A stretch of 64,000 nucleotides of DNA from positions 117,888 through 181,887 of the forward strand of contig CAVVWM010000011.1 in the NCBI GenBank assembly GCA_963751955.1. The letters run 5' to 3'. The notes under the pieces are model-generated. The model was not told where the DNA came from and did no database searches. It saw nothing but the letters and a program-made list of their open reading frames with translations. Made by a program: the position numbers and the translations under genes. This stretch comes from an uncultured Acidimicrobiales bacterium (lineage in GTDB: Bacteria > Actinomycetota > Acidimicrobiia > Acidimicrobiales > SZUA-35). This document shows, in pieces, positions 1 to 64,000 of this stretch (its first letter is position 1; each line of letters starts with the position of its first letter).

Positions 1-454
1 CCTGACGGGTGTCCACGTAGTTGGCAATGAAGGTGTTCACAGCGTCGGCCGCGAAGCTGGGATCCACATCGGAATAACTCAGGTCGAGGCGTTGGCTCGA
101 GGGGATGTACGACACATCGATTTTGCGGCGCAGCTGTGCGGCCGACACGCTATATCCCTGGCTTCGGAGTTGCTGGCGAACCTCGTTGGATATTGCGTTG
201 CCGATCAGGCGCGAGCGCTCGAGTTCGAGGTTTCCGGCTACAGGGTTGCCGTTGGTGCTGTTCACCGGACTCAAACCAACCTCGATTTCACCAAAAGCCG
301 TGTACCGATTCTCGGTCCCAGAGGTGACAACAAAGGCGAGGGCAAAGAAGAGAAGGGTTGTGGCAGCGACTACCCACTTTCGATTTCGTATGGCCGCCAG
401 GTAATCCTCGAGAGTAGTGACGTCGTCTTGAACGAAGTTGTTGTCGGGGACCAT
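1..454 (-). CDS. Polysaccharide co-polymerase (Wzz/Wzc family), N-terminal part; runs off the window start
   Basis: Manual translation from ATG at 454: MVPDNNFVQDDVTTLEDYLAAIRNRKWVVAATTLLFFALAFVV...RYTA, which matches the Wzz N-terminus (L.DY..I..RKW + TM + Y.A). The frame is open to base 1 and is not in the ORF track because it has no stop. Confidence 0.8.
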   Translation of the reverse strand, partial: MVPDNNFVQDDVTTLEDYLAAIRNRKWVVAATTLLFFALAFVVTSGTENRYTAFGEIEVGLSPVNSTNGNPVAGNLELERSRLIGNAISNEVRQQLRSQGYSVSAAQLRRKIDVSYIPSSQRLDLSYSDVDPSFAADAVNTFIANYVDTRQ

Positions 455-550
455 GAGGATCTTTCAGAATTAGAGGTACGCCAGGCCTGCCGCTAGCTGG
501 CGTGATCAACAGCCCAGGTTACTCGCTGGTTTCTCGTCTCACCTGAGTTG

Positions 551-2660
551 TCATCCCAGCTGCCGCCCACTCGGCCTAGGCCAAAAGTACTTGGTGAGTA
601 GGCCGAGCACGCCGAGCCCAGCCAGCGGGATCTCGAGGGGCACGGGCACTTGGGGAATCGGTTCGCTGTCGAAGGCAAGAACGTCGGGTGCTGCCGATTT
701 CGGAACCGCATCGCTTGCTCCCTGAGCCGGGCTGGGTTGCCCAAACGAGAACGAATTGGCTCGAGAACTGGCATTCTCAGCGGCCGCTGGCGATGGGGCC
801 ACTATCCCCGCTCCTCCTTCAATGCGGCCAGCATTGTCGCCGACAGCGACCGCGGGGTCCTCGTCGATATCCGTCTCAAAGGTCACAGTGTTCTCGGTGG
901 TGGGCAGACTGGCCGCTACCGGTGAGACACCGCTGTCGGACTCCAGAAGTGTCGAGGTCGAAGATCCCGCTGGAGCAGGGTCGGCGGCTGATGTGGTCGA
1001 GGTTGCAGGCGTTGCAGGCCCATCGGAGGGGGGACCATCGAGGGTTGTCGGGGGTCGTGGGACCTCGGTTGAGGTCGAATCTGTCCGGCCCCTCCGTTGT
1101 GGTCGGCGACGGATTGGCAGGATTCAGGTTTGTCGTGGTCGGTCCGAGGGTTGTCGATGAGTCGGTTGTCGGCGGCCGTGAATTCGCCGGCCCCGTCGTG
1201 GTCGGAGGTGTAGTGGTCGGAGGTGGCGGTGACGATGTCGGAACCTGAGTTGTCGTCGGTTGTAACGTCGTCTGAGGCGAGGTGGTTGGGGCCGGCGCAG
1301 AGCTCGAAGACTCCAGAGCCCCGAGGTCAACCGTGCCGCCCGCCACCCGGGCAGCGCCAGCAAGGTCCCGTGCCATGACAGCATTGAACTTGTTCGTTCC
1401 CGTATTGACAGCCGGTGAACCGTTTTGGAGCTGGAAGTTCGCTGGGTTCGGGTTCGTCGATGGACTGTTGGCCACCGCTGTTCCAGGGGCCACCCGTCGG
1501 TCGTCGTTTGAGGCTCCGTTGTACTCCGGTGCGGTGTCCGCCACATAGAGGTTCTTCACGAATCGAATGTTGCTGGAATCGAAGACCCGCGCCGGTTTCA
1601 GCCCGTTTCTCGAGAACACCAAGTTGTTGGCAAACTCGATGTCGCTCGAGTAAAACGCCCCCAACTCGCCGCCAGAGCTCGCGATCTCCGGTGTCTTCAG
1701 ATTGCGGTACACGGTGTTGTTCACGACGTCGACGTGCTTGGACTCATATATCTGAATTCCCCGGCCACCGTTGTCGATACACAGGTTGTTGGCGATCAGC
1801 GTCCGACCGCTGTAGTTGTTGATATTGGTCCGATCCATGATGATGCAGTTGCCATCGGTGAAACGGCCGAGGTGGTCCCGAATCTTGTTCTCCACCTGGT
1901 AGATCACGTTCCCCGTGATGTAGTTCGAGTACCCGTTGCTGTCGTTGCCGAAGCCCATGTTGAAACTCTCGAGAATGGAGATTCCACTGTGCTGGCTCGG
2001 CTCCACTTCGGCCACGTTGTGAATCACATTGTCTCGGACCTCCACGTGGCTCGAACCGGTGACGGGGACCCCTCCGGCCCCGAATCCGGAGATCCTGTTG
2101 TTCAGAATTCGAACATGGTGGTTCTTGGCTGGGCCATAGATGGAGTCGACGTTGATTCCCGCGCCGGAATAACTCGATGAACCCCCGGTGGGGTTGCCGA
2201 CCAGCTCGAGGTTCGAGACCTCGATGTAACTTGCGCCTTCCACCTTGATCCCGTTGGACTGGTTACTGCGCAAAATCGGCGTCGCTCCAGGCTGAGCGGT
2301 GACGGTAATCCAGGCATCGGGAGTTCCGGAACGCTCTATGACGACTGCTGAATCGCCGCGTTCGTTCTCGAAGAACTCGCCCTCCATCACGAAGAGGGTG
2401 TCGCCCGGATTGAGCTGCTTCACCGCATATGCGACCGTCTTGAAGGCCTGATCCGGCGAAGTGCCCGAGTTGTTGTCGCTGCCTCCGGGAGACACGTATT
2501 TGCCGACCGGAGCTGCCGCCGCGCCAAGCACGGCAGCGCCTTCGGCCTCGAGGGAATCTCGGGCCTCTTCGGTTGCGCATGCAGCAAGGAACAACCCAAG
2601 AAACGCAGCGACAGCGGCGACACGGCAAAAGCGTCCTGATCGGCGGAGATCCAGGGGCAT
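551..2660 (-). CDS. Lipoprotein with right-handed parallel beta-helix (pectate-lyase-like) domain, long P/T/S linker and C-terminal membrane anchor; one frameshift near 1085
   Basis: ORF 876..2660 has a lipobox (FLAAC), YVSPGGSDNNSG..PDQAFKT and LNPGDTLFV motifs, and Asn-ladder repeats. Removing one base at about 1085 joins it to the frame of ORF 551..886 (TDSTSTEVPRPPTT...VPVPLEIPLAGLGVLGLLTKYFWPRPSGR). Confidence 0.75.
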
Positions 2661-2795
2661 GTACGTTCATCGTCATAATCCGAAATCGGTTGAGCAATTT
2701 GTGGGTAGCCTCACCCAGCGGACAGCCCTCGAGCCGATCCGAATACCTGTGCACTGACCCACCGACAGACCCGACTCAGAAAGTTCCTGCAGAAC

Positions 2796-4055
2796 ATGGA
2801 TCCACCGGCATCTTCACGGCCACTACGAGCCCTACTGGTGTGCCACTCGTGTTCACCTAGCGGAGGTTCTGAAGCAAGGATGACCTGGCAGTGGGTCGTC
2901 CACCTCGCTGAAGCCGGAGTGAACGTGACCGCTCTGGTCAACCGCGCCGACCCGACCGCTCCCATAGATCCCCGCAGCGCTCCCCTTCCCGACTCGGTGC
3001 CGAAATCATTCGAACCGGAGTTCATCGCCGTTGAGCCGCCCCGGCTGTCGCGTCGCCTTCCGGTCAACGTGTACACAGCGCTCGACTACCAGGGTTGGCA
3101 GCGGAGAGCGCTGAAGGTCGCCAGGACGCTGCACTCCAAGGACCCCTTCGATGTGGTGCACCATTTGTCCTGGGCCAGCATCCATCATGGCACCCAGTTG
3201 GTGAAACTCGATGCGCCCTTCATCCTCGGACCTGTGGGTGGCGGGACAACGAGCGCGGTGGGTTATGCCGACTGCTACCCGACCAGCTGGAAGTACGAAC
3301 AGCTCCGCAATAATTTGGTCAAGGCCGTTCGTTTCAATCCGGTCAGCCGATCATTGGTACACAATGCTGACCTGATTCTGGCGTCGAACCCCGAGACCCA
3401 GTCAGTGTTGGCATCGATGGGCGCTCACGATGTACAGATCATGCTCGACGATGGCGTCGACCCAAACGATCTGCGGACCGAACCGGTGGCCCAGTCCCAA
3501 GATGGACCGCTCCGAGTTCTTTGGGTCAGTCGAATCATGGAGCGCAAGGCGCTGGGTATGGCGCTCGACGCAGTTCGCACGGCCGCCGAACGAGCCGACA
3601 TACGAATGACTCTCATGGGTGACGGGGAGCACCGCTACGTGGTGGCCGACGAGATCGAGGAGATGGTCGAGGCCGGGACGCTGGTCGACCATGGTTGGTC
3701 CGATCAGGACAGTCTCGATGCGGCCTTCGCATCTCACGACGTACTCCTTTTCAACAGCGTGCGAGACAACGGCAGCGCCCCACTGCACTCGGCTTCGGCG
3801 TCTGGAATGCCAGCCGTGGTAATCAACCATCAAGGCCCGGGCGCCATCACTTCACCGAACTGGGCCATCCAGGTTCCGCCTACGACAACGGCTCAGTCCG
3901 CCTCCGACATCGCCGACGCGCTTGTCGAATTGGCCGCGGATCGGGATCGCCGAGTTCGGATGGGCGCTGCTGCGCTACAGGCAGGCGCCAGCAACACCTG
4001 GCCGGCACGGGCCGAGAAGATGCAGCACCATTACCAAGCAGTTCTCCACCACTAG
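2796..4055 (+). CDS. Glycosyltransferase family 4 (GT-B)
   Basis: N-terminal LLVC..CSP..GSE motif, RIMERK motif, and C-terminal FNSVRDNG..LHSASASGMPAV segment typical of GT4. Confidence 0.85.
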   Translation: MDPPASSRPLRALLVCHSCSPSGGSEARMTWQWVVHLAEAGVNVTALVNRADPTAPIDPRSAPLPDSVPKSFEPEFIAVEPPRLSRRLPVNVYTALDYQGWQRRALKVARTLHSKDPFDVVHHLSWASIHHGTQLVKLDAPFILGPVGGGTTSAVGYADCYPTSWKYEQLRNNLVKAVRFNPVSRSLVHNADLILASNPETQSVLASMGAHDVQIMLDDGVDPNDLRTEPVAQSQDGPLRVLWVSRIMERKALGMALDAVRTAAERADIRMTLMGDGEHRYVVADEIEEMVEAGTLVDHGWSDQDSLDAAFASHDVLLFNSVRDNGSAPLHSASASGMPAVVINHQGPGAITSPNWAIQVPPTTTAQSASDIADALVELAADRDRRVRMGAAALQAGASNTWPARAEKMQHHYQAVLHH

Positions 4056-4119
4056 CCGACCTTGCCGGCCTCGTGGGCTTTCATCGATGAAACCTCAGAC
4101 GTTCACAGCTGCGGTCAGC

Positions 4120-5571
4120 TCAACGCCTCAAGACCGAAAGCCGGGCCTGCCGTCCCTGATCGATCAGGTCGTTTCGGTACTCCGGCAGAGCTAGCAGCAC
4201 GATCGCTGGCACGAAGAGAACGGGAAGCCACCCATTGCTAGGCAGAAAAGCCGTGAGGCTGGCAGGCGCCAGAGCGAAGATCCATGGAATGTAGCGACGG
4301 TAGGTGGGTATGAAGATCTTCCGTACCGGCCCTTCCAGTGTCAAGAAGCTTGCTGTGGAAGCAACCGCAGCAAGCCCCAACCCGATTTCACCGAATCTCA
4401 GCGTGAGGGGAATGGCGGCAGCAACGGCAATGGCGACCTGGAGTATTCGCTGCAATGTTGCGCGCTTGGGCTGTTCGGTGACCCGTAGCACGTTGCCGTG
4501 CAGATCGAAGCTCACCGAGATGAGCTGGAACAGACACAACAGTCCCAAAACCGGCAGCGCCGGTCCCCATTCGCTGTCGGCAGTATTGATGATCAGTGGC
4601 AGGAACAGCGGTGCGGCGAAGGCAACCCCGGCGATGATCACGCCGGTGCTGAGGAGGTGGAGAACCACGCCCTGACTGTGCGCCCGTCGTAGTCGTAGCG
4701 GATCGTTCTGCACCTTGGCCAGGCTGGCCATCGCCACCTGGTCGACCGCGACCCTCAAGACGGCTGTGCGGTTCGCTATCCGCTGAGCCGCGCCCACAAC
4801 CCCTGAACCTCCGGTCCCCAGCACGACGCCAGCGATGAGGATCAGAGACGAATCGAAGGCATGGATGCTCGCGTCGTAGATGGCATAGGGATACCCGCGT
4901 CGAATCTCTTTCTTCCACGCAGCCAAATCGAGGTTGGCGGCAGGTCTGTAGCCGGCCCGCCAGAGAAGCCCTCCCGCCATCGTGGAACTCATCGCGATCT
5001 GCCCGATGACCGGCGCCACGAATCCGAAGTCGAGAAGTGCAAGCGGAATGGCAACGACGTAGAACACGAAGTCGGCTGAGACCTCGACGAGACCTCGTTC
5101 GCCGAACCGCAACTCGCGGTCCATCTTGACTCTGGATGCAATCCCCTGGAGATCGATCGCCAAGGCCAGCGCCACACCCGATCCGGCGTACACCACATGG
5201 CTTCCCGATTGGCGACCGAGGCCAAGAAGAACCGCTGACAGCACCACGAGAAGAACGCCGACAAACCCGTTGTGGGTTGCCACGAGATCGAACGCTTTCT
5301 TGGGGGGTTCGTCGCCGCGTCGTGTCAGGTAGGTCGGGATTCCCAGTTGGAGCAGCAGGCCGGCCGGCACCGCTAGAGAGATCGGAATGACATACGCCCC
5401 GTAGGCCTCTACACCCAGGAGCCCGATCATGGCGAAAACGCCCACAACGCGGATCACGTTGCCGACACCTTGGCGAAGCAGAAGATGCACGCTGCCGCGC
5501 ATCACCTGATTCTTGAATTCGGGGTCCTCTCCTGCGGAGGAATGCTGCGGCTCGACCTCAGAATCCACCAT
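4120..5571 (-). CDS. wzx: Wzx-type oligosaccharide flippase (MOP/PST family)
   Basis: Multi-TM hydrophobic ORF (4120..5628) in a polysaccharide locus. Start placed at the ATG (5571) that overlaps the GT2 stop (TGATG). Confidence 0.8.
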   Translation of the reverse strand: MVDSEVEPQHSSAGEDPEFKNQVMRGSVHLLLRQGVGNVIRVVGVFAMIGLLGVEAYGAYVIPISLAVPAGLLLQLGIPTYLTRRGDEPPKKAFDLVATHNGFVGVLLVVLSAVLLGLGRQSGSHVVYAGSGVALALAIDLQGIASRVKMDRELRFGERGLVEVSADFVFYVVAIPLALLDFGFVAPVIGQIAMSSTMAGGLLWRAGYRPAANLDLAAWKKEIRRGYPYAIYDASIHAFDSSLILIAGVVLGTGGSGVVGAAQRIANRTAVLRVAVDQVAMASLAKVQNDPLRLRRAHSQGVVLHLLSTGVIIAGVAFAAPLFLPLIINTADSEWGPALPVLGLLCLFQLISVSFDLHGNVLRVTEQPKRATLQRILQVAIAVAAAIPLTLRFGEIGLGLAAVASTASFLTLEGPVRKIFIPTYRRYIPWIFALAPASLTAFLPSNGWLPVLFVPAIVLLALPEYRNDLIDQGRQARLSVLRR

Positions 5572-6569
5572 CAGCGATCGGCCCGACCGCGCTGTTCCAA
5601 AACCTTGGAGAAGAACTGGGGTGGCCAAGCGAGGAACGAACGGGCCGCATATTTCACGAAGTCACCTTTTCGACCATCGACCAAAGCGGCTCCTGAACGG
5701 CGGAACATGTGTCGGCTGCGGACCATCCGATCGTGAGCAAATCTACGAACGAAAGGTTGGCTGTCCATTGATGCCTTCCAATCCTCGAATGATGGTTCCA
5801 ACTCCCCTCGATCCAGGCAGCGCACGCATTCTTCGAAGTACTCATATCGTTGGAATTGATGCCCGAAGTTCTTGGCGCTGTCGGAGCCGTCATGGATCCT
5901 GAAGCCAAATTGCCGGCTGGTCTGGGTGAGGCTCGGCCATAGACGACCGATGTAACCGCTCAGCGCAACGTCCATAGCCGATCCGAATCGCTCCTGAAAT
6001 CCCCCCGCCGCCCGAGCGGCTTCAGTGTCGAAAATGATCGCTGGAAAGCAATACTGGACCGGAGTGGAGTTCTCCCGATACGACTCCCATTCTTCCAATG
6101 TGACTGGACCAACGTCCATCCTTCCCAGACGAACTGGGCTGTCGAAGTCGCCACCAACACGGTGAACCCACGATCCGAGCATCTTCAGATCCTCGACGTC
6201 GTTGAACATCTGTATGGCTTCTGTGAAGCGATCACCAAAGACGATGTCATCGTCTCCCATGAAGTTGACCAGTGGTGTTGTGACGGCGTCGAGCGCGGTC
6301 TGATGGGACTGGGTGACGGGGAGCCGCTGTTCGATTCGTAGTACGTTGACCGGACCTCGCCATCGCCTGACAAGATCTTCGACGGCGGGCCACGTTTCGG
6401 CCGACGCTTCGTTCAGAAGCAGCTGCAAGGTAGGGCCGGGAGGAGTTGTGTCCACAAGGCTCTGGAGTGCGGCCCGCAGTGCCTCGGGACGATCGACGGT
6501 GCAGATATTGACGGTCAGATCCGCCAACGTGAGCGGCGATGCCGTGCCACTCGAACCTGAAATGTTCAT
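5571..6569 (-). CDS. Glycosyltransferase family 2
   Basis: LTVNICTVDRPEAL start motif and FMGDDD (DxD) motif of the GT-A fold. Confidence 0.85.
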   Translation of the reverse strand: MNISGSSGTASPLTLADLTVNICTVDRPEALRAALQSLVDTTPPGPTLQLLLNEASAETWPAVEDLVRRWRGPVNVLRIEQRLPVTQSHQTALDAVTTPLVNFMGDDDIVFGDRFTEAIQMFNDVEDLKMLGSWVHRVGGDFDSPVRLGRMDVGPVTLEEWESYRENSTPVQYCFPAIIFDTEAARAAGGFQERFGSAMDVALSGYIGRLWPSLTQTSRQFGFRIHDGSDSAKNFGHQFQRYEYFEECVRCLDRGELEPSFEDWKASMDSQPFVRRFAHDRMVRSRHMFRRSGAALVDGRKGDFVKYAARSFLAWPPQFFSKVLEQRGRADR

Positions 6570-6690
6570 AGGAGAACAGTGTGTCAGGCAGAAAGCACAG
6601 CAGTTGACCGATCGTGTCCCATTGCCTGCCGGTATCGTCCGATCGGACTACGACGAGATCCAACCACACGTAAGAGGAAATCCGACACCA

Positions 6691-7863
6691 ATGGCCCGAA
6701 TACTATGGCTCTCCGGCGAGTATCTGCTACCTGCGGACTCGGGGCTGTATCGATACAGCCTCGACATGATGAATGCCCTGGCTGAGATGGGCCACGATGT
6801 CTATGCCATCGGGCGGCGCAGAGGCCGCGACGACGTTGAGGAAACCACGGCCAACTGGAAGCTCCTGCCCCACCGCCAGCCACCGATGTGGCGCAAAATG
6901 TTGAACCGGTTGCCCGTGAAGGTCGTCGAGGTTTGGGACAACGACTACGACGATGCGATAGTGGCAGCTCTTTCGGAGTTCAAACCTGAAATCGTGTTGT
7001 TCGATCACCTGCACGTTGGCGCCGCGCTCGACGTACTCACCGGCCACGGAATCCCCTCTATATACGTTTCACAAAACGACGAGGCGCTCGTAAAGGCAAA
7101 GATGGTGCCGGCAGCAACAGGTATTCGTAAGCCGGCGCTGTGGATCGACATGAAGAAGATCCAGCGATTTGAGGACCGGCTTCTGAGCGAATGCGACGGA
7201 GTTAGTGCCATTTCAGTGGCCGATATCGAGACATTCAGCCAGCGAGGCACCTCAGGCCCGATCGTGCACACCCCGCCGAGTTACCGCGGGAAGCGGCAAG
7301 CAAGCAGGCATATCACATCGTCCACACCTAGGCGGGTTGCGATGATCAGCACGCTCTACTGGGGAGCGAAAATCGACAACGTCTTGTTGGCCCTGCGAGG
7401 GTTACGACCTGCGATCGAGGATGGCGTAGAGCTCGTCGTTTTCACCGGGGGCTACCAACCCCCCGCAGAGGTATCGGACCTCTATCCCACCGTAAGGTTC
7501 GAGGGTTTCGTGGACGATTTCGAGGCCGAACTGGCCGACTGCAGGATCGGGGTCGTCTATGAACCGATCGGCGGAGGATTCAAGATGAAGACCCTCGATT
7601 TCATCTTCCATCGTGTTCCCCTCGTCATCGGTGACACCTCGGCTGCGAGCCTCCCGCTGGTGCCGGGGGAAGGAGTCGAGCAAGCACATGACGAGATCGA
7701 GTTGGGCCAGATCGTGATGTCGATGATCGACGACATCGACCGGCTGAACCACCTACAGGAGTCGGCATTCAACACGTGCAGAGATCTCTTCACCGGCGAG
7801 TCGGTACGAGCGCTCTCAGAACTGGTCGATCGGGTCACTTCGGACCGTGTCGCGGACCGGTAG
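6691..7863 (+). CDS. Glycosyltransferase family 4-like (GT-B)
   Basis: MARILWLS...P.DSG, FE......D...AIS..D, GFVDD and GGGFKMKTLD motifs. ATG at 6691 follows AGAGGA; the 5' extension in the ORF track is antisense to the GT2 gene. Confidence 0.8.
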   Translation: MARILWLSGEYLLPADSGLYRYSLDMMNALAEMGHDVYAIGRRRGRDDVEETTANWKLLPHRQPPMWRKMLNRLPVKVVEVWDNDYDDAIVAALSEFKPEIVLFDHLHVGAALDVLTGHGIPSIYVSQNDEALVKAKMVPAATGIRKPALWIDMKKIQRFEDRLLSECDGVSAISVADIETFSQRGTSGPIVHTPPSYRGKRQASRHITSSTPRRVAMISTLYWGAKIDNVLLALRGLRPAIEDGVELVVFTGGYQPPAEVSDLYPTVRFEGFVDDFEAELADCRIGVVYEPIGGGFKMKTLDFIFHRVPLVIGDTSAASLPLVPGEGVEQAHDEIELGQIVMSMIDDIDRLNHLQESAFNTCRDLFTGESVRALSELVDRVTSDRVADR

Positions 7864-7872
7864 ATTCCTGGA

Positions 7873-8646
7873 GTGGCTTTGAACCCGAAACGGCGCGTCG
7901 ACGTACTCGGTGTGCATGTGAGCACGCTCGACCTACCCACAGCGGTCAACGAGATCGCACGATGGATCCAAGACGGCGAACGGCGCTACGTCTGCGTGCG
8001 AGACGCCCACGGAGTGATGCTGGCCCAGGATGACGAGATCTTCCGCAGAATCCAAAACGAGTCCGGCCTGACCACTCCAGACGGCATGCCGATGGTGTGG
8101 TGCGGACGATGGGCCGGCGAGAAGGACATGGACCGCGTCTACGGACCGGATCTGATCCGAGCGGTTTCCGAACGGGCCGACCAGGAGGGTTGGAAGTTCT
8201 TCTACTACGGAGGCAACGAAGGCGTCGCCGATGAACTCGCGGCCGAGATCAAGCGAGTGGCACCGGGGGTTCACAACGTCGGGACCTACTGTCCACCCTT
8301 CCGACCACTCACTCCAGACGAGCGTGGTGCCATCATCGAGCAGATAAACCACTCCGACGCCGACATTGTGTGGGTTGGACTTTCCAGCCCAAAGCAGGAG
8401 TATTGGATGGACGACGTGAGGAGTGAGCTCAACGCATCGGCCCTGATTGGAATAGGCGCCGCCTACGACATGCTTACCGGTCACGTTCGTCAGGCACCCC
8501 GATTCATCCAACGATCCGGCTTCGAATGGCTTTTCCGTTTGCTAATGGAACCCAAACGACTGTGGCGACGATACGTGCTCAATTTGCCGCGGTTCGTGTA
8601 CCTGTTACTCCGTAGAAAACCAAGGCTCATCGAGCCTGGGGACTAA
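7873..8646 (+). CDS. WecB/TagA/CpsF family glycosyltransferase (GT26)
   Basis: TPDGMP, RVYGPDL, VGLSSPKQE, IGAAYD and RAP-like/GFEWLFRL..EPKRLWRRY motifs. Confidence 0.93.
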   Translation: MALNPKRRVDVLGVHVSTLDLPTAVNEIARWIQDGERRYVCVRDAHGVMLAQDDEIFRRIQNESGLTTPDGMPMVWCGRWAGEKDMDRVYGPDLIRAVSERADQEGWKFFYYGGNEGVADELAAEIKRVAPGVHNVGTYCPPFRPLTPDERGAIIEQINHSDADIVWVGLSSPKQEYWMDDVRSELNASALIGIGAAYDMLTGHVRQAPRFIQRSGFEWLFRLLMEPKRLWRRYVLNLPRFVYLLLRRKPRLIEPGD

Positions 8647-8764
8647 GCGTCTCTCCAAGACGGCGCACCGACCAGGACCGGCGGAAACTGCTCCATCAGA
8701 ACCGAACTGAGTGTTGCGGGCAGTGGTCCGCCGCCCATCTCGGTAGCTGGTAACGTGTTCCCGC

Positions 8765-10384
8765 ATGACCCCGACGACGCAGGAGAGCGAGCTGGATCTC
8801 TCCGACTATTTACGGATTCTCCGAAAGCGTTGGCGATGGGCTCTGGCAGCATTCTGCACCGTCGTAGCTGCGGCGATCGCTTTTACCCTCCTGCAGCCCG
8901 ACTCCTACACGGCCGAAACTCGAGTCCTGGTAGGCCAAAGCGAGGCCGAATCGGTTGTGACAAACGAAAGTCAGAACACGTCTTTCCTGACGCGAACCCT
9001 TGCCAACGAGATCAGCCTGATCGAGGGAGACTCGGTCGAACGTCGTGTTGAGGCCGAGCTCGGCAGCGTGCCCAAGGTTTCCGTCGCGGCCGAAGGCGTC
9101 TCTGACGTCCTGCGTATTCAAGCCGTTTCAGGAACTGCGGAGGAAGCAGCCGAGGCCGCGAACGCCTATGCAACTGCGTATGTACGGGAGAAACAGGAAC
9201 GCTCCGCTGCAGAGATCACTGCTGCAACCGACAAGTTCAACTCCGACCTCGAACAGCTCGGAGAGGCACGGAGTGAGCTGCGGCTTCCCGTGGTCCAGCT
9301 ACAAACCAGGCTGGTCGGTGCTGTCACCGACCAGCGACGGGCACAATTGCAGCAACAAATCGATCTCGAGGAATACCGAATTGCACCACAGCTCAACCTG
9401 TTGGATGCTCGCATCAACGCGGTGGCCAAGGCTGTCACCGACCTCGAGCTCTCGGGCGCGTTCGCCGCAACCGGCTCCGCAGTTGTGGTGGAGGCGGCGA
9501 TCCCTCCGAGTTCGCCCTCTAATACCCCGCTTTCACGAAGCATCGCACTGGGCGTTGTTGCAGGCACGATTGTCGCAATCGCCGCCGCTCTCTTTGCCCA
9601 CACTCTCGACCGAAACGTCAACACCGCCGACGACGTCCGTCAGCTCACCAACCTCCCGGTGCTCGGCAGCGTCCCATTGTCTGATGACGTCGAACGGCCC
9701 TCGCTCGATTTGCAAACGCTGGAGAGGCCTGAAAGCCCGGTGGGAGATGCCTATCACCGGGTTCGCACCGCCCTCCAGTTCTCCTTCCTCAGCCGCGACA
9801 TTCGTTCGGTGCTCGTCACTTCCGCCAACCCTGCTGAAGGTAAGACCACTACATCCATCAACCTCGCCGGCGCACTCGCTGCCATCGGTTCGCGCGTGAT
9901 TCTGGCCGATTTCGATTTTCGACGGCCACGCCTCCACCAGATCTTCGACATCGAGATGATTCCCGGTCTGAGCGATCACCTGCTGGAGGGAACCCCGCTT
10001 CACGAACTCGCCTTCACAGTTGCGAGCGCTAACAACTCCCTCGTCGTTCTCCCATCAGGATCGACGCCACCGAGCCCTGGCGATCTGGTCTCCACCCCGG
10101 CGTTCGCTGATCTGGTTCGCCTCGTCGAAAAGGAGGGCGATATCGCGGTGTTCGACGCTCCGCCGGTGCTTCCGGTGTCCGATGCCGTAACACTTTCGCG
10201 ACTCGTCGACGCGGTCATTGTCACGGCCCGCGCCGGCTCAACCCATCGGGATGATCTACGCCGCACGGTCGAGACGTTGCAACAAGTGGGAGCAGAGATC
10301 GCCGGGATCGTTCTCGTAGGCGCTGACAGCCCCGATCAGTACTACCGCTACAAGTCTGATTCTGGCAAAATCGCTAAGAACTAG
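8765..10384 (+). CDS. wzc: Fused polysaccharide co-polymerase / BY-kinase (Wzc-like)
   Basis: Wzz N-terminus (LDLSDYLRILRKRW + TM), second TM, Walker A TSANPAEGKTT, DFDFRRP, Walker B FDAPP, and C-terminal Tyr cluster QYYRY. Confidence 0.9.
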   Translation: MTPTTQESELDLSDYLRILRKRWRWALAAFCTVVAAAIAFTLLQPDSYTAETRVLVGQSEAESVVTNESQNTSFLTRTLANEISLIEGDSVERRVEAELGSVPKVSVAAEGVSDVLRIQAVSGTAEEAAEAANAYATAYVREKQERSAAEITAATDKFNSDLEQLGEARSELRLPVVQLQTRLVGAVTDQRRAQLQQQIDLEEYRIAPQLNLLDARINAVAKAVTDLELSGAFAATGSAVVVEAAIPPSSPSNTPLSRSIALGVVAGTIVAIAAALFAHTLDRNVNTADDVRQLTNLPVLGSVPLSDDVERPSLDLQTLERPESPVGDAYHRVRTALQFSFLSRDIRSVLVTSANPAEGKTTTSINLAGALAAIGSRVILADFDFRRPRLHQIFDIEMIPGLSDHLLEGTPLHELAFTVASANNSLVVLPSGSTPPSPGDLVSTPAFADLVRLVEKEGDIAVFDAPPVLPVSDAVTLSRLVDAVIVTARAGSTHRDDLRRTVETLQQVGAEIAGIVLVGADSPDQYYRYKSDSGKIAKN

Positions 10385-10555
10385 TAGGCGAGCCAGGGCT
10401 GGGTATCGACCTGTCGTTTTCCTACCAGGAATGGTGCCTATTAGTTCCGTCTGATGGGACTTCTGCTCTATCCTGGGGTTCCGCGGGCTCAAAACGGTGG
10501 GCTTCAATAGCGGTACCGGCCTCAGTGAACCGGCGGCCAACAAGGGATTGGCATC

Positions 10556-12325
10556 ATGGGCGAAATAATCCAAAAAATAACTGTTCGACTCTTGCGGTTC
10601 CGCGTCCTCTCGTTGCTGGCCCTCGACGCTGCGGCGTGGTCGATCGCGCTGGTTCTGGCAACCGCGGTTCGGATGGAGCTGATGGGCGAAGATGCCGACC
10701 TCTCCCGCGTCGGGAGCCTCATCCTCGTCGCCGTTGCCGCCCATGCTCTCGCCGCAGTCGTGATCGTGCCCACCTATGGACTCAACCGAGTCGGCACTGG
10801 AGGGGATGCTGAAGCCACCGCCGCCACGTGGATGGTCGCAAGTTTCCCGATCGTTCTGGCCAACCTGTTCATACCCCAGCAGCCGGTGCCGAACTTCGCA
10901 CTGGTCCTTGCCATCCCAACCGCTCTGCTCATGATGGTCGGTGTGCGCTTCGGATGGCGTCTTGAACGCGATCGCAAGGCTACGGGATCCACTCACCTGC
11001 AACGAGTACTCGTCTTCGGCGGCGGCGAAGGGGGCGAGCAGATCATTCGAGCGATGAAGCAGGATCCACACAGCATCTATCACCCGGTGGGTGTCATCGA
11101 TGACCTAAGCGCGAAGCACGGTCGACTGATCCATGGCGTCAAAGTGTTGGGTGGACGCACCGACATTCCCGATATCGCCCGGAAAACGTCAGCCGAGGTG
11201 CTTCTTATGGCGATCCCGTCGGCCAACTCCCAACTCGTGGGCGATATAGATGACATCGCCGTCGCCGCCGATCTCGAGATGCTCGTGCTGCCTACCACAT
11301 CGGACCTGATCAACCGACTCCGTCTTTCCGATATCCGTGAGCTGACCGAACAAGATCTGCTTGGCCGCGCCGAAGTTCAAGTCGATGTCAATCAGATCAC
11401 AGGTGTCATCACCGGGAAGACGGTACTTGTCACCGGAGCGGGTGGATCCATTGGATCTGAACTGTGCCGGCAGCTGTACAACCTGGCACCAGAACGACTG
11501 ATCATGTTGGATCGAGACGAGAACGGTCTGCACGCCGTTCAGCTCAGTATTGAAGGCAAGGCGCTGCTGGACACGCCTGATCTGGTCGTGGCCGACATTC
11601 GCGATCGAGAGCGTGTGTTCGAGATCTTCGAGCGGGATCGTCCCGACGTGGTCTTTCACACCGCCGCGCTGAAACATCTCACGCTGTTGGAGATCCATCC
11701 CGATGAAGCCGTGAAGACCAACGTCTGTGGCACTCGAAATCTTCTTGATGCAGCCGAGCAGTCCGGAGTCGAAAGATTCGTCAATGTCTCCACGGACAAG
11801 GCGGCTGATCCTACCTCTGTTCTGGGGCGGACAAAGTTGATGGCCGAACGCCTTACCGCAGCAACAGCGGCCCGCGCCAATGGGACCTTCGTATCGGTGC
11901 GATTCGGTAATGTGCTGGGCAGTCGTGGTTCGGTTCTGCCGACCTTCCGCTCACAGATCGAATCCGGGGGCCCTATCACCGTCACAGACCCTGAGGTGAC
12001 CCGCTACTTCATGACGATTCCCGAGGCCGTCCGCCTCGTCCTTCAGGCATCTGCCATCGGCCGTCCCGGCGAGATCATGATTCTGGACATGGGCGAACCG
12101 GTGAAGATCGTCGACATGGCCAAGCGTCTGATCCGCCACTCCGGCAAGCGAATCGAAGTTGTCTACACCGGTCTGCGGCCGGGCGAGAAACTACACGAGG
12201 TCCTCGTAGCGACCGACGAAGAAGGCATCCAGCGGGAACACCCCCGCATCACCCACACCATGGGACAGATTGCCGGAGAAGACACCGAAAGCGACGCCGG
12301 TCTCATGGGCGGCAGTCTCCTCTAG
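10556..12325 (+). CDS. capD: CapD/WbpM/PglF-type membrane NDP-sugar 4,6-dehydratase
   Basis: Four N-terminal TMs; DLLGR, VTGAGGSIGSEL, HTAALKH, STDKA, VRFGNVLGSRGSV, RYFMTIPEA and GLRPGEKLHE motifs. Confidence 0.93.
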   Translation: MGEIIQKITVRLLRFRVLSLLALDAAAWSIALVLATAVRMELMGEDADLSRVGSLILVAVAAHALAAVVIVPTYGLNRVGTGGDAEATAATWMVASFPIVLANLFIPQQPVPNFALVLAIPTALLMMVGVRFGWRLERDRKATGSTHLQRVLVFGGGEGGEQIIRAMKQDPHSIYHPVGVIDDLSAKHGRLIHGVKVLGGRTDIPDIARKTSAEVLLMAIPSANSQLVGDIDDIAVAADLEMLVLPTTSDLINRLRLSDIRELTEQDLLGRAEVQVDVNQITGVITGKTVLVTGAGGSIGSELCRQLYNLAPERLIMLDRDENGLHAVQLSIEGKALLDTPDLVVADIRDRERVFEIFERDRPDVVFHTAALKHLTLLEIHPDEAVKTNVCGTRNLLDAAEQSGVERFVNVSTDKAADPTSVLGRTKLMAERLTAATAARANGTFVSVRFGNVLGSRGSVLPTFRSQIESGGPITVTDPEVTRYFMTIPEAVRLVLQASAIGRPGEIMILDMGEPVKIVDMAKRLIRHSGKRIEVVYTGLRPGEKLHEVLVATDEEGIQREHPRITHTMGQIAGEDTESDAGLMGGSLL

Positions 12326-12343
12326 TCCCTCGGGCACGGCGAT

Positions 12344-12393
12344 ATTCCGTTCCCCCACCACATTCCCCCGGAATTCCGTTTCTCCACCACATT
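12344..12393. repeat. Imperfect 21-bp direct repeat (two copies) between convergent capD and rmlC-like genes
   Basis: attccgttcccccaccacatt (12344-12364) and attccgtttctccaccacatt (12373-12393), 19/21 identical. A partial inverted copy (aatgtggt) lies near 12424. Confidence 0.7.
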
Positions 12394-12445
12394 TCGTGTG
12401 GTTGCCCAACGGCAGAACGGCGGAATGTGGTCTCCCAACGGGGTT

Positions 12446-12979
12446 TCATACCGAGAAGGGGGGCCAGTTTTCGTCTTTCTCGCTGAGCATGACGCCGTCT
12501 TTCATCGGCCAGTCGATGTTGAAGAACGGGTCGTCGTAACGCAGGCCCTTCTCAGCGCCTGGGGTGTAGGGGGTATTGGTGAGGTAGATCACTTCGCTGT
12601 CGGGCATGAGCGACTGGTAGGCGTGGGCACAGCCCTCGGGGATCACCAAGGCAAGGCGATTCTGCGGCGTGAGTTCGATCCCGAACCACTGGCCGTATGT
12701 GGGCGAATCTTTGCGCACATCTGCGCACACGTCGAAAATGGCACCGTTGATGCAGCGCATGAACTTGGCTTCCCCGGCGGGTGGCTCCTGCCAGTGGAGA
12801 CCGCGAATCAGGCCAGCATCGACGCAGTAGCTGGTGTTGATCTGGGCGACGTGGGTCGCTCCGCCGATTGCACCGAGCTCATCAGCACACCACTGCCGGG
12901 CGAAGAAACCCCGCTCGTCACCAATCTGCTTCAGCGAGGCGACGAAACACCCCTCAACGTTTGTGGCTTCAAATTCCAT
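12446..12979 (-). CDS. rfbC: NDP-4-keto-sugar 3,5-epimerase (RmlC/RfbC cupin family)
   Basis: DERGFFAR, RGLHWQ, GAIFDV..DVRKDSPTYG, IPEGCAH and YDDP...IDWP motifs. ATG at 12979 (MEFEAT). Confidence 0.9.
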   Translation of the reverse strand: MEFEATNVEGCFVASLKQIGDERGFFARQWCADELGAIGGATHVAQINTSYCVDAGLIRGLHWQEPPAGEAKFMRCINGAIFDVCADVRKDSPTYGQWFGIELTPQNRLALVIPEGCAHAYQSLMPDSEVIYLTNTPYTPGAEKGLRYDDPFFNIDWPMKDGVMLSEKDENWPPFSV

Positions 12980-13045
12980 GTTTTGATCCTGTCGTGGGGT
13001 TGCCACTACGCCGCGGCGGGCAAACAAGGCGAGTGGAGGCATGGA

Positions 13046-14077
13046 TTATTGCCAGTAGAACTCGTCGTTGACCTGGTGTGTGTCGAGTAAGTGTTGGATC
13101 TGTTTGATGCGGCGGTGGCCTCTGTGGGTCTGCTGGGCCTCGTTGAAATCGATCCGTTTGAAGGTGTCGACCATTTCCTTCACGCCCGACCGCACATCAT
13201 GGTCGCAGGAGAAGCCCGGCAGCTTCGTGGTGATCTTTTCGAAGTTCACTTTGTAGTTGCGGTTGTCACCGCCCTTTTCGCCGATGATCACTTCACAGCC
13301 GTCGATCTCTTCGCCGATGATCCGGCAGATGTCCTTTACCTGATAGTTGCCTCGGTCGTCGCCAACGTTGAAGACTTGGTCATGGATTGCGTCCTTGGGT
13401 GCTTCCAGCGCACACAGCATGGCTTTGCCGATGTCGGCCACGTGGACGAAGGGTCTCCACGGGGTGCCGTCGGACTCGAGAACCAGCTTCTTGGTGAGAA
13501 ACGCCTGTGCGGTGAGATCGTTGATGGCCAGATCAAACCGCATACGCGGGCTCAGCCCGAATGCGGTTCCATTTCGCAGGTACACCGGAGAGAAGTTGAG
13601 GTCAGCCAGCTTGGAAAGGCCTTCTTCGCACAGCAGCTTGCACTTTGCGTAGGCGGTGAGAGGCCCGGTCGACGACTCTTCGGTGGCAAAGACTTCTTCG
13701 TTGTCACCCGATGCGCCGTAAACGCTGCACGATGAGCTGTAGATGAACCGGTGGACGCCGGCTTCTTTGGCCATTTCAGCAAGCCTGATGGTCGCTCGAT
13801 GGTTGATGTCGTAGGTGAGCTCAACGTTCAGATTGCCGAGAGGATCGTTGGACAGATCGGCTAGGTGAATGACCGCATCGAAGCCCTGCAGCTGGGCAGC
13901 AGAGACGAGCCTGGTGTCGAGCTTGGTCCACGCCGGGCTGCAGTCGACACCGTCGTACAGCCAGCCAACCCTGTGAAAGCCGGTGTCGTAGCTCACGACG
14001 TCGTGGCCGGCGTCCATGAGCCGCTGGCCGAGTAGTGTTCCTATGTAGCCCTCGCCACCGGTGAGTAGGACCTTCAT
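13046..14077 (-). CDS. NAD-dependent sugar epimerase/dehydratase (extended SDR)
   Basis: TGGEGYIG, HLA.LSNDP, SSSCSVYG and YAKCK (YxxxK) motifs; overlaps the rfbF stop. Confidence 0.88.
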   Translation of the reverse strand: MKVLLTGGEGYIGTLLGQRLMDAGHDVVSYDTGFHRVGWLYDGVDCSPAWTKLDTRLVSAAQLQGFDAVIHLADLSNDPLGNLNVELTYDINHRATIRLAEMAKEAGVHRFIYSSSCSVYGASGDNEEVFATEESSTGPLTAYAKCKLLCEEGLSKLADLNFSPVYLRNGTAFGLSPRMRFDLAINDLTAQAFLTKKLVLESDGTPWRPFVHVADIGKAMLCALEAPKDAIHDQVFNVGDDRGNYQVKDICRIIGEEIDGCEVIIGEKGGDNRNYKVNFEKITTKLPGFSCDHDVRSGVKEMVDTFKRIDFNEAQQTHRGHRRIKQIQHLLDTHQVNDEFYWQ

Positions 14078-14853
14078 CGCTGATTACTCCAGTTGTTCCA
14101 GGGAGCGTCGCCGCCCTCCCAAAGTGATTCCAATAGTTCCTTGTCCCGAAGAGTGTCCATGCACTGCCAGAACGTCTCGTGGCGGTAGGCCATGAGTTGT
14201 CCGTCCTTGGCCAGGTTGGCCAGGGGTTCCTTCGAGAAGTCAGTATTGTCGGATTCGATGTACTCGAGAACTTCGGGCTCGAGCACGAAGTACCCGCCAT
14301 TGATCCATCCTTCGCCGGTCTGTGGCTTCTCGGTGAAGCTGGTGATCTGATCACCGTTGAACTCGATTGCACCAAACCTGGCTGGAGGTCGAACAGCGGT
14401 CATGGTGGCCAATTTGCCGTGACTCTTGTGGAACGCGACCAGCTTGGTGATGTCGACGTCGGACACCCCATCGCCATAGGTCGCCATGAACGTGCCGTTG
14501 TACTGGGGAGCCAGCCGCCGAATGCGACCACCGGTATGGGTATGGAGTCCGGTGTCGATCAAGCCGATCTTCCAGCGCTCATCTGGCTGCTGAGAGTGAC
14601 GGATCACCTTGTTCGATCCGAGGTTGACCGTGAGGTCACTGGCCAAAGTTGCATACTCCGCGAAGTACTGCTTGATCATGTCGCCCTTGTAGCCCAACGC
14701 GATCAGGAAGTCGTCGTAGCCATGGCCGGCATAGTGCTTCATGATGTGCCAGATGATCGGTTTACCACCGATCTGGACAAGAGGCTTTGGCCTATTCACG
14801 GTCTCTTCGCTAAGCCGACTACCAAGGCCGCCGGCGAGAATCACTACCTTCAT
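14074..14853 (-). CDS. rfbF: Glucose-1-phosphate cytidylyltransferase
   Basis: MKVVILAGGLGSRLSEET..RPKPLV.IG, DTG..T.TGGR, TYGDG, WINGGYFV and FWQCMDTLRDK motifs. Confidence 0.95.
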   Translation of the reverse strand: MKVVILAGGLGSRLSEETVNRPKPLVQIGGKPIIWHIMKHYAGHGYDDFLIALGYKGDMIKQYFAEYATLASDLTVNLGSNKVIRHSQQPDERWKIGLIDTGLHTHTGGRIRRLAPQYNGTFMATYGDGVSDVDITKLVAFHKSHGKLATMTAVRPPARFGAIEFNGDQITSFTEKPQTGEGWINGGYFVLEPEVLEYIESDNTDFSKEPLANLAKDGQLMAYRHETFWQCMDTLRDKELLESLWEGGDAPWNNWSNQR

Positions 14854-14909
14854 GGATGGGTGCTCCAGGTACTCTCTGTTTGAAATGTGGGGAGGGGGAT
14901 GTCAGCGTG

Positions 14910-15860
14910 TCAAATCCCGCGGGCATCTGCATAGTTCTCGGTGAACCATCGGTAGGTATCGGTGAGGCCTTGACGAAGATCGATGCTGTGCTTCCAGCCC
15001 AATGAATGCAGCTTGGAGACATCGAGGACCTTGCGTGGTGTGCCATCGGGCTTGGACGTGTCCCAGCTGAGGGTGGCTTCGGGATAGACGATTTGGCCGA
15101 TCAGTTCAGCCAACTCCTTGATGGTCTGATCTTCGCCGGTACCAACATTGACGTGCTGGAGGCCGTCGTAGGAGTCGAGTAGGAAGATGCAAGCGTCAGC
15201 GAGGTCGTCGACATGCAGAAACTCGCGCATGACCGAACCTGTCCCCCACACCTCGACGGTCGGTTCACCGGCCTGCTTTGCATCGTGAAACTTGCGCATG
15301 AGCGCTGGAATCACATGGGATCCGTCGAGATCGAAGTTGTCGTTTGGCCCGTACAAATTGGTGGGCATGGCCGACACGAAGTTGTCGCCGTATTGTCGTT
15401 TGTACGTCTCGCACATCTTGATGCCGGCGATCTTGGCAAGCGCATAGCCCTCGTTCGTGGGCTCCAGTGCCCCGGTGAGCAGCTCGTCTTCGGTGATCGG
15501 TTGCCTGGCCATGCGGGGGTAGATGCACGACGAACCCAGGTACAACAACTTCTCCACCCCGACTTCATGGGCGGCATGGATCACGGTGCCGTGGATCATC
15601 AAGTTGTCGTAGAGGAACTGAGCGGGAAACGAGTTGTTGGCGTGAATACCGCCCACCTTGCCTGCGGCAAGGATGACCTGTTCAGGCTTGTGTTCCGCCA
15701 TGAACTCGTTCACATCACTCTGAGAGCGAAGGTCGAGGTCGCTCGAAGGCGCAGTAATTACGTTGTGGTAGCCGCCCTGCTCAAGACGCCGAAGCAATGC
15801 GGACCCCACAAGACCGCCGTGGCCAGCCACGTAGATCTTTGATTCGGGTGAAAGGGCCAT
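14910..15860 (-). CDS. fcl: GDP-L-fucose synthase
   Basis: AGHGGLVGSA, AAGKVGGI.AN, LGSSCIYP, LEPTNEGYA.AK, MPTNLYGPNDNF, SHVIPAL and KPDGTPRK motifs. Confidence 0.96.
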   Translation of the reverse strand: MALSPESKIYVAGHGGLVGSALLRRLEQGGYHNVITAPSSDLDLRSQSDVNEFMAEHKPEQVILAAGKVGGIHANNSFPAQFLYDNLMIHGTVIHAAHEVGVEKLLYLGSSCIYPRMARQPITEDELLTGALEPTNEGYALAKIAGIKMCETYKRQYGDNFVSAMPTNLYGPNDNFDLDGSHVIPALMRKFHDAKQAGEPTVEVWGTGSVMREFLHVDDLADACIFLLDSYDGLQHVNVGTGEDQTIKELAELIGQIVYPEATLSWDTSKPDGTPRKVLDVSKLHSLGWKHSIDLRQGLTDTYRWFTENYADARGI

Positions 15861-15955
15861 AGAACAAACGTATCGGTGCAGGTGCCTACGCTCATGAGTT
15901 AGTGGGTCGCTGTATACAGGTAAACCTGCCCTATTGAGCGACCGAAGAGATAGGT

Positions 15956-17005
15956 ATGACCGACACCCCTACACCCGACAGAAGCACCACCACCAGCAAA
16001 AACGTCGAGTCTGGTGCAATCCCGGCAACCGAGAGCGAAGCTGCCGAGCCAGTCGTCACAGTAATCTCAGGAGCAACCGGATTTCTCGGCCGGCATCTGG
16101 TCGCAGCCCTTTCGGGCTCTCTCGGCGGACTGACACCGTCAGGCACCTCTGTCGAACGCAAAGTTCATGTGCTGTCCACTCGCCCCAACCCGGTGTTCGA
16201 AGGTGTCCACGAATCGGCGGTCACCGCCCACCAAGTCAACCTCAACGACGCCATTGCGGTGACCGAACTCATGAACGAGCTGAAGGCTGACGAGCTGTTC
16301 CATCTCGCATGGTTCAATGGTGAATCCGCCAGCCGCTACTCAGATCCGGTCAACCACGACTGGGTCGCCATCGCCGAGCACCTCGTTGAGAGCTTCGCCA
16401 GGGCCGGCGGTCGCCGAGCGATTTTGGCAGGCAGCTGTATCGAATACGGACCCGACGGTGGGGTGTTGTCCGAAGACGGACCGGTGGATCCCGATACCGT
16501 GTACGGCCGGTGCAAACTCGACGCTGGCCTTCGTGCGCTCGCAGTAGCCGACGACTTCCCGGCGCTCACCGTCGCCGTTGCCCGGATCTTCTTCGTTCTG
16601 GGACGATTCGAAGATCCCAACCGGCTTGTGCCTCACATCATTCGACAGCTGCTCAACGACGATCCGGCCGAGCTTTCAGCTGGAACTCAACGCCGCGACT
16701 ACATGCACGCCTGGGACGTGGCCCTCGGCCTGATCGCTATTGCCGACAGTGACCTGCAAGGTCATGTAAATCTCGGCATGGGACAGGCCGTTCAGGTGAA
16801 AGAGCTGTCACAGATGATCGGCGATGCCGTGGGCCGTCCCGACCTACTGTGGTTCGGGGCACGGGCCGGCGGGGCGGATACCGCCGACGAGATCACCGCA
16901 GACATCAGCCGAATCAGCTCTTCAACCAAGTGGAAACCTTCACTTGATCTGGCAGCCGCTTCAGCCGATGTAGTCAACTGGTGGACAAGCCACCTAGGCC
17001 ACTAG
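15956..17005 (+). CDS. NAD(P)-dependent NDP-sugar epimerase/reductase (extended SDR)
   Basis: SGATGFLG, HLAW, GSCIEYG, YGRCK and RDYMH motifs. Confidence 0.85.
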   Translation: MTDTPTPDRSTTTSKNVESGAIPATESEAAEPVVTVISGATGFLGRHLVAALSGSLGGLTPSGTSVERKVHVLSTRPNPVFEGVHESAVTAHQVNLNDAIAVTELMNELKADELFHLAWFNGESASRYSDPVNHDWVAIAEHLVESFARAGGRRAILAGSCIEYGPDGGVLSEDGPVDPDTVYGRCKLDAGLRALAVADDFPALTVAVARIFFVLGRFEDPNRLVPHIIRQLLNDDPAELSAGTQRRDYMHAWDVALGLIAIADSDLQGHVNLGMGQAVQVKELSQMIGDAVGRPDLLWFGARAGGADTADEITADISRISSSTKWKPSLDLAAASADVVNWWTSHLGH

Positions 17006-17083
17006 GTACATCCACCAACTACCAGACAGGTCGGCACCGGCCAACGCTACAAAAAAGCGTACTTCCCCCAAGAACGGACCAAC

Positions 17084-18409
17084 ATGAGCGACAAGACGGT
17101 AATCCTCGGCAGTGGAATGGCGGCCTGGGGCGCCTTCGATCGCCTGACCTCGGAAGGGGTCACGCCCAAGTTGTTCGACAAGAACACCTACCCCGGCGGA
17201 CACACTGCATCTTTCCCCAATGACAAGGGGTTCGTCTTCGACGACGGACCCCACATCTCATTCACCGAGATCGAGGAAATGCAGAACGTGCTGGCCGACG
17301 CCGTCGACGGCAACTACGAAACGCTGAATGCTCGAGTCGACAACTGGTACCAGGGTGTGTGGGTGAAGCACCCCGCAATCGCCTATCTGCACGCCCTCCC
17401 CGAAGATCTCATCGTGCAAATCCTGGACGAGTTCATTCAGGTGTCAGCCACCGAGATGCCCGAGACGGCGTCGTTCTCCAACTATCACGAGTGGCTTCTC
17501 TCCGCGTACGGTCCCACATTCGCCGACAACTTCCCCGGTCGCTATGGCACCAAGTACCACACCTGTGGACCTGAAGACATGAATGTCTCGTGGCTCGGAC
17601 CCCGTCTCTACCGCCCCGATCTCAAAGAAGTCCTGATGGGCGCAGTACGCCCACCGCGCACCGAGAAACACTACATCGACAAGTTCCGCTACCCGAAGAA
17701 GGGTGGGTTCGAGGGTTATCTGCACAAGTTCTTTGGTGCCGCCGACCTGAGCCTGGGCCACCGCGCTGAAAGCATCGATCCCGGCTCCAAGACAATCACA
17801 TTCGGCAACGGGAATACCGAAGCCTACGACACCCTCATATCCTCGGCGCCACTGGCAGAGATGATCCGAATGCTGCCCAACGTGCCCGACGATGTTCAGG
17901 AAGCAGCGAGCCTACTGAGCTGCAGCCAGAGTGTCATCGTGAACGTTGGCGTTGCACGCGACGACCTGTCCCCCGCTCACTGGCGATACATCTACGACGA
18001 CGATATGCGGTCGGTACGGCTCAGCTTCCCTCACATGTTCAGCCCCACGACCTGTCCTCCCGGTCACGGAGCCGTTCAGGTCGAGGTCTACTACAGCGAC
18101 AAATATCGGCCGCTTGACCACAAGCCCGAAGACGACATCAAACCCGTCATAGAAGAACTCACCACCATGGGAGTGCTCCGCGAAGACGACGACATCGTGT
18201 TCTCCGAAGCCCGCTTCATCGAGTACGCCAACGTGATATTCGACCTGGACTCGGGACCGTGCGCAGCGAAGGTACAGGACTACCTGACCTCGCTGGACAT
18301 CACCTACTGCGGTCGCTACGGCGACTGGGCATACATCTGGACCGATCAGAGCTACCTCAGTGGCCAGCGAGCTGCCCAGCGCACGCTCGACGTGCGGACA
18401 AGCGCCTAG
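17084..18409 (+). CDS. FAD-dependent oxidoreductase, UDP-galactopyranose mutase / protoporphyrinogen oxidase-like fold
   Basis: ILGSGMA dinucleotide-binding start, PGG, FDDGPHI, FRYPKKGG and C-terminal GRYGDWAY..TDQS. Confidence 0.8.
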   Translation: MSDKTVILGSGMAAWGAFDRLTSEGVTPKLFDKNTYPGGHTASFPNDKGFVFDDGPHISFTEIEEMQNVLADAVDGNYETLNARVDNWYQGVWVKHPAIAYLHALPEDLIVQILDEFIQVSATEMPETASFSNYHEWLLSAYGPTFADNFPGRYGTKYHTCGPEDMNVSWLGPRLYRPDLKEVLMGAVRPPRTEKHYIDKFRYPKKGGFEGYLHKFFGAADLSLGHRAESIDPGSKTITFGNGNTEAYDTLISSAPLAEMIRMLPNVPDDVQEAASLLSCSQSVIVNVGVARDDLSPAHWRYIYDDDMRSVRLSFPHMFSPTTCPPGHGAVQVEVYYSDKYRPLDHKPEDDIKPVIEELTTMGVLREDDDIVFSEARFIEYANVIFDLDSGPCAAKVQDYLTSLDITYCGRYGDWAYIWTDQSYLSGQRAAQRTLDVRTSA

Positions 18410-18434
18410 TCGACAAAGGTGGCGCTCGACCCTT

Positions 18435-18453
18435 GCTGAGGTCGCGCCTCAGC
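18435..18453. terminator. GC-rich hairpin between convergent genes (possible bidirectional terminator)
   Basis: GCTGAGG-TCGCG-CCTCAGC, a 7-bp stem between the stops at 18409 and 18478; no U-tract. Confidence 0.4.
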
Positions 18454-18477
18454 TGCGCAACGATCCCGGCTGTGGAT

Positions 18478-18921
18478 CTAACGCTTGCAGTGGCGGACCG
18501 TCTGAAATTTGCGGTAGAAGAACAGCGCCTTGAGCGCCGGCAGAGAAAAGAACACCCGGGTCACGAGGCCCCACAAGCCACCGCCGTGCTCGTACTCGAT
18601 GTGCTCGGTGACCTTTGTTTGGTTAGGTCCTCGTTCGAGAAACTGATGTGTGTGAGCCCACGCTTTCATGGGCCCAGCGGTCTGAACGTCGGTGAAGCCG
18701 GCGTCGGTCACGCCTCGGTGCGTTGCCTCCCAGCGAAGCGGGATCGGCCCGGCCCAGATGGTGAAGCGGCTAACCGACCCCTCGCCAAGCGGCTCCATCG
18801 AATGGACCTGCATGATCGTCGGCGGCGGCGTGAGAATCCGAAGGACTCTGGTGTCGTGGTGGAACTCTCGCACCCGTTCCTGGCTAGCAGGAACGGTGAA
18901 CTCAAAATCGAACGTCTTCAC
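18478..18921 (-). CDS. SRPBCC (START-like) family protein
   Basis: FHHD...L..LTPP, P.RWEA.H, F.DVQ..GP...W.H.H.F and V.EHIEY motifs. GTG start at 18921. Confidence 0.85.
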   Translation of the reverse strand: MKTFDFEFTVPASQERVREFHHDTRVLRILTPPPTIMQVHSMEPLGEGSVSRFTIWAGPIPLRWEATHRGVTDAGFTDVQTAGPMKAWAHTHQFLERGPNQTKVTEHIEYEHGGGLWGLVTRVFFSLPALKALFFYRKFQTVRHCKR

Positions 18922-19163
18922 TGTGGAAGTCTGGCAGTTCCAGCCACAACAACGTCGTACCGGGACCCAATCCAAATGCGTGACGCTGCCGACGCGCCAG
19001 CAAGGCAGCACGCTGCCTTCTCGGGTTTGTTTGAGCGGAGCGAGGCTGGAGCGACCTTGCGGTGGAGTCCGGAAGTCCGCAAATGGAAGCCGATGCCACC
19101 GAGGCCGGGAAGCGGGGAAGCGGAAGTGAAGGGCTACCGGCGCGCAACAAAGGCCAGTGGAGG

Positions 19164-22100
19164 CTAACCAATGCAGTGTGCGCCGAACAACACCCTCAGA
19201 TCGGCGAACAGGCCGTTGGCGGCTTCGACGGTGTAGGCATCGCTCAGCCGGATCAAGCGGGGCGTGCCCATGTCGATCACGATCGGCGTGCGGCCGGGAT
19301 GATCGGAAATGCAGGCTTTGAGATCAGCTACAGCCGCATCGGACAATTGGTCGGGTCGGACCGTGATCGTTACGGGCTTCTCGCTGGCCAAGGCAGCGGC
19401 ATCGACCACCTCGACTTGGGAGACCATCAGCTTGGGGTCTTCGTCTCTGCGGCTCACTCGACCCCTTAGTATGACGATCCTGTCGTCTTCGAGCAGATGC
19501 CCGTAGTCGGTGAAGGTACGAGGAAAGACCATGGTCTCGATGCTGGAGGACAGGTCTTCCAGCACTAGCACCGCCATCAACTCGCCCTTCTTGGTCCATT
19601 TCTTCACCAGTCCCGACACGACGCCCCCCACAGCCACCTGGGTACCGTCGTCGAGATCGGTCATCTCGCCGATCGTTAGCGATGCTCGAGCTCTGAGCGC
19701 ATCCTCGACCCCCATAAGGGGGTGGTCGCTCACGTAGAGGCCCAACATCTCCTTTTCCAACTTCAGCCTGGCCGTCTTGTCGAAGTACTCCTCGGCGACA
19801 GTGGGACGGTCGTCGTATGCATCAGAGGCATCGTCGATAGCCCCAAACAATGTCTGCACGCCCATGTCTTGCTCCTTGCGGCGTTGCACGGTCTTGTTGA
19901 TGTACTCCTCGTGGACCATCAGGAGACCTTTGCGGGCGTGACCGAGCGAGTCGAACGCTCCTGCCTTGATCAAAGACTCGATGGCGCGTTTGTTGAGAAC
20001 AGTCAACTCAACCCGGTCGCAGAAATCCATGAACGAAGAGAAGGAGCCGTTGGTTTCGCGCTCCTCGATGATCTTCTCCACGATTCCTTCACCAACATTG
20101 CGGACTCCAGACAACCCGAAGGTTATGGCATTCAGCTTTCGGCCGTGGAGCTCGCTTCCGTCAGAATCGGGAATCGAACCAAAGTCGATGTCGGACCGAT
20201 TGATATCGGGCACCAGCACCTTGATGGCCATCTGACGGCAGTCGTTGAGGAACACTGCCGCTGTCTCCAACTTGTTCTTCACCGACGTGAGGAGGCTGGC
20301 GAGGTACTCGGTTGGGTAGTTGGCCTTCAGGTAGGCAGTCTGATATGCGACGAGTCCATATCCGTAGGAGTGGCTCTTGTTGAAGGCGTAGTCGGCGAAG
20401 CCTTCGATGACGTCGAACTTGGCCTTGCCGAAGTGTTCGCCGTAGCCGTTCTCAACACAGCCTTCAATGAACTTCTGGCGTTCCAGTGCCATGAGTTCGC
20501 GCTTCTTCTTACCTGCAGCCTTTCGAAGGTTGTCTGCTTCGGCCAGGGTGTAGCCGGCAAACCTCTGGCTGAAACGCATCATCTGTTCCTGATAGATCAT
20601 CAGGCCGTAGGTGTCGCCCAGAATCTCCTCTTCGTCGGAATGGTCGTAGCTGATCTCCTGCTTCTTGTTTTTTCGATCGGCGTAATCGGTGTGCATGTTT
20701 TTCGCCATAGGGCCCGGGCGGTAGAGAGCAACCAGCGCCGCTACATCCTCGAACTCGGTTGGTCCCATTCGGCGGATCAACGACCGCATCGGTGGAGACT
20801 CCAACTGAAATACACCGATCGTGTTGCCCTGCTGCAATAACTCATAGGTGAGTGGATCAGCGAGATCGACGTCGTCGATGTCGAGATCGACGTCGTGAAC
20901 GGACTTCACCAAGGAGATCGTGTCGGTGATCACGTCGAGGTTGCGGAGCCCCAGAAAGTCCATCTTCAGAAGGCCGAGATCCTCTACCCCGTGCATCTCA
21001 TACTGAGTTACAACCGGAGCCTCTTCGATGGGCTTGTCCTTTTCCGGCTTTCGTTGGATCGGCATGTAGTTGGTAAGCGGGTCCTTGGTGATGACCACCG
21101 CGGCAGCATGAATACCATCGGATCGGCGGAGTCCCTCCAGACCTTTCGCCACATCCACCACCGCTGCAACGTCAGCATCGGTTGCGACCATTTCTCGCAG
21201 TTCCTTGGCCATTCCGAAGCCGTCCTTGTACTTCTCGGACTCCTCGAAGCAGTATTTCAGCGGCGTATCGCGGCCCATGATCAGTGGCGGCATGGCTTTG
21301 GCCACTCGGTCGCCCATTGCGTAGGGATAACCGAGCACTCGGGCAGCATCGCGCACGGCTGCCCTGGCCTTGATCTGGGAGAACGTGACGATCTGGGCCA
21401 CCCGATCACGACCGTATCGTTCGGCACAATAACGAATCATCTCGTCCCGAAAACGCGTGTCAAAATCCATGTCGATGTCGGGCATCGAACTGCGGTCTGG
21501 GTTCAGGAACCGTTCGAACAGGAGGTCGTACTTGATCGGATCGAGATCGGTGATCCACAAGCAGTAGGCCACAGCGCAGCCTGCAGCCGAACCCCTGCCG
21601 GGTCCAACCCGAATGCCGTTGTTGCGAGCATGAGCGATCAGGTCCCAGGTGATCAAGAAGTACGACGAGAATCCCATGTTCTTGATGGTGTTGAGCTCAT
21701 AGGCGAGTCGTTCGACGGTCTCGTCGGTGAGATTGGCGCCCCACCGTTTCCGAGCCCCGTCCATCGTGAGATGTTCCAGATATTGATCCGCTCCGGCGAA
21801 ACCTTCCGGGATTGGGAAGTCAGGCAGCAAGACCTGGCCAAACTCGATCTCCACGTTGGCACGTTCGGCGATCCAAAGGGTGTTGTCGCATGCCTCGGGC
21901 AGCTCCCGCCACTCGTGCCGCATCTCTTCGGAGGTTTTGAGGTAGTGCTGGTCACCACTGAACCTGAAGCGGTCGGGGTCACTTAGCAGCGAACCGGTTT
22001 GCACGCACAACAGCGCGTCGTGGGACGTGTGGTCGTGCTGTTCGGTGTAGTGCGAATCGTTGGTCACGATTATCGGCGCCTTGAGCTTGCGAGCAATCTC

Positions 22101-22715
22101 GATCAATTGCGGATTCGTCGCCCGCTGCTCTGGGATGCCGTGATCCTGCAGCTCTATGAACATGTTGTCGCGGCCAAAGATCTCCTGCAGCCGTGCCGCC
22201 TTCTCCAGTGCGGCCTTTTCTTGGCCTTGCATTAGCGACTGGAGCACCTGGCCACCGAGGCACCCGGTCGTAACGATCACGCCTTCGCTGTGATCGCTGA
22301 GCACGTCCCAGTCGACACGCGGCTTGTAGTAATACCCTTCCATGAACGCTCGGGACGCCAGCTGGATCAAGTTTCGATAGCCGGTGTTGTTCTCAGCGAG
22401 GGCAGTGAGGTGGTAGTACAGCTTCTTACCGCCATCGGTACTTCCGCCCGAGTCATCCATCTTCCCCCGCCGACTGGGACGTTCGTGACGGGACTCCTCG
22501 GCTTGGTACAGCTCGCAACCGATGATCGGCTTGATGCCCTTTCCCCTGCACGCCTTGTAGAAGTCCAGAACTCCGTACATGTTTCCGTGGTCGGTGATAC
22601 CGAGCGCGGGCATTCCGTCTGCAGCAGCTTTGCTGACCAGCTCGTCTAAGCGAGCCGCTCCGTCGAGCATCGAATACTCGGTATGAACATGAAGATGGGT
22701 GAACGAAGATCCCAA
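19164..22715 (-). CDS. dnaE: DNA polymerase III alpha subunit (DnaE1)
   Basis: PHP motif HLHVHTEYSMLDG, TDHGN, GPGRGSAAG, catalytic PDIDMDF, GLLKMDFLGL, YAFNKSHS and C-terminal OB fold; 1183 aa with no intein. Confidence 0.98.
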   Translation of the reverse strand: MGSSFTHLHVHTEYSMLDGAARLDELVSKAAADGMPALGITDHGNMYGVLDFYKACRGKGIKPIIGCELYQAEESRHERPSRRGKMDDSGGSTDGGKKLYYHLTALAENNTGYRNLIQLASRAFMEGYYYKPRVDWDVLSDHSEGVIVTTGCLGGQVLQSLMQGQEKAALEKAARLQEIFGRDNMFIELQDHGIPEQRATNPQLIEIARKLKAPIIVTNDSHYTEQHDHTSHDALLCVQTGSLLSDPDRFRFSGDQHYLKTSEEMRHEWRELPEACDNTLWIAERANVEIEFGQVLLPDFPIPEGFAGADQYLEHLTMDGARKRWGANLTDETVERLAYELNTIKNMGFSSYFLITWDLIAHARNNGIRVGPGRGSAAGCAVAYCLWITDLDPIKYDLLFERFLNPDRSSMPDIDMDFDTRFRDEMIRYCAERYGRDRVAQIVTFSQIKARAAVRDAARVLGYPYAMGDRVAKAMPPLIMGRDTPLKYCFEESEKYKDGFGMAKELREMVATDADVAAVVDVAKGLEGLRRSDGIHAAAVVITKDPLTNYMPIQRKPEKDKPIEEAPVVTQYEMHGVEDLGLLKMDFLGLRNLDVITDTISLVKSVHDVDLDIDDVDLADPLTYELLQQGNTIGVFQLESPPMRSLIRRMGPTEFEDVAALVALYRPGPMAKNMHTDYADRKNKKQEISYDHSDEEEILGDTYGLMIYQEQMMRFSQRFAGYTLAEADNLRKAAGKKKRELMALERQKFIEGCVENGYGEHFGKAKFDVIEGFADYAFNKSHSYGYGLVAYQTAYLKANYPTEYLASLLTSVKNKLETAAVFLNDCRQMAIKVLVPDINRSDIDFGSIPDSDGSELHGRKLNAITFGLSGVRNVGEGIVEKIIEERETNGSFSSFMDFCDRVELTVLNKRAIESLIKAGAFDSLGHARKGLLMVHEEYINKTVQRRKEQDMGVQTLFGAIDDASDAYDDRPTVAEEYFDKTARLKLEKEMLGLYVSDHPLMGVEDALRARASLTIGEMTDLDDGTQVAVGGVVSGLVKKWTKKGELMAVLVLEDLSSSIETMVFPRTFTDYGHLLEDDRIVILRGRVSRRDEDPKLMVSQVEVVDAAALASEKPVTITVRPDQLSDAAVADLKACISDHPGRTPIVIDMGTPRLIRLSDAYTVEAANGLFADLRVLFGAHCIG

Positions 22716-22830
22716 GAAACGCCCCTTCCGCTCAGGTGAAGACTATCGAAATTACCACGATGTCGTTTGAACGACGCCGTTATGTTCCCCGTGACGTTTT
22801 CCCGGGTCGGCACTGTTCGTGACCTTCGAT

Positions 22831-22987
22831 CACTGCTGGCACTATGAGATCAGTGCTGGCACTGTGAGATCAGTGCTGGCACTGTGAGACCACCGCTGGC
22901 ACTGTGAGACCACCGCTGGCACTGTGAGACCACCGCTGGCACTGTGAGACCACCGCTGGCACTGTGAGACCACCGCTGGCACTGTGA
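22831..22987. repeat. Tandem array of a 20-bp unit, about 7.85 copies (consensus CACCGCTGGCACTGTGAGAC)
   Basis: Read directly: units start at 22831, 22851, 22871, 22891, 22911, 22931, 22951 and 22971 (partial). There are no spacers, and the variant copies are on the dnaE-proximal side. Confidence 0.97.
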
Positions 22988-23049
22988 ATGGTGCAACCAA
23001 TCATTTGCACTGCTGCAAGCTTCGCGGGGCCTGATCGTTCTCCAGCCGA

Positions 23050-23769
23050 TCACACCCCAGATTCGAGATAGGCGTAGCTGTGCCGGGAGGTGAATCCGAC
23101 GTTTTCATACAGGCGGCGCGCACTGTGATTGTCCGGGGCCACCTGCAACCAGAAATGGTGTGCCCGACCCAAGGTTGCTTCCTCAGCCAATCGACGGAGT
23201 ACCGCACTGGCAATTCCGGTCCGTCGGTGCAATCGATGGGTATGCATCATTCCGATCCCCGCGGCGTGCCCGTCAACAACAACCACACCCCCGCCAACGG
23301 TCAACCCGTCGATCTCGCAGGTCACCGCAAGAACAGAGCCCAACGCCCGCGTGCACTCCACGACACGACCGGGATCGCCGACAAGCTCGGCCAGGCCCGG
23401 CGGCACTGTAGGGGAAACCCTCCATTTCGCACCGGGGGTGTGGGCAACATCGATCTCATCTGCGGTCATCATCAATGCGCCTGGCCGAGCCACGTACCCT
23501 CGATCGATCAGGGCAGCGACAATGGGTTCATTGCCATCGAACACCTGAATCCTAGGCGGCAGCATCAGCTGTTCGTACCAGCGCTCCACCGAATCGAGGT
23601 CGGCACCGAAGTTGGAGTCGACGCACCCTTTGACCCAACAACTGTTGGCTCGTCCGGTAACTCCGAGATCGGCTCGCAGAATCCACTCGCCGATCTGTCG
23701 CCGTTGCTTTCCAGGGACCATTCGGTCCCCAAGACGTTCAAGATCATCAAGCGAGAGCATGGAAACCAC
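23050..23769 (-). CDS. GNAT family N-acetyltransferase
   Basis: GVTGRANS N-terminal motif; acetyl-CoA motif HRRTGIAS, WLQV...N..ARRLYE.VGF. Confidence 0.88.
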   Translation of the reverse strand: MVSMLSLDDLERLGDRMVPGKQRRQIGEWILRADLGVTGRANSCWVKGCVDSNFGADLDSVERWYEQLMLPPRIQVFDGNEPIVAALIDRGYVARPGALMMTADEIDVAHTPGAKWRVSPTVPPGLAELVGDPGRVVECTRALGSVLAVTCEIDGLTVGGGVVVVDGHAAGIGMMHTHRLHRRTGIASAVLRRLAEEATLGRAHHFWLQVAPDNHSARRLYENVGFTSRHSYAYLESGV

Positions 23770-23800
23770 AAACGACCCTGGCTCGGCCGGACCGTCGAAC

Positions 23801-24304
23801 CTAGAGGTAGGTGCCTGTGCGAGGCGGTTGAGTGCCTTCAGGAAGGGCTTGCTGTTGATGCATTTGCTCTAGTTGTTGTCGGGCGGCCATCTGCTGTGCA
23901 AAAAGCGTTGCCTGGATGCCGTGGAACAAACCTTCGAGCCATCCAACCAACTGAGCCTGCGCGATCCGAAGTTCGGAGTCCGAGGGCACCTCGTCCTCGC
24001 CAAAAGGCAGCGCCAAGGAGTTCAGCTCGTCGGTGAGGTCGGGTGAGAGAGCTTGGCTCAGTTCGCTGATGGACGTTTCGTAGATGGCTTTCAGCCGGCT
24101 TCGTCCGGCCTCGTCCATCGGGGTATTACGGACCTCTTCCAGCAGTTGCTTGATCATCGATCCAATCCGCATGACCTTGGCAGGCTCGGAAATCGCGTTG
24201 CGCGGCGCGGCGACCTCGTCTTCGCTTGGCTTGTGATCGACGACCTCGGGGGTCTCGTGCGCCGCGGGATCAGGTTCTGGATCGGTGGAGGTGCTGTCGC
24301 TCAT
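23801..24304 (-). CDS. bpa: Bacterial proteasome activator Bpa/PafE (DUF2587)
   Basis: PAKVMRIGSMIKQLLEEVR and ELRIAQAQLVGWLEGLFHGIQA.LFAQQ motifs; C-terminal GTYL (GxYL/HbYX proteasome-docking motif). Confidence 0.95.
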   Translation of the reverse strand: MSDSTSTDPEPDPAAHETPEVVDHKPSEDEVAAPRNAISEPAKVMRIGSMIKQLLEEVRNTPMDEAGRSRLKAIYETSISELSQALSPDLTDELNSLALPFGEDEVPSDSELRIAQAQLVGWLEGLFHGIQATLFAQQMAARQQLEQMHQQQALPEGTQPPRTGTYL

Positions 24305-24322
24305 ACGAATCGAGCGTATCCA

Positions 24323-25474
24323 TCAGGCTTCGGCGCTGAGAAGCGGCACGAGCATTTCAGCCGACGTCAACGAACCGTGCCGACCAATCAGTTCGAATGG
24401 GCCACTATCGGCCGGATCGAAAAACGAAACCGGTTCGAACGGACAAAGTGCGACGTCACCGAAACGGTCTTCGACGCCGCGACGCACAACGGGGCCGAAC
24501 CATCCATCACTGATCATCTCTTCACGGGTGTACACCCAGGCCTTGTCGCCATGGTGTTCGGTCGCGGCTGAAAAGAGATCATCGACCGCTCCCGGCGCGC
24601 AATGTAACCATCGGAAACGACCCTCGCCCGACAGTCCGGTCACCAGGCTGGCGACGTCTTCATTCAGATGAATGACGTTGTCGCCACAGTCCACCTGCCC
24701 GTGGTCAGCCGTGACGACGACCTCAGTTCCCGAAGGCACAGAGGCGATCACATCAGCCACAAGCCGGTCCACAAATTGCACTTCAGCATCGAAGACGGGA
24801 CCGAAACCGTACTCGTGGGAGACCTTGTCGACGCCGTCGTAGTACGCGTAGACGAAGTCTTCCCCCTTGCGCAACAAGCGGCCTATCTCGTGTACGAGGG
24901 TGGCTGTGGTCCGGTACCCAACCAGATGAGCGCCGCGTAGATGTGCAGCGCTGAAACCTGAATTCCGAAAGTCGGCCTTGTTGACCATTTGCACGTCGTA
25001 GCCCTGAAATGGTTCGTAGGGCTGCAGCACGTCGGGCGGCATTTGGCGTCGGGCATCTGGCGTTTCGACCGAGCCCCATCGCAGCGTGTTGAGGACCTCA
25101 CCGTCGACGACCATCCGATAGCCAACCACGCCGTGTTCCCCCGGAGTGAGGCTCGTCGTGAGCGACGTCAGCGCCGTGGCGGTCGTGGACGGCGCAACCG
25201 TCGTGAGCGGGCCACCAGCCATGGCGTGAAGGGTCGGCGTGAACGCCTCACGATCTTGGAGCTGCTCCCATCCCAGACCATCGAGCACCAGCAGGACCCG
25301 CTGCTGGGTCGATCCGATCTCGATGGGCAGACGACCTGTTCCGTGCCTTCCGGGGAGGAGATAGGGAACGACATCGGTGATGCAGCCAGACCCGAATGAG
25401 GGCATCGTTGGTTTTTGTGATGAAGACACTAACGGTGAAGGATACGCACCCACTGCCCCTAAGTGGTTCACCAT
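24323..25474 (-). CDS. Alkaline phosphatase superfamily (nucleotide pyrophosphatase/phosphodiesterase-like)
   Basis: LVLDGLG, PSTT nucleophile, DKVSH, TADHG and HGS metal motifs. Start is uncertain (25405-25480). Confidence 0.88.
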   Translation of the reverse strand: MVNHLGAVGAYPSPLVSSSQKPTMPSFGSGCITDVVPYLLPGRHGTGRLPIEIGSTQQRVLLVLDGLGWEQLQDREAFTPTLHAMAGGPLTTVAPSTTATALTSLTTSLTPGEHGVVGYRMVVDGEVLNTLRWGSVETPDARRQMPPDVLQPYEPFQGYDVQMVNKADFRNSGFSAAHLRGAHLVGYRTTATLVHEIGRLLRKGEDFVYAYYDGVDKVSHEYGFGPVFDAEVQFVDRLVADVIASVPSGTEVVVTADHGQVDCGDNVIHLNEDVASLVTGLSGEGRFRWLHCAPGAVDDLFSAATEHHGDKAWVYTREEMISDGWFGPVVRRGVEDRFGDVALCPFEPVSFFDPADSGPFELIGRHGSLTSAEMLVPLLSAEA

Positions 25475-25502
25475 GGCCACCCCGATTCGATACCGTCGAA
25501 TC

Positions 25503-25961
25503 GTGAGGGTTTCAACGCGAGGTGACTATGCGTGTCGTGCGCTGCTCTCGCTCACTCTGCACCCCTCACACGATGGGTCACCGGTCCCCACCCCAGTCAA
25601 GACCATTGCCGAACGGACCGGGCTCCCCCAGCCCTACCTCGAACAAATCCTGCTCGCCCTCAAGGGCGCAGGTCTAGTTCACTCAAAACGCGGTGTTGGT
25701 GGAGGCTACGTGCTCGCATGTGAACCTCAGTCGGTCACACTCGCCCGGATCGTCCGGGCCGTTGATGGTCCGATCACCCTGGGTGATTTTGGAGAACCAC
25801 ACGCCGAAGGCGCATGTGATCATGAGGGACAGTGCGTCCTTCTCGCAGTCTGGCGCCACGTAGGGAATCAGATGCGGCACGAACTGGAGGGTTATACCTT
25901 GGCTGACATTGCATTGGCAGCCAAAGGCGTGGTCGAGTGGCCTGGAGACGGCGGAGGCTAG
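25503..25961 (+). CDS. Rrf2 family transcriptional regulator
   Basis: VSTRGDYACRAL, PYLEQIL..LK.AGLV.SKRG.GGGY.LA and IVRAVDG motifs. GTG at 25503. Confidence 0.93.
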   Translation: MRVSTRGDYACRALLSLTLHPSHDGSPVPTPVKTIAERTGLPQPYLEQILLALKGAGLVHSKRGVGGGYVLACEPQSVTLARIVRAVDGPITLGDFGEPHAEGACDHEGQCVLLAVWRHVGNQMRHELEGYTLADIALAAKGVVEWPGDGGG

Positions 25962-26372
25962 GCCGAAACCAAGCCAGCAACCTCGACGAGCTGATGATCT
26001 GAACTGTTCGCTCGAAAGATCGGATCAAGTGACTGGGCGCCGTGGCCAAGGACCGACGACCTCCAGTACACCTCACCTTCTGGGTGCAAGAGACTTGTCG
26101 GAGCGGCAGTGATGGTGTGATTCTGGACCACGCGATCGGGAAACACCGCCAATTTCGTGTCGTCGTGCAACCACCAAGTCAAAGCTGATATGCCGACATT
26201 CAGAGGGCAACGGGATCAGCTCCTCGGGCATGACCGAACAGGCTTCCACCGCCTCAGCCGTTACGCCATCGCTGGCCCCGGACGCGCTGCAGACAACGGC
26301 CTGCCCCGCAGCTGCTCCCACGGGAACGCACATGGTGAGCCCCGCCACGGCCACGAGAACCACTCGTACCAT
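25958..26372 (-). CDS. Small putative secreted protein, probably frameshifted near 26206
   Basis: Signal-peptide-like MVRVVLVAVAGLTMCVPVGAAA from ATG 26372. Removing one base in the 26205-26207 run joins it to ORF 25958..26182, giving about 137 aa. Confidence 0.4.
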
Positions 26373-26474
26373 CACTCGCTTGATCACTGCGTTACTATAC
26401 GTTTGATTACGTTTACTTTCTAGTGGTTCGAAAGGCTCGGTTGCAGGGTGCCGGCGGCTGGTATTCTGGAATTG

Positions 26475-27491
26475 ATGAGTGGTGTGACTTTTCTCAGGCC
26501 CTTGGGGTACCCGCCACCGCCAAGCGTGAGGAAACCAACCACCGGGCTGGTTCTGGGAGTTGGCGGCCGAGCCGGCATCGCCCACCACGCCGGCGCTCTT
26601 CACGCACTCGCGGCGTCGGGCGCACTCGACATCGACGATCTCGACATCATCATCGGAACCTCAGCAGGGGCAATTGTGAGCGCTCAGTTGCGCTCTGGTG
26701 TGACTCCACAGAGACTCTATGAAATCGCCATGGACGACACCGACGAGGGTGCACGTCGCCGGGGTGACGACTTCTTCGCACCCGCATGGGACTCCGCCAT
26801 GACCCTCGCTCAGCGGGCCATGGGCTCCAGCTGGGTTCTGGGACGGTCCCTGCTCCGCTTCCCGCTACCAGTGCTCCCCCGCCAGCTACGTTCGGCCTTC
26901 CCCGGTGGGCTCATGCAACTGTCCGAGAACGCCAACCTCGATGATCATCTGCCGAGGGAGTGGCCCGAGAAACATCTATGGCTCGTGACTGTCGACATTC
27001 ACACCGGCCGCCGAGTCGTGCTACGCAGGGATGGGCCGGTGGGCGCAAACCTCCAGCAGGCTGCCCTCGCCTCGGCTGCGGTCCCGGGCATCTACCAACC
27101 GATTCGGGTCAACGGGCGCACCCTGGTCGACGGAGGAGTCCATTCGAACACCAATGTTGATCTCCTGTTGGGAAAGAACCTCGACCACGTCACGGTCATC
27201 GCCCCTCTCGGCCTTTCCGGACTGAACGCCGTCCCGCCACCGTTGGTTGCGGTCCGCCAATTCGTCCACACAAACCTCATGCGCACAGTCCAAACACTCC
27301 GAGCCGAAGGAACAACCGTCGCCGTGCTCGAACCCTCAGCCGATCTCGCCAGAATTCACGGTGTCAACACTCTCCGAATCGGGGCTTCAGCCGAGATCGC
27401 CGAGGCAGCCTACGCCGAAACAATCGACCGACTCAGCGATTTGGTCAGAGACACCGACAGACCCATCGTCCCGGCCGAACAGGCTTCCTGA
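26475..27491 (+). CDS. Patatin-like phospholipase
   Basis: Gly-rich LVLGVGG..G, nucleophile GTSAG, ASAAVPG and DGG motifs. Confidence 0.92.
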   Translation: MSGVTFLRPLGYPPPPSVRKPTTGLVLGVGGRAGIAHHAGALHALAASGALDIDDLDIIIGTSAGAIVSAQLRSGVTPQRLYEIAMDDTDEGARRRGDDFFAPAWDSAMTLAQRAMGSSWVLGRSLLRFPLPVLPRQLRSAFPGGLMQLSENANLDDHLPREWPEKHLWLVTVDIHTGRRVVLRRDGPVGANLQQAALASAAVPGIYQPIRVNGRTLVDGGVHSNTNVDLLLGKNLDHVTVIAPLGLSGLNAVPPPLVAVRQFVHTNLMRTVQTLRAEGTTVAVLEPSADLARIHGVNTLRIGASAEIAEAAYAETIDRLSDLVRDTDRPIVPAEQAS

Positions 27492-27503
27492 CCGAGGATC
27501 TGG

Positions 27504-28130
27504 GTGGAACTCGAACGGGCCATTCGAGCCCGACGGATGGTTCGAGCATTCGAGGATCGCCCGATCGCCGAAGAACGCATCACCAGACTCCTCGATTTGG
27601 CCCGACGAGCGCCCTCTGCTGGACACACCGCCGCAACCGAGTTCGTCGTTCTCACCGGACAAGCCCGGAGCACGTACTGGGACACAACGCTGCCCGGGCA
27701 AAGGCGTCCCGGTTTCACCTTTTCGTCGTTACCGAACGCTGCAGCACTCATTCTGGTGCTCACCCGGCCTGACTCCTACCCGGACAGATACTCCGAAAGT
27801 GACAAATCCCTCACGGGGCTAGGAGTTGGAACCGATGCTTGGCCAGTTCCCTTCTGGTGGGTCGACGCCGGAGCGGTGATCCAGAACCTGCTCCTCCTGG
27901 CCCAATCAGATGGATTGGGAGCTCTACTGTTCGGAGCCTTCGATCACGAGCCTGCGCTCCTATCAAAACTGGGGATCCCGATGGATCGTCGAATTGTTGG
28001 CGTCGTTGCATTGGGATACCCGGAGTCCGAATCAGCACCGGCGGGACGTTCAACCAACAGAAAGCGACCAAGAATCGACTCGATCATCCACCGACAGCAG
28101 TGGACCCGAGAAGAACAAGAGCGTCGCTGA
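27504..28130 (+). CDS. Nitroreductase family protein
   Basis: RRMVRAF, ARRAPSAG, DAG...QNLLL.A...GLG and VALGYP motifs. Confidence 0.92.
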   Translation: MELERAIRARRMVRAFEDRPIAEERITRLLDLARRAPSAGHTAATEFVVLTGQARSTYWDTTLPGQRRPGFTFSSLPNAAALILVLTRPDSYPDRYSESDKSLTGLGVGTDAWPVPFWWVDAGAVIQNLLLLAQSDGLGALLFGAFDHEPALLSKLGIPMDRRIVGVVALGYPESESAPAGRSTNRKRPRIDSIIHRQQWTREEQERR

Positions 28131-29040
28131 AATCGGCGGGCAGCTTGCTCGTGAACTCCATCCGCTCACCCGTCGGATGTTCGAATGCCAGATAACGAGC
28201 ATGCAACAGCGGCCGTTCGACCCCTTGGAGCAGCTCTGGAACCGGAACGCTTCCGTACCGATCATCGCCCACAAGTGGCAGCCCGATCGCATCGGCATGA
28301 ACGCGTATCTGGTGGGTTCGGCCGGTTTCGAGGATGAACCGCAGCAACGCAAACGGTCCACCAGCAACGTTGTCCACGAATCTCTCCACGACCTCATAGG
28401 AGGTCCGGGCCGGCTTTCCATCGGGTCGTGTGGTCTGACGCGTGGGATGGCGCAGAGATCTGCCGATCGGCGCATCGATCACGCCCTCGTGACTCTGTGG
28501 TTCGCCGTGGACCAGAGCCCAGTACTCTCGGCCGACGGTTCGATTCCGCAACTGGTCAGTGAGTGCGTCATAGGCTGCCTCGGATCTGGCGATCATCAAC
28601 AAGCCTGAGGTGCCTTTGTCGAGCCGATGGACAATTCCCGGTCGGCCCCGCTGGCCAACGCTTCTCATTTCTGGATAGCGGGCGAGAAGACCCTGAACGA
28701 GAGTTCCCATCGACACGCCGGCACCGGGGTGGACGACAAGACCAGAAGGCTTGTCGACGACGATCACGTCTGGATCCTCATACACAACATCGACATCGAC
28801 CGTGGGATCTGCAACCACGTCGACAGACTCGACCGTCGCTGGCATGCTGAGCCGCTGACCTCGGGTGACCTTCAACGAGGGCTTGGTAACGACCGAACCG
28901 TCAACCTCGACCCGGCCTTGGCTGAGCAGCTCGTTGGCCGAGGTCCGGCTCACCTCCAAGAGCAGTGAAATGATGCGGTCGATTCGCTGGCCGTGGATCG
29001 ATTCTCCAACCTCGAGTGAGAGTACGTCTGCCTCGCTCAT
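28084..29040 (-). CDS. rluD: RluA/RluD family 23S rRNA pseudouridine synthase
   Basis: S4 domain, YED..VIVVDKPSGLVVHP, catalytic HRLDKGTSG, and LETGRTHQIRVH. Confidence 0.93.
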   Translation of the reverse strand: MSEADVLSLEVGESIHGQRIDRIISLLLEVSRTSANELLSQGRVEVDGSVVTKPSLKVTRGQRLSMPATVESVDVVADPTVDVDVVYEDPDVIVVDKPSGLVVHPGAGVSMGTLVQGLLARYPEMRSVGQRGRPGIVHRLDKGTSGLLMIARSEAAYDALTDQLRNRTVGREYWALVHGEPQSHEGVIDAPIGRSLRHPTRQTTRPDGKPARTSYEVVERFVDNVAGGPFALLRFILETGRTHQIRVHADAIGLPLVGDDRYGSVPVPELLQGVERPLLHARYLAFEHPTGERMEFTSKLPADFSDALVLLGSTAVGG

Positions 29041-29639
29041 GGTTCGGTTACGGTTTCTCGCAACGCATCCGAAGTTGTGCCACCATCATCGACCCCGGCA
29101 GCATTATCGGCAAAGAATGACATCGCAATCGCAAGGCCCACAGAACACACGATCGCGATGTCGGCGACGTTGAAAACCGGCCACCATTGGAAGTCGATGA
29201 AATCAATGACCTTGCCACTGAGAAAGCCGTCGTCAGCGTGGAAGAGGCGGTCCAAGCCATTGCCGAGTGCACCCCCGGCGATCGCAGCGAAAATCCGGCG
29301 CTGAATGGCCTGCTGGGTTCTCGCTGCCAACCAGATCATCACAACGGCCATGATGAACGAGATGGCGCCAATCAGTGGCCCGAGCCCTCTTCCGGTCGAG
29401 AACGAAGCGCCTGGATTGAAGACCAGATTGAGCCGTAGAGTCCAGAACAGATCGATGCACGCTCCCTCGACCGAGCAGTTTCCTCTTTCGAGGCCACTCA
29501 GAACCAACCATTTCGTTGACTGATCAAGGCCCACGATGGCGGCGATGATCAGTAGCGCCTCGGCCAACCTATGCCAAGAGTTTGTTGCGGGGACTACCGA
29601 CGACTGTTGTCGAACATCGAGGTTTTGTGATCTACGCAC
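29037..29639 (-). CDS. lspA: Lipoprotein signal peptidase II
   Basis: DQ.TK, NPGASFS, GGALGN.LDR, VIDFI and WPVFNVAD motifs. Start is uncertain. Confidence 0.95.
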   Translation of the reverse strand: MRRSQNLDVRQQSSVVPATNSWHRLAEALLIIAAIVGLDQSTKWLVLSGLERGNCSVEGACIDLFWTLRLNLVFNPGASFSTGRGLGPLIGAISFIMAVVMIWLAARTQQAIQRRIFAAIAGGALGNGLDRLFHADDGFLSGKVIDFIDFQWWPVFNVADIAIVCSVGLAIAMSFFADNAAGVDDGGTTSDALRETVTEP

Positions 29640-30481
29640 CGTTCACTCTCCGGACGGGCTTCGAGCCGAGCCTTCGGAATAGCAACGTTATCGACATAGC
29701 AGAAGCCGTAGGTATCACCGTCTATTCGAGCGACCGCCTCGTCGATCATTTCTATGTGCTCTAGACGACCCTTGCGCTCGGCAACCAGTTCAGAGATCTG
29801 AACATTGATGCTCGTACCTTCGTTCGATTCGTCGCTGGAGGTGTCATCGCCCGCCTCTGCGGTCTCGAGCAAGAGATCAAGTTGGGCACGGAACTCGTCA
29901 ACTTGTTCGGCCAGCTCCTGCTTTTCGTCCTCAAGTTGGCTTCGCCGGATCGCCAACCACTTCTTGTCCTTCAGGTATGCGGGCTTCAGGCCAGCATTCT
30001 TGGGAGCCGATGTAGACTTTTCTTACGTGCTGCAGCTTTGACGACGGGGGCAGCTGCGGCCTTCTTCTTTGCCGGCGCCTTCCTCGATGGTGCGGCCGCC
30101 TTCTTGGCAGAAGTTGTCTTGATTACTCGGTCGGCCTTTGGTCCTGCCGCCTTCTTGACCGGAACCTTCTTGGCCGGAACCTTCTTGGCGACAGCCTTCT
30201 TCTTGGCCGGACCTTCTTGCGACAGCCTTCTTCTTGGCCGGAACCTTCTTGGCGACAGCCTTCTTCTTGGCCGGAACCTTCTTGGCCACAGCCTTCTTCT
30301 TGGCCGGAACCTTCTTGGCCACAGCCTTCTTCTTGGCCGGAACCTTCTTGGCCACAGCCTTCTTCTTGGCCGGAACCTTCTTGGCCACAGCCTTCTTCTT
30401 GGCCGGAACCTTCTTGGCCACAGCCTTCTTCTTGGCCGGAACCTTCTTGGTCGCCTTCTTTGCGGACTTTTTGGTCGTCAC
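29594..30481 (-). CDS. DdbA-like fusion: histone-H1-like Lys/Ala N-terminus plus DksA/TraR C-terminal domain; split by three apparent 1-bp deletions
   Basis: GTG at 30481 begins ([11 protein letters not shown])n. Restoring bases at about 30219, 30211 and 30020 gives one ORF of about 296 aa ending in [16 protein letters not shown]...[10 protein letters not shown]...CVDH. It lies between ileS and lspA, as Streptomyces SCO2075 does. Confidence 0.8.
30152..30449 (-). repeat. 33-bp coding tandem repeat ([11 protein letters not shown]): seven intact copies, one damaged copy and partial copies
   Basis: The unit ttcttcttggccggaaccttcttggc(c/g)acagcc is read directly. The copy at about 30188-30218 is 31 bp. 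Confidence 0.95.
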
Positions 30482-30632
30482 CGGTAAGCCTCGGATCGCT
30501 TTCGATAGCTTCGAACCCGGCCGATTCCACCGAGTTCTTCCTAAGAATCGGCGTAGCATAGTCGAAACTGAGGTCTAAGTTCACCCCTTTGACCCCACAA
30601 TCTGTCGCCGTGAGCCCGTTAGCCTCTCTCAG

Positions 30633-33600
30633 GTGCCTGCAAACACCACTGCTCGCTACCCAACCGTCTCTTCCAAGGCCGACATTCCCGCAATCGAAGA
30701 GCGGATTCTGAAGCGGTGGAAGGAGAACAAGACATTCGAGTCCACGGTCGCCCGGCCGGCGGGATCGGAACCAACCAGCACCTTCGTCTTCAATGACGGG
30801 CCGCCGTTTGCCAACGGTCTGCCGCACTATGGCCATCTCCTCACCGGTTATGTAAAAGACATCATCCCCAGGTTCCAGACGATGAACGGAGCACGGGTGG
30901 AGCGCCGGTTCGGTTGGGATTGCCATGGTCTGCCCGCAGAAATGCAGACCGAGAAGGAGACCGGAATCTCGGGTCGCAAGGCCATCCTCGACTTCGGAAT
31001 CGACAACTTCAATGACGCATGCCGGTCCTCGGTGCTTCGCTACACGAGCGAATGGGAAAACTACGTCACCAGGCAGGCGCGTTGGGTCGACTTTCAAAAC
31101 GACTACAAGACCATGGACCTCGACTACATGGAGTCGGTCATGTGGGCCTTCAAGCGACTGTGGAGCAAGGGTCTCCTGTACCAGGCAGATCGAGTGATGC
31201 CGTACTCATGGGGCGCTCAGACACCGCTGAGCAATTTCGAGATCCGCCTCGACGATGCCACCCGGCCTCGCCAAGATCCAGCGGTCACAGTTGCGTTCAC
31301 TCTGGAACCTCGTGACGGGGATCCTGGAGAACTCCGGATACTGGCATGGACCACGACACCCTGGACTCTGCCCAGCAACCTGGCCCTGGCTGTTGGCCCC
31401 GATCTCCCTTACGTCGTGGTCGAACATGAGGGCCAGAACCTCGTTGTAGCCCAAGGATCGTTGGATCGATATGAACGCGAACTCGGCAACGAACCCACCA
31501 TCACGGGCCGCATGTCCGGATCCGAGCTGCTCGGCCGCTCCTACGTCCCGCTGTTTCCCTACTTCGCTGACAACCCCAACAGTTTCGTCGTACTAGGCGC
31601 CGACTTCGTAGAGCTCGGCGAAGGAACCGGCGTTGTTCACCTGGCTCCCGGTTTCGGCGAAGACGACCAGACGGTCTGCGCTGAAGCTGGGATCCCGCTG
31701 GTTGTTCCAGTCGACGATGCCGGGGAATTCACTTCTGAGATCAGCGACTTTGCGGGACTGAACGTCTTCGACGCGAATCCAAAAGTGATTGCCGCGCTGA
31801 AGGAGCAGGGTCGCGTCTTTCGTCACGAGACCTATGACCACAACTACCCACACTGCTGGCGAACAGATACCCCCGTGATCTACCGGGCCGTTCCGAGCTG
31901 GTACGTGAGGGTCAGCGACCTCAACCAACGCCTTCTCGACACAAACCAGGAAATCAACTGGATTCCCGACCACATTCGAGACGGTCAGTTCGGCAAATGG
32001 CTCGAAGGAGCCCGAGACTGGAGCATTAGCCGAAACCGGTTCTGGGGTGCTCCGATCCCAGCCTGGGTATCGGACGATCCCGCGTACCCCCGAACCGATG
32101 TCTACGGATCACTCGACGAGATCGAGGCCGATTTCGGGATCCGGCCTACCGATCTACACCGCCCATACATCGACGATCTCGTGCGTCCGAACCCAGATGA
32201 CCCATCCGGCACATCGATGATGCGCCGGGTGCCCGAAGTTCTCGACTGCTGGTTCGAGTCCGGATCCATGCCCTACGCACAGCTTCACTACCCGTTCGAG
32301 AACGTCGAACGATTCGAACAATCCAATCCAGCCGACTTCATCGTGGAGTACGTGGCTCAAACCCGTGGTTGGTTCTACACCATGCACGTCCTGAGCGTTG
32401 CCCTCTTCGATCGACCGGCGTTCAAGAACGTGATCTGTCACGGCGTTGTGCTCGATGCCGAGGGGCGCAAGCTGTCCAAGAAGTTGCGCAACTACCCCGA
32501 TCCGGTCGACATCTTCAACACTGTTGGGTCAGATCCAATGCGTTGGTATCTGGTGAGTTCGCCAATTCTTCGCGGTCTCGACACACGGATCGAGTCCGAC
32601 GATTCCGGCGTCCGCGAAGTCGTCCGGCAGGTGCTCAACCCGATATGGAACGCGTACAGCTTTTTCACGTTGTACGCCAACGCATCATCGTATGTGGCTC
32701 AGGTTCGCACCGACAGTGACCACGTTCTCGATAGATACGTTCTGGCCAAGACATCCGAACTCGTCGGCGAAGTCTCCGCCGCGCTCAACGCCTATGACCT
32801 TGCGGGCGCTTGCAGCAGAGTCACCTCGTATCTCGACGCCCTCACCAATTGGTACATCCGCCGTTCGCGGGAACGTTTTGGAACACCCAAGCCGACGCCG
32901 AACTCGACACCGACGCACTCGACACCCTCTACACCGTGTTGCTCACCGTGATGAAGATCGCAGCACCGCTCCTGCCCATGCTCACAGAGGAGATCTACAC
33001 CGGGCTCACCTCCGAGGACCAATCGGTCCACCAGCAAGCGTGGCCTAAAGCTGAGGACCTTCGACCGGACCCCGAACTCGTGGCCGGCATGGATGCGGTT
33101 CGGGCAGCCGCCAGTGCGGCGCTCTCCTTGCGAGAGGATCTCGGCGATTCGCGTTCGACAACCACTACAAAGCGTCACGGTGGCCGGCGATCGGCAGACT
33201 TCTATGGCCCCATTTGCTGACCTTCTTGCCGACGAAATCAACGTGAAACAAGTTGACTTCTCCTCTGAGGTGGGCCGATTCGGCGTATTCAGAATGGTCC
33301 CCAACGCACGAGTTTTGGGTCCCCGCATCGGCAAGGAGGTACAAGCCGTCATCCAAGCAGCCAAAGCCGGCCAGTGGACAGAGAACGAAGACGGAACCGT
33401 CACCGTTGCGGGAGTGGATCTTGCCGAAGGCGAATTCGATCTTTCGCTTTCACCTGCCGAAGGAGTGGTCGCTGCTCCGCTACCGGGAAATGACGCAATC
33501 GTTGCACTCGACACGAACTTGACCTCGGAGCTCCTCGCTGAGGGCACCGCTCGCGATCTGGTTCGGGTTGTTCAGAATCATCGCAAAGAGGCCGGATTGG

Positions 33601-33800
33601 AAGTGACCGACCGTATTGCCCTGACGATCACCGGCGAACCTGAGCTGATCGCGTCCATAGGCAAGAACATTGGCTGGATCAAGGAACAGGTGCTGGCGAC
33701 CGAGTCGCTGCTCGGCAACGATCCAGGAGATCGCGCCTACCGAGCGGCGGCAGTGATCGAGGGTGGACAGATCACCATCGGCTTCGACAAATCTGGCTGA
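30633..33800 (+). CDS. ileS: Isoleucine-tRNA ligase (IleRS2 type); two compensating indels
   Basis: [44 protein letters not shown] and KLSKK motifs. A missing T at 32876-32879 and an extra G at about 33146 link ORFs 30633..32951, 32810..33220 and 33093..33800. Confidence 0.95.
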
Positions 33801-33805
33801 GTCGG

Positions 33806-35932
33806 CTATTTGTTGCGTCTGCCGAACCAGCCGCCGCCACTTTCTTTCTCACCTTCTTCGCTCAGAAACCGATTGAGAGTTTCGTCGTCAGATCCGGCTT
33901 GTTCGCCGTCTGTCATCTGACGAAGCTCATCGAGAAACGGATCATCGGGGGGAAGATCTTCGAGGCGAGCATCGGGGTGAGGCGGTCGGTCGGGATCGGG
34001 TACCGACCACTCTGAGCCACCAACGGTGTCCGACGGGAAAGCTGGTGTCGAGTCGACCGCAAGCTCCTCCACCTGGGGCGGCGATGGAAAGCCAGGTTCA
34101 GACTCCGAAACGAAGGTCGCCACGGCATCGGCGGTCGGTGCCGGCGGAAAAGCGGGCGGAGCATCGAACGACTGGGTGGGCAATGCAGGCTCCTGAACCG
34201 GTGGTGGCGGCTCTAGGAATGACGATGCCGACTCTGAGTCCGGGGCTTGATCAGTAGGGGCGAACTCTGGATCTACCTCTCGACTCGACTCAGGTACCGC
34301 TGTGTCCCGCAACCTCGAGACGCGGCTCGCCAATCGGTTTCGGGCCTGTTCGGCGAGACCCCCGAGGCCTAGCTGGGCGTCCTCGGCGGCGGGCTCCTCG
34401 GCGAATGGCGACTGGACGTCGATCCCCAAACCATCGGGATCGGACTCCGGCGCTTCGGCAGCGGTGGGTAGATCGGAATAGGCCGACGGGTCGGCCGTTT
34501 CGGGGACAGATGAGAAGACAGAGTCTGGAGTGACCGACGCTGCGATCGCGGCTCCCGATTCAGGTTCGGAGTAACCGCCCGTGGCAAACGGATTTTCGTC
34601 TGCGACTCCGAACCCAGCACCGGTCTCGGGGTCCAAGCTTCGCTCGGACTCGTTTGTGAACGGCTCCCAGTCTTGAGACCCCAAGGCGAGACCCGACTCC
34701 CCAGCAGCTGCGAAGGGGGTTTCAAGCTCGTAGGCCGATTCTGCATAGGATTCCTCGCTGACAGTCGCTGCAGCGAAGTCCTCGGCCGGACTCGTCTCCG
34801 CGTACTCTCCCGACGTCGAGGTGTCCGCGTACTCTCCCGGCGCCGAGGTGTCCGCGTACTCTCCCGGCGTCGAGGTGTCCGCGTACTCTCCCGGCGTTGA
34901 GAGGGTTGAGAACGGACCGGCATCCTGGATCTCGCCGGTGAGACCCTCGCCGTCGGCTTCTACAAAAAGAGACTCTTCGGCTGAAAATTCTTCGCTAAGT
35001 GGTTGTGGGTCTTCCACCGTCCCCACAAGCTCGGGCTCAAGAGCGGGATCGAACTCGGGCTCGGTGAAGGCAAAGTCTGAAGCTTGCCGTTGTGCCGCCT
35101 CTACCTCTGTGCTGAGCGTGCCTATGGAGTAACTGTCGATGGACAGCGTGGTGAGCTCTTCAGGGTCTAGAAGTCCGATCTCTGCTGGCTCGGGTATTTC
35201 GGCCTCGGCCAACAGTTCCGGATCATCCAAGACTGCGTTGAGTTCGGTCAGCGCGCTGCGTACATTCTCGCGGCGTCCTTCCAAGAATTGCTCGAACCGT
35301 TGCACGTCGGCACTGAGGTCATCACGGCTTCGTTCGAGCAGGGAAATCTCCGAGAGCAGTTCGTTCCGACGAATCCCCTGTTCAGAGAGGAGCTCTTCCT
35401 CGATCGCAGCTTTGCGAGTTTCGGCATGTTCGAGCGCATCAGCCAGCAATTGGGCCCGTTCGGCCTCGGCATCGGCCAGCATCTGTTCTCGTTGGGCGTG
35501 GGCTTCACCCTTGAGTTCTTTGGCCTCGGCCCGTGCTCCGGCCATGATGGAATCGGCCTGAGCGACAGAACTACCCCGTAGCTCCTCGGCGCCTTTTTCC
35601 GCTTCGCGAATGGTCTGATCGGCTGTTCGTTGGGCCAGAAGAAGTGTGTTGCGTAGCGTCTGGTCGAAATCACCGTCCGGAGCTTGGGTGTGTGCAGCGT
35701 CGTTTGCGCCCATGGCCTGTCCAGCGATAGCACTGGCGCGATGAGATGCCTCGTCCGCCCGTTCGTTCGCCTCATTGAGTTGTTGCTCCAATGTCTCGAT
35801 CTCATCGGCCAACGGCGCCAAGGTGTCAAGAACACGGTCGACCTGAGACTTGCTGTATCCACGCATCTCTTCTTCGAACTTGACAGTCGGAATCTGGCGC
35901 AGAAGACGCAATTTGTCGCTACCAACACTCAT
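33806..35932 (-). CDS. divIVA: DivIVA/Wag31 family protein with a very long acidic low-complexity C-terminal region
   Basis: N-terminal F..EMRGYSKSQVD.VLD, LLLAQRTADQ coiled coil, and position after yggT/sepF at the end of the dcw cluster. Confidence 0.88.
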   Translation of the reverse strand: MSVGSDKLRLLRQIPTVKFEEEMRGYSKSQVDRVLDTLAPLADEIETLEQQLNEANERADEASHRASAIAGQAMGANDAAHTQAPDGDFDQTLRNTLLLAQRTADQTIREAEKGAEELRGSSVAQADSIMAGARAEAKELKGEAHAQREQMLADAEAERAQLLADALEHAETRKAAIEEELLSEQGIRRNELLSEISLLERSRDDLSADVQRFEQFLEGRRENVRSALTELNAVLDDPELLAEAEIPEPAEIGLLDPEELTTLSIDSYSIGTLSTEVEAAQRQASDFAFTEPEFDPALEPELVGTVEDPQPLSEEFSAEESLFVEADGEGLTGEIQDAGPFSTLSTPGEYADTSTPGEYADTSAPGEYADTSTSGEYAETSPAEDFAAATVSEESYAESAYELETPFAAAGESGLALGSQDWEPFTNESERSLDPETGAGFGVADENPFATGGYSEPESGAAIAASVTPDSVFSSVPETADPSAYSDLPTAAEAPESDPDGLGIDVQSPFAEEPAAEDAQLGLGGLAEQARNRLASRVSRLRDTAVPESSREVDPEFAPTDQAPDSESASSFLEPPPPVQEPALPTQSFDAPPAFPPAPTADAVATFVSESEPGFPSPPQVEELAVDSTPAFPSDTVGGSEWSVPDPDRPPHPDARLEDLPPDDPFLDELRQMTDGEQAGSDDETLNRFLSEEGEKESGGGWFGRRNK
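34793..34900 (-). repeat. 27-bp coding tandem repeat, four copies (STPGEYADT), in divIVA
   Basis: Translation STPGEYADT-STPGEYADT-SAPGEYADT-STSGEYAET. Confidence 0.93.
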
Positions 35933-35982
35933 GGCCTCAGCCTAGTGGTGTCGAAGCCTTCGATCAGGTAAGAAACGCTGAT

Positions 35983-36243
35983 TCAGCGACAGAAGACTGT
36001 TTGCAGCACGATGAGCGCGAGGAAGACCACAATGAAGTCGGCTCCGATGCCCCCGGCGGCTCCCGGCATCGGCGGCACAGCTCGCCGCAGTGGCATCATC
36101 ACCGGCTCGGTAACGCTGAAGGCAAGCTCGCGCACTTGCATCATGATGCCATCGGATCTTGCCGGGAAGAATGAGAGCGCAATACGAACATAGAACGCTA
36201 GGGAAAACACAAGGATGACGGTGCACAGGAGCGAGGAGACCAT
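35983..36243 (-). CDS. yggT: YggT/YlmG family membrane protein
   Basis: VRI.LSF, TEPV..PLRR.VP and D...V motifs; lies between sepF and divIVA. Confidence 0.9.
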   Translation of the reverse strand: MVSSLLCTVILVFSLAFYVRIALSFFPARSDGIMMQVRELAFSVTEPVMMPLRRAVPPMPGAAGGIGADFIVVFLALIVLQTVFCR

Positions 36244-37034
36244 CAGCGTTCGAAACCGCGCTCTTGCATCCGCCTTCGATCCTCATCGCTTACACCGACC
36301 CCCGCAGGTGTAAGGAGGTACACGTTGGCTGCGACTCGCTCCATGCCGCCGGCGAGTACGTAGCAAACACCACTTGCGAAATCGACGAGGCGGCGGGCGA
36401 CCGGCTTGTCGACGGCGGTGAGGTTCATCACCACCGGTGCACCGGCTCGAAAGTCATCGGCTATCCGACTGGCGTCTTCGAACGAGGACGGAATGTGCAA
36501 ACGAGGTTTGGCGTGCGTGACCACGTTGAACTGGGGCTCCTCAGTAGATGGGCTAGAGCTCTGTCTCGAGGCTCCGTCGATTACGCTCACCGTGGCGGTG
36601 GCTACTGGTACCTCACTGGGCGCAGAACTGGCTGGCATCGGTGAAGTCTGCGACACCGTTACCCCCGTCTCGGCACCGTGGTTGTCGGCGGGAATGGCAG
36701 ACTCGAGCGCAACGCCCGAACCGGGCTCTCGCACCCGATGATCCACTCCAGCCGTCGGGGACAGTCCAGCTAAGGCGTCGGGAACGGCTAGACCGTCCTG
36801 TTCCACCGGGCGAAGCGGGCGCACCGCACCGACCCCACCCATCTCGTTCATCTCGCTGTCTGCACTGAATCCGAAGGAGGTCTGATGATCAGGGAGGCGA
36901 TCATCGAGCGCGATGTTCTTGTTGCGCCCCCGAAGAGATCGCTCATCTTCTTCGTCGTAGTACGTCTCATCGTCGTACATCTGGTCGTCGTCATCGAGTC
37001 CCAGAAACGCCATGACATTCCGAAACACAGCCAT
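36243..37034 (-). CDS. sepF: Cell division protein SepF
   Basis: Amphipathic MAVFRNVMAFLGL start; C-terminal P.SFEDA..IAD......PVVMNL and RRLVDFASG..Y...G motifs. Confidence 0.92.
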   Translation of the reverse strand: MAVFRNVMAFLGLDDDDQMYDDETYYDEEDERSLRGRNKNIALDDRLPDHQTSFGFSADSEMNEMGGVGAVRPLRPVEQDGLAVPDALAGLSPTAGVDHRVREPGSGVALESAIPADNHGAETGVTVSQTSPMPASSAPSEVPVATATVSVIDGASRQSSSPSTEEPQFNVVTHAKPRLHIPSSFEDASRIADDFRAGAPVVMNLTAVDKPVARRLVDFASGVCYVLAGGMERVAANVYLLTPAGVGVSDEDRRRMQERGFER

Positions 37035-37140
37035 GGACGGTCCTTTCACAACAGAGGTAGCGGATAACCGGGCCGAGGCCCGTTGCCACCGTAGCCTCTC
37101 AGATATCATTCGGCGGGGCAATCTCAGAGCGGACGACGGG

Positions 37141-37785
37141 TCAAGGGCGAGGACCGAAGATCGCCGAGCCGACGCGAACCACGGTCGATCCCTCTGCAAT
37201 CGCCAACTCGAAATCGCCACTCATTCCCATCGAACAGACCTGCAGCCCATGTTCATCAACTGCGGCACGGCACCGCGCGAAGACGGGTCGAGGATCCACA
37301 CCGATATCGGTGAAACCCATGGTCATGAGACCTTGGACGTCAAGTCCGCAGGCGACACCGGAATCCACCAGCGACCCAATCTCGGACGGAGCAACTCCCG
37401 ACTTGGTGTCTTCTCCAGTGAAGTTGACCTGGATCAACACTGATGCCCCCGGCCGTCTCTTGGCGATTTCCTCCAGGACCGCTATGCGATCGACGCTGTG
37501 CCAAAGGTCGACGATCGCCGCGATTCTCTTGATCTTGTTGCGCTGCACTGGTCCGATCATGTGCCACCTGGGTGACAGCTCCCGTTGGGCGAGGTTGGCG
37601 GCCTTGGCAGCCAACTCTTGTGCGTAGTTTTCGCCGAGATCTTGACAACCTGCCAGAACTGCTTCGGCGGCGACATCAGCGCTGAAGCGTTTCGTAACCG
37701 CCACCAGTTCGACGTGCTGATCCGGGGCACAGGCGGCGTCTATTCGCTGCTTGAGGGCGACAAGCTGCTCGGAGATCGGTTCCAT
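37141..37785 (-). CDS. yggS: PLP homeostasis protein YggS/YlmE
   Basis: LVAVTK, LGENYAQE, WHMIG.VQRNK, GLMTM, SMGMSGDFE.AI.EGST.VRVGSAIFG motifs. Confidence 0.95.
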   Translation of the reverse strand: MEPISEQLVALKQRIDAACAPDQHVELVAVTKRFSADVAAEAVLAGCQDLGENYAQELAAKAANLAQRELSPRWHMIGPVQRNKIKRIAAIVDLWHSVDRIAVLEEIAKRRPGASVLIQVNFTGEDTKSGVAPSEIGSLVDSGVACGLDVQGLMTMGFTDIGVDPRPVFARCRAAVDEHGLQVCSMGMSGDFELAIAEGSTVVRVGSAIFGPRP

Positions 37786-37790
37786 TGCAC

Positions 37791-38504
37791 TCAAGTATGG
37801 AACAACTGGGCCATCGTCAACATCCGACCAGTCTTGCGAACGCCAACACCGGTGCGATGACTGAAGTAGACCCGCCCTGCCGTGCTCGGCGGACGCTGTG
37901 GCGGAGGGAAGCCCGAGCGATCCAATGCGCAGGAAACACCGGCGAAGAGATCGAGCGCGGTGGTTCCTTTGGTTGTGTGCGATCTCACCGCGTCTCCGTA
38001 GGTCGCAGCAATCGGCTCGAGGTCCCAAGCGGAGAACTCGTAGTGTTCGGGCGCAATACAAGGGCCGCAGAACGCATAACGTCGACCCTCGGGAACAGCG
38101 CTTATGACCATTTGTGCGCCCTTCTCGATGATCCCCGCCATGAGCCCCCTCCATCCGGCGTGCACGACTGCGAGCGCTTGGGTGTGAACATCCGAGGCCG
38201 CCATCACGATCGGCGCGCAGTCCGCCGTAGTGACGGCCAGCGACACGCCGAGTTCGGTTGTGAAGGCACCGTCGGCCTCGATGCCGGCATGCTCGCCCGG
38301 GCGACTGACCGTGACGATCGTGTTTCCGTGGACTTGACGCAACCACGTCACGTCGGCAGTCGGTGCCGAGAACCGCTTCAGGTTGTGGGCGAATGTGGAC
38401 TCGGTGACCCGCAATGAACCGTCGTTCCGGTCCGAGGTGCGGATCAGGATCTCAGTGCGGTTGAGCCCTTCGACGTCGAGGCCTTCGACGATGCTACGGG
38501 CCAC
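37791..38504 (-). CDS. pgeF: YfiH/YlmD (PgeF) family purine nucleoside phosphorylase
   Basis: QVHG, ADG, TADCAP, HAGWRG, GPCI and YFSHR motifs; immediately downstream of ftsZ. Confidence 0.93.
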   Translation of the reverse strand: MARSIVEGLDVEGLNRTEILIRTSDRNDGSLRVTESTFAHNLKRFSAPTADVTWLRQVHGNTIVTVSRPGEHAGIEADGAFTTELGVSLAVTTADCAPIVMAASDVHTQALAVVHAGWRGLMAGIIEKGAQMVISAVPEGRRYAFCGPCIAPEHYEFSAWDLEPIAATYGDAVRSHTTKGTTALDLFAGVSCALDRSGFPPPQRPPSTAGRVYFSHRTGVGVRKTGRMLTMAQLFHT

Positions 38505-38516
38505 GTTGGCCCAGCC

Positions 38517-39680
38517 TTATTTCAGGAAGCTGGGAACGTCGAAGTCGTCGTCGAGGTCATCGTCGTCGTTGGCGAAGACATCGATGGCTTGACGGGTACG
38601 TCCGTGATCGGCCGCGCTCGAGGATTCGTCGAGGAAAGCGTCGTAACGGCCTCCAGCCCCAGCGTTCGAGCTCGCCCGGGATGCGCCGCCACCGGCAGTG
38701 CCGTAGTTGATGGTCCGGTCGGGGCTGGGCTCCCCGTCCCAGCGATCGAATCCAGCAGCGATCACCGTCACACGGATCTCTTCACCCATGTTCTCATCAA
38801 CCACGGTTCCGAAGATGATGTTGGCTTCAGGATGGGCAACGTCGTGGATGATCTCAGCGGCCTCGTTCACTTCGAAGAGCCCGAGCTCGCTGCTTCCGGC
38901 GATGGACAACAGGATGCCCCGTGCGCCCTCGATGGAGGCTTCCAGCAGCGGACTGGCGATCGCTGAACGGGCTGCGCTGAGGGCTCGTCCTTCGCCGGCA
39001 GCCTGCCCGATTCCCATGAGGGCAGAGCCAGCATCGGACATGATCATCCGAACATCGGCGAAGTCAGTGTTGATGAGCCCTGGCGTCGTGATCAGATCGG
39101 TGATTCCTGATACTCCGGAGAGGAGAATCTCGTCGGCCATCTTGAAGGCATCGATCATGCTGGTGCGTTCGTCGGCGATGGACAGCAGACGATCGTTGGG
39201 GATGACTATCTGAGTGTCGACCTTCTCCTTGAGTCGAGCGATACCACTTTCGGCTTGGGTGGCGCGACGCCGACCCTCGAACCCGAAAGGACGCGTGACA
39301 ACTGCGATTGTGAGCGCGCCCTGGCTCTTGGCGATCTCAGCGATGACCGGAGCTGCGCCGGTTCCGGTTCCGCCGCCTTCGCCGACGGTAATGAAAACCA
39401 TGTCACCGCCTTCCATGGCGGCAGAGATCTCTTCCCTGTGTTCTTCCGCGGCTTGCTGTCCGATCGCTGGATCAGAGCCAGCGCCAAGCCCGCGGGTCAG
39501 CTCGCGGCCGATGTGAATCTTGGTCTCCGCATCGTTCATGAGCAGAGATTGGGCGTCGGTGTTCACCGAGATGAACTCGACACCGCGCATTCCAGCGTCG
39601 ATCATCCGGTTGACGGCGTTACAACCACCGCCGCCGATACCGACGACTTTGATGACCGCCACATAATTCTGTGTGTTCAT
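38517..39680 (-). CDS. ftsZ: Cell division protein FtsZ
   Basis: [17 protein letters not shown], tubulin signature [15 protein letters not shown] and C-terminal DVPSFLK. Confidence 0.99.
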
Positions 39681-39900
39681 TCCGATGCGAGTCCTTATCT
39701 CCGGTTATTCATGGGTTCCATTGGTGATGGACAGATCACAGGGTGTAACGCTAGTGCGTAGCGAGGTGCTTCGCAGTGCTCTCGGCAAGAGCGGGTGCAT
39801 GGACTGCCATTCCCAAGGCTTCAGCTGAGAAGTTCCTGTGAATGACGCACATCAATCGATGTGCATATCCGTGAACGATGTCTTGCTTGAACACATATTC

Positions 39901-40934
39901 CTATGAACACTGTGTCAGATCGGCCAGACCGTCCCGCGGATTACCTTTTTCACCAATTCTTGACACAGCGGGAGCCGAAGGAACAGTGAGGTCGATCTCA
40001 TGAACGCAGCGCAAATCAACCGAAAGCAGCAGCGTCTCGAGGCTCACGACCTTGGCTGCGAGGTCGTTGTCGTCGCCGAGCAGAGCCCGACCCCCGGCCT
40101 CCAGGCGCAGGGCCAATTGATCTCCGGTGACGATCACCTCGGTGACCGCAGCCCTCACCGGTGGCGTGATCTCGTTCATGAGCCGGAGGACCGCAGTGGA
40201 TCCCGGGGGGCAGGATCCCCGGGTACGCCGGTCGCTTCGAGCCCGATAACCGGGAGAAATCCATCGGGGGGGATTTCGGTGGTCCGAACCTGCCGACCGT
40301 CATCGTCCACGAGTACGAACCGGTCACCGGAGCGCAGCGCCATCGTGGGCTCACGTTCGGTGACGGTGATGTCGATGCGGCCGTTGAGATTTCGAATCAC
40401 GGTGGCCGACCGGATTTCAGGAAGTGCCTGCACCCGCCGTTCGGTTGCCTCGACAGGGAGGTCGAGTATCGGTGTCCCAAGAGGTACCGCAGCTGCATCG
40501 AGGATGACCGATTCATCCAACATGTCGGCCCCTCGCACCGACACACTGTCGATCGCCATCAACGGCGATCGAATCAGGCCGATTCCGGCGGCTGCGGTCA
40601 GCGACAATGCGAGGAGAACAACGACGACGCTCTTGCGGCGCTGCCTGCGGACCTTTCTCACCTCCTCGGCGCGAGCGGTGAGATTGCGGGCCCCGACCTG
40701 TGACCGACCGCCGATCTGGTGCCCGGCTGAGGTGCGCGGTTTGGATTTGGTTTTGGCAGAGCGCTTCTTGGCGACTGTTCCCGATCGTGCTCGAGCGCTG
40801 GCAGCCGCCTTCTTGGCCGCACGCTTCTTGGGGACAGCCGGCTTTCTTGAGTTCGCCTTTTTCTTCGCCACCTTTCTCTTGGTGGCAGCCTTCTTTGCCG
40901 CCTTTTTCGGACGTTGCCTGGTGGAGGAAGTCAT
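39901..40934 (-). CDS. ftsQ: Cell division protein FtsQ/DivIB with a Lys/Arg-rich N-terminal tail; frameshift in the G6 run at 40205-40210
   Basis: Single TM, POTRA domain (I..V.V.G; LP.I..A.V.R; I.VTER.P) and position between murB and ftsZ. Adding one base joins ORF 39901..40179 (IDLTVPSAP). The ATG overlaps the murB stop. Confidence 0.88.
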
Positions 40935-41932
40935 CGTGTGCCTTTCGCCCCTGCGACGTCGGCGTCGTTGGCGTCGTTGGTGTCGAAGCCGATCAGACGG
41001 TTCTCGACCTTCAACTCCACACCAAACTTCTCGAGCACTCGTTGCTGGACGATTTGGATCAACGCAGCGATGTCGTCGGCACTGCCGCCGGGCTCGGCTT
41101 GGATGAAGTTGGCGTGTTTGTCCGAGACCCGTGCGGTCCCAACCCCGAAACCCTTGAGTCCACACTCATCAATGAGGCGACCGGCGGAGTCTCCTGGCGG
41201 GTTGGCAAACACCGAGCCTGCGTTCTGGCCCCCGGGCTGGTTGGCTCTGCGCCACGCCACGATTTCTCGGAGTTCTGCCTGGCCATCGTGTTGACCAGCC
41301 TCCTCAAGTTCCAACTCGGCAAACAACACCACGTCGTCAGACTTGATGTTGCTCTGCCGGTAGCCGAAGTCGCAGTCTTTGGCAGACCACAAGGTTGGAC
41401 CCCCCGACTCCATGTTGAATACAGACACATTGCGAATCGAAGCCGCCATGTCCGAACCGTGGCCTCCGGCATTCATCCGCACGGCTCCGCCAACTGTCCC
41501 AGGAACGCCGACGGCCCACTCGAACCCGGTGAGGCCTGAGGCGACGAGTCGCCGGGCTACACGCGGCAGCATGCATGCGCCGCCGACAACGACTTGGCTG
41601 ACGCCACGCACCGGTTTGCCAATCTCCATTGATGAGAAGGCCTCACCGAGCTGAAGCACGACACCTGCGAAACCGTGATCACTGACCAGCAGATTGCTCC
41701 CGGCGCCAACAACCAAGAACGGCACGCCGCTGGGTGTGTGTAGTCGAACAGTCTCGAGATCTTGCACCGACTCGACCTTCACGAGGACAGACGCCGATCC
41801 TCCGACGCGATAGGTACTCAGATCGCCTACCGAACCGTTGCGTTGGGCCCGATCCGGCAGGTATTTGATCAATTGAGCCACGAAGTCGTCGCCTTCTGTA
41901 GCCACTCCATTGCCCAGGTTGCCGCTAGCCAT
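40931..41932 (-). CDS. murB: UDP-N-acetylenolpyruvoylglucosamine reductase
   Basis: [42 protein letters not shown] and S.KHANF motifs. Confidence 0.96.
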
Positions 41933-43322
41933 CGCTGAACTCCAGCGCATCCAGCACATCGTCAGCGATTGTGGGCAGGTCGCCAGCGCTGAGCAGCAGG
42001 CAGAGATCACCGCTGGACGCGATTGCGGTGAGAGCTGCTGGGACCTCATCGATCTCGCCCACCCGTGTGAGTGCCAACGACGGTGCCAGTCGGCGAAGGT
42101 CGTCAAATATCAGCTCCGACGTGATGCCTGGGCGGGGCGACTCACCGGAAGGGTAGATTTCTGTGAGCACCACCGAGTCGGCCATAGCTAGAGCGTCGGC
42201 ATAGGTCCGCCACAAGGCTTCGGTCCGGCTGTAGCGATGGGGCTGGAAAACTACGTGAACTCGTCCATGACACACTTCTCGGGCTGCCCCGATCGCTGCC
42301 CGGATCTCGCCGTGCAGATGTGCATAGTCGTCTACCACCTCGACCCCTGCCCGGCTACCTCGACGTTCGAATCGCCTTCCGACACCTTCGAATTGGGACA
42401 ACGCAACCGCTGCGGCCTCGGTGTCGTAGCCCAGCGCTTGGACCACTGCGAGGGAACCGGTCAAGTTGAGGGCGTTGTGAAGTCCTGGCAGCTGTGGCTC
42501 GACAAGCACGACCTCTGATCCGAGTGCGATCTTGGAAACCGGGGGTGTGAACTGGAGTCTCACGTCTGCACCTTCGTGGTCACCATAAACCGTGAGCGTG
42601 GCACTCGGTGCCTCACCTCGGTCGAGGGAGCCGATCACCCCCGGATCGGAGCCACAAACCACGGCATGGCGAAGTGAGGGATCCCGAATGAAGGAATCGA
42701 AGGCAGCGAACAGACCCACCTCGCCGCCGTAGTACTCAAGATGGTCGGGCTCGATGTTTGTCACAACACCCACATCGACCTCCAACTCAACGAAAGTCCC
42801 GTCGCTTTCATCGGCCTCGACAACGAGAATCCCGCCGGGTTCGCCCAAGACCGCGCCCGGTACGGCTTGGTCTACACCGAGGATCTTTCCGCCGACGATA
42901 GAGGTGACGTCGACCCCGGCACCGAGCAGAGCTGCAGTGGTCATGGACGAAGTGGTGGTCTTTCCATGGGTGCCTGCGATCGCAACCGTCTGGAAGGCGG
43001 CGGTGATAGCGGTCAGCAGTTCGGCCCGGCGAAACACGGGTCGTTGGGCACCAAGCGCCGTCGCCACCTCGGGGTGAGCATCGGGCACTGCCGTCGACCT
43101 CACGATCAAAGCGTCGTCGCCGATCGTTTCATAGTCCGCACCAACGGTGATCGCCACGCCCAAGTCGGCCAACGCTCCAAGGGTCTCAGAAGAACGCTGG
43201 TCCGAGCCCGAAACCGACAAGCCCATGCGGGCCAAAACTGCGGTGATCGGTGCCATTCCCGTCCCACCGCAGCCGATCACGTGGATCGCGGGCTTGGTTG
43301 AAAGATCGATCAGCCGCTTCAT
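41925..43322 (-). CDS. murC: UDP-N-acetylmuramate-L-alanine ligase
   Basis: HVIGCGG.GM, GSD, AGTHGKTTT, EADESD, NIEPDHL, RRFE, DDYAH and FQPHRYSRT motifs. Confidence 0.96.
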   Translation of the reverse strand: MKRLIDLSTKPAIHVIGCGGTGMAPITAVLARMGLSVSGSDQRSSETLGALADLGVAITVGADYETIGDDALIVRSTAVPDAHPEVATALGAQRPVFRRAELLTAITAAFQTVAIAGTHGKTTTSSMTTAALLGAGVDVTSIVGGKILGVDQAVPGAVLGEPGGILVVEADESDGTFVELEVDVGVVTNIEPDHLEYYGGEVGLFAAFDSFIRDPSLRHAVVCGSDPGVIGSLDRGEAPSATLTVYGDHEGADVRLQFTPPVSKIALGSEVVLVEPQLPGLHNALNLTGSLAVVQALGYDTEAAAVALSQFEGVGRRFERRGSRAGVEVVDDYAHLHGEIRAAIGAAREVCHGRVHVVFQPHRYSRTEALWRTYADALAMADSVVLTEIYPSGESPRPGITSELIFDDLRRLAPSLALTRVGEIDEVPAALTAIASSGDLCLLLSAGDLPTIADDVLDALEFSDG

Positions 43323-44452
43323 CAGAGAGCCGAGTCTTGCAGATGAGAGTGGACGAGTAGCGCCACCTCGTGAGCGGCGCGGGCGTGGTCGACAGTAGGA
43401 ATCGCCTCCCGCATCTGCCTCCGCCGGTCCGACTCGAGGAGCGGTGACAGATTTGTCTGCAAGTACTCACCTGACAGCTCGGCGTCATCCAAGATGATCG
43501 CTCGGCCGACACTCTCCAGTTCTTTCGCATTCGCGAGCTGGTGCTGGCGTGGGGCGCTCGGCAGCGGCACGATTGCAGCCGGCAGTCCCGCGACGGCCAA
43601 TTCAGCGATCGTGCTGGCACCGCCCCGGGTCAGGGCGAGGTCCGCACCCATCAGCAGGCTAGGCATATCGGTCTCGTAGGGAACGGTGATATACCGATCG
43701 CCCGAACCCGTCTGGAGCGGACGCAATGCATCTGGGTTCCTCCGGCCGACTACGTGATAGATCACGACATCGTCGCGATCGGACCACAACTCGGCCAGCT
43801 CCCGAACCGCGGAGTCGATGCTCCCCGCTCCGAGAGAACCAGCCCAGACGGCAAGGAGGCTCGTGTCGTCCTCGACAATACCGAGCTTGGCCCGAGCACT
43901 GCGCCGGCGCTCCGGTGATTGGTCAGACAACGCTTCCGCCACAGCGCTGCGGATCGGATTGCCGGTGAGCACTCCATCGGGCAGGTCGGTCGGTGGGAAC
44001 GGCAGAGCACAATCCGCGGCAAAGCGGCCAACAAGCCGGTTCACTGCGCTGGCCCGTGCGTTCTGTTCGGTGACAACAACCGGAATACCCAGGGTGCGGG
44101 CGGCCACGCTCGGTCCGAACGCTGCGAATCCGCCGAGGCAAACAACGACCTCAGGGTTTCGGCGCTTGACAAGCGATCTGGCCCGAGCCTGACCCCAGAG
44201 GAGTTCACCGATGCTCTTGATGGCGGCCAGCCCGATCCGGCGCGGTATTCCGCGACCGGGCAGGGTGTCCAGCGAAAACCCGGCCTCGGGTACCAGCGTT
44301 GCCTCGTTGCCGCGGGTAGAACCCACGAAACCGATGTCATCTCGGGAAAGACCCATCGCCACGAGGGCCTCCGCAACCGCGATGCCAGGATTCGTATGAC
44401 CCGCTGTGCCCCCTCCAGCGATGAGGACCCGCCTGTGGTCAGGCTCGGCCAC
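43322..44452 (-). CDS. murG: Lipid II GlcNAc transferase MurG
   Basis: AGGGTAGH..PG, GGFA, EQN, GNPIR, GSLGA, RGGASTIAE and HQ.ANA motifs. Confidence 0.96.
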   Translation of the reverse strand: MAEPDHRRVLIAGGGTAGHTNPGIAVAEALVAMGLSRDDIGFVGSTRGNEATLVPEAGFSLDTLPGRGIPRRIGLAAIKSIGELLWGQARARSLVKRRNPEVVVCLGGFAAFGPSVAARTLGIPVVVTEQNARASAVNRLVGRFAADCALPFPPTDLPDGVLTGNPIRSAVAEALSDQSPERRRSARAKLGIVEDDTSLLAVWAGSLGAGSIDSAVRELAELWSDRDDVVIYHVVGRRNPDALRPLQTGSGDRYITVPYETDMPSLLMGADLALTRGGASTIAELAVAGLPAAIVPLPSAPRQHQLANAKELESVGRAIILDDAELSGEYLQTNLSPLLESDRRRQMREAIPTVDHARAAHEVALLVHSHLQDSAL

Positions 44453-46248
44453 GGCGAGCTACTCCAACCAGGAGTCCACTGGCGAACAGTGTCGTGACCA
44501 GACTGGATCCACCCGCAGACACGAACGGCAGTGGTTCCCCGGTAATCGGCATCAGTCCCAGTGCCATACCGATGTTCAATGTGGCCTGGGTGACAATCCA
44601 GATCGTCAGGCCGGCAGCAAGATTGCGGCCGAACGCATCCGGGGCCCGAAGAGCCGCCGTGAAACCCAAGTAGCCGAGAAGGCCGAACGCAACCACAAGA
44701 GCAAGCGCACCGATTGCGCCCAGCTCCTCTGCAACGACAGCGAAGATGAAGTCGGTCTGCGCTTCGGGGAGGAACCCCCATTTGGCTCGACTTCCGCCCA
44801 GTCCCCTGCCGAACAGGCCGCCCGAAGCAATCCCGATCTGGCTCTGAACAGTCTGAAGTCCGATGCTGTCTGCGGTGGCCCATGGATCAAGGAACGCAAA
44901 CACACGCGCCCTTCGATAGGGAGCGCTGTAGGCCAGAACTGTTGCGCCGGCCAAGCCGCCCAGCGCCCAGCCGACAAGATGGGGCAGTCGGGCCTTGGCG
45001 ACGAACAACATCAGTATCGCCACCGTGCCCATGATGATCGGTGTCCCCAGCTTGGGCTGCAGGATCAGTAGGAACGAATACAGAATCACCAGTGCGAGCA
45101 CTGGCCGAATCGTCCGTTCGGGAAGGTGCATTTGGTGCTCGCGGGCTCCAAGAATCCGCGCCACCATCAAGATCAGTGCAAGCTTTGCCAGCTCTGCGGG
45201 TTGAATCACGACAGGTCCGATTGCGAGCCACCGGCTTGATCCGTTGGCTGAGGAACCGACACCCGGTATGAGAACTGCCAGGAGCAGCAACGCGCTCGAA
45301 GATCCCCGCAGGGATAGCGAGCGGAGCAACCCGGCGATAGTTCACCCGGCTACCCACGATGAACGCGGCTGCCCCGATGACTGCATACCGAAGCTGACGG
45401 GAGAAGGTGTAGAACGGCGATTTGTCGAACTTGTGGACCGATGAGACAGATGTTGCCGAAAGCACCATCACCAGACCGAACAAAGTCAGCCCAATGACCA
45501 AGATCGTGATCGACCATCCGGCTCGCTCACCCACGGCTGTAGCTGCCAGCTTATGCGTCCGATGAGGGCGCCACTGAGCCGCTCGCCGGAACCGATGCAC
45601 AAGCGAATCTCTCGCTCTACCTCCGCCTCGTGGGTGACGGTTTGGGGAAGACCGACGGGCCGGCGAAGCTGCTCGGCTCGAACCGAGATGACGGGATTTG
45701 TTTGACGGTCGACGATCGGGGACCGACGTTCTCTTGGCTTTGAGCGGTGCGGACCGCTTGGCACCTTTGGTGGGTGCCGACCGTTTGGTTGCCGCAGACC
45801 GTTTGGTTGCCGCCGACCGCTTGGTGGGTGCCGACCGTTTGGTTGCCGCCGACCGCTTGGTGGGTGCCGACCGTTTGGTTGCCGCCGACCGTTTGGTGGG
45901 TGCCGACCGTTTGGTTGAAGTTCGGGCAGTTGCAGCGGCTTGGGTTCTGGCCCTCGCAGCTTTGGCCGAGGCACCACGTTTGGCAGTCTTGAGATGATTG
46001 CTTGTGGTTCCGCGTGCTGAGGTTGCCTTGGTAGACCTTCGTTTGCCAGGGGCAGCATTTGCGACCTTCTTGGCCCCTTGGCGCGATTTCGTCTTGGGTG
46101 TTCGCTCGCCGCTCACCTGCTGCCGCCGCTGACGATCAGCATTTTGGGCCCGCTCCTTAGATGCGTTCTTACTCGCCGCCTTCTTGACCGTCTTTCGAGC
46201 GGCGCGTTTCTTCGCTGCAGCGGGGGTAGGGCGTTGGGTCGTGATCAT
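44439..46248 (-). CDS. ftsW: SEDS peptidoglycan polymerase FtsW with a polybasic N-terminal extension of about 240 aa; frameshift near 45305
   Basis: GLVMVLSA, NGSSRW, IQPAELAK, QPKLGT, Q..QS..GI.SGG.FG.GLG, LPEAQTDFIFAVVAEE and LPFVSAGGSS motifs. The ATG at 46248 overlaps the mraY stop (ATGA). Confidence 0.92.
45772..45915 (-). repeat. 18-bp coding tandem repeat, eight copies (TKRSAP/TKRSAA), in the FtsW N-terminal tail
   Basis: Read in ORF 44887..46596: TKRSAP TKRSAA TKRSAP TKRSAA TKRSAP TKRSAA TKRSAA TKRSAP. Confidence 0.95.
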
Positions 46249-47306
46249 GGGGTCAGCTCCACTGCGCCGACCCAGTCGGCGTAGAACAACCCAAGCGCAA
46301 CGGCGGTGAACCCGCCGGCGATGAGCCAGAACCGAACGATGACCTTCGTTTCCGCCCAGCCCTTCAATTCGAAGTGATGATGGACCGGTGCCATACGGAA
46401 CAATCTCTTGCCCTTCGTGGCCTTGAAGTAGCCAACTTGCAGCATCACCGAGAGAGTTTCGGCCACGTAGATTCCTCCAATGATGGGCAGCAGCAGGTGG
46501 GTATTCAGGAGGAGGGCGAGGACTGCAAGCCCGGTTCCTATGGCCAAGGACCCCGTGTCCCCCATGAAGATTTCGGCTGGGGCGGCGTTGAACCACAAGA
46601 ATCCAGCTAGCGCGCCAACCATTGCGACGGCGACAACGGCAAGGTCGAGCGCGTGGGGGACGTCGTAGAGCATCGGTCGGGTTTCAGCCTGTCGGAAGAT
46701 CCAGAATCCGATGAGTACATACGCCGCAAACGAGAAGATCCCCGAGCCTGCGGCAAGTCCATCGAGACCGTCGGTCAGGTTCACTGCGTTGCTGCTACCG
46801 ATAATGAGCAGCACGGCCCAGAGGATCCAGCCGGCCGTGCCTAGGTCAAAGTCTGTGTAGCGTGTGAAGGAGAGCTCAGTTCGGGTTCCCGTCCAACCCC
46901 GTTGTGCGGCAAACATGGCGCCGCCAGCGAAAGTTACGGCAACTGCCACCAGACCGCCCATTTTGGTGCGACTCGTCAAACCGAGGTTTCGTTCCCGCGA
47001 CACCTTGATCCAATCGTCGAGAAAACCCACCATCCCAGCTCCGACAATCGCTCCGATCGCCAGTAGTCCCGAGACCGTGAAGATGCCGCCGATGAGGAGG
47101 TGGCTGAAGAAGTAGCCCGCCACGGCACCGAACACGATGGCGATCCCACCCATTGTCGGGGTTCCGGCTTTGACCTGGTGACCCTGCGGACCGTCGGTTC
47201 TGATGGGCTGCCCGATGTGCCGCTTGAGAAGCAGGTCGATCAACAGACGAGCACCAAGGGCGCTCAGCGCGAAGGCGATACCGGCTGCGGTAAGAAGTCG
47301 AATCAC
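46245..47306 (-). CDS. mraY: Phospho-N-acetylmuramoyl-pentapeptide transferase
   Basis: GQ.IR.DGP..H..KAGTPTMGG, GFLDD, SNAVNLTDGLDGLA, IFMGDTGSL and FRMAP.HHHFE motifs. Confidence 0.98.
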   Translation of the reverse strand: MIRLLTAAGIAFALSALGARLLIDLLLKRHIGQPIRTDGPQGHQVKAGTPTMGGIAIVFGAVAGYFFSHLLIGGIFTVSGLLAIGAIVGAGMVGFLDDWIKVSRERNLGLTSRTKMGGLVAVAVTFAGGAMFAAQRGWTGTRTELSFTRYTDFDLGTAGWILWAVLLIIGSSNAVNLTDGLDGLAAGSGIFSFAAYVLIGFWIFRQAETRPMLYDVPHALDLAVVAVAMVGALAGFLWFNAAPAEIFMGDTGSLAIGTGLAVLALLLNTHLLLPIIGGIYVAETLSVMLQVGYFKATKGKRLFRMAPVHHHFELKGWAETKVIVRFWLIAGGFTAVALGLFYADWVGAVELTP

Positions 47307-47310
47307 GCCG

Positions 47311-48717
47311 TCACCACCCAGCGCTTTGAAGCGCGGCCACGGCTGCCAGACGATCGTCGAAGTCGATGACAGCTGTGCCTACGGTCTGAGTGGTCTCATG
47401 ACCCTTGCCGGCGATCAACACCACATCGCCAGGCTTGGCACCTGCGACAGCCGCGTCGATTGCGGCTTGCCGATCGGGCTCCACCACAAGGGAGCTGCCG
47501 TCTGGGATTCCAGCAACAATCTGCTCGATGATGAGGTCTGGGTCTTCGCTACGTGGGTTGTCCGATGTGACAACCACTCGATCAGCATCTGCCGCAGCGA
47601 CGGCTCCCATGAGTGGCCGCTTGGCCTGGTCGCGGTCTCCGCCACAGCCGAAGACCACAGTGACGTGTCCATCGGTGGAAACTGCGGTTCTGCAGGCAGC
47701 GAGGGCCGCGTGGATGCTGTCCGGTGTGTGGGAGTAGTCGACGACGACTCGAAACGGTTGTCCGATCGAGACCCACTCCATACGCCCTGGCACCGGATCA
47801 ATCGCCCCGAGGGCGTCTGCGACGTCGTCGGCGTCAAAACCGATCGTGTCGAGGATCGTGGCCGCACAGACGGCGTTTGAGACGTTGTGGGCGCCAGCCA
47901 GTTGAAGCGTTACCGGTCGACCCTGCCAGTGGAAGTGGCTCGTAGGCCCATCAAGGGTGAGCTCGGCTGCATCGGTGAGGGAGTAGGGCCTTGCGTCTGT
48001 ACGTCGCGCGAGCAGCGTGCGCCCGTGCTCATCGTCGGCGTTGATGACCGCACGCATGGACAACTCGGGCTGGAAGAGGCGCGCCTTGGCGGCGAAGTAG
48101 TCGTCCATGGTGGAATGAAAATCCAGGTGGTCTTGGGAGAGGTTGGTGAAGGCCGCTACTTCGAACCTCATGCCATTCACGCGGTGCAGCTCAAGTGCGT
48201 GGCTTGACACCTCCATCGCAAGATTCCTGACTCCCCTACTGCGCAGGCCAGCGAGTTTGGCGAACAAGTCCGGGGCCTCGGGTGTGGTGCGAGCCCCGGT
48301 CAGCGTGCCGAGCACCTCAACTGACTGGCCGAGTTTGGTCAGCATCGAGCCGAGCATGTGGGTAACTGTTGTCTTGCCGTTCGTGCCGGTGACGCCTATG
48401 ACAGTCACGTTCAGTTCAGGATGGCCATAGACCGCAGCCGCCGCAGGTCCCATTGAGGCACGGCTGTTCTCCACGAGAATCTGAGGACAGTTGATCTCCA
48501 GGTCACGTTCAACCAGAAGGGCAGCAGCACCGCTATTGAGGGCCGCCGCTGCAAAGTCGTGCCCATCGGCGTTGTCACCTGGAATGCAGGCGAAGATCGC
48601 CCCAGGCTCGACCGAACGCGAATCGTGGGCGATGCTCGTCACCACATCGGAATTGCCCGTTAGTCTGCCACCGATTTCTGAAGCCAGGCTGTCCAGCGCG
48701 ATTCCGATGGTGCTCAT
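47311..48717 (-). CDS. murE: UDP-MurNAc-tripeptide synthetase (meso-DAP type)
   Basis: DSR, GVTGTNGKTT, TTPE, MEVSSH, TNLSQDHLDFH, VDYSHTPD, FGCGGDRD and AGKGHE motifs; DNPR motif indicates DAP specificity. Confidence 0.97.
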   Translation of the reverse strand: MSTIGIALDSLASEIGGRLTGNSDVVTSIAHDSRSVEPGAIFACIPGDNADGHDFAAAALNSGAAALLVERDLEINCPQILVENSRASMGPAAAAVYGHPELNVTVIGVTGTNGKTTVTHMLGSMLTKLGQSVEVLGTLTGARTTPEAPDLFAKLAGLRSRGVRNLAMEVSSHALELHRVNGMRFEVAAFTNLSQDHLDFHSTMDDYFAAKARLFQPELSMRAVINADDEHGRTLLARRTDARPYSLTDAAELTLDGPTSHFHWQGRPVTLQLAGAHNVSNAVCAATILDTIGFDADDVADALGAIDPVPGRMEWVSIGQPFRVVVDYSHTPDSIHAALAACRTAVSTDGHVTVVFGCGGDRDQAKRPLMGAVAAADADRVVVTSDNPRSEDPDLIIEQIVAGIPDGSSLVVEPDRQAAIDAAVAGAKPGDVVLIAGKGHETTQTVGTAVIDFDDRLAAVAALQSAGW

Positions 48718-50714
48718 TCCCCTCCCTCGGATAGGTCGAGGCTCACCACATTCGGCTCCGGTGAGCTGGGCTCGGCGGGGTCGGGCGGGTCAGTCTCAGC
48801 CGGCTGTTCGATCACTGCGGGCGGATCGGCATCGATCGTCGTCTCGATCGCGGTATTCGTTTCATCTGGGGATGTTGCAGCCGTTGGAGCCGGGGAATCG
48901 GTGGGGTCCTGGCCACGCGGTCCATCCTCGGCCAAGGCGGGGGTACCTCGGACCAGGGCTCGTTGCTCGCGCCAACCTGGTTGATCATCGCCTCCAGCCG
49001 GTGCGATGTTGAGGACTCTGAGTGCGTACTGAGCGATTTGGGCGAACGTTGGAGCGGCAGCGGTCGTTGCGCTCGTTGCCGTTCGTGGTTCGTCAATCAC
49101 CAGTACAACCGAGAGCTCGGGCGCTTCAGCGGGCACCAGACCTCCGAAGGTCGTGAGGTACCGACGATCTTGGTCGGTGCCATAGGTCAGGCGCCCGCTT
49201 CCGTTGTCGAACACCTTCCAGGCCGTGCCGGTCTTGCCGGCAACCGTGTAGCCCTCGATTTGGGCTTTTGCCCCGGTTCCGTCCTCTCCTGTGACGGCGG
49301 TCAGCATCGTCAGCGTTTCGCTGGCGGCTTCGGGACTGATGACACGTCGCCTGTCTTCGTTCTCTGCCGGTTCGGCTACGAGCCGTAGAGGCGTATACAA
49401 ACCATCATTTCCCACAGTGTTGAAGGCGCTTGCAAGCTGCATCAGGTTTACCGTCATGCCCTGACCGATCACGATGGAGCCTGCGTCACTACCCAGCCAC
49501 TCACTGGGAGATCGAAGAACACCCGTCGACTCGCCCTTGACGCCTAGACCGGTCAGCTGACCAAAACCGAAGCCGGTCGCATAGTCGTAGTAGACCTCTT
49601 TTCCCATTTGTTGAGACAACGTGATGGCGGCAACGTTGCTTGACTGGCCCATTGCATCGGCTAGCCGCATGAGCTGGTCGTCGTGGCTCGGATGATCGAA
49701 GAAGCGTTTGTCAGAAACCTCGATCGATCCCGGGACCATCATCTGGTCGTCGGCCTTGTAGCCCAGCCGATCCGCTGCTGCTGCAAAGGACACGACCTTC
49801 ATCACAGAACCCGGTTCAAAGGTGTCGATGGCGGCCTTGTTGTACGAGGCCACACCGCAAGTGGTTTCGCCGGTGCGTTCAACCGACGCCATCGCATAGA
49901 CCTCGCCGGTCGACGGATCGCTCACGATCGCAGATGCCCCCTGGGCTCCTAGCTTCTCGCAGGTGTCTTTCAGGATTGCCTCGGTACCGAACTGGACGCG
50001 GTGGTCCAGCGTGAGTGTCAGGTCGAAACCACGCTCGGGCAGCTGAACCGAACGCTCACCCACGCTGATCGATCCGAACCGTCCTCGCTCGAAACGCTCG
50101 ACACCTTCGGTTCCGCGCAAGATCTCATCGAATTGGAGTTCGATACCGGACCGGCCAACTTCATCGGGATCGACCCGACCGATGACAGGCCTGGCCAACT
50201 CGCCGGCGGGATACAGCCGATCCTCCTCGGGTCGTATCACAATGCCGCTGAACGCCTTGGAGGTTTCGCTGTCAGCAACCAGTGCGCGGATGCCGGCCAG
50301 TGCTGCGGCGTCAGCCGTTGTGGCCACGACGTTGTATCGATCCTCGGGTGAGGACGGCAGCAGACGAGTCTCGAGGTCAGAGGCGTCCCGGCCTAGCTGA
50401 GGAGCGAGCAGCGCAGCAGTCCATTCCGGGTCTTTCACAAGCTGGGGATCAGCGATGATTTGTTGGGTTGGGGTGCTGGCTGCGAGCACGAAACCTTCAC
50501 GATCCAGAAGCCGCCCCCGGAATCCGGGGAGAGTCCGTGTGGCAGTGCCCTGATCGTGCGCCAGGCTGCGATAGCGCTCCGGGCGAACAGCCTGGAGGTC
50601 GATCAGCTGGGCGGCATAGATCACCATCACGACAAAGAAGACGGCCAACACGGTAAATAGCTGCGGATGTTCTGCGAAAAGGACTCGTGTCGAGCGAGTC
50701 TTGGCGCGGCTCAT
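48714..50714 (-). CDS. ftsI: Class B penicillin-binding protein FtsI
   Basis: N-terminal TM, RG...DR, R.YP.G, G..GIE, and catalytic SVMK (SxxK), SSN (SxN) and KTG motifs. Confidence 0.95.
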   Translation of the reverse strand: MSRAKTRSTRVLFAEHPQLFTVLAVFFVVMVIYAAQLIDLQAVRPERYRSLAHDQGTATRTLPGFRGRLLDREGFVLAASTPTQQIIADPQLVKDPEWTAALLAPQLGRDASDLETRLLPSSPEDRYNVVATTADAAALAGIRALVADSETSKAFSGIVIRPEEDRLYPAGELARPVIGRVDPDEVGRSGIELQFDEILRGTEGVERFERGRFGSISVGERSVQLPERGFDLTLTLDHRVQFGTEAILKDTCEKLGAQGASAIVSDPSTGEVYAMASVERTGETTCGVASYNKAAIDTFEPGSVMKVVSFAAAADRLGYKADDQMMVPGSIEVSDKRFFDHPSHDDQLMRLADAMGQSSNVAAITLSQQMGKEVYYDYATGFGFGQLTGLGVKGESTGVLRSPSEWLGSDAGSIVIGQGMTVNLMQLASAFNTVGNDGLYTPLRLVAEPAENEDRRRVISPEAASETLTMLTAVTGEDGTGAKAQIEGYTVAGKTGTAWKVFDNGSGRLTYGTDQDRRYLTTFGGLVPAEAPELSVVLVIDEPRTATSATTAAAPTFAQIAQYALRVLNIAPAGGDDQPGWREQRALVRGTPALAEDGPRGQDPTDSPAPTAATSPDETNTAIETTIDADPPAVIEQPAETDPPDPAEPSSPEPNVVSLDLSEGGE

Positions 50715-51277
50715 GGGCCCACTGGCCGGGTTGCCACGAGGTACACGGGGCGAACAGCCCGAACCATTCCCAGACGACGAGCTCGAGCGACGATCACCTC
50801 AGGAGACGAAGCTTCGACAACCTGACGGTCGAGGAGCGCAAGATCGTTCTCAAGTCGGTTTGTTTCAGCTTGGATTCGGTCGGTTTCAGCCTGAGTTTGC
50901 ACCAACTGCGCCTGCACCAGTGCTGCTGCAAAGAAGGCACCGACCAGGAGCAGGAGCGAGGCGAACACCAGCCGGCGACGGCGGGTTCGACTCCGCAAGG
51001 CCCCGACGTCTATCAGAAAGAGCGGACCACGGACACTTGTGTTGCGAGGGGACCCCGTGCGCGTCTGGGATGCGTTCTTCTTCGTCGTGTCTTTGCGCGA
51101 CACCCCTTTGGTGGCGCTCTTTCTTCGCCCAGCATGTTGTGCTTTGCCAGCTCTCGCCGTTGTTTTGGACGGCGGCTTCTTGGACGGCGGCGTCCTGGAC
51201 GTCGACGAGGTCCGTTTGGCCTTGTTCTTGGCACCGGTCCCTTCGCTACGGGGTGAGTCCATCTTCAGCGCATTCAT
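50711..51277 (-). CDS. ftsL: FtsL-like septal protein with a basic N-terminal tail
   Basis: Lies between rsmH and ftsI; single TM, then coiled coil and SP..I...AR.LGMV motif. Confidence 0.8.
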   Translation of the reverse strand: MNALKMDSPRSEGTGAKNKAKRTSSTSRTPPSKKPPSKTTARAGKAQHAGRRKSATKGVSRKDTTKKNASQTRTGSPRNTSVRGPLFLIDVGALRSRTRRRRLVFASLLLLVGAFFAAALVQAQLVQTQAETDRIQAETNRLENDLALLDRQVVEASSPEVIVARARRLGMVRAVRPVYLVATRPVGP

Positions 51278-52203
51278 GCTGCTACCCGTTCGATGGCGCG
51301 CAAACGAGCACTGCGAGAACGTGGATTTCGTGTTACCTCGCTATCGCCCGCGGTTTGCGAGATCGGACGGAGGAGGCGAAATGGAGCGGGTTCTTCCGGC
51401 ACCGGTATGTGGGCTGGTGTCTGCGACGTGCTCACCTCGCGGAAGACACCCTTGACGATTCGGTCCTCGCCCGAATGGTAGGTGAGCACGACTCCCCTGC
51501 CCGACAGCACCAGTCGATTCAACGCTGCCTCGAGAGCAGGTTGAAGAACGGACAATTCGTCATTCACTGCGACTCGAAGCGCCTGGAACGTCCGCTTGGC
51601 CGGGTGGCCGCCGGTGCGGCGGGCGGCTGCGGGAATAGACCGCACGACTACCTCGGCCAGATCGACCGTTCTGAGAAGCGGGCGTGCGGCCACGATCGCC
51701 TTTGCGATCCGCTGTGCGAATCGTTCGTCTCCACCGCTGCGAATTACCTCAGCAAGCTGCTGCTGTGGCCACGTGTTCACGATTGTCTCAGCTGTCAGCC
51801 CGGACTCTGGGTTCATCCGCATGTCGAGCGGGCCGTCATGGCGGAAGCTGAAGCCCCGCTCGGGAAGGTCGAGTTGCGGCGAGCTGACCCCAAGATCGAA
51901 CAGGAAGCCCGAGATGACACCGATACCGGCGTCGTCCAGCAGTTGGTTGAGGAGATCGAAACGACCAGCGATGACCTTGGCGCGATCACCAAAGGGCACC
52001 AGACGCTCTGCGGCTGCGGTACGTGCCAACGGATCCTGATCAATTCCGACGATGCTCAAATGGGGAGCAGCTTCGAGCAGATGCACGGCGTGGCCGGCGC
52101 CGCCCAGGGTCGCGTCGACAACGACCCCGGAAGGGACGACTGAGAGAATCTCAATGGTCTCAGTTGCCAGAACCGGGGCATGGTCGAACCAACTAGGCGT
52201 CAT
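51274..52203 (-). CDS. rsmH: 16S rRNA m4C1402 methyltransferase
   Basis: H.PVL, DATLGGAGH, DLGVSSPQLD..ERGFSF, PLDMRM, FQALR.AVN.EL, YHSGEDR and NPRSRSA.LR motifs. Confidence 0.98.
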   Translation of the reverse strand: MTPSWFDHAPVLATETIEILSVVPSGVVVDATLGGAGHAVHLLEAAPHLSIVGIDQDPLARTAAAERLVPFGDRAKVIAGRFDLLNQLLDDAGIGVISGFLFDLGVSSPQLDLPERGFSFRHDGPLDMRMNPESGLTAETIVNTWPQQQLAEVIRSGGDERFAQRIAKAIVAARPLLRTVDLAEVVVRSIPAAARRTGGHPAKRTFQALRVAVNDELSVLQPALEAALNRLVLSGRGVVLTYHSGEDRIVKGVFREVSTSQTPAHIPVPEEPAPFRLLRPISQTAGDSEVTRNPRSRSARLRAIERVAA

Positions 52204-52288
52204 GAGTCATGCCGGCGTCACCCTCTTCGTTCCCTCGGGTACCCCTTCGGGGACCTTTTCACTCGCTTCGAGCGTTCGGGATAGAGGT

Positions 52289-52425
52289 GTTTCGGTTATC
52301 GGTTGCCCCTCGGGGGCCGGACGTACGTCAGGATGTCTCCCTGAGCGCACTTGAGGGGTAACGGGCGGAGTTGTGGGGCAGAAGTACCCTTCCCCGAACC
52401 CCGAGAAGCAACCGATGACCGAAAC
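52289..52425 (-). ncRNA. Putative cis-regulatory structured RNA between mraZ and rsmH (position of the actinobacterial mraW RNA motif)
   Basis: 27-nt inverted repeat arms at 52289-52315 and 52399-52425 (24/27 Watson-Crick pairs plus two G-U pairs on the minus-strand RNA) enclose internal hairpins. Confidence 0.6.
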
Positions 52426-52489
52426 GGAATCTAGGTAAAGCCGAGCTCCTTTCGTTTCCGTGCCGCCAGGCGTCGTTGATGGGCGTGCA

Positions 52490-52915
52490 TTAGAAACCCA
52501 TCTGATCGAGGGCCGCACTCACCTTGAGCGAAGCTTCCTCTGTATCGTGCATCGAGGTGAAGATCTCCGTAGGCCAGATCTCGATCCGAGACAACGAACC
52601 GTTCAAGACAACGGTTTGACCAAGGGTGAAGCCGTCGAGCAGCGACTTGTTGATGGTGATTCGACCGGCGCTGTCGATCTTCACCCGTTGAGTTTCCGAG
52701 GTCAGCTTTCTGAAACTCACGGCGTCCAATGTTCCGGATCGGCGATGGTCTTCCCACTCCACGGTGACCTTTTCGTAGGTCTTCTCGTCCCACAAACCCA
52801 GACGTTCTCCAAGACGAACGACATAGCCCCGCTGACCCAGCTCCTCTCGGAACGCGGGCGGCAACACAACACGACCCTTGTCGTCCAGCGTGTGCTCGTA
52901 CTGACCAACGAACAA
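52490..52915 (-). CDS. mraZ: dcw transcriptional regulator MraZ
   Basis: MFVGQYEHTLDDKGRV.LP..FR, DSAGRI and IEIW motifs. Confidence 0.96.
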   Translation of the reverse strand: MFVGQYEHTLDDKGRVVLPPAFREELGQRGYVVRLGERLGLWDEKTYEKVTVEWEDHRRSGTLDAVSFRKLTSETQRVKIDSAGRITINKSLLDGFTLGQTVVLNGSLSRIEIWPTEIFTSMHDTEEASLKVSAALDQMGF

Positions 52916-53000
52916 CGTGCACCTCGCCTCCCCCGGATTCTCTGCTTCGGATCACCGTGCCCAGCCGAACGAGTCCGACAACGGGCAGGAATGGGCTAGT

Positions 53001-53050
53001 CACCCATTTCGCCCCACCCTAACCCCCCATCCCCCACTCTGTCCACCAAT
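53001..53050 (-). promoter_or_regulatory. MraZ-binding GTGG(G) repeat array at the dcw promoter
   Basis: About five (G/A)TGG(G)-like units at roughly 10-bp spacing on the minus strand (plus strand cccat/cccac/cccca/cccac/ccac), upstream of mraZ; matches known MraZ operator architecture. Confidence 0.75.
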
Positions 53051-53163
53051 CTTCCAGAAATCGCGCCCGATTCTCCTCCGAGCAGGACAAACGTCGTCGC
53101 ATGAACCTGCCCAGTCACCAACGGTCGCTGGCAGCCGCAGGGCGAACCAGTCACACTGAGGGC

Positions 53164-53829
53164 ATGATGCCGGGAAGAGGTCGATGGTGGGATGTCATCT
53201 CGAGCGTTGGGACCGCCGCTGACCTGCACAATCGCCCGATACCAACGAGTTGTCAGCGACTCGTCTGGTCCCATCGAGTGAGCGAACCAGCGATTGTGAT
53301 CGGCTCGGCCCAGCCTGCATCGGATCTCGACTCAGCCCGAACCCGAGACATCGAAGTCGCTCGACGTCGTAGCGGAGGAGGGGCGGTTCTGCTGCGACCG
53401 ACCGATACGTGGATCGATGTGCTCATCGGTCGTGATGACGAGCTGTGGGACGACGACGTCGGGCGAGCTTTTCATTGGCTGGGTGGTGTGTGGGAGCGAA
53501 CCTTTCGCTCGCTCGGGACCCAATCGACGATGCACCAGGGCGCCCTTGAGAATCGTGACGCGGGCCAACACGTATGTTTCGCGGGGCTGGGTCCGGGCGA
53601 GCTCCTCGACCAACGAGGCGTGAAGCTCCTAGGGCTCTCGCAACGCCGCACCCGCGATGTGGCTCGTTTTCAGTGTTTGGTTCCGTATCGGAGCCGTCTC
53701 AATCAGACCACTGTCTATCTCACGCCTGAAGTGGTTTCGGGTCTGGATGGGGAGACCGAGATCGGTTCGACGCTGGACCCCAGCGTTTTGACTACTGCAT
53801 TCCTAACCGAACTGGCCCGACTCCCGTGA
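53164..53829 (+). CDS. Lipoate-protein ligase (BPL/LPL) family, catalytic domain only
   Basis: IVIGSAQ, RRRSGGGAV and CF.....GE......KLLGLSQRR motifs. Confidence 0.82.
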   Translation: MMPGRGRWWDVISSVGTAADLHNRPIPTSCQRLVWSHRVSEPAIVIGSAQPASDLDSARTRDIEVARRRSGGGAVLLRPTDTWIDVLIGRDDELWDDDVGRAFHWLGGVWERTFRSLGTQSTMHQGALENRDAGQHVCFAGLGPGELLDQRGVKLLGLSQRRTRDVARFQCLVPYRSRLNQTTVYLTPEVVSGLDGETEIGSTLDPSVLTTAFLTELARLP

Positions 53830-53854
53830 TCGCCAGCGCGGGGCTAGTCCCGGT

Positions 53855-54223
53855 TCATTCGGTTGCTTTGGACTCCTCAATGCTCTTGCGCACTTCGTCC
53901 ATGTCGAGTGACTTCACTTGGCCGACGAGATCCTCGAGTGCTGCCGCGGGAATAGCGCCGGGTTGGGAGAACACCTGAATTCCATCACGGAAGATCATCA
54001 AGGTTGGGATGGAGCGAATGCCGAGACCTCCAGAAAGCGCCTGCTCAGCCTCGGTGTCGACCTTGGCAAAAACCGCATCGGGGTGATCCTCAGATACCTG
54101 CTCATAGATGGGAGCGAAGGACTTGCATGGGCCGCACCATTCTGCCCAGAAGTCGACGAGCACGACGCCGTCGCTCTCGATGAGGGGCATGAACTCTGCT
54201 TCAGAAATGTTCTTGGTTGGCAT
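53855..54223 (-). CDS. trxA: Thioredoxin
   Basis: VDFWAEWCGPCK, KVD and IRSIPTL motifs. Confidence 0.95.
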   Translation of the reverse strand: MPTKNISEAEFMPLIESDGVVLVDFWAEWCGPCKSFAPIYEQVSEDHPDAVFAKVDTEAEQALSGGLGIRSIPTLMIFRDGIQVFSQPGAIPAAALEDLVGQVKSLDMDEVRKSIEESKATE

Positions 54224-54327
54224 TGGGCTTCTTTCGTTCTGGCCATCGTCTACGGCTTCAGCCATCCACAACGTCCAGGGAGGGTCGCGTATTCCGCCTG
54301 CTGGTCAAGGCCCGCCGCGGGTCGGAG

Positions 54328-55209
54328 CTATCCGATCTCGCCGGTTAGGCCTGTACCGAATCTGCCGACCGCTCGATGAACCGATTGGGCAGTTACGACG
54401 CCGAGGAACAGAACAACGGAAGTGAGCGCCATCGTGGCTCCTGCCGCAGTGTCGGCGTGGTAACTGATCAGGAGGCCGAGGAAGACACAGCCCACTCCAA
54501 GGCCGACGGCGGTCACCATGATCAATGGAACCCGCCGAACGAGGAGGGCCGCTGTGGCCGGCGGTGCGATCAGAAATGCGAAAACCAAGAGGTTGCCCAC
54601 CGCCTCGAAAGACGCCACGATCGAAAGAGCAACAAGCACCAGCAGGACGCCATGGGAGAGTCGTGGCCGAAGTCCTAAGAGCTGCGCCTGAGTTTCATCG
54701 AAGGTCATCACCAAAAACGCCCGATAGAAGACGGTCACTCCCAGTACGGAGACACCGGCGGCTGCGGCCTGGCGAAGCAAGTCGGCATTGTCTACGCCGG
54801 TGATCGAACCGAAGAGGAAGCGGTTGAGATCGCCGGTGTACGCGCCGGTCTGGCTTGACATGATGACAACCGCGAGGGCGAGAAACCCGACGAACAGCAC
54901 GCCGATCGAGGTGTCTTCGGGTAAAGGCGAGTGGCTTCGGACCAGGTTGACACCGGCCACCATCGCCAGCGCTGCCACCATTGCCCCGATGCCCGTATCG
55001 ATCCCGAGGATAAACGCAATTGCGATCCCGGGGAGGGCCCCATGGGCCAGCGCATCACCAAGAAAACTCATACCCCGCAGAACAACCCAGGTGCCGACCA
55101 GCGAAGTGGCCACGACGGCCAGAATCCCGGCCAGCAGGGCGCTTCTCATGAACGCATTCGACGTGAACGGGTCGATCCACCAGCTGACGGGGTCGGTCAG
55201 CATTGACAT
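54328..55209 (-). CDS. Zn/Mn ABC transporter permease (ZnuB/AztB-like)
   Basis: G..VVLRGMSF.GDALAH..LPG, LFGSI and VG..LV.A.LI.P.ATA motifs. Confidence 0.93.
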   Translation of the reverse strand: MSMLTDPVSWWIDPFTSNAFMRSALLAGILAVVATSLVGTWVVLRGMSFLGDALAHGALPGIAIAFILGIDTGIGAMVAALAMVAGVNLVRSHSPLPEDTSIGVLFVGFLALAVVIMSSQTGAYTGDLNRFLFGSITGVDNADLLRQAAAAGVSVLGVTVFYRAFLVMTFDETQAQLLGLRPRLSHGVLLVLVALSIVASFEAVGNLLVFAFLIAPPATAALLVRRVPLIMVTAVGLGVGCVFLGLLISYHADTAAGATMALTSVVLFLGVVTAQSVHRAVGRFGTGLTGEIG

Positions 55210-55218
55210 CGAGGGATC

Positions 55219-56148
55219 CTACTTAAGAGCATCACTGATGAGCTGCGCGGTGGTGCGGAGCAGACCGATGTAGGAGTCTGAGGGTTCACCCCTCGGGCCG
55301 AGGGATCCGGTGTCGAGGACGACGACTTCGATATCGCCAACACGGCGAGCCAGTGCCGCTGCATCATCGGAAGACTGCTGGGAGTCGGTGAAGATGGCCG
55401 GCACGTCGGCGGTCTGGATGAGTTCCGCCAACCGCTCTAGCTGGGCCGGACTCGTTTCAGCCAGTGTCGACGAGGCCGGGATCACCGTTCCGATGACCTC
55501 GAATCCGTAACGACGGGCGAAGTAGCCGAGCGAATCATGGTTGGTCACCAGCTTCCGCCGACCTTCAGGGACCGCAGCCACAATCTTCTCGACCTCGATG
55601 TCGAGGTCGGTGAGCGCCTGTTGATACCGCTCCATGCACGACCCAATCGAGGCCTCATCGAGGCCGGCATGTTCTACCAAGTCTGCGGCCAACGCAGGTA
55701 GGGCCGACGCCACAAGCATTGGGTCGAACCAGATATGGGGGTCCTCACCGTCGTTGCCACTGATGCTGCCCTGGTTCGAGGCATCCGCCCCAGACAGCTT
55801 GATGTGATCGGAGAACCAGAAGACGGGGGTGCCGTGATCGGCAGAAGCGGCGATGGTGTCTTCAAGGCCCTCTTCCAACGCCAGCCCATTGGCGACGATG
55901 AGCGAAGCGTTGTCCAGGCGCTCTCGGTCGGCCAGGGATGGCTCGAACCCATGTGGGTCCCCTCCAGGGGGTATCAGAATGTCAAGGACCACCCGCTCAT
56001 CGCAAGCCACATTTGCCACGACGTCGGCCCAGATGTTGGTGGTGACGACAATGGTCGAATCGGCCGTTGTGTCCGACGGAGTCGTACCTCCGCAGCCTGC
56101 GATGAAGACAGCGCCAATGCTGATCGCAGCCAAGAGGCGGGAGTTCAC
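55219..56148 (-). CDS. Zn/Mn ABC transporter substrate-binding lipoprotein (ZnuA/AztC-like)
   Basis: Lipobox FIAGC; DPHGFEPS, NGL.LE, DPHIW and HDSLGYF motifs. Confidence 0.93.
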   Translation of the reverse strand: MNSRLLAAISIGAVFIAGCGGTTPSDTTADSTIVVTTNIWADVVANVACDERVVLDILIPPGGDPHGFEPSLADRERLDNASLIVANGLALEEGLEDTIAASADHGTPVFWFSDHIKLSGADASNQGSISGNDGEDPHIWFDPMLVASALPALAADLVEHAGLDEASIGSCMERYQQALTDLDIEVEKIVAAVPEGRRKLVTNHDSLGYFARRYGFEVIGTVIPASSTLAETSPAQLERLAELIQTADVPAIFTDSQQSSDDAAALARRVGDIEVVVLDTGSLGPRGEPSDSYIGLLRTTAQLISDALK

Positions 56149-56161
56149 TCGAACAGCATAT

Positions 56162-56182
56162 TGGTAATGATTCTCATTGCCA
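56162..56182. promoter_or_regulatory. Zur/Fur-type operator in the divergent promoter
   Basis: TGGTAATGA-TTC-TCATTGCCA inverted repeat (8/9 per arm) with an AATGA-N3-TCATT core, in the 48-bp gap between divergent metal-transport genes next to a Fur-family gene. Confidence 0.85.
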
Positions 56183-56196
56183 CTAAGCTTGCGATC

Positions 56197-56993
56197 GTGT
56201 TCGAACTCGACAACGTCACCGTTGTCTACGACGGTCGGCTTGCGCTTCGTATGCCATCCACCCGCTTCAGGGCCGGGACCCTCATCGCGTTGATCGGACC
56301 GAACGGGTCGGGAAAACCACGCTGCTCCGACTCCTTGGTGGCCTGGAGAAACCGACCACGGGCACGATCAGACGAGATGAGTCCGACCGCGGTGGGGTCG
56401 CCTACGTCGGTCAGCGGAATGACCAACATTCGTGGATGCCGCTGACGGTTGGCGAGGTGCTCAAGATGGGCCGGTATGGAAAACGTGGACTCCTGGGCAG
56501 GCTGGACTCGACCGACCGACAATCGATCAGCGATGCCGCCCACCGCCTCCAGATCGAGGATCTGGTGCTTCGTCGGTTCGGTTCGCTTTCGGGAGGTCAA
56601 CGCCAACGCGTTCTCATCGCCAAGGCGATCTCCCAGGATGCCACATGCCTACTGCTTGACGAACCAATCACCGGACTCGACTTCACAAGCCAGGAGATCA
56701 TCCTCGAGGTCGTGTGTAGCGAACGAGATCACGGCCGACTCGTCGTCTTGTCAACGCACCACCTCGATGAGGCCGAGCGATGTGATCGAGTACTTCTACT
56801 CGCGACCGCCTTGATCGCCGACGGAACGCCCGAAGTGGTGCTGCGACCGGGTCCCCTGGGCAAGGCATTCGGTCATCGCGTGCTCAAAGACCCCGCCGGC
56901 GACCGTGCCATCGTCATCGACGACCATGGCCACAATCACGCCCACGATCGGGCTGCGATCTCACTTGACGTCCAGTCGGAGAGAACTTCGTGA
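56197..56993 (+). CDS. Zn/Mn ABC transporter ATPase (ZnuC/AztA-like); frameshift in the A4 run at 56313-56316
   Basis: Walker A GPNGSGK(TT), restored by adding one A, runs into ORF 56436..56993 with LSGGQRQR, LLLDEP and a His-rich tail DDHGHNHAHD. Confidence 0.9.
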
Positions 56994-57454
56994 GATCACG
57001 GGCAAGCGAGCAAAACGACAATGGCGAGGTTCACGATCAAGTGGCCCGCCAGCTAGTCGAGGGCGATCAACGATACACAACGGCCAGGCGAAGCCTTGTG
57101 AGCGTTCTCCTTGCGGCGGGGCGACCGGTGACCCTGCCCGACATCACACAATTGGCTCCTGATCTCGCACAGAGTTCGGTGTACCGAAACCTCGATGTCC
57201 TGGAACGGTCCGGTGTGATTCGGCGAATAACAGCAGGCTCGGAGTACGCCCACTTCGAGCTCACCGAAGAGCTTTTGGGGCACCATCATCACCTCATCTG
57301 TGTCAGGTGTGGCTCGCTCGACGACATACACCTCGATGACCACCTGGAGTTGCTGGTGGATCAGCACCTTCGGGAGCTCGCCGAGCAGGTCGGGTTCGAT
57401 CCTCTCCACCACAGCCTGGACCTCTACGGTCGCTGCGCAGGTTGCCAGGATTGA
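56990..57454 (+). CDS. zur: Fur family regulator, probably Zur
   Basis: R.T..R, SVYRNL, HHHHLICVRC and C-terminal CAGC motifs; overlaps the ATPase stop. Confidence 0.85.
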   Translation: MRSRASEQNDNGEVHDQVARQLVEGDQRYTTARRSLVSVLLAAGRPVTLPDITQLAPDLAQSSVYRNLDVLERSGVIRRITAGSEYAHFELTEELLGHHHHLICVRCGSLDDIHLDDHLELLVDQHLRELAEQVGFDPLHHSLDLYGRCAGCQD

Positions 57455-57505
57455 CACCACCCCTTCGATTCCGAGAACTTGACCGCTCGGTCTAGTATTT
57501 GGTCT

Positions 57506-58753
57506 ATGCAGCCCACGTTCACCCCTGAAGCAGAGGCCTTCCGCGAGAAGGTTCAGGCCTTCCTCGCCGAACACCTCCCACCCAAGTGGAGCGGAATCGG
57601 CGCCCTCGACGAGGACGCTGCACTTCAATTCATGCTCGAGTGGCGGGGCACTCTGCGCGATCACCAGTACCTCGCTTCGAACTGGCCCACCGAATACGGC
57701 GGGGCCGGACTCACGGCCACCGAGTCGGTGATCTTGGCCGAAGAGTTCGCCAAAGCAGGGGTTCCGACCGGAGGCCCGAATGATGCGTTCAGCATACAAA
57801 TGGTCGGCAACACGATCCTCGCCTGGGGTACCGAGGAGCAGAAGAAACACTTCATCCCCCGAATCCTCAGCGGGGAAGACATTTGGTGTCAGGGGTACAG
57901 CGAACCCAACGCCGGATCGGACCTGGCGAACCTCGGATGTCGGGCGGTTCTCGACGGTGACGAGTGGGTCATCAACGGTCAGAAGATCTGGACCTCCGGA
58001 GGCCACATGGCCAACTGGATATTCGTCCTCACCCGTACCGATTCCGACGCTGCAAAACACCGGGGCATTTCCTTCATGCTCGTCCCAATGGACCAGCCCG
58101 GGGTCGAAGTCCGCCCCATCAAAATGATCAGCGGCCAGAGTGAGTTCAATGAAGTGTTCTTCACCGACGCCCGCTGCTCCAAAGAAAACGTTGTAGGCGA
58201 GGTCAATGGCGGCTGGGGTGTGGCGATGACCCTGCTTGGTTTCGAGCGTGGCGAAACCGCCGCAACCGCACCGATCGCATTCCGCACCGAGGTCGATCGT
58301 CTCTTCGAATTGGCCAGGATGTATGGCAAGAACGAGGATCCGGTAATCCGCCAACGTCTGGCGTGGTGTTACTCCAAAGTCGAGATCATGCGTTACCTCG
58401 GCATGCGCACGCTGACCGATTTTTTGAAGGGCGCCCACCCCGGACCGGAGGGCTCGCTGTTCAAGTTGTACTGGAGCGAGTATCACCGCACGATCACTGA
58501 ACTCGCCATCGATATTCTTGGTGCCGATGCCCTCTATCTCGACGGAAAGCTTCCAACCTCGGCATTCTCCACAGACTCCCCGGGAGCGCCGAACAACAGC
58601 GGCAGCTGGTTGGGCACGTTCATGAACGCCCGCGCCGGCACAATTTACGCTGGCACTTCTCAGGTGCAGCGGAACATCATCGGTGAGATGATGCTCGGCT
58701 TGCCCAAGGAACCCCGAGCCGACCGCGGCCCCTGGAACCAAGCGCCCAGGTAA
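57506..58753 (+). CDS. Acyl-CoA dehydrogenase family protein (FadE-type)
   Basis: WP.EYGG, WCQGYSEP.AGSDLA, INGQKIWTS, FNEVFF and IYAGTSQVQRNII motifs. Confidence 0.95.
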   Translation: MQPTFTPEAEAFREKVQAFLAEHLPPKWSGIGALDEDAALQFMLEWRGTLRDHQYLASNWPTEYGGAGLTATESVILAEEFAKAGVPTGGPNDAFSIQMVGNTILAWGTEEQKKHFIPRILSGEDIWCQGYSEPNAGSDLANLGCRAVLDGDEWVINGQKIWTSGGHMANWIFVLTRTDSDAAKHRGISFMLVPMDQPGVEVRPIKMISGQSEFNEVFFTDARCSKENVVGEVNGGWGVAMTLLGFERGETAATAPIAFRTEVDRLFELARMYGKNEDPVIRQRLAWCYSKVEIMRYLGMRTLTDFLKGAHPGPEGSLFKLYWSEYHRTITELAIDILGADALYLDGKLPTSAFSTDSPGAPNNSGSWLGTFMNARAGTIYAGTSQVQRNIIGEMMLGLPKEPRADRGPWNQAPR

Positions 58754-58773
58754 GGCCTCGGAAAGCCTGACCC

Positions 58774-59016
58774 GTGCAGATCAGCCGACCCATGGTCACC
58801 GCCGTCGTGAAACAGCCGCGACTGTGGCCCACTGCGATCAGGGCCTATCTGTCGTTGGTCCCCGATAGGTGGTGGAGTCGGCGCCCATTCCTCCCGGTTC
58901 CAGACTCCGATTGGATGCGTTTTCGGTTGGAGACCGCATATGGCGGAGACGGCACGGCCCCAAGCTCGGCAGGCGAGGAACTCACCACCTGGCTCAACTG
59001 GCTCAAGCAGCAATAG
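58774..59016 (+). CDS. Small hypothetical protein
   Basis: An 80-aa ORF fills the gap between the ACAD gene and the convergent methyltransferase; Trp/Pro-rich sequence (WWSRRPFLPVPD.DWMRFRLETAYG). Confidence 0.6.
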   Translation: MQISRPMVTAVVKQPRLWPTAIRAYLSLVPDRWWSRRPFLPVPDSDWMRFRLETAYGGDGTAPSSAGEELTTWLNWLKQQ

Positions 59017-59021
59017 ACAGC

Positions 59022-59591
59022 TCAGACCCCGGAGCCGGCGTCTGCGAGTGTTCTGGCTATCAACCAGGCATAGCCGTCGGCTTCGCCTGTCTCGAGGACA
59101 TCGAGGTGGCGAAAGGATTTCAGCAACTCACCGGAGGCGGCTCGGAACCGACCCGGCGCTGCACCCACTTCGCTGAGACACGACATTGCCAACATTCCGT
59201 GCGGCCTCAGGCGCTCAACCAGAACCTCGTCGAGGTCAGCGTCCCGAAACAGATTGCAAAAAACCAGATCCACTCGCTCACCGTCAGGCAGACCGGCTTT
59301 GAGATCATGAACGTCGAAGCGGCAACGATGACCCACGCCGGATGCATCGGCGTACCTGCGAGCGAAATCGATCGCAACCGGAGAGAAATCGACGCCCCAG
59401 ACTTCCATGCCGCGGCGGGCCAGCCAGACAGCGCTTCTGCCGTTCCCGCAGGCCAGGTCAAGCGCACCACCGGCCATGGGAAACAGATCCGCGAACGGCG
59501 CAAACAGCGGAGGCGGTTCAACCTTTCCGGCCGAGGTCAACCCAGCCTCCGCGTACCGGCGGTCCCAGTGCTCCCGATGCGAATAGGTCAC
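59022..59591 (-). CDS. Class I SAM-dependent methyltransferase
   Basis: W.RRY, ALDLACG.GR.AVWLA..G..V.GVD.S motifs. Confidence 0.9.
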   Translation of the reverse strand: MTYSHREHWDRRYAEAGLTSAGKVEPPPLFAPFADLFPMAGGALDLACGNGRSAVWLARRGMEVWGVDFSPVAIDFARRYADASGVGHRCRFDVHDLKAGLPDGERVDLVFCNLFRDADLDEVLVERLRPHGMLAMSCLSEVGAAPGRFRAASGELLKSFRHLDVLETGEADGYAWLIARTLADAGSGV

Positions 59592-60574
59592 GACCCTGCG
59601 AGCTTCAGTGTGAGATTCCAGGTGGACTCTTCCACTTCGACCACATCAGTTCTTCTGGGCCGGGATCCGGGCAGACGGGTTCCCTCGTCGGCGGCGACTG
59701 ATTCTGCCAACCCAGCCAGATGCTCGTAGAAGCCGTCGTCGCTATATGCCGACGGGTCGATGACAAGATAGAACTGGCCCAGATCATGCGGTGGGCCCTC
59801 GGGCGCCTTCAGCGGCGGTACGTCGACGCTTCGGCGCGTACCGGTCAGAGCCGACGCCAAGATCTCGACCATCAGACCGATTCCGAATCCTTTGTAGCCA
59901 CCGGCAGAAACCAACGAACCACCCAAGGCCAAGTCTGGGTCGGAGGTAGGTCGACCATCAGCGTCGAGTGCCCACCCAAGCGGAATCGACTCTCCTGCAG
60001 CCTTTGCCATTGTGATCTTGCCGAGAGCCACAGCGCTCGTGCTGAAGTCGAATTGGAACGCAATTCCTCCGTGGCCGTCTGGCACCGCCATCGCAATCGG
60101 ATTTGTGCCGAGCAGTCGCTTGGAACCGCCCGGCGCAGCAACCCGCGGAGTGGCATTGGTGGCTCCGATCGCCAATAGGCCGGCAGCGGCGAACTGTTCG
60201 GTGAAGTAGCCAAGGGAGGTACAGGTGTGGGTGTGCTCCACCGAATAGCCACAGATCCCATTCAGGAGCGCTGAATCGCTGGCAGCGTCGAATCCGGCGG
60301 CAAAGGCAACCTGCGCAAATCCAAGCTTGCCGTCGACTCGAACCGCTCCAGGTCGTTCGTTGGTGACAGTCGGCTCCGCATCACCCTTCACCCGACCGGC
60401 TTCGAGCTGTTTGCAGTAGCTGTCAAGGTAGAACAGGCCGCAGATTCGGTTTTGGTTCTGCTCGGCAACCCGTATGGCGTGTGCCACCGCGGCCGCAGTC
60501 GTGGGAGTTGCGCCGTGACGTTCGAGAGCGCGACCGGCTTCGGCTTCGAGGTCATCCAGAGCAATCGTTGGCAT
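59588..60574 (-). CDS. Ldh_2 family oxidoreductase (malate/L-sulfolactate dehydrogenase-like)
   Basis: GTNPIA, D.STS..A.GK, IP.GWA.D.DG.PT.DP and GGYKG.G..LMVEIL motifs. Confidence 0.92.
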   Translation of the reverse strand: MPTIALDDLEAEAGRALERHGATPTTAAAVAHAIRVAEQNQNRICGLFYLDSYCKQLEAGRVKGDAEPTVTNERPGAVRVDGKLGFAQVAFAAGFDAASDSALLNGICGYSVEHTHTCTSLGYFTEQFAAAGLLAIGATNATPRVAAPGGSKRLLGTNPIAMAVPDGHGGIAFQFDFSTSAVALGKITMAKAAGESIPLGWALDADGRPTSDPDLALGGSLVSAGGYKGFGIGLMVEILASALTGTRRSVDVPPLKAPEGPPHDLGQFYLVIDPSAYSDDGFYEHLAGLAESVAADEGTRLPGSRPRRTDVVEVEESTWNLTLKLAGS

Positions 60575-60762
60575 GCAGCGAGCCTAGGTGACCCATTGCA
60601 GCAGCCGACACGGGGTTGGCGGCGGGCACCCTGCGACGTTGTTCCCTGCGGGAAAGTACGTGGAGACTCCAGCTCCGACGTCGCCTAAAACTCGCGCAAG
60701 AGGCATCGGAGTTGGTGTCGTTCAATGAGACAAGGCCGCCCGGAGTTGCAATGATGAAACCT

Positions 60763-61977
60763 ATGTCGGATTCTGCGGAACGCCCAATTACAAGCTTGCG
60801 CAGCTGGTTCACCGGCCCGCCGCGAGCCCATGGCGAAGTGCTCGAAGACCGAGCCGTTAGCTTCCTAGAGCTCTTCTATGACCTCGTCTTCGTGGTGCTG
60901 ATCGCCCAGATCGCCCACACGTTCGCTGGCGATGTGAGCTGGGGAGGATTCGTCCGGTTCGCCGTCGTATTTTGCCTCGTCTGGGTGGCCTGGGTGAACG
61001 GCTCCTTCTACCACGAACTTCATGGCCGGGAGGACGGGCGCAGCCGGGCGTACATCTTCGTGCAGATGGCCATGTTGGTGATCATGGCGGTCTACGCCGC
61101 TCATGCGGCGGACGATGTCGCCAATGGCCGCAACTTCGCCATCGTCTACGCTTTGTTGTTGGCGTTCATCGAATGGCAGTGGTACTCGGTCCGCACCTAC
61201 GACACCGACGAGATGGCCTCGTCCACGATGCGCTACAACACCGCGATGATGGCAGCGATCGCGATCATCGTGATAAGCGCGTTCGTCAACGATCCCGATA
61301 TCAGGCTCGCGTTGTGGGCATCGACGGTGGTCATCAAGATCGCCAGCAGCCTGTCACAGGTGCTGCGGCCTGATCCCCATCTGGAGGAAGCTCTGAGGAT
61401 CACCGACTCGATGGCCGAACGGTTCGGGCTGTTCACCATCATCGTGCTGGGCGAGGTGGTGGTCGGAGTGGTGGAGGGCCTGTCCGAAGCCGATCACAAC
61501 GCACGCACCGTAGCCACCGGTGTCGTGGCCTTGGTGATTGGATTCGGGTTCTGGTGGAACTACTTCGACTTCGTGGGCAAACGAGCACCACGACCCGGCT
61601 CGCACAACCGAGGGGTGTGGAATCTGGGTCACCTCCCAATGTGGTTGGCCGTGGCCGCAGCCGGTGCCGGGATGGTGAATCTGGTCGAACATGCGGGCGA
61701 CAACCGCACCCCGGCCAACACTGCGTGGCTCATCGCTGGGGCCACGGCAGCGATGGCGGCGGCGCTGGCAGCAATCACGCTCACAATGCCGACCCATCCG
61801 GGTCGCCGCCTCGTACCCATCACGTTGTCCGCTGCTGCAGTCATTGCCCTGATCCTCGGGGCACTCCGGCCGAGCCCGCTCACCCTGGCTTCGGCGCTCG
61901 CGATCACTCTTGCCGCTGTCTGGATTGAGGCACTGGTGCGGCACGCTCACGAGGGCACCCCGATCGGCCAGTTGTAG
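60763..61977 (+). CDS. Low temperature requirement protein A (LtrA) family membrane protein
   Basis: S.LELFYDLVFV and ERFGLFTII.LGE motifs, W.YF, multiple TMs. Confidence 0.9.
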   Translation: MSDSAERPITSLRSWFTGPPRAHGEVLEDRAVSFLELFYDLVFVVLIAQIAHTFAGDVSWGGFVRFAVVFCLVWVAWVNGSFYHELHGREDGRSRAYIFVQMAMLVIMAVYAAHAADDVANGRNFAIVYALLLAFIEWQWYSVRTYDTDEMASSTMRYNTAMMAAIAIIVISAFVNDPDIRLALWASTVVIKIASSLSQVLRPDPHLEEALRITDSMAERFGLFTIIVLGEVVVGVVEGLSEADHNARTVATGVVALVIGFGFWWNYFDFVGKRAPRPGSHNRGVWNLGHLPMWLAVAAAGAGMVNLVEHAGDNRTPANTAWLIAGATAAMAAALAAITLTMPTHPGRRLVPITLSAAAVIALILGALRPSPLTLASALAITLAAVWIEALVRHAHEGTPIGQL

Positions 61978-61996
61978 TCCCTCCGCAGAGGGACAG

Positions 61997-62920
61997 TTAG
62001 AAGTTGCGGGGCAATTGCCTCAGATGGCGGAACCCGACAGCGGCCGCCCCGACGAGTGGACCCTGATCTCCCAGGCCAGCGGGCTGAATACGGGTCCCGC
62101 GACTGTAATCGAGCGTGCACAACCGATCGATCTCAGCCTGGGCGCTGCTGAAGAACGGTTCGCCATAGCCAAGCGCCACCGAACCGGCGACGAGCGCAAG
62201 GCGCAGGTCCAGGAGGTTGGCCACCGAACCGACCGCACGCCCGATGAGTGTACCAACGCGGCGAATCTCAGCGGTCGATGCGCCCACCGCCGGTGATCCG
62301 ATTCGGGCTGCGATCCCGGTTCCCGATGCTTCGGACTCGAGCAGCCCCGGCACATGATCTGGCGGAGCTGAACCTGAATCGGGGCAGACGAATACGTGAC
62401 CGATGTGGCCGGCATTCCCCGAAGCCCCCTCCAGTAGCTTGCCGTTCAGCACGATGCCTCCGCCCACCCCCGTACTGACCACCATGGCGATGTAGTTGTT
62501 CACACCGACGGCTGAGCCGACCCAGCCTTCGGCTAGAGCCAATGCCTTTGCGTCGTTGTCAACCGCCGTGGTCAGACCGGTGTGTTGTGAAAGCCGCTCG
62601 TGAAGTGGGAAGTTGCGCCAGGCAGGGATATTGAGTGTTGAGACAAGCCGCCCCCCTGCACTCATCGGCCCGCCGCAGCCCACCCCGAGCCCAACGTATT
62701 GCTCGAACGGTGCGAACCCGTCGAGGAGCGCTGTCACGGCGCTGAACAACTCATCGCTACCCGCGTCGATAGGAGTGAGCATCGTGGCCTGTCGCAGGAT
62801 CTTGCTATCCCGAGTCACCTGGCCTGCCGTGACCTTGGTGCCAGCGATGTCAAGCGCGAGCACCGTCTGTTCGATGGTGGATTGATACCCAGCTGACCCC
62901 ACCCGACGTGCATCCTCCAC
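61997..62920 (-). CDS. ROK family sugar kinase
   Basis: LALDIAGTK, VDNDA.A.ALAE, VSTGVGGGI..NG.L..G..GNAGHIGH motifs. Confidence 0.92.
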   Translation of the reverse strand: MEDARRVGSAGYQSTIEQTVLALDIAGTKVTAGQVTRDSKILRQATMLTPIDAGSDELFSAVTALLDGFAPFEQYVGLGVGCGGPMSAGGRLVSTLNIPAWRNFPLHERLSQHTGLTTAVDNDAKALALAEGWVGSAVGVNNYIAMVVSTGVGGGIVLNGKLLEGASGNAGHIGHVFVCPDSGSAPPDHVPGLLESEASGTGIAARIGSPAVGASTAEIRRVGTLIGRAVGSVANLLDLRLALVAGSVALGYGEPFFSSAQAEIDRLCTLDYSRGTRIQPAGLGDQGPLVGAAAVGFRHLRQLPRNF

Positions 62921-62983
62921 GAATGCGACCGTAGTCTCTCCGATACCCTGTCAACGGCCGGTGGCGGACCGGGGAAGGAACGA

Positions 62984-64000
62984 ATGACAACAACATCCTC
63001 AGCTTCAACCGAAGACGTTGACGCAGTGAGCAACGGGCGCTCAGCGACACTCGACAGTAAGTCTGTCACTCAGTTCGTCACGGCCTTCGATGCGATCGCT
63101 GACAACATGGAACTCATCGTTCGAGGAAAACCCGTTGTTATCCGCCAGGCCCTCCTGTGTTTGTTGGCGCAGGGGCACCTGCTCGTGGAAGACGTTCCCG
63201 GGGTGGGCAAGACCACAGTGGCCAAGGCCATGGCTCAATCCGTCGAGGCGAAAATGGGCCGAATTCAGTTCACCCCGGACCTCCTACCGGCTGACGTCAC
63301 CGGAATCAGCGTCTGGAAGCGAGACACAGCCGAGTTCGAGTTCCGTCCTGGGCCCATCTTCAACAACATCGTGTTGGCCGATGAGATCAACAGGGCATCG
63401 CCGAAGACGCAGTCGGCATTGCTGGAGGCAATGGCTGAAGAGCAGGTCACGATCGACGGGACCAGTTACCGGCTACCACAGCCGTTCATTGTGGTGGCCA
63501 CACAGAACCCGATCGAGTCAGAAGGCACCTATCCGTTGCCCGACAGCCAGCTGGATCGATTCCTGATGCGGATTTCTGTCGGCTATCCCCGGAGGAGCGA
63601 CGAACTTTCAATCCTCGAGACCCATGAGACCCGTCATCTGGTCGAGCGTCTCTCAGCGGTCGCGACCGCACACGATCTCAACACCATGATCGACATGGTG
63701 AGCAAGGTTCAGATCGCACCCGAGTTGCGGGTATACCTCGTCGATATCGCTGAAGCCACAAGGAACCACCCTTCGGTCGAGCTCGGTATGTCACCGCGCG
63801 CCACCCTCAGCCTGCAGCGGGTGTCTCGCGCCCATGCGCTGGCGTCGCAGAGAGCCTTTGTGACCGACGACGATGTCAAGGCAGTTGCGAGCTCTGTGAT
63901 CAGCCATCGCTTGGTTCTGCGTCCCGAGGCGCTGCTTCAGGGCACGGATGCTGATCGTGTGGTTGCCGACATACTTGAGTCTGTTGCGGTGCCGTACGAT
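62984..64000 (+). CDS. moxR: MoxR family AAA+ ATPase; runs off the window end
   Basis: Manual translation from ATG 62984 (after GGAAGGA): GHLLVEDVPGVGKT, RIQFTPDLLPADVTG, LADEINRASPKTQSALLEAM, ATQNP.E.EGTYPLP..QLDRF. Confidence 0.95.
   Translation, partial: MTTTSSASTEDVDAVSNGRSATLDSKSVTQFVTAFDAIADNMELIVRGKPVVIRQALLCLLAQGHLLVEDVPGVGKTTVAKAMAQSVEAKMGRIQFTPDLLPADVTGISVWKRDTAEFEFRPGPIFNNIVLADEINRASPKTQSALLEAMAEEQVTIDGTSYRLPQPFIVVATQNPIESEGTYPLPDSQLDRFLMRISVGYPRRSDELSILETHETRHLVERLSAVATAHDLNTMIDMVSKVQIAPELRVYLVDIAEATRNHPSVELGMSPRATLSLQRVSRAHALASQRAFVTDDDVKAVASSVISHRLVLRPEALLQGTDADRVVADILESVAVPYD

Follow-up and report, generated by a model that had tools for sequence, protein, structure and literature searches.

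Long polycationic N-terminal tails on FtsW, FtsQ and FtsL of an uncultured marine Acidimicrobiales bacterium

We found that FtsW, FtsQ and FtsL of an uncultured marine Acidimicrobiales bacterium each begin with a long, strongly basic tail ahead of the first membrane helix, and that these tails are real and peculiar to this lineage. The tails are almost certainly translated, and they are predicted to be disordered and cytoplasmic. With confidence a little short of even, we favor a reading in which they serve as disordered, non-sequence-specific polyanion tethers on the FtsQLB-FtsWI core, selected on composition; any binding by the tails, and any role in division, we infer.

The late-divisome genes and their tails

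The window, by which we mean the whole 64,000-nucleotide stretch analyzed, comes from a 3.74-Mb genome that is 89% complete. Its dcw cluster lies on the minus strand in the order rsmH, ftsL, ftsI, murE, mraY, ftsW, murG, murC, murB, ftsQ, ftsZ, pgeF, ylmE, sepF, a small ORF and divIVA, and no murD was present at the mraY-ftsW-murG position, either here or in other members of the genus. The three genes and their tails are as follows.

44439..46248, minus strand: ftsW (SEDS glycosyltransferase), with Pfam PF01098 in two frames and an ATG at 46248 that overlaps the mraY stop
45526..46248, minus strand: FtsW N-terminal polycationic tail, 241 aa, K30 R41 D3 E3, net +65
45766..45917, minus strand: tandem repeat of 18/36/54 nt in the FtsW tail, encoding TKRSA(P/A) units
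39901..40934, minus strand: ftsQ (POTRA), with Pfam POTRA_1 and an ATG at 40934 that overlaps the murB stop
40638..40934, minus strand: FtsQ N-terminal polycationic tail, 99 aa, K20 R16 E2, net +34
50711..51277, minus strand: ftsL (bitopic, coiled coil), between rsmH and ftsI, with an ATG at 51277 that overlaps the rsmH stop
50978..51277, minus strand: FtsL N-terminal polycationic tail, 100 aa, K13 R14 D3 E1, net +23

The PF01098 (FTSW_RODA_SPOVE) match to FtsW spans the family over its full length in two pieces, positions 75-353 in ORF 44439-45329 (285.9 bits) and positions 5-64 in ORF 44887-46596 (29.6 bits), and the gene sits between mraY and murG, the expected dcw position for FtsW. Compared with the intact gene of the closest relative (96% identical), it has one extra nucleotide near 45297, which divides it between two frames and is most simply explained as an assembly error. 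FtsQ has POTRA_1 (43.6 bits; cut-off 23) after a single N-terminal membrane helix and is encoded between murB and ftsZ. Its gene lacks one nucleotide in a C-run at 40206-40212, past which the C-terminal part resumes in another frame, as seen from two tblastn pieces. Neither this frameshift nor that of ftsW had been noticed in the initial annotation. FtsL is the sole DivIC-like match in the genome (PF04977, 26.1 bits, under the 28.9 cut-off, E 7.6e-6). Its core is conserved in an alignment of 30 orthologues, and an AF2 model built on 30 sequences gave one long helix at residues 91-156 (pLDDT 93-98), preceded by residues 1-80 at a mean pLDDT of 46-58 and with no secondary structure.

These results bear out the initial annotation, which had described Lys/Arg/Ala/Ser/Thr-rich segments of about these lengths before the first membrane helix of all three proteins. 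K, R, A, S, T and P together make up 70-78% of the tails, hydrophobic residues 6-11% and acidic residues 2-4%. Ser and Thr account for 16-26% and often stand beside K or R; in mycobacteria, the cytoplasmic tail of FtsQ and DivIVA/Wag31 are phosphorylated. Both observations would suit tails that are mainly regulatory platforms, with actinobacterial Ser/Thr kinases tuning their charge, so that they act as switches rather than tethers. We consider this very improbable as the main function. Composition alone is not diagnostic, and such a role would be compatible with tethering.

We also weighed whether the tails are made at all. Translation might instead begin just before the membrane helices, leaving the upstream sequence as an untranslated spacer or as an artefact of an indel-prone assembly. 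Consistent with this, in-frame GTG or TTG codons lie 3-25 codons ahead of the membrane segments, GC3 is lower in the FtsW tail (0.58) than in the neighboring genes (0.66-0.72), and at least four genes of the window (ftsW, ftsQ, ileS and a ddbA-like gene) carry single-base frameshifts, which are probably assembly errors. However, the ATG starts of all three genes overlap the upstream stop as ATGA, and the same 4-nt overlap was found in orthologues whatever the tail length (59/73 for FtsW, 42/62 for FtsQ and 30/49 for FtsL). In independently assembled genomes (8 from the genus and about 50 from the family), the frame stays open and in register with the membrane domain although indels are numerous. 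A late start would leave 720 nt untranslated within an operon whose genes otherwise overlap, and the gene callers behind public databases arrive at these long proteins as well. The tails also resemble the neighboring genes in synonymous codon use. Untranslated tails are thus scarcely credible, and the in-frame GTG and TTG codons may give rise to shorter isoforms.

Distribution and turnover in the lineage

Basic tails are a genus-wide feature. Elsewhere in the family they are shorter and variable, and they are nearly missing from the other families of the Acidimicrobiales and from a diverse set of bacteria. Median lengths and net charges in the genus were 215 aa and +65 for FtsW, 98.5 aa and +33 for FtsQ, and 78.5 aa and +19 for FtsL, compared with 83 aa and +22, 47 aa and +10, and 44 aa and +11 in the rest of the family and with 36 aa and +7, 68 aa and +7, and 53 aa and +9 in other families of the order. 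Among diverse bacteria, the median lengths were 18.5 aa for FtsW (70 of 80 loci measured), 32.5 aa for FtsQ (18 loci) and 41 aa for FtsL (31 loci). The three tails were enlarged together in the genus and again in a separate lineage, that of the relative L017, which has the longest tails of all (298, 136 and 108 aa for FtsW, FtsQ and FtsL).

The sequence of the tails turns over rapidly. Against the nearest relative, the protein cores are 93-99% identical and the tails 31-70% (31% for FtsW and 43.5% for FtsL). Repeat units are species-specific, the periods of the FtsW repeat are multiples of 3, and tail length differs several-fold among close relatives (within the family, 28-326 aa for FtsW, or 28-298 aa after filtering, and 18-187 aa for FtsQ). 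Despite near-complete turnover, the density of basic residues is held at about 0.2-0.33, which argues for selection on charge. The initial annotation had taken the enrichment of Lys itself as a sign of selection. Lys is indeed far more frequent in the tails (14.3%) than in the non-tail dcw proteins (1.7%), but the Lys share of basic residues drops as G+C rises (rho -0.59), and what is conserved is basic density, not Lys.

Much of this pattern could arise if the tails were largely non-adaptive. They would then be slippage repeats that accumulate between a start fixed by coupling and the first membrane helix, with no specific partner and no role beyond that of a spacer or of weak binding to anionic lipid. 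The positive-inside rule means that the cytoplasmic side tolerates basic or neutral polar sequence alone; most genomes keep the start at the upstream stop; and the species-specific repeats, the several-fold changes in length, the low identity of the tails and a Lys/Arg ratio that simply tracks G+C all fit. So does the weak co-variation of net charge among the three tails (independent contrasts, r 0.24 for FtsW-FtsQ, 0.46 for FtsW-FtsL and 0.20 for FtsQ-FtsL; sign tests not significant), which is what loose constraint leads one to expect. A non-adaptive origin nevertheless leaves unexplained both the joint expansion in the genus and again in the L017 lineage and the fact that, among the membrane proteins of the genome, just three partners of one complex carry such tails. 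Moreover, a low content of acidic residues together with a basic density of about 0.3, kept through the turnover, implies purifying selection on composition. We regard the non-adaptive account as unlikely, albeit one to be taken seriously.

The restriction to three proteins comes from a six-frame scan of the whole host genome, the one genome covered, for 90-aa segments of net charge +18 or more that immediately precede a TM-like window. Exactly three matches came back, FtsQ, FtsL and FtsW, with thresholds that were set with the targets known and after a stricter 60-aa version had returned FtsQ, one unannotated Arg-rich frame and nothing else.

Comparable tails on nucleic-acid-binding proteins

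In the host genome, comparable tails are found mostly on nucleic-acid-binding proteins. Among 43 Lys-rich basic low-complexity frames, that of the FtsW tail is the longest; fourteen of the others were examined with Pfam. Eight of them have nucleic-acid-handling domains (NYN with S1, DEAD/helicase in two cases, HhH, SRP54, topoisomerase C-repeat, Ku and Jag_N), one is HC2-like, two belong to other enzymes (M48 and WS/DGAT) and three had no Pfam match. The window also encodes a protein of this kind.

29594..30559, minus strand: ddbA-like gene, with Lys-rich repeats (33 nt x 8.7, interrupted by the frameshift) followed by a DksA-like C-terminal part

This arrangement is the DdbA architecture, as given in the excerpted text of PMC3643593. 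The tails had been said to use the same vocabulary as this gene, which is true of FtsQ and, in FtsW, of residues 1-30, beyond which the tail consists of TKRSA(P/A) repeats. All three tails nevertheless fit the lysine-repeat pattern set out in passages of PMC5714199 (a minimum of 3 repeats and 17 aa in which 1-3 K/R alternate with 2-9 neutral residues, K and A each contributing 10% or more), in stretches of up to 69 aa in FtsW, 38 aa in FtsQ and 40 aa in FtsL, at overall K contents of 12.4, 20.2 and 13.0% and A contents of 20.7, 20.2 and 10.0%, respectively. The same passages describe DNA binding by such tails of actinobacterial TopA and, for Streptomyces, their over-representation on proteins that bind DNA. 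Pfam HC2 (PF07382) had no match at E<=1 in the three tails of the window, so the term 'histone-like' applies to them in a compositional sense only. The HC2 cut-off (40 bits) was passed by the FtsW tails of four relatives (42.3-72.1 bits), and a precomputed HC2 match was present in 11 of the 22 closest long FtsW proteins of a public collection. HC2 is a compositional family.

The tails thus resemble the lysine-repeat or H1-like tails of actinobacterial TopA, HupB/HupS, Ku and DdbA, with K/R spaced by A/P/T/S and built of repeats, as far as these are described in excerpts of PMC5714199, PMC5676037 and PMC3643593, and the host itself carries tails of this type on TopA, Ku, the DdbA-like protein and RNA helicases. 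In the known carriers, which are soluble DNA- or RNA-binding proteins, the tail adds to a folded nucleic-acid-binding domain, whereas the tails described here are on integral membrane divisome proteins that have no such domain.

In the tether reading, which is the one that we tentatively prefer, the tails would extend into the cytoplasm from the core of the septal wall synthase (FtsQLB-FtsWI). In-frame repeat slippage would lengthen and shorten them, and they would be kept merely as basic, non-acidic, non-hydrophobic sequence. The first candidate partner is nucleic acid, either the nucleoid or RNA, against which the membrane complex would be held; acidic segments of FtsZ, SepF and DivIVA are a secondary candidate. 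The site at which the late divisome gathers might in this way be coupled to the position of the DNA, in a lineage without FtsA, MinD or Noc. Several observations weigh against tethering, namely the wide variation of FtsW and FtsQ tail length within the family, the weak co-variation of the three tails, the missing HC2 match in the window and the two carriers of similar tails that are not nucleic-acid proteins (the M48 peptidase and WS/DGAT).

Neither MinD nor Noc had a match over cut-off in the host genome. The one match to TIGR04285 (Noc) scored 235.5 bits against a cut-off of 315 and lies beside a ParA-like gene, and for both reasons we rejected it as Noc and assigned it to ParB. In Bacillus subtilis, Noc recruits DNA to the membrane (PMC4331003). 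If the tails bind DNA, they would likewise join membrane and chromosome in one polypeptide at or near the division machinery. Unlike Noc, they have no ParB fold, specific DNA site or amphipathic helix, no fold appears in the model of the FtsL tail, and the candidate DNA-binding part is on the synthase itself, not on an inhibitor.

Acidic FtsZ, SepF and DivIVA regions

The same cluster encodes three proteins with acidic segments.

38520..38570, minus strand: FtsZ acidic C-terminal peptide (17 aa), an Asp cluster (DDDD-L-DDD) followed by FDVPSFLK
36243-37034, minus strand: sepF
36942..36995, minus strand: SepF acidic stretch DDDDQMYDDETYYDEEDE (residues 14-31), directly after the N-terminal MAVFRNVMAFLGL helix
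33806-35932, minus strand: divIVA
33809..35182, minus strand: DivIVA acidic low-complexity region (residues 251-708), net -85

The FtsZ and SepF stretches are present as first described. DivIVA (708 aa, net -110) had been called polyacidic over about 450 aa; residues 251-708 are acidic (101 D/E), but they are P/S/T/A-rich rather than polyacidic, and they end in a conserved GGWFGRR[KR] motif. The absence of ftsA, which had been noted for the cluster, extends to the 89%-complete genome, in which nothing scored over the NCBIfam cut-off for FtsA.

These features raise the question of whether the main function of the tails is electrostatic docking, in which they would recruit FtsQLB-FtsWI to FtsZ, SepF or DivIVA, perhaps as a fuzzy complex or condensate, and so replace the FtsA link. 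An FtsW-FtsZ contact of this sort would be electrostatic and would join two disordered segments. FtsW and FtsZ interact in M. tuberculosis (Datta et al. 2002, 2006; Rajagopalan et al. 2005, as described in excerpts of PMC3989709 and PMC9939409); the four C-terminal Asp residues of FtsZ are needed for this interaction (excerpts of PMC3989709), and FtsW has been proposed as a stand-in for FtsA/ZipA (excerpts of both). M. tuberculosis shares several features with the host: an actinobacterium without FtsA, an FtsZ Asp cluster just before the C-terminal peptide, and an FtsW with a long charged cytoplasmic extension as a candidate bridge between the Z-ring and the septal synthase. The extension of mycobacterial FtsW is C-terminal, whereas that of the host is N-terminal, 241 aa long, nearly acid-free, built of repeats and matched on FtsQ and FtsL. 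Furthermore, host FtsW has no C-terminal extension (its C-terminus, ...GVARRGRA, lies at 44439 and overlaps the murG start at 44452), unlike the FtsW proteins of Corynebacterium and Collinsella, whose N-termini measure only about 50 aa and whose C-terminal extensions mix Arg with acidic residues.

Comparison across the order also bears on docking. The median net charge of the FtsZ C-terminal region is -13 in the family, more acidic than the -6 of the 5 genomes that were measured from other families. However, the FtsZ D/E-rich stretch with FDVPSFL[KR] is present across the order, the SepF stretch is kept there whatever the tail length, and both are found in genomes of the order whose FtsW tails are 11-48 aa; they are therefore older than the tails. 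The acidic region of DivIVA is family-wide. In independent contrasts, FtsZ C-terminal charge and tail charge showed no co-variation (r -0.05 to -0.06, n=26-45). DivIVA net charge did not co-vary with the tails outside the genus, and the DivIVA of L017 is among the shortest (409 aa) despite the longest tails. We take the acidic segments of FtsZ, SepF and DivIVA to be ancestral and typical of the order, and the co-adapted, charge-patterned system proposed in the initial annotation is not supported. Docking as the main function is doubtful.

A more elaborate arrangement, which we consider improbable, would make the three tails a built-in nucleoid sensor on the septal synthase. DNA and acidic FtsZ/SepF (and DivIVA) would compete for one polycationic brush: DNA would hold the tails over the chromosome, and in the DNA-free gap the acidic, membrane-proximal FtsZ and SepF, with DivIVA, would capture them, replacing Noc/SlmA/Min and FtsA.

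Finally, a short motif at the end of the FtsL tail recalls a known adaptor interaction.

50975..50992, minus strand: FtsL juxtamembrane SRTRRR (residues 96-101), kept as SR[TA]RRR in the 7 genus rows of the alignment

It fits the motif (S/T/N)RxxR(R/K) by which, in excerpts of PMC11062636, GpsB/DivIVA adaptors recognise Arg-rich cytoplasmic mini-domains of PBPs and FtsZ; it lies directly before the membrane helix, and a DivIVA-family protein is encoded in the same cluster. However, this is a six-residue match within an Arg-rich juxtamembrane stretch that the positive-inside rule leads one to expect anyway. The recognition groove is a feature of GpsB that is not established for actinobacterial DivIVA, and the motif concerns membrane-proximal residues rather than the long tails.

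Altogether, the cytoplasmic N-termini of FtsQ, FtsL and FtsW have been turned in this lineage into long polycations, of the kind that actinobacteria put on topoisomerase I, HU and Ku, which makes them a natural experiment on the recruitment of the late divisome and its exclusion from the chromosome. If the tails bind nothing, they would be a clean example of repeat slippage inflating essential membrane proteins under a purely compositional filter. If they bind DNA or acidic Z-ring proteins, they would provide a simple, charge-based coupling of wall synthesis to chromosome position.

The tailed divisome proteins and their genes

The source genome (3.74 Mb, 17 contigs, 89% complete), whose nearest named relatives among the matches listed are Acidimicrobiales MAGs, carries its dcw cluster on the minus strand of the window, G000:C11:117888-181887, in what we take to be the same gene neighbourhood as in Streptomyces. 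Pfam backed the identity of FtsW, the FtsQ POTRA domain, FtsZ, SepF and DivIVA, and the DivIC score of FtsL fell slightly under the Pfam cut-off. The features are as follows.

dcw cluster, minus strand: rsmH, ftsL, ftsI, murE, mraY, ftsW, murG, murC, murB, ftsQ, ftsZ, pgeF, ylmE, sepF, a small ORF and divIVA
Beyond divIVA, after the dcw cluster: ileS, a ddbA-like gene and lspA
FtsW tail: 241 residues before the first hydrophobic helix; K30 R41 D3 E3; net +65
FtsQ tail: 99 residues before the first hydrophobic helix; K20 R16 E2; net +34
FtsL tail: 100 residues before the first hydrophobic helix; K13 R14 D3 E1; net +23

The Lys/Arg-rich segments that the initial annotation had placed before the first TM helix of FtsW, FtsQ and FtsL were thus confirmed. 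Within the FtsW tail lies an 18/36/54-nt tandem repeat specifying TKRSA(P/A) units. The acidic stretches claimed for DivIVA, SepF and FtsZ are also present: DivIVA has 708 aa and a net charge of -110, with -85 in residues 251-708, and the SepF and FtsZ strings were found as quoted. A 27-nt x 3.9 tandem repeat in divIVA (34797-34901) codes for TPGEYADTS units, and in DivIVA of the family (loci L117-L132; window 33806-33830) an acidic region that varies from 116 to 464 residues precedes a conserved C-terminal GGWFGRR[KR], which looks like a short linear motif.

The start codons of ftsW, ftsQ and ftsL in the window all lie in ATGA, overlapping the upstream stop. When the start at the operon junction was chosen for orthologues in 77 genomes of the order, this 4-nt overlap was found for FtsW in 59/73, FtsQ in 42/62 and FtsL in 30/49, whatever the tail length. 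Synonymous codon use in the tails is like that of neighbouring genes; GC3 matches these genes in the FtsQ and FtsL tails and is lower in the FtsW tail, for which it carries no information as a frame test. That the tails go untranslated we regard as highly improbable, and shorter isoforms, made possible by in-frame GTG/TTG codons close to the TM helices, may be produced in minor amounts.

An AF2 model of FtsL (30 orthologues) showed residues 1-80 without secondary structure (pLDDT 46-58) and residues 91-156 as a single confident helix. Right before the TM helix, FtsL proteins of the family conserve the cytoplasmic motif [LI][RK]V[VI]D ... R-RRR (window 50975-50992; columns about 105-123 of the 30-orthologue alignment A2), and a comparable stretch, DPR..ARR..V.R...RRR, occurs in FtsQ of the family; the insertion of the long tails lies ahead of both juxtamembrane motifs.

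The initial annotation was right about the tails of ftsW and ftsQ but overlooked the frameshifts that split both genes. With intact genes of close relatives as reference, one nucleotide is inserted in ftsW near 45297 and one is deleted from ftsQ in the C-run at 40206-40212. Single-base frameshifts also cause ileS (about 32950-33093) and the ddbA-like gene (about 30200) each to be read in two frames, and one of the four frameshifts falls within six consecutive C. An indel-prone assembly would account for this pattern, and all four are probably assembly errors.

All genus members lack murD between mraY and ftsW (window 46245-46250), whereas the rest of the family (L012 and other loci) keeps it there. 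In five genus genomes TIGR01087 (murD) gave no match above the cut-off; contig C2 of the source genome, G000, carries a divergent MurD-like ORF (G000:C2:205937-207166; 97 + 62 bits), and murF lies outside the dcw cluster (C11:279619-280845).

Distribution and evolution of the tails

Tails were measured with one script in 20-kb dcw regions of 8 genus members, about 52 other family members and 16 other families of the order. They were present across the genus, as the following medians show.

Median tail length and net charge before the first TM helix
Genus: FtsW 215 aa, +65; FtsQ 98.5 aa, +33; FtsL 78.5 aa, +19
Rest of family: FtsW 83 aa, +22; FtsQ 47 aa, +10; FtsL 44 aa, +11
Other families of the order: FtsW 36 aa, +7; FtsQ 68 aa, +7; FtsL 53 aa, +9

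A sample of diverse bacteria rather than close relatives served as background only; among the matches listed, the median FtsW tail was 18.5 aa (70/80 loci measured), the median FtsQ tail 32.5 aa (18 loci) and the median FtsL tail 41 aa (31 loci). Outside the genus but within the family, the FtsW tail spans 28-298 aa; members with murD between mraY and ftsW are also tailed over this range, and their tails begin at the murD stop, which rules out the FtsW tail as a decayed murD. A candidate FtsW tail of 301 aa, with a 134-nt gap after murD, was seen on a 3.3-kb contig of an Acidimicrobiales MAG (L040). Long FtsW proteins in public collections are annotated only as 'putative lipid II flippase FtsW'. 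The Pfam family HC2 was precomputed for 11 of the 22 closest, and rescans of FtsW from four relatives scored 42-72 bits (cut-off 40); HC2 had no match in the window's own tails. Unlike the N-terminal tail described here, the FtsW extensions of Corynebacterium and Collinsella are at the C-terminus and of mixed charge.

Compared with the nearest relative, the protein cores are 93-99% identical, whereas identity drops to 31% in the FtsW tail and 43.5% in the FtsL tail; in another close pair the tails are 58-70% identical. Repeat units are unlike between species, and repeat inflation tolerated under a positive-inside filter is a reading that we consider fairly unlikely. Basic density is held at about 0.2-0.33 (about 0.3 in the genus) while Lys accounts for a smaller part of the basic residues at higher G+C (rho -0.59), and it is therefore charge rather than Lys that is retained. 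The Lys enrichment noted in the initial annotation was confirmed (Lys is 14.3% of the tails vs 1.7% of the non-tail dcw proteins), but Lys as such is not what is conserved.

A first small sample (n=20) had given a rho of 0.79 between FtsW and FtsQ net charge. With 56 genomes and independent contrasts on a six-protein tree, this shrank to r=0.24 (p=0.07), and strong co-evolution of the tails was rejected; net-charge contrasts gave r=0.46 for FtsW-FtsL (p=0.002, with a sign test that was not significant) and r=0.20 for FtsQ-FtsL, and length contrasts gave r = 0.27, 0.33 and 0.51 for FtsW-FtsQ, FtsW-FtsL and FtsQ-FtsL, respectively. All three tails are expanded in the genus and, separately, in the lineage of L017, the family relative with the longest tails; in several other lineages FtsW alone is expanded.

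The initial annotation had also proposed that the tails may dock electrostatically on the acidic regions of FtsZ, SepF and DivIVA, an arrangement for which there is a mycobacterial precedent (PMC3989709). However, both the acidic SepF linker and the D/E-rich end of FtsZ are found across the order, and FtsZ C-terminal net charge had no relation to tail charge, either raw or in contrasts (r about -0.05). The DivIVA acidic region (366-714 aa) is family-wide, and DivIVA length and charge were related to the tails only via the genus, with no relation outside it. On the FtsZ and DivIVA tests, co-evolution of the tails with acidic partners was rejected; the evidence for a co-adapted 'system' is weak, and docking seems to us unlikely.

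Genome-wide specificity and a possible role

A six-frame scan of the whole genome for Lys-rich basic low-complexity segments returned 43 frames, the longest being the FtsW tail. Fourteen were searched against Pfam, with in-window frames, duplicates, ribosomal proteins and one poly-Lys artefact omitted. Eight of the 14 have domains that act on nucleic acids (NYN+S1, two DEAD-type helicases, HhH, SRP54, topoisomerase C-repeat, Ku and Jag_N); the other six comprise one HC2-like frame, two other enzymes (M48, WS/DGAT) and three without a Pfam match. The NYN ribonuclease with an S1 domain (L134, G000:C11:515100-516923) ends in a (T)KKAAPKKAA repeat tail of 180 residues, second in length among the Lys-rich segments. 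The WS/DGAT wax-ester synthase (L140, G000:C11:328736-330577) has a Lys-rich C-terminal tail and the M48 peptidase (L139, C11:764329-765603) an N-terminal one, both without a nucleic-acid link. About 60 consecutive Lys codons at G000:C16:3433-3813, a long A-rich homopolymer-like run, are probably an assembly artefact.

In a second whole-genome scan, for 90-aa segments of net charge >= +18 with <= 6 acidic and <= 16 hydrophobic residues directly before a TM-like window, exactly three matches were obtained, FtsQ, FtsL and FtsW, a count not to be over-read because the thresholds were set after a stricter scan. That 60-aa pre-TM scan had missed FtsW and FtsL; its matches were FtsQ and an Arg-rich frame without annotation (G000:C2:121758-123071). 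No other membrane protein of the genome has a tail that comes close.

FtsA, MinD and Noc gave no match above cut-offs in this 89%-complete genome, the sole (weak) FtsA-family match being an MreB-like gene. This gene lies near a second SEDS gene (G000:C11:237963-238556 and C11:233162-234037), which raises the possibility of a lateral elongasome in addition to DivIVA.

In Streptomyces, according to PMC5714199, TopA binding to DNA is stabilised by lysine repeats, and such repeats are enriched among DNA-binding proteins. Because such tails otherwise occur mostly on DNA- and RNA-binding proteins in this genome, and given the Streptomyces precedent and the lack of FtsA, MinD and Noc matches over cut-offs, we tentatively favour, at somewhat short of an even chance, a role as a non-specific polyanion tether. 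The tails are cytoplasmic polycations, fixed at the membrane on the three partners of one complex, and nucleic acid would be the first partner that they bind; a phospho-regulatory role is very unlikely.

In the literature searched, Lys-rich or histone-like N-terminal tails were not described for FtsW, FtsQ or FtsL, though such membrane proteins may be among the 554 Streptomyces lysine-repeat proteins tabulated in the supplement of PMC5714199. Divisome proteins of actinobacteria are known to bear charged cytoplasmic extensions, and DNA-binding proteins to bear Lys-repeat tails; what is new is their combination, their size and their restriction to the FtsQ-FtsL-FtsW core.
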